DNA from: Clostridia bacterium
Lineage (GTDB): Bacteria > Bacillota > Clostridia > Christensenellales > UBA3700
Reading direction: 5' to 3'
Assembly: GCA_029067255.1 (NCBI GenBank)
Contig: JAIEEW010000133.1
Coordinates: 1-26,918 of the forward strand
Length of the DNA stretch: 26,918 nucleotides
Shown here: in pieces, positions 1 to 26,918 of the stretch
How the letters are laid out: each line of letters starts with the position of its first letter
Numbering within the stretch: position 1 is the stretch's first letter
Program-made: the position numbers and the translations under genes
Notes under the pieces: generated by a model
What the model saw: the letters and a program-made list of their open reading frames with translations, nothing else
Databases searched by the model: none
What the model was told of the DNA's origin: nothing

Positions 1-432
1 AAATCCGAAGAATTTTTTAGTGCAAACGATCTTTCCGAAAAAGTCATATTTTCCATGCGATCGGCGTGGAGCAAATTTGACGTTATATTCTCTGAAAAAG
101 TCGACGAAGCATGTTTGATACACGGCGATTTGAACGTTGCGAATATAATGGTCTGCAAAAAGTACAAAGTCAACGGTTTTATCGACCCACTCAACTCAAT
201 GTACGCGGACAGAGAGTACGATTTATTTCAGTTCGATAACCTTACCGGAAAGAGATTTTATCTACGCGAAACCTATATCCGCAAATACGGAGCAAGTAAA
301 TATTGCGATGCCAAATGCGCTTTTTACGGCTTATGGAACGAAGTATATTGCTATATAAAATCAGGCTTGCTTGTAAAATTGATTATGAATCCGCTTACAA
401 AAAATATGCGCAAAAGGCTTGCGGAACTATGA
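1..432 (+). CDS. Aminoglycoside-phosphotransferase / fructosamine-kinase-like protein, C-terminal part (5' truncated by window edge)
   Basis: Frame is open from base 1 (KSEEFFSANDLSEKVIFSMRSAW...). It carries the APH/choline-kinase catalytic motif HGDLNVANIMV, then FIDP and DREYDL. Stop TGA at 430-432 overlaps the next ATG (ATGA). Confidence 0.8.
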   Translation, partial: KSEEFFSANDLSEKVIFSMRSAWSKFDVIFSEKVDEACLIHGDLNVANIMVCKKYKVNGFIDPLNSMYADREYDLFQFDNLTGKRFYLRETYIRKYGASKYCDAKCAFYGLWNEVYCYIKSGLLVKLIMNPLTKNMRKRLAEL

Positions 433-1352
433 TCTCGCTAGGCGCAAAAATCACAAGAGCAGTCCTTAAAATTTATACCTACCCATACCGTAAAAAACAT
501 AAATCTTTATCGCGTTCTATTAAGTTTAGTAAAAAGCCTTATTTGCCACCAAAAAACTATCGTTACGAAGTAAAAAATATAGACGGAACAAAAATCGAAA
601 TATTATCCCCGATAGAAGAAAACAACAGTTTATACGCTATTGTACAGTTTCACGGCGGCGGACATACGCAAGCAATGAATAAGATGTACAGAAAAGTTGC
701 CGAGCGACTTTGTAAATCAACAGGCTATCCTGTATATTCAATTGATTACAAAACCGACAGCAACCTTACTTATCCGTCAGTACATAGAGAATGTTATGCG
801 GCGTACGCGAATTTACTTGACTGTCTTTTGAAAGAAAAGCGTATCATTGCTATAGGCGACAGTTTTGGCGCTAATTTAATGCTTTCCACCTGTTTGAAAC
901 TTCGCGACAAGAAAATTCAATTACCTTGCGCGCTGATTTCAATATCGTGTTACGTCGATTTGGCTGCGACGGGATCTTCCTACAAAAAAAATTGTTACGT
1001 CGACCCTTTGTACTCTTTAACCAAGCGTCAAAATTTTGAAAGACATGAAAATTTTATAAGGCGAAAAACTCCCTATTGCGGCTTAACGTCGCCTTATGAT
1101 GCGTATTTGTCGCCTGCTTACGCAGAATACCAAAATTTCCCGAATATGCTTTTACAGTGCGGAGATTGCGAAACTTCAGAAAGCGACAGCGACATGCTGT
1201 ATGAAAAAGCGATTGCGGCAAACGTGAAAGTAAAACTTACAAAGTATAATGGCATGTGGCATGACTTTCAGTATTTAACGCCGTTTTTGAAAGAAAGTAA
1301 ACGCGCATGGAAAGAAATAAGCGAATTTATCAAACAGATAGCGTTACAATGA
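429..1352 (+). CDS. Alpha/beta hydrolase, HSL/Abhydrolase_3-like esterase
   Basis: HGGG oxyanion motif (QFHGGGH), GDSFG nucleophile elbow, C-terminal GMWHDF histidine. Start moved from 303 to the ATG at 429 because of ATGA coupling with the upstream stop. Confidence 0.88.
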   Translation: MISLGAKITRAVLKIYTYPYRKKHKSLSRSIKFSKKPYLPPKNYRYEVKNIDGTKIEILSPIEENNSLYAIVQFHGGGHTQAMNKMYRKVAERLCKSTGYPVYSIDYKTDSNLTYPSVHRECYAAYANLLDCLLKEKRIIAIGDSFGANLMLSTCLKLRDKKIQLPCALISISCYVDLAATGSSYKKNCYVDPLYSLTKRQNFERHENFIRRKTPYCGLTSPYDAYLSPAYAEYQNFPNMLLQCGDCETSESDSDMLYEKAIAANVKVKLTKYNGMWHDFQYLTPFLKESKRAWKEISEFIKQIALQ

Positions 1353-1508
1353 CGCGAAACCATGCGCTTGAATACTAGAACGCTGATTGAAAAACGATAA
1401 AAGAAGGCTTACACTGATTAGGAGAATTGCTTAAAGATTACTAAAATAAAAAGTTACTATTGTTACTTTAATATAAAAATTTATAAAACGAAAATTTGCG
1501 CTAACCTA

Positions 1509-1536
1509 TCGGTTGGGGAAATCCATCCCCAACCGA
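1509..1536. terminator. GC-rich hairpin between convergent genes, probable terminator
   Basis: tcggttgggga-aatcca-tccccaaccga inverted repeat 6 nt past the stop of 1543..2250. U-tract is weak. Confidence 0.55.
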
Positions 1537-1542
1537 AATCAT

Positions 1543-2250
1543 TTATCTTATTGCGTTAGTAAAATTATAACGGAGCCAAACAGCATTCCCGTCCAGTTTT
1601 TGAACGTCTAGTAATGTAAACGCTATAGCCGAGTTTTGCGATTTCCCACCTTTTTCAAACACGGTTACTCTGTCTTCCCCGTCTGCGGCAGGGGCGAGTA
1701 CAAGACTTAATTCATCAATCATACCGCTATCCGCAAACGCCCAATCAATATAACCGCCGCCCGCTATCATAAGTCTGTCGATTTTGAAAAGTTCTTTGAG
1801 TTTCACCATACACGCGACGCAATCCAAATCCGTCTTACCTGCAAATATATAAGATATTCCCAGATTTCTTAAATAGGCTGCATATTCGTCGGAAACGTTT
1901 TCAGTTAAAACTTCTATGATATGCTGTCTTTTGCCGTGTCTTTCCAAATAATTTTTTGAGTAAGCGAGTTTGCCGTATCTGTCGATAGCAACCGCAAACG
2001 GCGGCTCTGCTTCCGGCGATAAGTAATCTTTTCGTCCCGTCGATTTCGCTTTGGAAAGTTTTCCAACACAGCCGTCGCAAAATTCAAGCATTGTCGTCGT
2101 CCCGTATAAAATAGCGGAACAGTCAAAATTAACGCGAATCGCGCCGTATGCTTCCAACGCTTCTAAGCATTCCGATTTGCCCATAAAACTCCCCGCAATG
2201 GCGCCGTCCAACGCGCTTAAAACGTGGCATATTGTATACGGTCTGTTCAT
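1543..2250 (-). CDS. RibD C-terminal-domain / dihydrofolate-reductase-like oxidoreductase
   Basis: N-terminal RPYTICHVLSALDG, LMIAGGGYI motif, IDELSLVLAP and VWLRY ending typical of RibD_C proteins. Confidence 0.85.
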   Translation of the reverse strand: MNRPYTICHVLSALDGAIAGSFMGKSECLEALEAYGAIRVNFDCSAILYGTTTMLEFCDGCVGKLSKAKSTGRKDYLSPEAEPPFAVAIDRYGKLAYSKNYLERHGKRQHIIEVLTENVSDEYAAYLRNLGISYIFAGKTDLDCVACMVKLKELFKIDRLMIAGGGYIDWAFADSGMIDELSLVLAPAADGEDRVTVFEKGGKSQNSAIAFTLLDVQKLDGNAVWLRYNFTNAIR

Positions 2251-2271
2251 TCTACAATCTCTCCTAAATAA

Positions 2272-3471
2272 TTACAGAACTTTAAGCGCGCTAAGCCAAT
2301 CCAAAACAGTCTTTTCTGACGTCCCCGAACTGAAGCGCTGACCTGCTAACCAGTTCCCTGTTCCCGCCATTTCGGCAAGCAACATTCCGCTCTGTCCCAA
2401 TCCCGAACTTGCCGACGTAGCAAACGGAATAACAGTTTTGCCGGTAAAGTCGTTATCTTTAATAAAATTGTTTACAGGCCACGCCGCAATGCCCCACCAA
2501 ATGGGATAACCTATGAATACAGTATCGTAATCCGCCCAATTAGCGACAGCGGTATTTGTCAATTCTATATTTCGTAAACTCACGTCGTTATGCTCTCGCG
2601 AAACGCGACTGCTTGAATTGTTATAATTCAAATCCGCGCCGGTATATGGATCGACTGGAACAAGTTCGAACATATCGCCGCCCGTTGCGTCGGCAATATA
2701 TTCCGCCACCCTTTTTGTAGAACCTGTCGCCGAAAAATATACTACAAGAACGCCTGCCCCTTTCTCACTCGGCAAATCGTCTTGCGGCGGAATAATCTCC
2801 GTGGAATCATTTGATTCATTATCGTTTGGATTCGAAGGTTGTTCAAGAGTCGCTATCAATCCTAATCCGTCAAGCCAATTACGAATGGTATTTTCATCGC
2901 TGCGATTAAACAGCCTGCCTTCGTTTACCGTCGCTTTTGTATTGCTGCGAATATCCGCCGTACTTTCGCTGATAGGACTACCGCCGCTCGTAGCGAACGT
3001 ATAAATAGTTTTACCGCTCAAATCATAGTAGTTGAGAAAACTCAAAACCGCCATAGGCGCGGTATGCCACCAAATCGGAAATCCCAAAATTATTGTGTCG
3101 TACTCGGCAATCGCTTCGTCCGGCAAATACGTTGCGAGTTCAGGACGTGCGTTGTTGTCCTTTTCTTCTTTCGCTACTTCCGTCGTGGGCGTATATGCGC
3201 TGGGATACGGTTCTTTACGCTCTATCTCGAAAATATCCGCGCCGCTTAATTCCCGTATCTTTTCTGCTACGCCTTTAGTTGTGTTTGTTTTGGAAAAATA
3301 CGCTACAAGTGTTTTGCTAGTAACCGTGAACGAATTGTCGACGTTAGCATTTGACGGACGGGTATAATCGTCAGGCGGATTTTCTCCGCCGTCATTTGAA
3401 TTGCAAGCGACAAACGAAAAAGTCATAACCATACATAGTACGATTGCTATAAAAGATAAAATTTTTTTCAT
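2272..3471 (-). CDS. Predicted lipoprotein with two tandem flavodoxin domains
   Basis: Signal peptide with lipobox (MKKILSFIAIVLCMVMTFSFVA-C23). Two flavodoxin units: LVAYFSKTNTTKGVA...ILGFPIWW...FATSGGS and LVVYFSATGSTKRVA...FIGYPIWW...FATSASS, joined by an acidic P/S/N linker. Confidence 0.87.
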   Translation of the reverse strand: MKKILSFIAIVLCMVMTFSFVACNSNDGGENPPDDYTRPSNANVDNSFTVTSKTLVAYFSKTNTTKGVAEKIRELSGADIFEIERKEPYPSAYTPTTEVAKEEKDNNARPELATYLPDEAIAEYDTIILGFPIWWHTAPMAVLSFLNYYDLSGKTIYTFATSGGSPISESTADIRSNTKATVNEGRLFNRSDENTIRNWLDGLGLIATLEQPSNPNDNESNDSTEIIPPQDDLPSEKGAGVLVVYFSATGSTKRVAEYIADATGGDMFELVPVDPYTGADLNYNNSSSRVSREHNDVSLRNIELTNTAVANWADYDTVFIGYPIWWGIAAWPVNNFIKDNDFTGKTVIPFATSASSGLGQSGMLLAEMAGTGNWLAGQRFSSGTSEKTVLDWLSALKVL

Positions 3472-3485
3472 ATTCCATATTCTCC

Positions 3486-4373
3486 TTACCAGTTTTTCTT
3501 TTCTTTTTTGTGATCGTTGTTACGCTTTCTTTCTTCAACCATTTGCGCAAACCATTCCACCATAGCGGGGTCTGTATGAGAGAAGAAAGAACTTTGCTTT
3601 TTATCAAGACTAGCCATAACAGCCATATCTTCTTTTGAAAGTTCAAAATCAAACACGTTGAAATTCTGTTTCATTCTTTCGATATGAACGGATTTCGGAA
3701 TAACGACGATACCACGTTGCAACTCCCAACGAAGTATTACCTGCGCCACGGTTTTGTTGTATTTAGCGGCGATTTTCGCTATAGTTTCGTTGGTAAACAA
3801 ACCGTTTCTGCCTTCGCCGAACGGCGCCCATGCTTCAATTTGCACGCCGTATTTTTCCATCCACTTTTGCGCTTCTATCTGCTGGTTATGCGGATGAGTT
3901 TCCACCTGATTGACCATGGGTTTGATTCTCGCAAAACTGCAAATATCTACCATTCTGTCAGGATAGAAGTTGGATATGCCTATTGCGCGGATAACGCCTT
4001 GAGCGTAAAGGTCTTCCAGCGCTCGCCACGCTCCGTATACGTCTGCAAACGGCTGATGCAAAAGCGCAAGATCGACGTAGTTTGTTTTCAACTTGCGCAG
4101 CGATTCCAAAATCGACGCTTTGGTCTCTTCATACCCGTAATGCTCAACCCATACTTTTGTTGTCAAAAATATTTCTTCGCGCGGAATACCCGATTTAGCG
4201 ATAGCGTTGCCGACTTCTTCTTCGTTGAAATAACTTTGCGCAGTATCAATATGGCGATAGCCTACTTTTAGAGCGTCAAGTACGCAACGCTCGCATTCGT
4301 CTTTACTGACCTGATAAACGCCGTATCCGAGCTGCGGCATTTTGACTCCGTTTGATAACTTAACATATTGCAT
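3486..4373 (-). CDS. Aldo/keto reductase (2,5-DKG reductase-like)
   Basis: MQYVKLSNGVKMPQLGYG, GYRHIDTAQSY, IFLTTKVW, IGISNF, VVIPKS motifs. Start set at ATG 4373 with TAGGAG upstream rather than 4442. Confidence 0.93.
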   Translation of the reverse strand: MQYVKLSNGVKMPQLGYGVYQVSKDECERCVLDALKVGYRHIDTAQSYFNEEEVGNAIAKSGIPREEIFLTTKVWVEHYGYEETKASILESLRKLKTNYVDLALLHQPFADVYGAWRALEDLYAQGVIRAIGISNFYPDRMVDICSFARIKPMVNQVETHPHNQQIEAQKWMEKYGVQIEAWAPFGEGRNGLFTNETIAKIAAKYNKTVAQVILRWELQRGIVVIPKSVHIERMKQNFNVFDFELSKEDMAVMASLDKKQSSFFSHTDPAMVEWFAQMVEERKRNNDHKKEKKNW

Positions 4374-4421
4374 ATTAAAATTTCTCCTATTAGTTTTTGG
4401 TTTAATTATTTCCTTACTTGC

Positions 4422-4485
4422 ATTATAAATCACGTCAAACAAAAACGGAAGTTCAATTAAGTTTATAGTTTAAACAAAAAGTTTA
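4422..4485 (-). promoter_or_regulatory. Putative activator-dependent promoter of the AKR-flavodoxin-RibD operon with upstream palindromic site
   Basis: TATAAT at 4422-4427 with a poor -35 (TTCCGT) at 17 nt. Palindrome TAAAC-AAAAA-GTTTA at 4471-4485 plus a GTTTA half-site at 4461-4465. Confidence 0.55.
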
Positions 4486-4488
4486 TAC

Positions 4489-4517
4489 AAAAAAGAGCGA
4501 CCTTTAGTCGCTCTTTT
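4489..4517 (-). terminator. Intrinsic terminator after the CMD-cupin gene
   Basis: aaaagagcgac-cttta-gtcgctctttt 11-bp stem with a T-run on the minus strand, 19 nt past stop 4537. Confidence 0.8.
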
Positions 4518-4536
4518 ATAAATTCAATTAATTTGA

Positions 4537-5295
4537 TTACTTTACTACGTTTTCGTATTCTTCATCCGAAACAGGCTCGCTCCAATCGGTTTTTCCGTTT
4601 TCAGCGGGAACTTCTATCGCAAGATGGGAAAACCAACCGTCTTTTCCTGCGCCATGCCAATGTTTTACTCCTACGGGAATATTGACTACGTCGCCCGCCT
4701 GCATTTTAACAGCGGCTTTACCGTATTCCTGATAATAGCCTTCTCCGCCTACGCAAACGAGAATTTGTCCGCCGCCCTTTGTCGCGTTGTGAATATGCCA
4801 ATTATTGCGGCATTTCGGCTCAAACGTTACGTTGGCGATAAATACTTGTTCTTTTGATATGGGAGCGAGATAACTTTGCCCTTTGAAATATTTAGCGTAA
4901 GCGTCGTTTGGTTCGCCTATGGGGAAGAAAATGGTATTTTGATATTTTTCCTTTTCCGTAAGCGCGGGCATTTCTTCATTCCAAACTTCCTTTGCAAGAT
5001 TGAAGACCGCCCAACCTTTGGGCCAGCCTGCGTAGAACGCCGTATGAGTTATTGCCGCAACTATTTCTTCTTTTGTAACGCCATTGTTTTTTGCGTTCAA
5101 TAAATGATGCTTCAAAGAACTGTCGCATATTCCCTGCGACATCAACGATACTACCGTTATTATACATCTTGTCTTAACGTCGATGCCGTTGGAATTCCAA
5201 TTTTCTCCGAATAAAATATCGTCGTTGTAATGCGCGAATTCTGGCGCAAATTTCCCAAGCGAATCTCTGCCCGCTGTCTGTACGATTTTTTTCAT
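4537..5295 (-). CDS. Carboxymuconolactone-decarboxylase-like domain fused to a cupin domain
   Basis: AGRDSLGKFAPEFAHYNDDILFGENW...HTAFYAGWP (CMD), then TFEPKCRNNWHIH...GGQIL...HWHGA...HLAIE (cupin). Start set at ATG 5295 with AGGAG 7 nt upstream. Confidence 0.88.
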   Translation of the reverse strand: MKKIVQTAGRDSLGKFAPEFAHYNDDILFGENWNSNGIDVKTRCIITVVSLMSQGICDSSLKHHLLNAKNNGVTKEEIVAAITHTAFYAGWPKGWAVFNLAKEVWNEEMPALTEKEKYQNTIFFPIGEPNDAYAKYFKGQSYLAPISKEQVFIANVTFEPKCRNNWHIHNATKGGGQILVCVGGEGYYQEYGKAAVKMQAGDVVNIPVGVKHWHGAGKDGWFSHLAIEVPAENGKTDWSEPVSDEEYENVVK

Positions 5296-5297
5296 GA

Positions 5298-6188
5298 TCA
5301 AACTCCTTGTATCTTACATATAGTTTTAATAAATTTCGTTACCTGTCTTGACGGCGTCGGCGAATACAAGATCCCAAATGGAATCTTATAATTCCACTTT
5401 GCCGGAACAATCTTCAACAACGGATGTACGTCTTCCCAGCCGGCAACCGTAATGATAGGGATATTCTCTTTAGCGGCTTGATTGAACGCTGAAATATTGA
5501 ACATATTAAAGTCTTCAATCTGCGTCCCGTTTGCGACCAATTCTTCTCTTAATTCATCAATAAACCTATTCCAGCCTTTGCGAATAAGCATTACCTTTCT
5601 ATTTCGTAGATCTTCTATCCCTATTTCTTGTTTTCCATTTAGGGTATGCGTAACGGGAATAGCAAACAGCAACGGCTTATCGTATAAATGCGCGGCAAGA
5701 CACTCGCGCTCTTCCAGAAATTTTTCGTCGTACAATCCGCCTACTATATCAATGTGTTTTCCAAGATTTTTCAATATTTCTACAGAATTGATTGGAGTAT
5801 TGTCAAAGGGAATCAATTCGATTTTCATATACGGGTCGATTTCTTGCAACTTGCTCCACACGTCTAGTAGGAATTTAGCGGGCGTCATTATAGACGTTCC
5901 GATACGGATCGTTTGACGTTTGTCTTTATCGTCTATATCCTTCGCCTTTTCTATCGCGCGTTCGGAATAATCGATTATATACTTCGCGTCTTGCAAAAGA
6001 CTTTTACCCGCTTCCGTCAATGCCAAACCGTGATTAGTACGGTTGAACAACGTTATGCCCAACCTGCCTTCAAGCGCATTGATCTGCTTCATAACGGCTG
6101 TAGGCGAAATAAAAAACGCTTCGGCAGTTTTGCTGAAACTGCCGTTTTCCGCAACCGATATAAAAGTTTCCAACTGCGTATTGTACAT
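5298..6188 (-). CDS. LysR-family transcriptional regulator
   Basis: N-terminal HTH LETFISVAENGSFSKTAEAFFISPTAVMKQINALEGRLGITLFNRT...LTEAG; 296 aa. Confidence 0.95.
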   Translation of the reverse strand: MYNTQLETFISVAENGSFSKTAEAFFISPTAVMKQINALEGRLGITLFNRTNHGLALTEAGKSLLQDAKYIIDYSERAIEKAKDIDDKDKRQTIRIGTSIMTPAKFLLDVWSKLQEIDPYMKIELIPFDNTPINSVEILKNLGKHIDIVGGLYDEKFLEERECLAAHLYDKPLLFAIPVTHTLNGKQEIGIEDLRNRKVMLIRKGWNRFIDELREELVANGTQIEDFNMFNISAFNQAAKENIPIITVAGWEDVHPLLKIVPAKWNYKIPFGILYSPTPSRQVTKFIKTICKIQGV

Positions 6189-6201
6189 ACTTTCCCTTTA
6201 T

Positions 6202-6250
6202 ATAAACAATTAGTTTATGTGATTATACCACTCTTTTGATAAAAAGTCAA
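6202..6250 (-). promoter_or_regulatory. Sigma-70 promoter of the LysR gene with a downstream palindromic operator
   Basis: TTGACT (6245-6250), 17 nt, TG-n-TATAAT (6222-6227). ATAAAC-N5-GTTTAT palindrome at 6202-6218 covers the expected transcription start. Confidence 0.75.
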
Positions 6251-6289
6251 TGCGTATCTTCTTTCCGTCGATATATGTCAAAACGTAAA

Positions 6290-6322
6290 AAATCAGGGAA
6301 CCTGCAATAAGTTCCCTAATTT
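6290..6322 (-). terminator. Intrinsic terminator ending the toxin/immunity/surface-protein operon
   Basis: Minus strand: aaattagggaac-ttattgcag-gttccctgattttttac, ~35 nt after stop 6357. Confidence 0.7.
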
Positions 6323-6356
6323 ATTCATACTGCTTAACGTTTATTTACGTCGTCAT

Positions 6357-9300
6357 TTATATTGCGGTCAACGTAACTTTCGCTTCATAGAATTTCCACG
6401 TAAATTTATCCCAAACGCCGTCGTCATACGTATAGAAACCAAGTCGGATTTTCGTATTTTGCGAAAATTTATCAATGCTCAACGTTACTGAGAAATTATT
6501 ATTCCAACTTTGCGATTTTGTCGGCTGGAACTTATCCTTAGTGTAAACGTTGCTGCCGTTGACATCAAGCCACAACTTAGCAAAATTTCCGTCATGCTTT
6601 ACTCTTTCAAGAAGAGCGCTGATATTGATTTTTATCTTTGTATACCCTAACTCTTTGAGAGTATTGATATCCAAATTCACAAGATATTCTCTAGTATGGA
6701 AATCCTTGTTTTGATTTTCGTCCAACTCTTTGACTTCATCGCCCGATACTCCGTTTATATCCGCGTCTTGACCTATATGCACAACTACCGACGTGCGTAC
6801 CCAATAAGCGTACAGGTATTTATCTTGATTACCCGAATAGTCTTCGCTGAATACATAATCTTTTGCGCCGTTATTCGCAGTAGACCAACCTGTCTGTAAA
6901 TAACCGGATCTTGTGCACAACTCACCTGCAATTTTCACGCTGCAACCTTGCTTTTTATAAACGCTTTTTACTCGTATGATTTGCGACGAATTGTTTTCAT
7001 AATAGTAAACAATAGCGCTGAAAAATACTTCTGAGTAAAAGTTGATTTCCTGCCCGTTATATTTTTGTTTCGCCGTAATTGTAAGCGTAAAACCGCTATC
7101 CGGCGCAGATGCGATCGCGCTTCCGTTCATACTTCCGCCAGTCAACGTCCAAACCAAATCTTCCTTGTTATACGTAAATGAAGAATCCCAACCTGTCAAA
7201 TCAAAACTGTTGTCAATCTCTATACTGGTCTGAGAAACTCCCAAAGAACCGCTAACGCGTTTGAATATAGCAACGTCTTGGGCTTCGATCCTACTCTTAA
7301 TATTGCTTGGCGCAGACGCGCCGTTCGTATAAATATAGTAAGTCTGTGTTCCGTCATGAACGGTAATTTTGTACGTTACGTAATTATTTCTACCGCTCTG
7401 TCCCGATTTTACGCTCAAAGTAAACGTATCGTAATCTTTAATTCCGCCTGCGTAAATAAGCGTAGCGTTGGAAGATACTTCTACGGAATAAGTCAATCCG
7501 TAATTTATTTTACCGCCCAAACCTTTGTATTTTATACGCATATCTACGCTCTGTCCTTCTTCTAGTTGCGGAGCGCCGTAATCAATGTCATATTTATGTC
7601 CGTCTTTGCCGTTTGTCTGTAAATACTCTAATGAGAATGCTCCGTCAAGAGCCGCAACGGTAAATTCCTTATATTGCCACGTATCGCTGTCAAAAGTCCT
7701 GTAAGGCACTCTTACAAGCGTACCCGCGTTTGCATTAGTGGATATATAAAGGAAACCGTCTTCGCACTGCGCGACAATTCCGTTTTTGTCCGCGGTTACG
7801 TTAGGATCGCCCCACTCAACAGATTTATTGGACGCGTGGCCGTGTCCGTTTATCGTAATCAAAGAATTCAAATCCAACGTACCGTCCCTATGGAACGTAG
7901 CGTCGGATATTTCCGCGCTCAAAGCGGGCACGTAGACCGATAAGTAGCAATCCTGCGAGAATACTTTCCCGCCATGATTGTAGTTTACCGTAATAGTTAT
8001 GAACGGATGGTCTTCATTCATCGCGCTAAGATCGGAAATTTTTATCAAACTTCCCGAAGTAGTAATTATCCCGTTATTTGCGATCAACGTAACGTCTATA
8101 TCCGTTACGTTGTCAATAGTATAAACAATTTCGACTCTCAAAGAATCGGACGGAAGCGCTTTTATATTTTCGTTATCCACCGCAACGCCGTCTTTAACAA
8201 TTTCTATACTCTCAAACGCTTCCGCATAAACCGGCATTACTGTTAAATTGCGCTTCAAAGGCATGGAGTCGACTCCCGTCCACTCGTTGGTAAGATTGGC
8301 CGAATACTCTATTATACTTCCCTTACTGGTCAAAGACTTCGGCAAAGTAAGCAATCCGTTTGAGTCTACAACGGCAATGGAAGCATCGATATCGTTAAGC
8401 GAATAGAATATGGGCACGGGGTTATCCGCAAGCAAAGTCGCATACTTAGGAAACGCTTCGGCTTGCATATCGTAGGAGCGAAAATTCTCCACGTTGTCAA
8501 CAATCGAATTGACAAACACTATGCTTTCGACAGGAATATAAATCGAAACGGTAATTTCATCGAATCCGTCGCTGTAAGCCGCTCTTATTTTTACTTCCGG
8601 ATGCGGTATTTTCATGCCCTCTGACCATTCGCTAGTAGGGCGCAAGACAAACGTTCCGTCAGAATGAACGTAACCGTCTTCAACGTATTCCTGCCCTTTT
8701 ACAATTATATAATTCAATCCTGTAGAATCTACGCCGTTGACGGTAGATTCCAAACTCACCGTATCGGCTGCGACGCTACTCGCGACTGCCAACGCTTCGC
8801 CTGCGGCGTTAAAACGTCCAAGCGGCGTAATCGCGGAAATTTCCACAACGGTAGTAGGCATATACAACGTCAGCGTAACGCTGTCGAACGCGTTGGGATT
8901 GTCTACCGAATAAGCGGTTATGGTAACAGTGGAATTGACGTCTATAACAGCGACGTCTTTCTTAGCAGTTATAGTTCCGCTCGCTTCGTCAAAGTCTTCG
9001 ATGTATTTCATACCGTTGCCCGACAATTCGTAACGCAAAGACTGATCGCTTGCATATGAAGGGAAAAATTCGCAAGAAACCGTCCTTGTCTTGCCGATAT
9101 GTAATTTATCGTCTGTTCCCGGCGACGATAACGTTATGCTTTTTACAGGTACCTTTGCGACAGTCATTTCAATAGGATTGCTTTCTATCCCGTCCACTCC
9201 TGCCGTTACTGTAAATACGCTTCCTATCTCAACGTCGGGCGATACGGCGATCACAGCGGTTCCGCGCGCTCTACCGTCCATCAACTCGACCGTCGACACT

Positions 9301-9596
9301 TTGCCCACTTCAGCCGCGCTCTCCGGCGCTACGTTGAAATAAATCTCTTTAGTAGTAGTATACCAAGGGTCAACTTCGTAAGATAAAGTAAACTCTTGTC
9401 TCGGTTGGATTTCCGATATATTGCCGTCTACAACAATCTCTATATTTTCGACGGGAACGGTCTCGAAAGTATAGTCTTCGCCTGAATCAGTCGACGCGAA
9501 AGCATACGAATCGAGTCCCGCTAACGTTGCAACAAACAAAACCAACGCCAACGCAAGAATTACAGTCCATCTTATAATCGTTTTTTCTCCTTTCAT
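6357..9596 (-). CDS. Large secreted protein with multiple Ig-like (Big_2-like) modules, one InlB-B-like repeat and a C-terminal beta-rich domain
   Basis: Signal peptide (TIIRWTVILALALVLFVATLAGLDSYAFA). Recurrent module starts VPVENIEI / VPVKSITL / IPVESIVF / VPALSAEI. GYLQTGW...LYAYW repeat near the C-terminus. No LPXTG, SLH or C-terminal TM seen. GGAGG RBS lies inside the upstream gene; 1-nt gap. Confidence 0.75.
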   Translation of the reverse strand: MKGEKTIIRWTVILALALVLFVATLAGLDSYAFASTDSGEDYTFETVPVENIEIVVDGNISEIQPRQEFTLSYEVDPWYTTTKEIYFNVAPESAAEVGKVSTVELMDGRARGTAVIAVSPDVEIGSVFTVTAGVDGIESNPIEMTVAKVPVKSITLSSPGTDDKLHIGKTRTVSCEFFPSYASDQSLRYELSGNGMKYIEDFDEASGTITAKKDVAVIDVNSTVTITAYSVDNPNAFDSVTLTLYMPTTVVEISAITPLGRFNAAGEALAVASSVAADTVSLESTVNGVDSTGLNYIIVKGQEYVEDGYVHSDGTFVLRPTSEWSEGMKIPHPEVKIRAAYSDGFDEITVSIYIPVESIVFVNSIVDNVENFRSYDMQAEAFPKYATLLADNPVPIFYSLNDIDASIAVVDSNGLLTLPKSLTSKGSIIEYSANLTNEWTGVDSMPLKRNLTVMPVYAEAFESIEIVKDGVAVDNENIKALPSDSLRVEIVYTIDNVTDIDVTLIANNGIITTSGSLIKISDLSAMNEDHPFITITVNYNHGGKVFSQDCYLSVYVPALSAEISDATFHRDGTLDLNSLITINGHGHASNKSVEWGDPNVTADKNGIVAQCEDGFLYISTNANAGTLVRVPYRTFDSDTWQYKEFTVAALDGAFSLEYLQTNGKDGHKYDIDYGAPQLEEGQSVDMRIKYKGLGGKINYGLTYSVEVSSNATLIYAGGIKDYDTFTLSVKSGQSGRNNYVTYKITVHDGTQTYYIYTNGASAPSNIKSRIEAQDVAIFKRVSGSLGVSQTSIEIDNSFDLTGWDSSFTYNKEDLVWTLTGGSMNGSAIASAPDSGFTLTITAKQKYNGQEINFYSEVFFSAIVYYYENNSSQIIRVKSVYKKQGCSVKIAGELCTRSGYLQTGWSTANNGAKDYVFSEDYSGNQDKYLYAYWVRTSVVVHIGQDADINGVSGDEVKELDENQNKDFHTREYLVNLDINTLKELGYTKIKINISALLERVKHDGNFAKLWLDVNGSNVYTKDKFQPTKSQSWNNNFSVTLSIDKFSQNTKIRLGFYTYDDGVWDKFTWKFYEAKVTLTAI

Positions 9597-9597
9597 T

Positions 9598-12474
9598 TTA
9601 CTTTACCTCCAAAATTCCTACAATTTCTCCGGTTCCTAAATCGCCGTTGTCGAAAATAAAAAGTCTTTCATCTTCCGTAATGCGGTAATTGACCGAGAAA
9701 GTTTGATTGTTATATTTGAACACTGCCGTGCCGTTTTCTCTCAATTCAACGGTTGCGCCGTTAAATTCAAAAGTACCTATAAATTCCTTATTCGTATAAT
9801 TAACAGGTCTGACGTTTCCGCAAGTCATCGTATGCTCGAATACGCTTAGGCTTGTCCCGCGAATATCTATAAAATCCGCCCGCAGCAAACCGTCGCGCGC
9901 AAACGCAATATCAATCGTGATATCTTCTTTATCAAGCAATTGATACTGATGGTTAAACAAAGCGGTTTTTAACGTCATGACGCCGTCTTCTATACGGTAA
10001 ACTCCGCTAACGTCAGCAGACAAAACTCCGTTGACAAAAGTCTTATAAGAATACAGTCCGTCTGCCGTCAACGTCAACTCCGAAGACAAAATATCCGCGT
10101 CTTTTGCAAACGTTGCCGTCCACGTTTTGACAAAATCGCAACCGCTGTAATCTACCTTGTCGAAAGACGGTTGCGGCGCGGCAGGACGCTCCCACTCGCT
10201 GTAAATCTCAATATCGCTTCTCATTACTCTCGCAAGCAATTCGTCAACGGAAATACTCTGCGACTTTTGCTCGTCAAGGTAAAGTCTTCCGTCTTCAAAT
10301 ATAGAATCAACTGTCAACAACGCTTCTGCGGAAAGCCCGCTCAACGCGTCTTGCAAAGTTTGTTTGCCTGCAAGTCCGTCTATACGTTCAAAACCGTTGC
10401 GATAATATATTGTAAACGCAAAACTGTTGCTCACTCTTTTGACGTATATTTGAGTATCTCCGTCGAATACGTATTCTGCCAGGTCTTCAAAATAATATTT
10501 CTTTCCGTCGATCGTGTATTCGGTGATATAATTCGCGTTGTCTTCATCGTAAATAAATTTTACGGTCTTCAAATCTACGCTCGCTATTACCCCATTCCAA
10601 CCGGCGGGATAAACAATAGAATGTTGATTATACCCCAAAAACGACAAAGTCGACATCTCGGATAGTTTTGTCTTGAACGTTACTGAAACCGCATATTCGC
10701 CCGCAGTCATTGCAAACTCCGCTTGCACAACGGTATTATTGAGATTTTCTCCTTTGCTTACGCCGTCTACCAAGATATCGTCAATATTTGCATGCATAGA
10801 TACTATCTTAACCGTCGCTCCTATGGGAATAATAAAAACGCTTCCCATATCAGGCATTGCCGACGTCTGCTCGGTTTTTCCTTGCGCTTCAAACTCATAC
10901 ATCCAGCCTACGCTTGCTCCTTTGCTTCCGTCTATATGCAACTCTCTAGCCTGAGCAGTAACAACGTAAACTGTAATTTCTTTTCCTTTGCTCAAATCGG
11001 CGGTATAGATTCTAGACCTATCAACGTCGTAATATGCAACGGGAGTTTTCCCATTCGCCGAATATATCAACGAATTAAGTCCGGCAGACTGCAAATCGTA
11101 TTTTTCCGTCCTTACTATGCCGACCTGTTCTGTCAAAACTGAATTGTCAAAATAATCAACAAATATCACTTTTACGGTAGCGGTCAATTTGAAATCGGCA
11201 AATACTATAATATCTGACGTAATATTTTCCAATTTATCAACAACTTGACCGTTTAGTAACCATCCGTTGAAAACGTATCCCTGTTCGACCGCTAATTGCG
11301 ATACGGCTGGTTGCAAAGAAATGGCTCCGTCGCTGTTTTTATATTTAGAAGGATTGATTTCAAGATTTACGTCTTCGAAATTTAATCCGCCGCCAATCTT
11401 GTATACAACGTTATATACTCGCTCTTCGACCGGCGGAAGAGACTCGACGATCTCTTCTCTTTTGGCTTCAAGCGTCTGTTTTATAGCAAGTTGCTCAGTC
11501 GTGGGTTGAGAAATTTTATTCAACAACGACAAAGCATAATCTATGCTCGGCAGATTATCTGCGTCCATAGATTCGGTGGGCGGCAACAAATCAAGAACGT
11601 TTTGCAAGAATTTTTGCTCATCGTCTACAACAGGCGCAGCATTCACGTTTATCTCGATTTTTACAGTCTTTGTTATGCCATGCAAAGTAAAAACAAACTC
11701 AATCTCGTTGTCTGTTATCGCCAACGGTTCGCTCTTGTCATAATCCCAATCCTTTATAAGTTCGTCCGCCGCATTTGCGTACTTCGCGTATACTTGTACT
11801 CCGAGAAAATCAAAATACTCGCCTTCGAAATAAGTAAGTTTTATAGGCATTCTTTTTATGTAAATCGACTGCAAAATTTTTGCTTCGATCTCAATAGCAA
11901 TATCTGCTGTCTTTCCGCCGTAACTTACAGTAACGCGCGTGTCGTCTATTTGTAACTTTCCTTTCTTATCATACGTCCAATCATTTACGATTTCGCTTTT
12001 GCCATTGTTGTAATGCGCGGTTACTTCCATTCCGTCTGTTTGGAAATAAGAATGTTCGATATATTTCAATTTATCCGGCTTCTTTGTAATTTCTATTGAC
12101 ACGAGATCTTTCTTTACTACGCTGATTGCAAAAGACGCGCTTTTTACCGTTCCCTTATCCGCATAAGAAACTTTAATCTCCTTATCGTCAAGACTTATCT
12201 GCTTTTTATCCAAAGTATAATTAGTTATGATTTGGCTTTTTTTGCCGTAATATGCTTTGACGACCATACCTTCAGTATCTACGTCTTCTCCTTCGATATA
12301 ATCCGTTTTTTCGGGCAAATCTACTATTTCTATCTTTGTCAAATTAGAATGCGGAATAAGCGTTGCCATAAGTATTATCGAAACGATCAGTGTAATGACG
12401 CTTAATATTATAAGCCCCGCCCCAATCGGATTTTTTATACAAAATCTTTTTATCTTATCTAAAAAATTCTTCAT
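9598..12474 (-). CDS. N-terminally membrane-anchored surface protein with three bacterial Ig-like (Big_3-like) repeats
   Basis: Basic N-terminus then TM (IGAGLIILSVITLIVSIILMATLI). Three repeats of the type SIEITKKPDKLKYIE...GMEVTAHYNNG, a helical linker, a GYVFNGW InlB-B-like repeat and beta-rich C-terminal units. Confidence 0.78.
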   Translation of the reverse strand: MKNFLDKIKRFCIKNPIGAGLIILSVITLIVSIILMATLIPHSNLTKIEIVDLPEKTDYIEGEDVDTEGMVVKAYYGKKSQIITNYTLDKKQISLDDKEIKVSYADKGTVKSASFAISVVKKDLVSIEITKKPDKLKYIEHSYFQTDGMEVTAHYNNGKSEIVNDWTYDKKGKLQIDDTRVTVSYGGKTADIAIEIEAKILQSIYIKRMPIKLTYFEGEYFDFLGVQVYAKYANAADELIKDWDYDKSEPLAITDNEIEFVFTLHGITKTVKIEINVNAAPVVDDEQKFLQNVLDLLPPTESMDADNLPSIDYALSLLNKISQPTTEQLAIKQTLEAKREEIVESLPPVEERVYNVVYKIGGGLNFEDVNLEINPSKYKNSDGAISLQPAVSQLAVEQGYVFNGWLLNGQVVDKLENITSDIIVFADFKLTATVKVIFVDYFDNSVLTEQVGIVRTEKYDLQSAGLNSLIYSANGKTPVAYYDVDRSRIYTADLSKGKEITVYVVTAQARELHIDGSKGASVGWMYEFEAQGKTEQTSAMPDMGSVFIIPIGATVKIVSMHANIDDILVDGVSKGENLNNTVVQAEFAMTAGEYAVSVTFKTKLSEMSTLSFLGYNQHSIVYPAGWNGVIASVDLKTVKFIYDEDNANYITEYTIDGKKYYFEDLAEYVFDGDTQIYVKRVSNSFAFTIYYRNGFERIDGLAGKQTLQDALSGLSAEALLTVDSIFEDGRLYLDEQKSQSISVDELLARVMRSDIEIYSEWERPAAPQPSFDKVDYSGCDFVKTWTATFAKDADILSSELTLTADGLYSYKTFVNGVLSADVSGVYRIEDGVMTLKTALFNHQYQLLDKEDITIDIAFARDGLLRADFIDIRGTSLSVFEHTMTCGNVRPVNYTNKEFIGTFEFNGATVELRENGTAVFKYNNQTFSVNYRITEDERLFIFDNGDLGTGEIVGILEVK

Positions 12475-12512
12475 TTGTCTATCTTCCTTCTTTAATTATC
12501 CATTTATTTGCA

Positions 12513-12830
12513 TTATTTTTTTGTACTTTCCCCTTTTATTATAATTGAAATATATAAGGTTTCTTTTGATGACCATTTCTCAATACTGCTTAGATATTTT
12601 TGCGCTTCTATATTCGAATCTAAAACTGACTCCCCTTGATAATACCAGCCGCAACCACTACTAGTTAACTCTCTATTTTCATCGTATAGTAATATATCTC
12701 CGCCTAAAATTACTTTGTTGTCTTCAAGCAAATTTTCTAGCAAACCCGTATAGTCGCAATAATTCCATACTGTACCGTAAATTCTCCATTCATCATAACT
12801 TATACTAACGCAATTTATACCTTTCTTCAT
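12513..12830 (-). CDS. Putative immunity protein, Imm40-like
   Basis: 105 aa with ILGGDIL...GWYY...SNIEAQKYL, matching the GGD/W pattern I recall for Imm40. AGGAG RBS; last gene of the AT-rich array. Confidence 0.65.
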   Translation of the reverse strand: MKKGINCVSISYDEWRIYGTVWNYCDYTGLLENLLEDNKVILGGDILLYDENRELTSSGCGWYYQGESVLDSNIEAQKYLSSIEKWSSKETLYISIIIKGESTKK

Positions 12831-12856
12831 AATAAATATATCTCCTATTTGCCTAT

Positions 12857-12881
12857 CGTTGCCGCAACTTGCTGTCCGTCC
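12857..12881 (-). repeat. 25-bp intergenic relic of the toxin Hint-coding sequence (copy of 16089-16113)
   Basis: cgttgccgcaacttgctgtccgtcc versus cgttgccgtaacttgctgtccgtcc: 24/25 identical, same orientation, compared base by base. Confidence 0.9.
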
Positions 12882-12887
12882 TATTGA

Positions 12888-13274
12888 TTATTTGCTGTAT
12901 GCTATTTCTATATCGCCGTCGGCAAATCCATAACCCACTGCTTCCGCATTTTTAAGCGCTGTGGAATATTGTCCTTGCTGAAGATAATCTTCTAGCAATG
13001 TTTCTACTTGTTCCAAACATTCTTCCCAGCCGCCTTCTATTTCAAAATATAATAATCTATCATTGCAATGACTTGCATAAATTCCATCTCCGCACGCCCA
13101 GTCGCAATCGTACTCATCATACTCGTCAAATGCTACTAAATCAACGCTATACTTATCGTCTGATTCTTCGTCTGCTTCTTCATAGATAAGAACACAGTAC
13201 GCCGCCGCGTCAACTTTAACTTGTTGCATTTCTGCATTCATCCATTCATCAAATTGTTTCTTCACATTTTCCAT
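12888..13274 (-). CDS. Acidic 128-aa protein, putative orphan immunity protein
   Basis: Very D/E-rich, with YSVDLV...DCDWAC and GYGFADGDIE motifs. Sits inside the immunity array with a short intergenic gap. Family not named with confidence. Confidence 0.6.
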   Translation of the reverse strand: MENVKKQFDEWMNAEMQQVKVDAAAYCVLIYEEADEESDDKYSVDLVAFDEYDEYDCDWACGDGIYASHCNDRLLYFEIEGGWEECLEQVETLLEDYLQQGQYSTALKNAEAVGYGFADGDIEIAYSK

Positions 13275-13289
13275 TATTCTATCACCTTT

Positions 13290-13880
13290 TTATTCCGTTC
13301 TATTTTTGCTAAATCCTATGCCGGTAAATTTATTTTTAGCGATTATAGACTTGAATCTTTCGGATACTACTATAAAAGTGCTGTATTCAGTTACAAATCT
13401 TGCATCATATTTTAATCTAAATATGTCCATGTTGTCGGGAACCTTTTCAGATTTTATAGACGGTATATAAACGTATAATTTCCCATTTTCTGACTTACTA
13501 TTCCAAAATATAGTCTTATCTATATCGAGCGCATCTGGCACTGTATTTAGTACATTTGCTATACAATACCCCTCCAATTTTTCTTTGTTGTAATGCTCTA
13601 CTTTTATGGGTATATACTGTATTCCAGTAATTCCCGCTCCCTCTATTGCTTCTCTCATTCTTGGCGAAAAAATTGGCACCATTTCAGTGTTTTGTAAAAA
13701 GTCATCAGGCGTTCCGTCGTCTTCTTCAAGTTCGGCAAAAAATTTAATATTTTCGCTACCTGTAAACTCCTTACATATTCTAAAAATATTTCTATCTATT
13801 TTCAAATCTTTTAGATTTGTAACGCACACCATCGGATCTTTTACTGCATGTTCGCAATTCAATATTCTAAAATATTTCAT
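13290..13880 (-). CDS. Putative immunity protein, Imm11/DUF1629-like (paralogue 2)
   Basis: PDDFLQNTEMVPIFSPRMREAIE..GITGIQYIPI, YCIANVLN..DALD, DIFRL, IVVSERFK..I...KFTGIGF pattern. AAGGA RBS. Confidence 0.75.
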   Translation of the reverse strand: MKYFRILNCEHAVKDPMVCVTNLKDLKIDRNIFRICKEFTGSENIKFFAELEEDDGTPDDFLQNTEMVPIFSPRMREAIEGAGITGIQYIPIKVEHYNKEKLEGYCIANVLNTVPDALDIDKTIFWNSKSENGKLYVYIPSIKSEKVPDNMDIFRLKYDARFVTEYSTFIVVSERFKSIIAKNKFTGIGFSKNRTE

Positions 13881-13890
13881 ACTTTTCCTT

Positions 13891-14478
13891 CTAATCCGCC
13901 TTTATTTTGCAAAATCCTATACCAGTGAATTTGTTTTTTGCTATTACTGACTTAAATTTTTCAGAAACAATTATAAATCGACTATAATCAGTTGCAAACC
14001 TATCGTCATATTTCAATCTAAAGATGTCCATGTTGGAAATCGCTTCTGATTTTATAGACGGTATATATACAGTGAATTTCCCATTATCTGACCGACTATT
14101 CCAAAAAATAGTCTTGTCAATGTCAAGCGCATCCGAAACCGAATTTAGTACATTCGCTATACAATACCCTTCCAACTTTTCTTTGTTATAGTGCTCAACT
14201 TCTATCGGTATATACTGTATTCCTGTAATTCCTGCTTCTTCTATGGCTTTTCTCATCCTAGGCGAAAAGATTGGCACCATTTCAGTGTTTTGCAAAAAAT
14301 CATCGGGAGTTCCATCACTTTTCGCTGTTTTGGGAAAAAATTTAATATTTTCACTACCAACAAACTCATCGCAAATTCTAAACTTATTTCTACCTATTTT
14401 CAAATCTTCAAAATTTGTTATACATACCATCGGATCTTTTACTGCATGTTCGCAATTCAATATTCTAAAATAGTTCAC
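13891..14478 (-). CDS. Putative immunity protein, Imm11/DUF1629-like (paralogue 1, GTG start)
   Basis: Same motifs as 13290..13880 and near-colinear with it. GTG start at 14478 with AAGGAG upstream. Confidence 0.75.
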   Translation of the reverse strand: MNYFRILNCEHAVKDPMVCITNFEDLKIGRNKFRICDEFVGSENIKFFPKTAKSDGTPDDFLQNTEMVPIFSPRMRKAIEEAGITGIQYIPIEVEHYNKEKLEGYCIANVLNSVSDALDIDKTIFWNSRSDNGKFTVYIPSIKSEAISNMDIFRLKYDDRFATDYSRFIIVSEKFKSVIAKNKFTGIGFCKIKAD

Positions 14479-14500
14479 AACCTACTTTCTCCTTTGCTTA

Positions 14501-15511
14501 TCAGTCTTCCTTTATCCACCACTCACCATAGCCACCGCTATCAGGTAATTGACTGTCTTTAAGATTATAATGTCTTTTATTAAAAGTACATGCTTCTTTT
14601 AATTTAAGACATGGCGTGAGATCTCCATCGATTATGTTAGTATATAAAAAGTCGAAACACTGCAAGTTAGGATACCTTTCAAAAAATTTTATCGACGGTA
14701 TACTTCCGCAATTCCTAAGTACCAAACATTCCAATGAGTCAACACATTTCATTTCTTCCAAAAAACTCAAATCACACTTCTTGATATTCTCCAATATCAA
14801 CACTTTCAAATTCTCAAGATTTTTAATTTCGGATATATCCTGTAATTTTGGGCAGGAGTCTATCCTTAATTTTTTAAGATTCGGGACCTTTGATATTCCT
14901 TCTATACTACTCATTGACCTGCAATAAGATAAACTTAATAAATGCAAGTTCTTAATTCTTTCGATTCCTGAAAGATCCTTAACATTGCCTTGTGTAAAAA
15001 ATACTATTTTCAACTTTTCAGGGTTTTCAATAAAATCAAATGAAAAGTCTTTAGGTCCATGTAATCTTAAATCTACAAGCCCTTTTATTTCCCGAATTAT
15101 TTGAGACTTTACTTTACCATCATCATACTGTGCATAAGCCGCTACTGACGATTTATCCAAATTCTTAAGTTGATTTGCTTGTGCAGTATCCAAAATTTTT
15201 AATTTAGGAAATTTGGACAAATCAATACTGGTTGATTTATTTTTTACATAATAAGATAATTCCGTAAGATTTACAAACCTATAAATCGCATTACTTACAA
15301 TGATATTGCCGCACAATTCTAGATGTTTTACTACTTCTGGATTCTCAATTTTATATAAAAAGTCCAAAGAAACTGATTTCAAACAATCATCAGCATCAAT
15401 CCAAATAAAATCGCTTCTATTTTTATTGATGTATTTCATACAATGTTCTATTCTATTTGAATCTTGCGGAAGTTCTATTTTTACACTTCCATCTCCACAT
15501 TTTTTTATCAT
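14501..15511 (-). CDS. Leucine-rich-repeat protein, probable cognate immunity protein
   Basis: Repeating LxxLxLxx units (LHLLSLSYCRSM, LKKLRIDSCPKL, LKVLILENIKK, LECLVLRNCGSI, LQCFDFLYTNI). No signal peptide; starts 10 nt after the toxin stop. Confidence 0.8.
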   Translation of the reverse strand: MIKKCGDGSVKIELPQDSNRIEHCMKYINKNRSDFIWIDADDCLKSVSLDFLYKIENPEVVKHLELCGNIIVSNAIYRFVNLTELSYYVKNKSTSIDLSKFPKLKILDTAQANQLKNLDKSSVAAYAQYDDGKVKSQIIREIKGLVDLRLHGPKDFSFDFIENPEKLKIVFFTQGNVKDLSGIERIKNLHLLSLSYCRSMSSIEGISKVPNLKKLRIDSCPKLQDISEIKNLENLKVLILENIKKCDLSFLEEMKCVDSLECLVLRNCGSIPSIKFFERYPNLQCFDFLYTNIIDGDLTPCLKLKEACTFNKRHYNLKDSQLPDSGGYGEWWIKED

Positions 15512-15521
15512 CTTTACTCTC

Positions 15522-15878
15522 CTAATGTACCCATTTATGGTAAAACCAATCGTTTGCTAAAAGTTTTTTATAACTCTCCTTAAATGGTATATCGCCATAT
15601 TTAAATCCGGGACTTGCTATTTTATTTAACAATTTCTCGCCGTCTTTTAAGTAACCGTTCATTAAATCTGCTTCTTTTATAAATGCTTCCATATCATTTT
15701 TGCACGGATAAAATTTTTCGCTTCCTTCCACTAACGTTCCTTTAAATTCTTTTACCTTAGATTTTATTGAAACTTCTCGGCGAGCCAGTGTTCCTTTACC
15801 TACGTATACATGTTCCGTTCCATCTTTCAATTTAACTTTGAATTCATACGCTCCAACTTCTTTTTTCTTACAAGCAGA
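15522..15878 (-). other. C-terminal toxin domain, GIY-YIG (URI-fold) nuclease-like, aa 1857-1974
   Basis: G-A-Y strand, YVG strand, Arg shortly after, helical Glu (EAFIKEADL) and distal Asn (LLNKIASPG), in the canonical GIY-YIG order. Confidence 0.72.
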
Positions 15879-18800
15879 ATTATGTACGGCAATGCCATCG
15901 CCGTCGCCGACAAAATAAGTATGGTTGTCCGCTACTTCAAAGTTATAAACTTTGGCGGGACTATCAAGGATTTCATGCTGTACTTGCTCGACTATTACTT
16001 TCTCGCCGTTGACGTTGACGAGTACGTCGCCCGCTCTTAGATCTTCGGCGGATACCCAATCGTTGTTGGCATAGAATTTATGTCCGGGCGTTGCCGTAAC
16101 TTGCTGTCCGTCCGAAGTAGACACCGTAACCAATTCGTCTACTTCGTTTTCAAACGTCTGCAATACTCGCTTCTCCGACACCTTTCCGGTAGCAGGATTA
16201 TAACTCTTTACCTTATCTCCTACTCTTACGTCTTCTATACACTTGATCGCTCCGCCCGCCATAAGCACAACCGTGCCTGCGACAAAGCAGAATTTCATTT
16301 TGCCGAGAGCCTTTCCTACGCCGTGAATCAGTACGCCGGTAGCAAATCCCACGGTAAACGATTTGAGTATATCTTCTATGCTACCGCCGTCTGCCCAAGT
16401 CATTGCCGCTTCTGTCAAGCCGTCGATAAGACCTGCGCCGAACCAACCAACGCCCGGTATAGCGGAAAGAACGCCTGATACTGCCGCTACGCCCACGCGT
16501 AGCCAGTTGACTTGATCGAGTTTTTTGCCTTGAACGACAGTCTGCATGAAGACTTCCATTCCCGCGCCTATAAATGCGCCCATAATATACGGAGCCGCTG
16601 CGGTAGTAACTCCGCACGTTACCGTGCTGATTGCCGCGACTATAATTACGCCAACGCATATCATTCCTATCGCAACAATCGCTCCGGCAAGTCTATCCAA
16701 CCAAGTCGCTTTGTCTTCTTCTTCATGCGGGAATTCAAGTTTTGTAAGGTTGCCGTCCGCATCTACGGTATAATACTCGTTATTGCCAAGCGTCTTTTCC
16801 AAATCGTAGAATTCCTGTACGTCTATGCCCAATAAACTCTCATCTTGTTCGCTAAGAAGATATGCCGACAATGCCGAATAACTAATATAAACAAAGTTTA
16901 AAGTATCTACTGTAAAACCGTTTGCAGTCTGATCTGCAATATATTTTTCATATTCGCCTTTGGCTATCGCCGGATCAAGCATAGTATTAAGAGAAGTTGC
17001 TTTAATGGTAGTATCATTGCCAAGATTAGGATCATATACGCATCTTCCTTCGTCATAACTATATACAGCCCCGCTGTCTTTAATAAAGTATTCTTCTTCT
17101 ACAGGGAACGAACTATATTTTACTAATGTATCTTCTACACTATAAACTATGTATTTATTATTTGCCACATAATGACACGGTCCAAAATTTTGCGTATATG
17201 ATAACACATAACTGCAACTTTGTTTTTCTGGTTGAAAATCCTTGCTGGTTTGATAAAGTTCAATCCCATTACCTATATCTTCTTCCGTAATAACATACTG
17301 TCTAGGCAATGCGACAAACCCAGCGCCATAATATACAAAGCCATTATCGTCAACACTATACGCTTCTTGATAATTCGTATACCCAAAACCTAATACTTCT
17401 TCTTTGTTCGGCAAAACAATCATTGCTGGAAAAACGTTTATTTGATCATAATAATATAGATCAGTCATAACAATCGAATACAAGAACATCTCGTCTTCGG
17501 TCAAATCCAACTCATTCGTTATTTCGCTATCACGTATATTGCCAAGCACTTCTTCCTTACTAGGCTTTACTTCGTCGCTTAAAGTATTGTCAACGCTGTA
17601 ATTGCCCAACTCAAAGTTGTTGGCAACAACGGAATTATCTGTTACGCTTTCCGATTGAACGGGTACGACGTTGATTTCGTTGTTTATCTTATTAAAGACG
17701 CCGAGATCGCTCCAACCGCCAAACGCGCTTATAAACGTGATAACGACTATGAGCAAGAACGCGGTAAACAGCGTTACTGCGCCGTATTTACGCAATTTGT
17801 TCTGTCTTACGAATTCCTTATCGGAGAACGATTCTCTGCCGTATATCGGCGATACGGATTGCGTATTTATCTCAAAGGCTTTTCTCTTTCTCCTTACGAT
17901 ATAAACCAAGAATACCGTAAATATCAAACCAAGCATGCTTATCATTCCGCCCAATGCGACTTTGCTCGCCGACGGTAAGGAATCAAACGTTCCGCTCAAT
18001 TTTTCTATTTCAATATCCGTACCGCTTTGGACGGCTGTCGTACCTTTCGCTATCCACAGCGCTTTAAGTACGATTTTTCCGTCTACGTCGCTAGGTACGG
18101 TCATTGAGAAATCGGAATAAATCTTACCGCTTGTCGAAGTGGTCTGCCAAATCCAGCCTACAAATACAAAACCTGCTCTGGTAACGTTGGGAAGAGAAAT
18201 CGTTGTTCCCGCCGCGACTTGAAGACTGTCGCTTGAAAGCAATTCTCCGTCAATGAAATGTATTCTTATTCTACCGCCCGTACCGCTTTGCAAAGCGTCT
18301 TCGTCCTGCTCGCTTTCGCGTACCCACAATGCGTCCAGTCGCAGATATTCTACGTTTGCAAGCGACGTTATCTGTCCATAATATACTTTGTTGTTTCCGT
18401 CGGTTTCTTTCTCTCTCCAACCGAAGAAGGTATAACCGGTTCTGGTCGGGAAAGGCAACGTAACCTTATCGCCGACGTGCGCTTGAATAGACTGATTAAG
18501 ATTACCGTCATAAAGCGCTATTTCGGTAGTCTTAAAGTGCCATACCGCGACAAAAGTCGGATTTGCCGACGTAGGTATATATTCGCCGTTATACACCGCG
18601 CCGCCATACTCCCAACCGCCGAAAGTCCAACCGTCTTTGCTTGCCGTAGGAAGTTGGATAGGTTCGCCTATCTCGACTTTCATTCTATCAATAATTTCTC
18701 CGCCGTCGGTATCGAAATCGAGATACGTATACTTTTGAGAGATCTGCTGCCAGACGTAAAGCGCGCCGCTCTTTTGGGGAACGAATACGTTGTCCGCAAT

Positions 18801-21446
18801 AAGTTCGTCTTCATAAAGCCATCCGTCGAAAACAAACAGTTCGCTTTGAAGTTTAGGTATGGGAAGTTGTATTTCCTGACCTACGAAAACGTGATAATGC
18901 TTTGTTATTTCGTCGTCTTCCTGCTCGAGTTGCAGATATACGTCCGCATAGCCGACAGGCGCGCTTATAATAACGCTGAATTCGACTGTGTTGCCCAATC
19001 TATCGGCAAGGGTAAAATCGTATACGCCGCCGTCAGAAAACCACATATCCGATACTTCGTCGAAATTATATATGGAAGTTTCGTTATTATGCTTGATTTT
19101 TACTATACTGTACAAATCCAATTCATTTGACAATGATTTTAATATGAATCCATTCAGACCGCTTTCAGTAACGGTATTGTTTTTGCTAAAAGTCTTTTCA
19201 ATAAATTTGCCGTTTCTAAACAGACTTAACGTAGCCGTACCGCTCATCTCTCCCGGTCTGACATAAACGGTGTCGTATTCGCAGACCGCATTGTTGGAAT
19301 TAGTTTCACGGACAGTATACACGCCGCTCGGAGCATTAGCCGAAACCAACTGATATTCGACTGATACTCCATAAACTATATCGTACGTTTTTTTAGTAGC
19401 CTTGTGAGTAAGCGTAACAGTATTACTTTCAAAGTCGGCGACCTTGAGAAACGCGAAATTCATTACTCCTTCTTCTATTTCGCCCGTATCGGGAGAAACG
19501 TAACGGTACTTTCGTCCGTTCAGAGAAGGCAATCCCGCTTTCATATATGATTGTTCCGTATCGTTTGTAAATACAATAACGTCTTTTGTAAAATTCATTT
19601 CCAGAATTTTATCGTCCGCAACGTCGGCAGTTTGGTAACTTTCCGGATCTGTGGAATCAAAATAGCGTTCGACAATCAACGATTTAATATTTTTATCGAC
19701 TGCCGTTAGAACGTCTTTTTGCGACGCATACGTTTTGCCGTCGTATACGTAATTTCCTTTATTCTTACTTATTTTTGCGCGCTCTATCTCATAAGCGAAA
19801 TCGTACGCGCCGCCGAAATCTGAAAATGCAAAGATAGCGTTGCCCGCGCCCTTTGTAGGCATCACTACTGCATAATACTTACTCTGCATATCGGAAAAAC
19901 TGTACAATCCGTTCAGATACGCTTCGTTTACAGACGGATCTTTCGACGTGTCTTTATCCACGATTTCAAATCTGAAAGTAAAGTGGAACAAATCTCCGGA
20001 AATATCTTTGCCTGTCAAATATCTGGGATTGCCCCAAAATTCCGCTTTATATATACCTTCTTCGTAAATAGTGCCTTGCAACGTTTTCGTCTTATAATCC
20101 GATCCGTGATTTTGAGCAATATTCCTGACAAAGACTTCCTTGCCTTCGTCTTCTATTTTATATAGTTTTCCTACAACGGGAGCAACAGTTCCGTCCGTCG
20201 CGTTAAGATTCCACGTCGCTTTTCCCGCAACGTAAGCGGGATATTCTCCAGTCGTATATACTCTCTGACTGTCGGGAGTAAAAAGACTTTGACCGAAATA
20301 ACCCACTACGGCGTCGTTGACTTCCCGTCGATCGACGAAAATTGTGTGTTTAATACTTTTTCCGAGTTCGCGATTTATAGTGAAATCGTAGCGACCGTGG
20401 TCAAGAAATACCTGTCCATCATAAGCCGTATGCTCTTCTCCGCCGTTGAATCTGTATTTTATATCGTAAGCCTCGACGCCCATCGTATCTACTCTGAATC
20501 CGTTGAGAGTTACGTCCCCGTCGAGTATCGTTTCGAAATCATCGATAGATATTGCGCCGCTGCCTTCGTCGTCGCCTACCTTTCCAAATGTACTTGCGTT
20601 ATGGAAAAGCACCGCTCCCGAGTTCTGTACCAAATAAAACTGGGCGGTTTCCAACATATTTACGTATTCGGTTTCCGTTTTGGTTTTAGTCATTCCCAGC
20701 CAATTTTTGTAATCCCAACTGGTGGTAATTTTCAATTCGTAAGCAAACGTCAACTTAATAAATACGCCTGCGGACAAGTCTTTGCCGGACGGAGTATAAA
20801 GAGTATAATAATTAGTGCGATAGAATTGATCGAGCGGAACTACTTCGGTAAAATCCACGGTATGCAGACTGGTTTTGCTTTCGCCGTCTTTGGTCTGCCA
20901 CTCCCACGCGCCGTTCGGCTCGCTCTTCTTTTGGAAAATAAACGCGCCCGTACCTATTACGCCCAGTCTATCTATATCTCCGACTTTCTGCGCCGTGTCG
21001 TCAGATATCGAATATACTTGCGTCTTATAGTATCCGTCGTCATAAATACGTCTTTTACTCAGTTCTTCTGGATTGTTGAAATTGTAAGACAACTTTATCG
21101 ACACTGAATTGCCCGTAACTCCATAAGCGCTGTAGCCGGAAATATTGCCTTTGTCGATCAACGGAGTCGTCAAATCGCTTTCCGTACTTACAGAAAGATT
21201 AACAAGATTATTTTTCAAAGGATGATTGTAAATCGAGACTTTCTTGTCTTCGCTCTCTTTGTAGCCTTTGTTATCTTCCAGTTTGTACGCGTTGACCCCT
21301 ATCGACGCCGACCTGGTTTGCGTCGCCGCTTTCTCCTGAGCAGCATAAACGGCGTTATCTTCAAAGTCCCCCAAACTCAAAGAGATGCCCAACCCCAATC
21401 CTAAACAAAGCAGTAATGTCAAACATACGGTAATTATCTTTTTCAT
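15522..21446 (-). CDS. 1974-aa membrane-anchored polymorphic toxin: signal peptide, ectodomain, InlB-B-like repeats, two-TM hairpin, hydrophobic pre-toxin region, Hint domain, GIY-YIG-like nuclease tip
   Basis: Signal peptide MKKIITVCLTLLLCLGLGLG. Four LP...G(Y/W/F)xFxGW repeats. TM1 GGMISMLGLIFTVFLVYIV-RRKRK; TM2 KLRKY-GAVTLFTAFLLIVVITFISAF. Hint CFVAGT...TPGH...VYNFEVADNHTYFV...HN/S. Tip GAYEF...YVGKG..R...E...NKIASPG. Followed by immunity-like genes. Confidence 0.88.
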   Translation of the reverse strand: MKKIITVCLTLLLCLGLGLGISLSLGDFEDNAVYAAQEKAATQTRSASIGVNAYKLEDNKGYKESEDKKVSIYNHPLKNNLVNLSVSTESDLTTPLIDKGNISGYSAYGVTGNSVSIKLSYNFNNPEELSKRRIYDDGYYKTQVYSISDDTAQKVGDIDRLGVIGTGAFIFQKKSEPNGAWEWQTKDGESKTSLHTVDFTEVVPLDQFYRTNYYTLYTPSGKDLSAGVFIKLTFAYELKITTSWDYKNWLGMTKTKTETEYVNMLETAQFYLVQNSGAVLFHNASTFGKVGDDEGSGAISIDDFETILDGDVTLNGFRVDTMGVEAYDIKYRFNGGEEHTAYDGQVFLDHGRYDFTINRELGKSIKHTIFVDRREVNDAVVGYFGQSLFTPDSQRVYTTGEYPAYVAGKATWNLNATDGTVAPVVGKLYKIEDEGKEVFVRNIAQNHGSDYKTKTLQGTIYEEGIYKAEFWGNPRYLTGKDISGDLFHFTFRFEIVDKDTSKDPSVNEAYLNGLYSFSDMQSKYYAVVMPTKGAGNAIFAFSDFGGAYDFAYEIERAKISKNKGNYVYDGKTYASQKDVLTAVDKNIKSLIVERYFDSTDPESYQTADVADDKILEMNFTKDVIVFTNDTEQSYMKAGLPSLNGRKYRYVSPDTGEIEEGVMNFAFLKVADFESNTVTLTHKATKKTYDIVYGVSVEYQLVSANAPSGVYTVRETNSNNAVCEYDTVYVRPGEMSGTATLSLFRNGKFIEKTFSKNNTVTESGLNGFILKSLSNELDLYSIVKIKHNNETSIYNFDEVSDMWFSDGGVYDFTLADRLGNTVEFSVIISAPVGYADVYLQLEQEDDEITKHYHVFVGQEIQLPIPKLQSELFVFDGWLYEDELIADNVFVPQKSGALYVWQQISQKYTYLDFDTDGGEIIDRMKVEIGEPIQLPTASKDGWTFGGWEYGGAVYNGEYIPTSANPTFVAVWHFKTTEIALYDGNLNQSIQAHVGDKVTLPFPTRTGYTFFGWREKETDGNNKVYYGQITSLANVEYLRLDALWVRESEQDEDALQSGTGGRIRIHFIDGELLSSDSLQVAAGTTISLPNVTRAGFVFVGWIWQTTSTSGKIYSDFSMTVPSDVDGKIVLKALWIAKGTTAVQSGTDIEIEKLSGTFDSLPSASKVALGGMISMLGLIFTVFLVYIVRRKRKAFEINTQSVSPIYGRESFSDKEFVRQNKLRKYGAVTLFTAFLLIVVITFISAFGGWSDLGVFNKINNEINVVPVQSESVTDNSVVANNFELGNYSVDNTLSDEVKPSKEEVLGNIRDSEITNELDLTEDEMFLYSIVMTDLYYYDQINVFPAMIVLPNKEEVLGFGYTNYQEAYSVDDNGFVYYGAGFVALPRQYVITEEDIGNGIELYQTSKDFQPEKQSCSYVLSYTQNFGPCHYVANNKYIVYSVEDTLVKYSSFPVEEEYFIKDSGAVYSYDEGRCVYDPNLGNDTTIKATSLNTMLDPAIAKGEYEKYIADQTANGFTVDTLNFVYISYSALSAYLLSEQDESLLGIDVQEFYDLEKTLGNNEYYTVDADGNLTKLEFPHEEEDKATWLDRLAGAIVAIGMICVGVIIVAAISTVTCGVTTAAAPYIMGAFIGAGMEVFMQTVVQGKKLDQVNWLRVGVAAVSGVLSAIPGVGWFGAGLIDGLTEAAMTWADGGSIEDILKSFTVGFATGVLIHGVGKALGKMKFCFVAGTVVLMAGGAIKCIEDVRVGDKVKSYNPATGKVSEKRVLQTFENEVDELVTVSTSDGQQVTATPGHKFYANNDWVSAEDLRAGDVLVNVNGEKVIVEQVQHEILDSPAKVYNFEVADNHTYFVGDGDGIAVHNSACKKKEVGAYEFKVKLKDGTEHVYVGKGTLARREVSIKSKVKEFKGTLVEGSEKFYPCKNDMEAFIKEADLMNGYLKDGEKLLNKIASPGFKYGDIPFKESYKKLLANDWFYHKWVH
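15879..16289 (-). other. Hint / intein-like (pretoxin HINT, BIL-type) autoprocessing domain, aa 1720-1856
   Basis: C1 in CFVAGT, block-B TPGH, block-F VYNFEV...HTYFV, terminal His-Asn followed by Ser. 137 aa with no homing endonuclease insert. Confidence 0.93.
18040..18900 (-). repeat. Four InlB B-repeat-like (Listeria-Bacteroides repeat) modules in the toxin ectodomain; boundaries approximate
   Basis: IQLPIPK..LFVFDGWLY; FDTDGG...IQLPTASKDGWTFGGW; VTLPFPTRTGYTFFGW; ISLPNVTRAGFVFVGW. Confidence 0.75.
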
Positions 21447-21516
21447 TTTCGTCTTTTGTCCTTTTTTCGGTTTTCGTCGGTCGCTATTCCAGAACGTTTT
21501 ACCTTATTTTTTGATT

Positions 21517-21631
21517 ATGATAAACTTGCAAATTGCAAAAAGTCAACTGATTTTTGTCAACAAAAGTTAACATTATAGGGTTTTGGAGTTAACATCTTGT
21601 CAACAAAAGTTAACATTGCCCTGTTGACAAG
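21517..21631 (-). promoter_or_regulatory. Toxin operon promoter region with an operator-like repeat array
   Basis: Candidate TTGACT (21541-46)-N18-TATCAT (21517-22). Perfect 21-bp direct repeat at 21554-21574 and 21597-21617; 10-bp inverted repeat at 21596-21605 and 21622-21631; seven GTYRAC hexamers. Confidence 0.65.
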
Positions 21632-21632
21632 C

Positions 21633-21661
21633 AAAAAACGGCACTTTTTCTTGCCGTTTTT
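21633..21661 (-). terminator. Intrinsic terminator after the ABC operon
   Basis: aaaaacggca-N8-tgccgttttt perfect 10-bp stem with a T6 run on the minus strand. Confidence 0.8.
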
Positions 21662-21755
21662 GCGTTTTAGAAAAATTTTGTCTAAAAGTTCATTCAAGGA
21701 CTTTTTCCGCTTTTTTCTTGTTGCTCACCCCGCTCAAACGCTCTTGCAAATTGCG

Positions 21756-22541
21756 TCAAACCAAAGCGGTTTTGTTCAATACCAAATTGCTGAGCGCGCC
21801 AAAGCCGACTGCGAAAATCGCTCCGCCAGCAAGACACATAAACACGTTGACAACGGTGGAATCAAGCGGCGTTATCATCGGTATCATTGTGAACAACAAC
21901 ATACTTACCGCGAACGATCCAAGAATCGAAAGCCATAATTTTTGCTTTGCCGCAACGCTTACAAGCAAATAAATCGCAACAAAAACCGCAGCCAACAGTA
22001 TTTTGGATACTATACACATAAAGATTCCGCTTGCGCCTGCGCTACCTACGTCAAACGACAGTCCCGCGATCGCGCCGCCTATCATCGCTCCGACAAAATA
22101 TGCGAGCAACATTATTGCTCCGCCGACGTATCCAACGAGAGTCTTTGAGATTACGTAATCGCTTTTTTTGGAACGGATGGTAAAAAGATTTTTTGCATAG
22201 CCGCTTTTGAAATCGTCGGCGACGAATATGCTCACCAAAATCGCTATAATAAAATATATCATATTTATGTTGCACATACTCGTCAAGCCCATTGACATTT
22301 CCGCGCCGCTTAAAGCCCCCAAAGATTGCCAAGCGTTGGTAAAAGTATCTGCCGCCGCTTCTACGCCGTTTGCGGGCGCTGTTGATACGGCTGTCGTCAT
22401 TACCAAAATCAGTATAGGCATAGCAAAACAAACGCCAGCCATAATATAGATAAGCGGCATGGTAAACATTCTCTTAAAATCCACTTTGAGCATGCTTTTC
22501 AATCTTTTTCCAAAACCTTGTTTTTCAAATTGCATTTCCAT
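21756..22541 (-). CDS. ABC-2 type transporter permease (copy 2)
   Basis: About six hydrophobic segments; KSMLKVDFKRMF N-terminus; DDFKSGYAKNLF...SKTL motif typical of BcrB/ABC-2-like permeases. Confidence 0.88.
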   Translation of the reverse strand: MEMQFEKQGFGKRLKSMLKVDFKRMFTMPLIYIMAGVCFAMPILILVMTTAVSTAPANGVEAAADTFTNAWQSLGALSGAEMSMGLTSMCNINMIYFIIAILVSIFVADDFKSGYAKNLFTIRSKKSDYVISKTLVGYVGGAIMLLAYFVGAMIGGAIAGLSFDVGSAGASGIFMCIVSKILLAAVFVAIYLLVSVAAKQKLWLSILGSFAVSMLLFTMIPMITPLDSTVVNVFMCLAGGAIFAVGFGALSNLVLNKTALV

Positions 22542-22542
22542 T

Positions 22543-23442
22543 TCAGCGATTCTCCTTATTCATTAAATCTATATAATACTCTTCCAATCCGATTTTATCC
22601 GTTTTGATTTCCGTAACCAAAACATCGTTTTCATAGAGAAAACGGGCGACGTCTTCGGCTTTCGCGTCGTCATAGACGCGGATATAATCGTTTTCGATTT
22701 CTGCGCGCGAATATTTGTTTTTGAGCGCTTTCAACGCTTCGTCCGTTTTGTCAGTCTTCAAAGCGACGTATACTCGGCAATCGGATTCAAGTTCTTCCGC
22801 GCTCATTTCTTTTATCATTTCTCCGCCGCGTACAATTCCGTAATGCGTCGCGATTTTTTCAAGTTCGCCCAAAATATGCGACGACACCAACACCGTACAA
22901 TTATAGTTTTTTGTGATATCGATCAGCGTTTCGCGCATTATTCTCATTCCGTCCGCGTCTAGTCCGTTTATCGGTTCGTCCAAAACCAGCAACATGGGAT
23001 TACCCAACAAAGCCATAGCGATACCTATGCGTTGTTTCATACCAAGCGAACAGTTTTTGAATTTATTTGACGCCGAGCCTTCCATTCTTACGATCTTAAG
23101 CGCTTTTCTTACTTCGTCTTTCGCGTTCGAGATGCCGAGATTAGCGGCTTGCAACATCATATTGTTCCAAACGCTGTAATTAGGAAAACACCCCGGCGCT
23201 TCGATAAGCGAGCCTATTCTCGCTCTTACGTCCGCATCTTTGCTATCCCGTCCGAAGAGTTTGACTTCTCCGCTATTTGGCGCGAGCAAACCGCAAATAA
23301 TCTTTTCGGTCGTAGATTTTCCACTACCGTTTTCTCCGATAAATCCATAAATACTGCCTACCGGCACTGTCATATTCAGACCTTTAAGGGCTTGTTTCTG
23401 CCCAAAATTCCTAGTAAGATTTCTTATTTCTATCGCGTTCAT
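22543..23442 (-). CDS. ABC transporter ATP-binding protein (copy 2), BcrA-like
   Basis: Walker A GENGSGKST, signature CSLGMKQR, Walker B LLVLDEPINGLD, H-loop SSHIL. Confidence 0.95.
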   Translation of the reverse strand: MNAIEIRNLTRNFGQKQALKGLNMTVPVGSIYGFIGENGSGKSTTEKIICGLLAPNSGEVKLFGRDSKDADVRARIGSLIEAPGCFPNYSVWNNMMLQAANLGISNAKDEVRKALKIVRMEGSASNKFKNCSLGMKQRIGIAMALLGNPMLLVLDEPINGLDADGMRIMRETLIDITKNYNCTVLVSSHILGELEKIATHYGIVRGGEMIKEMSAEELESDCRVYVALKTDKTDEALKALKNKYSRAEIENDYIRVYDDAKAEDVARFLYENDVLVTEIKTDKIGLEEYYIDLMNKENR

Positions 23443-23552
23443 ATAAACCGCCTTTCATAGTTATTTTCGTTGCTTTCGCAACGTTGGTATTAGAGTAAGT
23501 GTTTTTGATTTGCCCGCTTTTGGCAAATATCCGTTCCGTTGATCCGATAAGA

Positions 23553-24374
23553 TCAATAAACGTCGCGTTTGTTTAATATCAGCGTTCCAAGAACGTTGTA
23601 GATTACCGCCCAAGCCGCCGATACGACGAGACATACGATCACCGATATAAAATTTGCTGAAAGACAAGCGTAGACCGACGAGCCGTACAAGAATATATTG
23701 AGTAACGGCGAATTCCCTACTATTGCCGCTACTCCGATAATAGGGATACCAGTACCAAGAACAAAACACAGCGCAATTGAAATACCGAAACGCGAACGGA
23801 AAATGACGTTGATAAAGGTATAAAGACTTGCCCATCCAAAACTCATCAGCATTTTACCTAAAATCGCGCAGATAAGAGAACCCGCGTTTACAGAAAACGA
23901 TAATCCCGTAAACATGCCCGATAAAACGCCGCCGATCAGATAAGTTAAGCACATACACGCCATAGAAAATACGCCTATCAAAGTTTTGGATATCATATAA
24001 TCCTGCTTTTTTGCGTGAGTGGTAAATAATTGCTTGACGTAACCGCTCTTATAGTCGTGTCCTATAAATATGGAGATCATTATGCCACAGAAAATAAACA
24101 CCATATTCATATTAGCGTATTCGCCCATATCGCTTATGACGTACAACGGCGAATTTGCGGCTATAATCTGCCACGCATTGGTAAACATGGAAGTCTTTTC
24201 CCCTTCGTCGCCCGTTGCTCCCATTGATACAAGCGCGGGTATCAGCGCGGCAATAATTAAGAAGATATACAATAAAGGCGTATGGAACAGACGGTAAAAG
24301 TCCACGCCCAACATACCCTTTATTCTTTTGAAAAATCCCTGCGATTCGAATTTAAGTTCCTTCGCGTTTTCCAT
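23553..24374 (-). CDS. ABC-2 type transporter permease (copy 1)
   Basis: Paralogous to 21756..22541 (GMLGVDFYRLF; HDYKSGYVKQLF...SKTL). Start set at ATG 24374 because RBS spacing matches the paralogue. Confidence 0.88.
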   Translation of the reverse strand: MENAKELKFESQGFFKRIKGMLGVDFYRLFHTPLLYIFLIIAALIPALVSMGATGDEGEKTSMFTNAWQIIAANSPLYVISDMGEYANMNMVFIFCGIMISIFIGHDYKSGYVKQLFTTHAKKQDYMISKTLIGVFSMACMCLTYLIGGVLSGMFTGLSFSVNAGSLICAILGKMLMSFGWASLYTFINVIFRSRFGISIALCFVLGTGIPIIGVAAIVGNSPLLNIFLYGSSVYACLSANFISVIVCLVVSAAWAVIYNVLGTLILNKRDVY

Positions 24375-24375
24375 T

Positions 24376-25278
24376 TTATGCATTCTCCTTTTTAGACATC
24401 AATTCGATGTAGTATTCTTCTAGACCTATCTTATTCTTTTTCACTTCAATTACAGAAATACAGTTGTCGAACAGACATTTTACTATCTCCTCGCTGTCTT
24501 CGACGTCGTATACTCTAACGCAACCTTCTTCAATCTTTACGTTGTCGTATTTTTTTCGCAAAACTTCTTCCGCTAGCGCCATATCGTTTGTTTTCACAGA
24601 GACGAAAACGCGCGATCTCGATTCCATTTCTCTAGCGGAAATCTCCTGTATCATTTTACCTTGCCGTATGATCCCGTAATGCGTGGCTATCTTTTCGAGT
24701 TCTCCCAAAATATGCGAAGAAATAAGCACAGTACAATTATAGTTTTTTGTAATATCAACCAAGATCTCGCGCATAATTCTCATACCGTCGGTATCTAGAC
24801 CGTTTATAGGTTCGTCAAGGATCAGCAACGCAGGACTTCCCAACAATGCCATTGCGATACCTATGCGTTGCTTCATACCAAGCGAACATTTTTTGAACTT
24901 CATTTTCGCGCACTCTTCCATTCTGACGATTTTAAGCGCGCGCTTTATTTCTTCCGAGCGGTTGGGCAACCCTAAATTGATGACTTGCATCATAAGATTA
25001 TCCCATACGCTTGAATTAGGAAAACAACCCGCGTTTTCTATCAACGCCCCGATTTTACCGCGTACTCCCGCGTCAGCATAGTCTTTCCCAAACAATTTTA
25101 TTTCCCCGCCATTAGGGACAAGATGTCCGCATATAAGTTTTTCCGTTGTGGATTTACCCGAACCGTTTTCTCCGATAAATCCGTATATACTGCCTACCGG
25201 AACCGTCATGTCCAAATGATCAACGGCGTACATACCGCGAAAACTTTTGGATAAATTTCTTATTTCGATTGCGTTCAT
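24376..25278 (-). CDS. ABC transporter ATP-binding protein (copy 1), BcrA-like
   Basis: Walker A GENGSGKST, CSLGMKQR, LLILDEPINGLD, SSHIL. Start set at ATG 25278 (MNAIEIRNL, as in the paralogue; AGGAG 7 nt upstream). Confidence 0.95.
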   Translation of the reverse strand: MNAIEIRNLSKSFRGMYAVDHLDMTVPVGSIYGFIGENGSGKSTTEKLICGHLVPNGGEIKLFGKDYADAGVRGKIGALIENAGCFPNSSVWDNLMMQVINLGLPNRSEEIKRALKIVRMEECAKMKFKKCSLGMKQRIGIAMALLGSPALLILDEPINGLDTDGMRIMREILVDITKNYNCTVLISSHILGELEKIATHYGIIRQGKMIQEISAREMESRSRVFVSVKTNDMALAEEVLRKKYDNVKIEEGCVRVYDVEDSEEIVKCLFDNCISVIEVKKNKIGLEEYYIELMSKKENA

Positions 25279-25305
25279 TTTCATTCTCCTTTTGATTACG
25301 ACTCA

Positions 25306-25380
25306 ATTATAAGACAAGGTTGTTTACAACTTGTTACTCATATATTTTTTATTTGTAATCGTTTTGTTAATGTTTTGCAA
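25306..25380 (-). promoter_or_regulatory. Putative regulated promoter of the ABC operon
   Basis: TATAAT at 25306-25311 with no consensus -35. ACAAGTTGT-AA-ACAACCTTGT repeat covers the spacer and -35; further ACAA boxes upstream. Confidence 0.45.
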
Positions 25381-25593
25381 AACCCCAAAAAATACTAAAA
25401 TAATCGCAATTAAAACTCAAAAAATAATTTCGCAGTTGTTCTATTCAATTTATAAAATAAACTACGGTACGCTAAACTAATCAACGTACCGCAATCCAAG
25501 TTAAGGAATTCTAATAATGAAAATATAAGTTAGTCCATATTTTAGTCCATATTATATATAGATAAAATATTATATTATATTATAGGAACAAAT

Positions 25594-25621
25594 AAAAAAC
25601 GGCAATTTTCATTGCCGTTTT
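25594..25621 (-). terminator. Intrinsic terminator after the 158-aa gene
   Basis: aaaacggcaat-tttc-attgccgtttt 11-bp stem 5 nt past stop 25627, with a T-run on the minus strand. Confidence 0.8.
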
Positions 25622-25626
25622 AACTT

Positions 25627-26103
25627 TTACAGTAACATGCCGTCCGCATTCACCAAATATGACTGAGTTTCTTCTTCTACCCAATCTTTATTATCCATTC
25701 TATATTTGACTCGCGCTCTCCAGTATCTCTCTACGCCATCGATAGGAGCGGTTACTTCCAATTTTTTTCCTATATTCAAATCGGCGATATAGTCTATCGC
25801 TTCAAGTTTCATATTCCTATAGGTATATTGGAAAGTGGGCGAAGAATAAAGATATACGTAAACTTGAATTGTAGAAAAACCCAACGTAAAGTCATTGCAC
25901 GCTCTAGCCCAAATACTATCGCCATAAGAACCAATATCTATTGATATCCTTGTAACAAGTCCCCGCGTTTGATTATAATTAAGTTCTTCATTTGTTTCAG
26001 CGTTTGCCGTATTATCGTTTATAAAACAACACGCGAAACACAACATCAAAATCGATAATGCCAACAAAATTGTCAGCAAAACCTTTTTTTTGCTTTTTAC
26101 CAT
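25627..26103 (-). CDS. Small secreted hypothetical protein, beta-rich
   Basis: Signal peptide MVKSKKKVLLTILLALSILMLCFACCFINDNTANA. GAGG RBS; 24 nt downstream of the XRE gene. Confidence 0.72.
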   Translation of the reverse strand: MVKSKKKVLLTILLALSILMLCFACCFINDNTANAETNEELNYNQTRGLVTRISIDIGSYGDSIWARACNDFTLGFSTIQVYVYLYSSPTFQYTYRNMKLEAIDYIADLNIGKKLEVTAPIDGVERYWRARVKYRMDNKDWVEEETQSYLVNADGMLL

Positions 26104-26127
26104 ATTATTTACCTCTCATTTATTTAT

Positions 26128-26706
26128 TTACCTTTTCTCTTTTCGTTTTGTCCTTATAAGTATTGCAAGGCATATTACCGCCAAAATACTTGCAAGAACG
26201 AAAACGAGCCACCCTATACTCTCTAAACCAAAATTAAACGTTGTCGACGAAGCCGAACCGAAGCCATCTTTATGCGCTTCCATAGCAGTACCTAACACTA
26301 TCGCTACAACTCCGATCAACAATACCGCAATAATTACCGAAATCAAAATTATCTTTTTGACAAATCTTTTATTTGACTTAACTTCCGATTCGGCTTTTAT
26401 CCGTATCAATTCGTACTTGTACTTCTCATCACTTTCTTGCTCGAATTCCGCGCAAGCAACGATTGCAAGTTCCTTGTTCTCGTTATCAGTTTCTTCAGGG
26501 GCTCCTTTTTCTCTAACGAAAAAGTATTCGGGATCCACGCCAAAAAAATCGCTGAGAGTCTTCAATTTCTCTGCGTTTATTTGTCTTTTGTTTGCTTCCC
26601 AAAGCGAAACCGTTTGACGTGTAACGCCGACCTCGTTCCCCAACTGTTCTTGCGTTAAATTCCTAGCCATTCGAAGATGATAAAGTTTGTCTCCAACGCC
26701 GCCCAT
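26128..26706 (-). CDS. XRE-family HTH regulator with two C-terminal TM segments
   Basis: LYHLRMARNLTQEQLGNEVGVTRQTVSLWEANKRQIN...LSDFFGV HTH; acidic linker; TMs IILISVIIAVLLIGVVAIVLG and IGWLVFVLASILAVICLAILI; basic tail. Confidence 0.9.
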   Translation of the reverse strand: MGGVGDKLYHLRMARNLTQEQLGNEVGVTRQTVSLWEANKRQINAEKLKTLSDFFGVDPEYFFVREKGAPEETDNENKELAIVACAEFEQESDEKYKYELIRIKAESEVKSNKRFVKKIILISVIIAVLLIGVVAIVLGTAMEAHKDGFGSASSTTFNFGLESIGWLVFVLASILAVICLAILIRTKRKEKR

Positions 26707-26729
26707 AATACCCTAACCTATACAGTAGC

Positions 26730-26778
26730 AATTGCTAATTTGCAATTCTATTGTAACAAGTAAAAAACAATTTTTCAA
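26730..26778 (-). promoter_or_regulatory. XRE gene promoter with a palindromic operator
   Basis: TTGAAA (26773-78), 17 nt, TG-n-TACAAT (26750-55). AATTGC-N6-GCAATT palindrome at 26730-26747 just downstream of the -10. Confidence 0.62.
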
Positions 26779-26918
26779 CACTTTTAGTGTTTTTTCTGAA
26801 ATTTTTTTATCGAAAAGTTTTAAAAATTTACCTAATTTACCTATTTTTGACCGTTTTTTTGCCGAGTATAACCAGACCGCCGCTCAGATCCTTCTGTCTG
26901 AGGATGATGTGTCCATGC

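What the first reader, a model, noticed from the sequence alone, without database searches (positions are those of the whole stretch)
6357..21446. Candidate new polymorphic toxin system: an 8-gene operon with toxin, immunity array and two Ig-rich surface proteins
Seen: eight co-directional genes with gaps of 1-57 nt. I found no terminator between 21446 and 6357, and a hairpin at 6290-6322 closes the block. Order is toxin, LRR, Imm11-like x2, acidic protein, Imm40-like, TM-anchored Ig protein, secreted Ig protein. Known: polymorphic toxin loci pair a C-terminal toxin with downstream immunity genes and use recognised carriers (Rhs/WapA, LXG-T7SS, CdiA, MafB, MuF). I recognise none of these carriers here, and no secretion-machine genes lie in the window. 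Inference: a Sec-exported, surface-tethered antagonism system whose two trailing proteins act as adhesin, scaffold or delivery partners.
Basis: partly seen in the sequence, partly recalled or inferred. Interest (0 to 1): 0.88.

Follow-up and report, generated by a model that had tools for sequence, protein, structure and literature searches.

The report
Gut Clostridia toxin with two partners
A gut bacterium of the order Christensenellales carries a swappable-tip "polymorphic" toxin gene with antidote genes, of a known general kind, but it always travels with two large surface-protein genes, which points to an undescribed three-part delivery system in Gram-positive gut bacteria.

Summary
The eight-gene block is real as described. 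Gene 1 (T, 1974 aa) is a Sec-signal protein. In order it has an Ig/FN3-like array, Flg_new repeats, a two-helix membrane hairpin, a second ectodomain, Gly/Ala-rich hydrophobic helices, a Pfam PT-HINT domain (E 4e-30) and a 117-aa tip that looks like a GIY-YIG nuclease.

Homologues with carriers up to 80% identical (HINT 96-98%) bear unrelated tips, so T is a true polymorphic toxin. The LRR gene follows this tip family wherever it occurs, so it is the likely cognate immunity gene. The two Imm11 genes and the acidic gene match the immunity set of AHH-tipped relatives and are orphans here.

The main result is that the two trailing genes (A, membrane-anchored; B, secreted) accompany T in 10 of 11 informative close loci. 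They also accompany it, in the order A-B-T, in distant relatives (hhalign E 2e-48 and 2e-51). The variable tip and immunity cassette is AT-rich.

The claim of "no recognised carrier" is only half right, because Sec plus HINT toxins were described in 2012.

My verdict is a new variant of a known kind; what A and B do is inferred, not shown. The scan met a truncated relative before, in another genome (e1-3326943).

The parts
21517..21617 (-). Upstream control region: a sigma-70-like promoter match (21546-21517) and two perfect 21-bp direct repeats (21554-21574, 21597-21617).
   Evidence: Consensus matches only; function untested.
15522..21446 (-). T: the 1974-aa polymorphic toxin carrier gene (P0001).
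   Evidence: A family of about 30 proteins of 1860-2040 aa shares the architecture but carries different tips.
21342..21446 (-). T residues 1-35: Sec-type signal peptide.
   Evidence: Hydrophobic N-terminus ending in VYA/AQ. Read from the sequence; no dedicated signal-peptide predictor was run.
18837..21341 (-). T residues 36-870: family-defining ectodomain, a string of Ig/FN3-like beta-sandwiches.
   Evidence: AF2 mean pLDDT 82.9. Foldseek and VIA return only generic Ig/FN3 arrays (titin, Sap S-layer, GhpA, SpyCEP), with Z<7. No Pfam hit and no PDB profile hit.
18027..18836 (-). T residues 871-1140: Listeria-Bacteroides (Flg_new / InlB B-repeat) repeats.
   Evidence: PF09479 E 3e-16, three stretches.
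17694..17969 (-). T residues 1160-1251: two-helix membrane hairpin around a basic loop (pI 10.3).
   Evidence: Hydropathy peaks are conserved in all T homologues of both subfamilies. Loop sequence.
16707..17693 (-). T residues 1252-1580: second ectodomain of unknown fold (alpha+beta core at about 1310-1480).
   Evidence: AF2 is confident only for the core. The best AFDB match is a 718-aa 'Hint domain-containing protein', E 1.8e-14. No Pfam hit.
16290..16703 (-). T residues 1582-1719: Gly/Ala-rich hydrophobic helices, the most conserved part of T (65-99% identity across subfamily I).
   Evidence: Not PT-TG by Pfam, even at E 10.
15876..16289 (-). T residues 1720-1857: PT-HINT self-cleaving domain.
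   Evidence: PF07591 E 4e-30. Cys1, TPGH and VHN are invariant in 17 homologues, while the +1 residue is not conserved.
15525..15875 (-). T residues 1858-1974: variable toxin tip, basic (pI 9.3), GIY-YIG/URI-like.
   Evidence: The tip profile matches the UvrC GIY-YIG domain 1ycz at E 0.004, with Y, YxGK, R and E aligned. Three family members hit PF22945 at E 6e-4. The GC drop begins at this junction.
14501..15511 (-). LRR protein (P0002), 336 aa, with no signal peptide or TM: the likely cognate immunity protein.
   Evidence: It lies directly downstream of every T bearing this tip family (window, L011, L004, L002, L038, L039) and diverges in step with the tip.
13290..14478 (-). Two tandem Imm11 genes (P0003, P0004): orphan immunity genes.
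   Evidence: PF07791 above cut-off. Imm11 follows AHH-tipped T in L009, L010 and L040. Tandem duplication at 76-82% DNA identity.
12888..13274 (-). Acidic 128-aa protein (P0005): second half of the AHH immunity set, orphan here.
   Evidence: 32% identical to the C-terminal half of the fused Imm11 protein of L009. A separate 126-aa gene follows Imm11 in L040.
12857..12881 (-). 25-nt remnant of HINT coding sequence in an intergenic spacer.
   Evidence: 24 of 25 identical to 16089-16113; blastn-short E 1.6e-5.
12513..12830 (-). 105-aa protein (P0006): probable orphan immunity gene (Imm40-like, unconfirmed).
   Evidence: 87% identical to an array gene of L007. No Pfam hit on re-scan.
9598..12474 (-). 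A: 958-aa protein with an N-terminal TM anchor, Big_3 repeats and a conserved non-Ig C-terminal half.
   Evidence: Orthologous to the A' genes upstream of subfamily II toxins (hhalign E 2e-48, 580 columns).
6357..9596 (-). B: 1079-aa protein with a signal peptide, no anchor and no sortase motif; Ig-like array plus one InlB B-repeat.
   Evidence: Orthologous to B' (hhalign E 2e-51, 797 columns). It starts 1 nt after the stop codon of A.
6290..6322 (-). Terminator-like hairpin that closes the block.
   Evidence: 14-bp stem followed by a T run.

Best explanation
This is a Sec-dependent polymorphic toxin-immunity locus of a gut Christensenellales bacterium. It is built on a conserved three-gene module, T-A-B.

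T is exported by its signal peptide. It is probably held in the producer's membrane by a two-helix hairpin plus a hydrophobic helical region. That would leave three parts outside the cell: an Ig/FN3-like stalk of about 1100 aa, a second ectodomain, and the PT-HINT domain with its tip. The HINT domain cuts itself (cleavage, not splicing) and so releases a small basic GIY-YIG-type nuclease tip that attacks neighbouring bacteria. The cytoplasmic LRR protein encoded 10 nt downstream protects the producer.

The two Imm11 genes, the acidic gene and the 105-aa gene are orphan immunity genes. They are kept against tips (AHH and others) carried by related strains.

Tip and immunity genes are exchanged as an AT-rich cassette at the HINT/tip junction. 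A (membrane-anchored) and B (secreted) are obligate partners of T and most likely form with it the surface structure that presents or delivers the toxin.

Shown here: the domain content, tip swapping, tip-immunity co-variation, conservation of the trio, and the compositional break. Inferred: topology, cleavage, nuclease activity, binding of A and B to T, and contact dependence.
For: Domains: PT-HINT E 4e-30, Flg_new, LRR and Imm11.

Tip swapping: carriers 80% identical in the N-terminus and 96-98% in HINT bear at least three unrelated tips, while this tip family recurs on carriers 51-80% identical. Other tips are AHH, WHH, colicin-DNase, Tox-REase-9 and PF01541 GIY-YIG.

Immunity co-variation: tip/LRR identities are 75/80, 57/41 and 38/33% in L011, L004 and L002. 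AHH tips are followed by Imm11 plus a P0005-like domain, either fused (L009) or split (L040). Imm11 pairing with Tox-AHH is in Zhang 2012.

Trio: A and B follow T in the window, L002, L003, L007, L009/10, L011, L038, L039, L040 and G371. In 9-10 distant loci the order is A'-B'-T. hhalign gives probability 100, E 2e-48 and 2e-51. T/A/B identities fall together: 80/73/71, 54/46/44, 54/43/42, about 32/29/24%.

B census: only 4 of 401 genomes of the order have a match, and the two full-length copies are in the two genomes with full-length T.

GC is 0.26-0.39 across 12400-15875 against 0.48-0.54 in the HINT and Gly-rich region. A HINT fossil lies in the array.

HINT catalytic residues are invariant but the +1 residue is variable. 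The tip profile aligns to the UvrC GIY-YIG catalytic residues.
Against: No experiment and no RNA data exist: no RNA runs hold the locus.

The GIY-YIG assignment rests on sub-threshold profile matches (E 0.004 and 6e-4).

Topology rests on hydropathy and the positive-inside rule only. If the hydrophobic stretch at 1582-1619 crosses the membrane once, HINT and the tip would be cytoplasmic.

One close locus (L004) has T and LRR but no A or B within 6 kb. In the cultured carrier, Anaerocaecibacter muris, B is broken. A and B are therefore not indispensable for keeping T.

A and B have no domain that reveals a function. A two-copy conserved neighbourhood in a narrow clade could partly reflect shared descent.
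Confidence: 0.68

Rival explanations
1. T plus its immunity genes is a self-sufficient PT-HINT polymorphic toxin. A and B are ordinary surface adhesins or wall proteins that merely sit next to it because the neighbourhood was inherited within one clade.
For: A and B contain only generic Ig-like, Big_3 and B-repeat modules. L004 lacks them, and the A. muris isolate has a broken B. Shorter proteins made of the C-terminal half of T alone exist (AFDB 718-aa Hint protein).
Against: The trio survives a change of gene order (T-array-A-B versus A'-B'-T-array) and divergence down to about 24-32% identity. The flanking genes differ between loci. The variable cassette is inserted between T and A without separating them. 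B-family genes were found in the order sample only in four genomes: the two with full-length T, one with decayed A+B remnants (G022) and one on a 5-kb contig (G055).
Confidence: 0.15
2. The three proteins form a released, diffusible toxin particle, analogous to Streptomyces umbrella particles, and not a cell-tethered, contact-dependent weapon.
For: B has no anchor and no sortase motif. HINT N-terminal cleavage at Cys1 could free HINT plus tip. Umb loci likewise combine a polymorphic toxin with conserved accessory genes (PMC11062931).
Against: T carries a conserved membrane hairpin and A a conserved TM anchor in every homologue, which argues for tethering. There are no ALF repeats and no trypsin-lectin partners.
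Confidence: 0.2
3. The HINT-tip end stays in the producer's cytoplasm, because the hydrophobic region has an odd number of membrane spans. It is exported only after the outer Ig stalk senses a target, as CdiA holds back its C-terminal half.
For: The hydrophobic stretch at 1582-1619 is one continuous 38-residue segment. All the immunity proteins are cytoplasmic, with no signal peptide or TM.
Against: No energy-coupled exporter is conserved in the loci. The ABC-2 transporters upstream of T in the window are missing in L007 and L011. AF2 splits the stretch into two helices, consistent with a hairpin.
Confidence: 0.1
4. The system targets host (animal) cells or serves adhesion, not bacterial competition.
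For: The InlB-type B-repeats and LRR domains recall Listeria internalins.
Against: The LRR protein has no signal peptide and co-varies with the tip. The tips are nucleases typical of interbacterial toxins (AHH, WHH, colicin-DNase, GIY-YIG), each with a cytoplasmic immunity gene, and there are poly-immunity arrays of up to 12 genes.
Confidence: 0.03

Closest known systems
Sec ('T2SS')-exported polymorphic toxins with a pretoxin HINT peptidase (Zhang et al. 2012, PMC3482391; Pfam PF07591; the 'PT-HINT group' of Pandoomain 2026, PMC13483458)
   Same: Signal peptide, PT-HINT directly before a variable C-terminal nuclease tip, an adjacent cytoplasmic immunity gene, and heterogeneous poly-immunity arrays. 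The Imm11-AHH pairing matches.
   Different: There is an 1100-aa Ig/FN3 plus B-repeat stalk of its own family and an internal membrane hairpin. The hydrophobic region before HINT is not PT-TG. The partner genes A and B are conserved. An LRR protein serves as immunity to a URI/GIY-YIG tip, whereas the paper lists Imm14, 26, 44 and 51 for Tox-URI1.
Streptomyces umbrella toxin particles UmbA/UmbB/UmbC (Zhao et al. 2024, PMC11062931)
   Same: A polymorphic toxin of a monoderm bacterium whose gene is always accompanied by conserved accessory genes for secreted proteins. The resemblance is in how it may work, as a multi-protein toxin assembly.
   Different: No ALF repeats, no coiled-coil stalk and no trypsin-like or lectin UmbA (no such Pfam hits). 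T and A are membrane-anchored. The phylum is different. No sequence relationship was found.
CdiA/CdiB/CdiI contact-dependent inhibition (Gram-negative)
   Same: A very large surface-presented stalk protein with a swappable C-terminal toxin, immunity gene directly downstream, orphan modules and a pre-toxin junction.
   Different: No TPS domain, FHA repeats or CdiB barrel, and the host is monoderm. Release is by HINT and not at a VENN-type junction. The comparison rests on my general knowledge plus (PMC4725963).
WapA/WapI of Bacillus subtilis (Sec-exported, wall-associated RHS toxin; from my own knowledge)
   Same: A Gram-positive, signal-peptide-dependent, cell-associated polymorphic toxin with a downstream immunity gene.
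   Different: No RHS repeats and no wall-binding repeats in T. WapA has no HINT domain and no conserved A/B partners.
S. aureus S8-Ntox35 diffusible polymorphic toxin (bioRxiv 10.1101/2025.07.24.666436)
   Same: A Firmicute Sec-type polymorphic toxin that needs extracellular processing and an accessory gene product.
   Different: There the processing is done by a separate S8 peptidase on a BetaH domain. Here the protease (HINT) is built in, and the accessory proteins have no protease domain.

Membership tests
Polymorphic toxin system (sensu Zhang et al. 2012) | Conserved N-terminal/central region with unrelated C-terminal tips among close homologues. | tested here: met
   Homologues with 80% N-terminal and 96-98% HINT identity carry unrelated tips, and at least seven tip types occur in the family.
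Polymorphic toxin system (sensu Zhang et al. 2012) | The immunity gene lies immediately downstream and changes with the tip. | tested here: met
   LRR goes with this tip family. Imm11 (+P0005-like) goes with AHH. A 323-aa helical protein goes with the PF01541-type tip.
Polymorphic toxin system (sensu Zhang et al. 2012) | The tip is toxic and is neutralised by the cognate immunity protein. | not testable with these tools
   This needs expression assays.
PT-HINT (Pfam PF07591) | HMM match above the gathering score, with Cys1, the T-x-x-H block and the terminal H-N. | tested here: met
   105.3 bits against a cut-off of 27.7. The residues are invariant in 17 homologues.
Splicing intein | Conserved nucleophile (Cys/Ser/Thr) at position +1 after the terminal Asn. 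| tested here: not met
   The +1 residue is S, D, A, K, Q, G or Y across homologues.
GIY-YIG / URI nuclease (Tox-URI-like tip) | Conserved Y, Y-x-G, R, E and N in GIY-YIG spacing, with a profile match. | tested here: inconclusive
   Y10, Y24-x-G26, F65, E68 and M72 are invariant; R32 and N84 are nearly invariant (90% or more). The profile matches UvrC 1ycz at E 0.004 with these residues aligned. PF22945 is hit in 3 of 19 members at E 6e-4. The window's own tip has no Pfam hit.
Imm11 (PF07791) | HMM match above the gathering score. | tested here: met
   65.2 and 59.1 bits against a cut-off of 22.1.
Imm40 (PF15569) | HMM match, with the GGD, F and W motifs. | tested here: inconclusive
   No hit for P0006 or its orthologue on re-scan. 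The orthologue carries a precomputed hit. A GGD motif is present in the sequence.
LXG / type VII secretion toxins | An N-terminal LXG or WXG100 domain, with T7SS genes in the genome. | tested here: not met
   T has no LXG or WXG hit. No WXG100 was found in the genome, which is only 70% complete.
Rhs/WapA, CdiA, MafB carriers | RHS/YD repeats; a TPS domain with FHA repeats; the MafB N-terminal domain. | tested here: not met
   Pfam and NCBIfam find none of these. The fold of residues 36-870 is an Ig/FN3 string, not a beta-helix or an Rhs shell.
PT-TG pretoxin domain (PF14449) | HMM match in the region before HINT or the tip. | tested here: not met
   No hit even at E 10 for five homologues.
Umbrella toxin particle (UmbABC) | ALF repeats in the toxin, with trypsin-like/lectin UmbA and UmbB partners. 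| tested here: not met
   No such domains in T, A or B.
Sortase-anchored surface protein | A conserved LPXTG-like motif before a TM helix and a basic tail. | tested here: not met
   LPSAS precedes TM1 in this copy only. It is absent from 20 homologues.

The most novel reading that the evidence does not exclude
T, A and B together are a previously undescribed three-component, Sec-dependent toxin presentation and delivery apparatus of monoderm gut Clostridia (Christensenellales). In function it would be the Gram-positive counterpart of CdiA/CdiB or of Umb particles. A (membrane-anchored) and B (secreted) would be obligatory assembly or targeting partners, and the conserved Gly/Ala-rich helices would be the translocation device.
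Probability: 0.4. Interest if true: 0.8.

Novelty: new variant of a known kind. Interest (0 to 1): 0.6.

Why it matters
It is still poorly understood how Sec-exported polymorphic toxins of Gram-positive bacteria reach and enter their targets without a type VII or other injection machine. This locus defines a compact family restricted to gut Christensenellales from mouse, human and insect-gut MAGs. In it the toxin carrier is always accompanied by two large partner proteins, and the exchangeable weapon cassette is cleanly delimited.

One carrier is a cultured, publicly available mouse-gut isolate, Anaerocaecibacter muris CLA-AA-M11, so the idea can be tested at the bench.

It would also add an LRR protein to the known immunity folds for GIY-YIG-type toxins. 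More broadly, it bears on strain-level competition in a bacterial order that is much studied for its links to host health.

Tried and rejected
1. Sortase anchoring. LPSAS followed by a TM helix and RRKRK at residues 1157-1190 looked like a wall-sorting signal, but the motif is absent from 20 homologues, so I rejected it.

2. PT-TG identity of the Gly-rich region. No Pfam hit, even at E 10.

3. Tip-LRR complex prediction.

4. Co-transcription. No RNA run holds the locus; only two animal-gut DNA runs from one study do.

5. ESM Atlas look-alikes of the N-terminus. Only generic Ig and Flg_new clusters at scores of 0.84 or below, which is uninformative.

6. AF2 model of residues 1141-1722. Mean pLDDT was 59, and structure searches gave only generic helical matches with Z<8. 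The fold of the mid domain remains unknown.

7. PDB profile searches. For T(36-870) there were no hits. For A and B they found only Big_3-like and InlB B-repeat pieces.

8. Imm40 label for P0006. Not reproduced.

9. Protein splicing by the HINT domain. The +1 residue is not conserved.

10. A genome census for A. It was swamped by Big_3 repeats: 63 of 401 genomes matched, nearly all at profile positions 10-280 only. Only the B census is usable.

11. G055, which has an A'/B'-like pair but no T match. Its contig is only 5 kb long, so it cannot show A and B occurring without T.

12. Orphan HINT or tip fragments in the arrays of relatives. tblastn found none. Only the 25-nt fossil in the window was found.
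Full report
OBSERVATION. The gaps are 10, 22, 10, 15, 57, 38 and 1 nt. A 14-bp-stem hairpin with a T run at 6322-6290 follows the last gene. Terminator-like hits inside the block are short-stemmed, lie in coding sequence, and are no more frequent than in shuffled sequence (13 against 14.3 +/- 4.1). A promoter-like site (21546-21517) and two perfect 21-bp direct repeats lie upstream. The window is a whole contig of a 1.38-Mb, 70%-complete MAG. Its DNA occurs in two animal-gut metagenome runs of one study, and no RNA run holds it.

WHAT THE GENES ARE. Gene 1 (T, 1974 aa) has the following parts, in order:
- a signal peptide;
- an 835-aa region with no Pfam or PDB-profile match, which AlphaFold models with confidence (pLDDT 82.9) as a string of Ig/FN3-like beta-sandwiches; only generic structural neighbours were found, such as titin, the Sap S-layer protein, the GhpA grappling hook and SpyCEP;
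- Flg_new/InlB B-repeats (E 3e-16);
- two hydrophobic helices around a strongly basic loop;
- a second region of about 330 aa with unknown fold;
- about 140 aa of Gly/Ala-rich hydrophobic helices;
- a PT-HINT domain (PF07591, E 4e-30);
- a 117-aa basic tip.

A profile of the tip family finds the UvrC GIY-YIG catalytic domain (1ycz, E 0.004), with the Tyr, Tyr-x-Gly-Lys, Arg and Glu positions aligned. Three members touch PF22945, LEM-3 GIY-YIG. The tip is therefore probably a GIY-YIG/URI nuclease, but this is below formal thresholds.

Gene 2 is a 336-aa LRR protein without an export signal. Genes 3 and 4 are Imm11 and form a tandem duplication. Gene 5 is acidic (pI 4.05) and has no family. Gene 6 has no reproducible family. 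Gene 7 (A) has an N-terminal membrane anchor and Big_3 repeats. Gene 8 (B) has a signal peptide, no anchor and one B-repeat.

IT IS TRULY POLYMORPHIC. The N-terminal region retrieves about 30 proteins of 1860-2040 aa with the same architecture. A segment-by-segment comparison covered the four carriers closest to the window's own, which are 80% identical in the N-terminus and 96-98% in HINT. Between them these carry three unrelated tips. The window's tip family recurs on carriers only 51-63% identical. Elsewhere in the family the tips are AHH, WHH, colicin-DNase, Tox-REase-9 and a PF01541 GIY-YIG. The switch point is fixed: it follows an invariant V-H-N and then a nearly invariant Cys two or three residues later. 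In the window, GC falls at that very point from 0.48-0.54 to 0.26-0.39 and stays low to the start of gene A. A 25-nt piece of HINT coding sequence (24 of 25 identical) sits in the spacer between genes 5 and 6, a scar of an earlier cassette.

IMMUNITY. Wherever this tip family occurs, an LRR gene follows at once (window, L011, L004, L002, L038, L039). Tip and LRR diverge together: 75/80, 57/41 and 38/33%. AHH-tipped carriers are instead followed by Imm11 joined to a domain homologous to gene 5 (L009). In L040 the same pair appears as Imm11 plus a separate 126-aa gene. Imm11 paired with Tox-AHH is the published association (PMC3482391). Genes 3-5 of the window are thus the antidote set for a tip this strain does not carry. 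Conversely, relatives with other tips keep an orphan copy of the LRR gene (82% identical in L007). The same-genus reference genome has a 12-gene array.

THE TWO TRAILING GENES. This is the part that goes beyond the textbook.
- In close relatives ("subfamily I", 40-80% N-terminal identity) the order is T, variable array, A, B. It is seen in the window, L002, L003/L018, L007, L009/L010, L011, L038, L039, L040 and G371. Only L004 lacks A and B, and there inverted genes and an integrase follow the LRR gene.
- In distant relatives ("subfamily II", 30-34%) the order is A', B', T, array, seen in nine to ten loci.
- Profile-profile comparison shows that A/A' and B/B' are orthologous well beyond their Ig repeats (probability 100, E 2e-48 over 580 columns; E 2e-51 over 797 columns).
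- Identities of T, A and B fall in step.
- The flanking genes differ from locus to locus.
- In a 401-genome sample of the order, T was found in 4 genomes and B in 4. Full-length copies of both occur in the same two genomes, and the rest are decayed or fragmentary.

HOW IT PROBABLY WORKS (inference). The signal peptide, the TM1-basic loop-TM2 hairpin and a further hydrophobic pair (AF2 splits 1582-1638 into two helices) give an even number of spans. That places both ectodomains, HINT and the tip outside the cell, with T tethered to the producer's membrane. HINT keeps Cys1, the T-x-x-H block and the terminal His-Asn, but the +1 residue varies (S, D, A, K, Q, G, Y). It therefore fits a self-cleaving release module and not a splicing intein, as proposed for HINT peptidases in polymorphic toxins (PMC3482391). 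The Gly/Ala-rich helices are the most conserved part of T (65-99% across subfamily I) and are the best candidate for a membrane-entry device. A is anchored and B is secreted, with no wall-binding or sortase signal, so B would have to be held by A or T. I read the three as one surface assembly.

COMPARISON WITH WHAT IS KNOWN. Sec-signal toxins released by a HINT peptidase, Imm11-AHH pairs, poly-immunity arrays and URI-type tips are all in Zhang et al. 2012. A 2026 survey again notes a 'PT-HINT group' with unexplained N-terminal regions (PMC13483458). T is therefore a member of a known kind. What I could not find described is the following:
- this carrier family;
- its internal membrane hairpin;
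- the conserved A/B partners;
- an LRR immunity protein for a GIY-YIG-type tip.

The nearest functional analogy is the Streptomyces umbrella particle, where a polymorphic toxin assembles with products of conserved neighbouring genes (PMC11062931). None of its defining domains is present here. LXG/T7SS, Rhs, CdiA, MafB and PT-TG memberships were tested and not met.

DISTRIBUTION. Named records are all Christensenellales-type Clostridia from mouse, human and insect-gut metagenomes, plus the cultured mouse isolate Anaerocaecibacter muris CLA-AA-M11. The family is sparse: 4 of 401 genomes of the order and 1 of 5 other species of the genus. Sparse occurrence is usual for competition loci.

EARLIER NOTES. 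Sibling notes on this window gave several leads.
- Confirmed: the Hint fossil, the GIY-YIG tip with LRR, the orphan immunity genes and the TM hairpin.
- Only partly checked: the Gly/Ala-rich-segment note. I confirmed the segment and its conservation; its proposed translocation role remains inference.
- Contradicted: the note that suggested splicing, because of the variable +1 residue.

A follow-up on another genome (e1-3326943) had already met a truncated relative that 'lost its downstream partner genes'. I did not re-examine that locus.

VERDICT. This is a new variant of a known kind: a PT-HINT polymorphic toxin embedded in a conserved three-gene surface module. Interest is moderate to high because the partner genes make Gram-positive, Sec-dependent toxin delivery testable in a cultured gut bacterium. 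The roles of A and B remain hypotheses.

Noticed in passing
L005:6096-9998 (B' protein, residues about 1063-1300); also L022, L023, L025, L027, L028: In subfamily II the B-type partner ends in a Hint-like module (Pfam Hint E 6e-4; a conserved C-V-A-x-G-T start) followed by a conserved, non-polymorphic tail of about 150 aa. Several T proteins of that subfamily lack PT-HINT. The self-cleaving domain seems to sit on a different member of the trio.
   Followed up: partly
L003/L018 20014-22042 (Anaerocaecibacter muris CLA-AA-M11) compared with L002 20014-23235: The cultured isolate encodes the same T protein as a metagenomic contig. Its B gene, however, is split into 569-aa and 116-aa pieces with the middle missing, while the metagenomic copy is intact (1073 aa).
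   Followed up: partly
L040:879-6892: T ends right after HINT (1863 aa), and the AHH tip is a separate 104-aa ORF 107 nt downstream. This is either a broken junction or a naturally split toxin.
   Followed up: no
window 21554-21574 and 21597-21617: Two perfect 21-bp direct repeats, 43 bp apart, lie just upstream of the promoter-like site of T. They could be a regulator binding site.
   Followed up: no
window 21756-25284: Two tandem ABC-2 transporter pairs (permease + ATPase) lie between T and an HTH/158-aa gene pair. In L007 and L011 that pair sits within about 2 kb upstream of T, with no ABC-2 transporters between, so the transporters look like an insertion and not part of the system.
   Followed up: partly
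L009:2605-4684 and L039:6608-8691: In another branch of subfamily I, an ECF-type sigma factor gene and two unannotated genes (about 265 and 230 aa) directly precede T, which suggests dedicated regulation.
   Followed up: no
P0001 residues 1855-1862 and homologues (window about 15861-15884): A Cys two or three residues after the HINT terminal His-Asn is nearly invariant, although the +1 residue is not. Its role (disulfide, junction marker or alternative nucleophile) is unknown.
   Followed up: partly
G000 contig C96:3483-4734 (L032, L033): Weak matches (E 3e-14 and 3e-6) to two pieces of the T N-terminal Ig array occur on another contig of the same genome. This is probably an unrelated surface protein that shares these domains.
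   Followed up: no
L039:23811-24093: A 1139-aa MACPF + Flg_new protein gene lies about 1.5 kb downstream of B (one HAD-type hydrolase gene between) in one relative. A pore-forming-domain protein lying close to the module may or may not be connected with it.
   Followed up: no
G022 contig C7:405-3082: Adjacent fragments of A and B, interrupted by stop codons, occur in another genus of the order. A same-genus genome (G113) has a T fragment with a stop. These are decaying copies of the module.
   Followed up: no

Follow-up and report, generated by a model that had tools for sequence, protein, structure and literature searches.

The window, the whole stretch of 26,918 nucleotides of DNA that was analysed, encodes on its minus strand a polymorphic toxin of 1974 aa, P0001, whose gene (15522..21446) forms a single open frame on translation. 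All features described below lie on the same strand. The protein starts with an N-terminal Sec signal peptide (aa 1 to ~26-35; 21342..21446), which consists of a KK n-region and a hydrophobic core with a Kyte-Doolittle (KD) value of 2.42 and an insertion energy of ~-2.1 kcal/mol and is kept in homologues; as read from the sequence, it would be cleaved after SLG or VYA. It is followed by a conserved N-part (aa ~36-830; 18957..21341), predicted to be outside and matched by profile to the upstream proteins of the split loci described below, and by Listeria-Bacteroides repeats (InlB B-type, Flg_new; aa ~831-1135; 18042..18956) that match Pfam PF09479 at 3e-16 in three stretches and also PF18998. 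These repeats are a spacer between the N-part and a hairpin of two membrane segments. The hairpin comprises (i) TM1 (aa 1162-1184; 17895..17963), predicted to be an out-to-in stop-transfer anchor; (ii) a basic loop from RRKRK to KLRKY (aa 1185-1221; 17784..17894), predicted to be cytoplasmic; and (iii) TM2 (aa 1222-1245; 17712..17783), predicted to be an in-to-out uncleaved signal anchor. A disordered polar linker (aa ~1246-1296) and a middle domain (aa ~1297-1581), delimited by homology and AF2 modelling and predicted to be outside (together 16704..17711), lead to a third strong membrane segment, TM3 (aa 1582-1609; 16620..16703; ~-2.4 kcal/mol), and to a Gly-rich helical module (aa 1610-1719; 16290..16619) recognized by its column identity and its AF2 helices. 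The protein ends with a PT-HINT, or bacterial intein-like (BIL), domain (aa 1720-1857; 15876..16289) and, identified by its position after HINT, a variable toxin tip (aa 1858-1974; 15525..15875). This architecture is common to 24 homologues of 1360-2037 aa, in which a conserved body is combined with interchangeable C-terminal toxin domains, as is characteristic of polymorphic toxins. Searches of P0001 against Pfam and NCBIfam retrieved the Flg_new repeats and HINT only and no recognised trafficking domain (LXG/WXG, TPS, PAAR/VgrG, MuF, PrsW, and others), and export appears to rely on the Sec signal peptide and the internal TM segments.

The PT-HINT domain matches PF07591 at 4e-30 over aa 1733-1857 as well as the TIGR models for intein N and C termini. 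It begins at Cys1720 and ends with HN followed by S, so that the expected termini and nucleophile are present, and its model superimposes on the C. thermocellum BIL domain 2lwy with a Z score of 23.4 and an rmsd of 1.2 over 137 residues (43% identity). In a wide VIA-align search with a 646-residue model, HINT gave the only clear match; a likeness of the helical module to assorted membrane helices (Z ~7) was discarded, since this score is below the noise level for helical bundles. The earlier note had argued that such a toxin needs a shedding event. A candidate for it is already present in the same chain, and HINT is likely the shedding device that cuts the tip free; it was found in only 6 of the 65 sequences scanned (the C-terminal part of P0001 and 64 relatives). 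Pfam searches at E values of up to 10 returned nothing usable for the middle domain and the Gly-rich module and no match for the tip of P0001. The tips of homologues were assigned to AHH, Colicin-DNase, Endonuclease_NS_2, and Tox-REase-9, next to types without a family match, and those of split or distant relatives to WHH, Colicin-DNase, EndoU, LHH, Endonuclease_NS_2, and REase types including REase-7. All tips identified in the family are nucleases.

Three candidate immunity genes, assigned as such from their sequences and positions, are found downstream of the toxin gene (13290..15511). The first, 10 nt downstream (14501-15511), encodes a signal-less LRR protein (LRR_4, 6e-12) in which no hydrophobic segment was detected, and an LRR gene also lies downstream of a close homologue at locus L001. 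The other two encode Imm11 proteins (13891-14478 and 13290-13880; Pfam 7e-18 and 5e-16, respectively). Downstream proteins of 958 and 1079 aa showed no blastp similarity to the N-part at an E value of <1e-3.

The membrane hairpin and its two-gene relatives

Membrane segments were called by Kyte-Doolittle hydropathy and by an approximate Hessa-type insertion scale, on which TM1 and TM2 have insertion energies of ~-1.5 and ~-3.0 kcal/mol, respectively. The order TM1, RRKRK (aa 1185-1189), loop, KLRKY (just before TM2), and TM2 at 17700-17965 is that given in the earlier note; both scales and 25 aligned homologues agree with it. In P0001 the loop has 36-37 aa with 10 K/R and 4 D/E, hence a net charge of +6. 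Since two strong hydrophobic segments occupy the same place in 25 of 25 aligned homologues, the hairpin is not a product of chance. Loop length varies from 35 to 78 aa in these homologues and loop sequence is unconserved; the net charge is positive throughout (+2 to +14), which bears out the cytoplasmic position previously assigned to the loop by the positive-inside rule. Ten remoter fused relatives, with N-parts 29-31% identical, likewise possess the hairpin (loop charge, +4 to +12), as does every full-length homologue examined (30-84% identical). Position, hydrophobicity, and loop charge are conserved, the hairpin sequence itself only poorly so.

The C-terminal ~750 aa of P0001, from TM2 onward, are homologous to free-standing toxins of ~550-900 aa, most of which carry a lipoprotein signal. 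A profile of TM3 and the Gly-rich module retrieved 170 cluster representatives; among the best 150 of these 170 were 50 proteins of 550-900 aa with a lipobox signal, 17 with another N-terminal signal or anchor, and 9 giants. The lipobox pattern was present within the first 40 residues in 50 of 76 relatives of 550-900 aa. Their N-terminal domain, which follows the lipobox in the lipoprotein relatives, aligns with and is homologous to the middle domain of P0001 (aa ~1297-1581). P0001 itself has no lipobox, and TM2 fills the position of the lipoprotein signal. A further relative, P0038, is a free-standing unit that begins at a basic stretch and an equivalent of TM2 and aligns to aa 1211-1717 of P0001. 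A search for related loci with the 23-row alignment of the module retrieved only six.

The six split loci examined fall into four different clades of the tree and were picked for long contigs, not at random. In all six, the gene immediately upstream of the toxin gene (gene A) encodes a homologue of the N-part (hmmsearch with the N-part profile, E values of 1e-46 to 1e-142). The N-part is homologous to these separate secreted proteins of ~900-1240 aa, encoded upstream of lipoprotein toxins. At locus L017, gene A ends with a Flg_new repeat, a TM segment, KRRRFHI, and the stop codon, and it overlaps the start of the lipoprotein toxin gene (gene B) by ATGA. The boundary between the two genes falls exactly at the hairpin of the fused form, where the earlier note had suggested looking for homologues split in two, and TM1-RRKRK indeed resembles the normal end of a surface protein, as had been supposed. 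An LPXTG motif before TM1 is absent from P0001 although a hydrophobic segment and a basic tail are present (the stretch DSLPSASK is unconserved), and unlike in sortase-anchored proteins the chain runs on for 785 aa beyond them. Gene A of L015 also terminates in a TM segment, and no C-terminal TM segment was detected in gene A of the sister clade (L004, L006, and L018); the nearest two-gene ancestor with a TM-anchored gene A is unsampled. The Flg_new repeats, present in L017, are missing from four of the six split-form N-proteins.

Without exception, the 36 fused units group in a single clade (SH-like support of 99), nested among split forms in a FastTree phylogeny whose midpoint rooting is compatible with fusion as well as fission. 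Two short hits were not counted as split forms: P0027 derives from the long gene, which frameshifts have disrupted on the L001 contig (0.76x coverage), and P0050, from a 3.3-kb contig, is nothing but the C-terminal portion of P0179 (1949 aa). The broken gene in L001, the occurrence of genuine two-gene relatives, and the origin of the window from a fragmented metagenome-assembled genome (303 contigs, 70% complete) raise the concern that P0001 is an artefact, produced by misassembly or by the loss of an intergenic stop codon through a sequencing error. The probability of such an artefact is negligible: more than 30 independent homologues from different samples (29-84% identity), including one from the cultured isolate Anaerocaecibacter muris CLA-AA-M11, keep one frame open through the hairpin, which speaks against either error, and in L001 the frame is interrupted elsewhere. 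The fusion is genuine, and the homology of the part after TM2, together with the N-part homologue upstream in six of six split loci, supports the idea of the earlier note that a surface protein was joined to a toxin with its own export signal.

No relative of the N-part was found in Pfam or by sequence in the PDB, the middle domain alone had no PDB match by Foldseek at an E value of ≤0.001, and a sequence profile search of the PDB gave no solved-structure relative of the toxin unit that contains it. In the AF2 model the core of the middle domain has a pLDDT of ~85-97. A complex prediction for aa 230-830 of the N-part and aa 1299-1584 with the middle domain gave an ipSAE of 0.74 over three runs, which agree in at least 65% of contacts with a partner pLDDT of at least 68; the best of three ipSAE values for controls was 0.01, and the ipSAE mark applied is reached by 58 of 80 solved complexes versus 2 of 110 mismatched pairs. 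Since no related solved structure exists, it is unlikely that the predictor reproduced this result from known structures. The N-part is thus predicted to bind the middle domain, with an interface between aa ~277-693 and aa ~1451-1529. As to two partners acting together, adjacency is found in six of six split loci and a fused clade is present; the interaction is by prediction. The N-part may act as an adhesin, as proposed earlier, and if so it is not a generic one: every homologue found is either part of a fused toxin or the product of a gene directly upstream of a toxin unit. In the size range of 1085-3455 aa, no stand-alone homologue was found, the matches being fused toxins with the exception of one partial record and two marginal repeat matches.

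Hairpin conservation, the split and fused forms, the single fused clade, the homology of both halves, and the predicted interface are computed, and from here on we infer the actual membrane topology of P0001. Leaving aside the side on which the tip lies, we are rather confident that the hairpin marks the seam at which two genes were fused and that it serves as a topology adaptor. The family at large would be a two-gene, Sec-dependent polymorphic toxin system, in which gene A would encode a secreted or membrane-anchored surface protein of ~900-1240 aa and gene B, directly downstream and followed by an immunity gene, a toxin of ~550-900 aa. Protein B would be composed of a signal peptide (usually that of a lipoprotein), a domain of ~330 aa, a strong TM segment with the Gly-rich module, sometimes HINT, and a variable nuclease tip. 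In the clade of P0001, genes A and B would have merged into one, TM1 with its basic tail being the former C-terminal anchor of protein A and TM2 the former signal peptide of protein B, retained as a signal anchor that is not cleaved. The basic loop would stay cytoplasmic, and the chain would enter the cytoplasm and leave it again at the hairpin, so that the N-part and the middle domain would share the outer face, beside the membrane, and could bind each other there as predicted. In the natural series, two separate genes are followed by a two-gene form whose first protein is TM-anchored and then by a single gene with a TM hairpin. The series predicts that the two proteins function as a unit on the outer membrane face, and it illustrates that fusing two exported proteins requires a two-TM hairpin to keep both on the same side.

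TM3, the Gly-rich module, and the side of the toxin tip

The earlier note placed both halves of the protein outside. This is consistent with our data for the N-part and for the domain that follows TM2, and it does not extend to the C-terminal part of ~720 aa as one extracellular block, since a third strong TM segment lies before the tip, as do three or four Gly-rich helices of marginal hydrophobicity. TM3, a 28-residue helix in the AF2 model, has a hydrophobicity comparable to that of TM1 and TM2 and the highest KD score of P0001 (2.85); it is located between hairpin and tip in all homologues and is present in the lipoprotein relatives as well. The Gly-rich module, with a mean column identity of 72% among 23 homologues, contains helices at 1618-1638, 1648-1661, 1668-1685, and 1690-1715 and conserved polar residues at E1631, Q1635, N1647, R1650, D1686, D1692, and H1708. 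The hydrophobicity scales disagree on these helices. By the approximate insertion scale, negative energies after the signal peptide are confined to TM1, TM2, and TM3, and helix 3 (~+4.5 kcal/mol) and helices 2 and 4 (higher still) are marginal for autonomous insertion, whereas by Eisenberg hydrophobicity helices 2, 3, and 4 fall in the range of helices that cross membranes as parts of a bundle. A DPSGL motif that follows the module in P0125, a split relative, is uninformative on topology.

The exact layout of the earlier note, with two spans only and the C-terminal part, including aa 1582-1719, soluble outside until a target membrane is met, is improbable. It would be in line with T6SS effectors that have hydrophobic pre-toxin regions inserting only into the target membrane, of which the glycine zipper of Tde1 is an example in the available text of PMC10240207, and with the presence of the same module near the C termini of P0044 and P0161, giant proteins that have no hairpin. 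RHS-type architecture was considered as a topology clue and was uninformative, as P0044 had no RHS match at an E value of ≤0.001 and P0161 a sub-threshold RHS-repeat. The Sec translocon releases a strongly hydrophobic segment of a passing chain into the lipid as a stop-transfer sequence. It would do so with TM3, which is conserved family-wide and for which no chaperone-like partner was found.

If TM3 is a span, the tip is outside only if the number of spans in TM3 and the Gly-rich module is even. As a working guess we lean slightly toward this arrangement; because of TM3 and the marginal helices in front of it, an outside tip is unproven. A literal count on the insertion scale is odd (TM1, TM2, and TM3) and would leave the Gly-rich helices, HINT, and the tip in the cytoplasm; a four-span bundle with both ends outside would violate the positive-inside rule; and a toxin anchored two or three times in the producer membrane offers no explanation for how it reaches another cell. 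The same seam with the toxin end inside the producer, Gly-rich helices, HINT, and nuclease tip being on the cytoplasmic face, is a less probable but serious alternative. In it, no true spans would exist besides TM1 to TM3, or the Gly-rich helices would add an even number, and a cytoplasmic immunity protein would restrain the tip. An additional step would then be required for delivery, for example the fusion of membrane vesicles with the target, transfer from one membrane to another, or self-export that is triggered and passes through an oligomer of the module. Consistent with this arrangement, (i) no more than three segments after the signal peptide have negative insertion energies; (ii) the family-wide K/R clusters (before TM3, between helices 2 and 3, and after helix 4) and the acidic residues between helices 3 and 4 fit the positive-inside rule in every loop of 87 sequences when TM3 runs out-to-in, helix 2 is cytoplasmic, helix 3 runs in-to-out, and helix 4 out-to-in; (iii) a conserved IPG interrupts helix 3 in the AF2 model, as in re-entrant loops; and (iv) the candidate immunity proteins are signal-less and hence cytoplasmic. 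On the other hand, export of the tip is, to our knowledge, common to all known classes of polymorphic toxins. Variable tips and arrays of immunity genes point to cell-cell conflict, a cytoplasmic HINT domain would free the nuclease within the producer itself, the Eisenberg values place helices 2 to 4 in the bundle-spanning zone, and no vesicle or export machinery is conserved beside the split loci.

Relation to known toxin systems

How Gram-positive bacteria that lack T7SS substrates deliver nuclease toxins into neighbours is poorly understood. Our literature search retrieved no description of the P0001 family or of the hairpin architecture, and three of its conserved parts (the N-protein, the middle domain, and the TM segment with the Gly-rich module) have no Pfam family, no sequence relative of solved structure, and no description that we found. 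Pre-toxin HINT/BIL domains are known from polymorphic toxins, as in the sections available of the survey of Zhang et al. 2012 (PMC3482391), from the C. thermocellum BIL domain (PDB 2lwy), and from Neisseria MafB class 1. P0001 shares with them a conserved N-terminal scaffold, PT-HINT before a variable toxin, and downstream candidate immunity genes; it differs in its mid-protein TM hairpin and third TM segment with a conserved Gly-rich module and in that its obligate partner region is a separate gene in most relatives. No TM-hairpin or lipoprotein-anchored architecture of this kind came up in a term search of the survey. The module also recalls PT-TG proteins, which, in the portion available of PMC13483458, have a module of unassigned role just before the tips, sometimes with PT-HINT. 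However, PT-TG has a conserved unstructured core of 15 residues, whereas the Gly-rich module is helical and hydrophobic, and aa 1575-1725 did not match PF14449 at E values of up to 10.

As far as the available text of PMC5562445 and PMC8546572 goes, the SitA lipoprotein toxins of Myxococcus are delivered by TraAB outer-membrane exchange and resemble the P0001 family in being Sec-exported polymorphic nuclease toxins with a lipoprotein signal anchor that cooperate with a distinct polymorphic surface protein and with immunity proteins in the cytoplasm, the systems being compared here by description and not by sequence. In contrast to the P0001 family, SitA resides in a diderm outer membrane and moves by membrane exchange; the P0001 family has an internal TM segment with a Gly-rich module and a partner gene directly upstream.

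T6SS effectors of the prePAAR/Tse6 type carry TM domains next to the toxin. The Agrobacterium effector Tde1, as portrayed in the available part of PMC10240207, joins a hydrophobic Gly-rich helical region to a nuclease that crosses the cytoplasmic membrane of the target. By analogy with such TM and glycine-zipper regions, TM3 and the Gly-rich module may be a device that carries the nuclease across the target membrane. Whereas these effectors are injected by the T6SS and shielded by chaperones in the producer cytoplasm, P0001 would be exported by Sec and this region should enter the producer's own membrane; neither Pfam at E values of up to 10 nor a structure search matched the module to T6SS effector regions in sequence or fold. 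A bolder and, as one joint claim, unlikely reading is that these polymorphic nuclease toxins of gut Clostridia represent a class of delivery not yet described. Its members would form a Sec-exported two-partner surface complex, in which the N-protein binds the outer domain of the toxin unit and the toxin is held through the producer membrane by the conserved TM segment and the Gly-rich module with the tip inside, guarded by immunity. To reach the target, the toxin would pass from membrane to membrane, arrive by the fusion of vesicles, or export itself through the module; the hairpin form would unite the whole machine in a single chain.

Like CdiB/CdiA systems, the P0001 locus combines a very large surface protein and a C-terminal variable toxin with an adjacent candidate immunity gene, and the toxin half of CdiA is reportedly held back until a receptor is bound. 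The topology of P0001, in contrast, would be set by fixed TM segments and not by arrested secretion, and Pfam detected no TPS domain, FHA repeats, or CdiB in P0001 and its neighbours. Unlike in CdiA/CdiB systems, the closest named relatives of the hosts are Christensenellales and Clostridia; the family, with at least 170 sequence clusters, is mostly from uncultured gut and environmental Clostridia, and the cultured carrier A. muris CLA-AA-M11 opens experimental access to it.

A transmembrane hairpin within a polymorphic toxin

The longest gene of the window (15522-21446, minus strand) is a single open frame of 1974 codons encoding the toxin P0001. A Kyte-Doolittle scan and an approximate Hessa-type insertion scale (all kcal/mol figures are approximate) predicted four segments to self-insert into the membrane, namely, (i) the N-terminal signal peptide (~-2.1 kcal/mol), (ii) TM1 (amino acids [aa] 1162-1184; ~-1.5 kcal/mol), directly followed by RRKRK, (iii) TM2 (aa 1222-1245; ~-3.0 kcal/mol), directly preceded by KLRKY, and (iv) TM3 (aa 1582-1609; ~-2.4 kcal/mol). 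TM1 and TM2 enclose a loop of 36 to 37 residues with 10 K/R against 4 D/E. This hairpin maps to 17712-17963, so the span of 17700-17965 given in an earlier note was accurate. That note had recognized the hairpin but missed four further parts between it and the toxin tip (aa 1858-1974). TM2 is followed by a disordered polar linker and a middle domain of ~285 aa, the alpha/beta core of which is confidently predicted in the structure model, and then by TM3. The Gly-rich helical module, which ends at aa 1719, is far better conserved than the hairpin (mean column identity, 72%); its conserved polar positions include E1631, Q1635, N1647, R1650, D1686, D1692, and H1708. A PT-HINT domain (aa 1720-1857; Pfam, 4e-30) precedes the tip, and its model matches the bacterial intein-like domain 2lwy of C. 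thermocellum (Z, 23.4; rmsd, 1.2; 137 residues). The shedding event that had been postulated has an obvious candidate device within the same chain.

The toxin gene is followed 3' by candidate immunity genes, which encode a leucine-rich repeat (LRR) protein without a signal and two Imm11 proteins, and the locus is a polymorphic toxin locus. It shows the defining features of such systems, with immunity genes that are putative, save a recognized trafficking domain, of which Pfam and NCBIfam searches found none in P0001. The G+C content is 0.32-0.34 over the tip, LRR, and immunity genes (12001-16000) versus 0.40-0.48 in the toxin body, which is typical of an exchanged toxin/immunity cassette. Two more large genes lie 3' of the immunity genes (6357-12474, minus strand). 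One encodes a 958-aa, N-terminally anchored protein that matches Big_3 weakly, and the other a 1079-aa protein that has a signal peptide and weakly matches Flg_new; neither had blastp similarity to the toxin N-part (aa ~36-830).

Used as a database query, aa 1150-1720 retrieved 24 homologues (1360-2037 aa; 33-84% identity), all of which carry PT-HINT and/or Listeria-Bacteroides repeats and have two strong hydrophobic segments at the hairpin position. The loop sequence is barely conserved, but in each of the 25 sequences the loop spans 35-78 aa and is net positive (+2 to +14); as the earlier note proposed, the positive-inside rule predicts it to be cytoplasmic. With the N-terminal 1160 aa as query, five further relatives were found that are only 29-31% identical and bear Colicin-DNase, Endonuclease_NS_2, and Tox-REase-9 tips. 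Five more fused relatives came from the module profile (four) and a cluster look-up (one). The signal peptide, TM1, a basic loop (+4 to +12), TM2, and TM3 are kept in all 10. Since the two segments and the loop charge persist in all homologues despite the variable loop sequence, the hairpin is a selected feature whose hallmarks are its position, its hydrophobicity, and the charge of its loop. An origin of the long frame as an assembly artefact was rejected, because the fused architecture and the hairpin recur in homologues, in which the frame through the hairpin is kept.

Two-partner loci and a probable fusion seam

A profile of TM3 plus the module, searched against 1.84 billion cluster representatives, retrieved 170 proteins. 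The best 150 of these included only 9 giants, 50 proteins of 550-900 aa that start with a lipoprotein signal, 17 with another N-terminal signal or anchor, and 65 fragments. The ~330 residues C-terminal to the lipobox in the 550-900-aa proteins align with the P0001 middle domain; from TM2 to its end (~750 aa), P0001 therefore corresponds to a free-standing lipoprotein toxin in which TM2 replaces the signal peptide. All identified tips of this set are nucleases (WHH, 16; Colicin-DNase, 8; EndoU, 5; LHH, 3; and others), and HINT was present in only 6 of 65 scanned sequences.

We inspected the neighborhoods of six free-standing units, drawn from four clades of the toxin-unit tree. In each, an exported protein of 911-1238 aa (gene A) is encoded immediately 5' of the toxin unit (gene B), with a spacing from a 4-nt overlap to 39 nt. 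The P0001 N-part profile recognizes all six gene A proteins (E, 1e-46 to 1e-142), with matches that cover profile positions ~18-790 or extend beyond them. Four of them stop at the equivalent of P0001 aa ~827 without an anchor, that of locus L015 has a C-terminal TM, and that of locus L017 continues with Flg_new repeats and ends in TM-KRRRFHI-stop; this stop codon and the ATG of the lipoprotein toxin gene overlap as ATGA. L017 is thus a homologue split at the hairpin position, which the earlier note had suggested looking for. The KRRR codons of its basic tail (L017:5960-6010; AAGAGAAGGAGA) include GGAG ~8 nt before the gene B ATG and hence double as the gene B ribosome-binding site. Among N-part matches of 1085-3455 aa, no stand-alone homologue was found; except for one partial record and two marginal matches confined to repeats, all were fused toxins. 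ABC transporter genes flank none of the six split loci, so the two ABC-2 permease/ATPase pairs directly 5' of the toxin gene in the window (21756-25284, minus strand) are probably unrelated to toxin export.

A FastTree phylogeny of the toxin unit groups all 36 fused forms in a single clade (SH-like, 99), which is itself nested among split forms; this would fit a single fusion event under a root placed by midpoint only. The free-standing lipoprotein toxins, the upstream N-part homologues, and the single fused clade support the fusion idea of the earlier note, and we consider it likely that the hairpin is both a gene-fusion seam and a topology adaptor. Four apparently split sequences lie inside the fused clade. 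Three were dismissed, P0050 as a fragment of a longer protein, P0028 as a probable fragment (3.7-kb contig), and P0027 as a frameshifted copy. P0027 comes from a contig of 0.76x coverage (L001:2201-7866) on which a close homologue (89% identity across the part that matched) is broken into four overlapping ORFs, almost certainly by sequencing frameshifts and not by a natural split. The fourth, P0038, is a free-standing unit whose N terminus consists of a basic stretch and a TM2 equivalent; its alignment to P0001 covers aa 1211-1717. It lies in a tandem (L003:2-7130) that comprises, in order, a hairpin-type toxin that lacks HINT and is truncated at the contig end, a gene for 247 aa that matches Imm40 faintly, P0038, and five small genes; this has the look of a toxin/immunity array that contains a second, complete toxin unit.

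Orientation of the two halves

Head-to-tail joining of two exported proteins would turn the second signal sequence into a stop-transfer segment and leave the second protein in the cytoplasm. TM1 would return the chain inward, and the retained signal, TM2, would then act as an in-to-out anchor, with both proteins on the outer face; we infer this need for a hairpin from established Sec topology rules. Complex prediction for N-part aa 230-830 and middle-domain aa 1299-1584 gave an ipSAE of 0.74 in three runs, compared with 0.01 for the best of three controls; the mark applied is attained by 58 of 80 solved complexes, as against 2 of 110 mismatched pairs. At least 65% of contacts are shared between the runs, and partner pLDDT is at least 68. 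Confident contacts involve N-part aa ~277-693 and middle-domain aa ~1451-1529 (numbering taken as that of the input segments), the latter being among the best-conserved stretches of the domain and poorly ordered when it is modeled alone. PDB sequence searches found no related solved structure for the N-part or the toxin unit. The models support mutual binding of the two parts and, with it, a hairpin that keeps both outside.

The earlier note had placed both halves outside. This stands for the N-part and the middle domain; the side of the tip is less certain, because the two hydrophobicity scales disagree. On the approximate insertion scale, only TM3 is an autonomous span C-terminal to the middle domain (helix 3, ~+4.5 kcal/mol; helices 2 and 4, higher), and Eisenberg hydrophobicity puts helices 2-4 within the range of membrane-spanning helices in bundles. 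In 87 sequences, K/R clusters precede TM3, separate helix 2 from helix 3, and follow helix 4, and the helix 3-4 loop is acidic; helix 3 is broken at a conserved IPG in the AF2 model. A four-span bundle would place HINT and the tip outside, against the positive-inside rule. Three spans (TM3, helix 3, and helix 4) obey that rule and would leave both on the cytoplasmic face, an arrangement we hold to be less probable. An external tip is slightly favored, since polymorphic toxins must leave the cell.

Proposed mechanism and relation to known systems

The computation gives (i) a two-partner gene arrangement that is conserved and also occurs in fused form, (ii) Sec or lipoprotein export signals, HINT in the P0001 clade, and candidate cytoplasmic immunity genes, and (iii) a conserved hydrophobic module always N-terminal to the identified nuclease tips. 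We propose that the N-part and the middle domain would form a complex on the outer face, that the N-part probably recognizes the target, that TM3 and the Gly-rich module may carry the nuclease across a membrane, and that HINT would free the tip via Asn cyclization. For this, a module lodged in the producer membrane would have to come to act on a target membrane. PrePAAR TM domains are one analogue of such a membrane-crossing module. Another is the glycine zipper of the type VI secretion DNase Tde1 (PMC10240207).

P0001 is not a CDI system, lacks LPXTG anchoring, and is not PT-TG, to which its module has no match. Term searches of Zhang et al. 2012 (PMC3482391) did not turn up this architecture, it is not described in a 2026 survey of pre-toxin architectures (PMC13483458), and literature searches with related terms found no description. 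The locus represents a polymorphic toxin system whose two-partner, Sec-dependent scaffold is undescribed, together with a single-chain form enabled by the TM hairpin. The gene is patchily distributed, the module occurring in 2 of the 74 species genomes of the family to which the window belongs; named relatives include Christensenella/Christensenellaceae, Clostridia metagenome-assembled genomes, and the cultured Anaerocaecibacter muris CLA-AA-M11.

The TM plus Gly-rich module is a portable pre-toxin cassette, since it is also found near the C terminus of giants without a mid-protein hairpin (P0044, aa 2460-2737; P0161, aa 1679-1802). HINT accompanies it in P0044, and one of the two giants is termed RHS repeat-associated by the source. 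The free-standing unit P0088 (L015:6001-8328) is labeled "sulfite exporter TauE/SafE family protein" at NCBI, probably a misannotation arising from the Gly-rich hydrophobic module. In the lipoprotein relative P0125, a DPSGL motif, the signature of RHS-type autoproteases, lies at aa ~700 between module and tip, where the P0001 clade has HINT.
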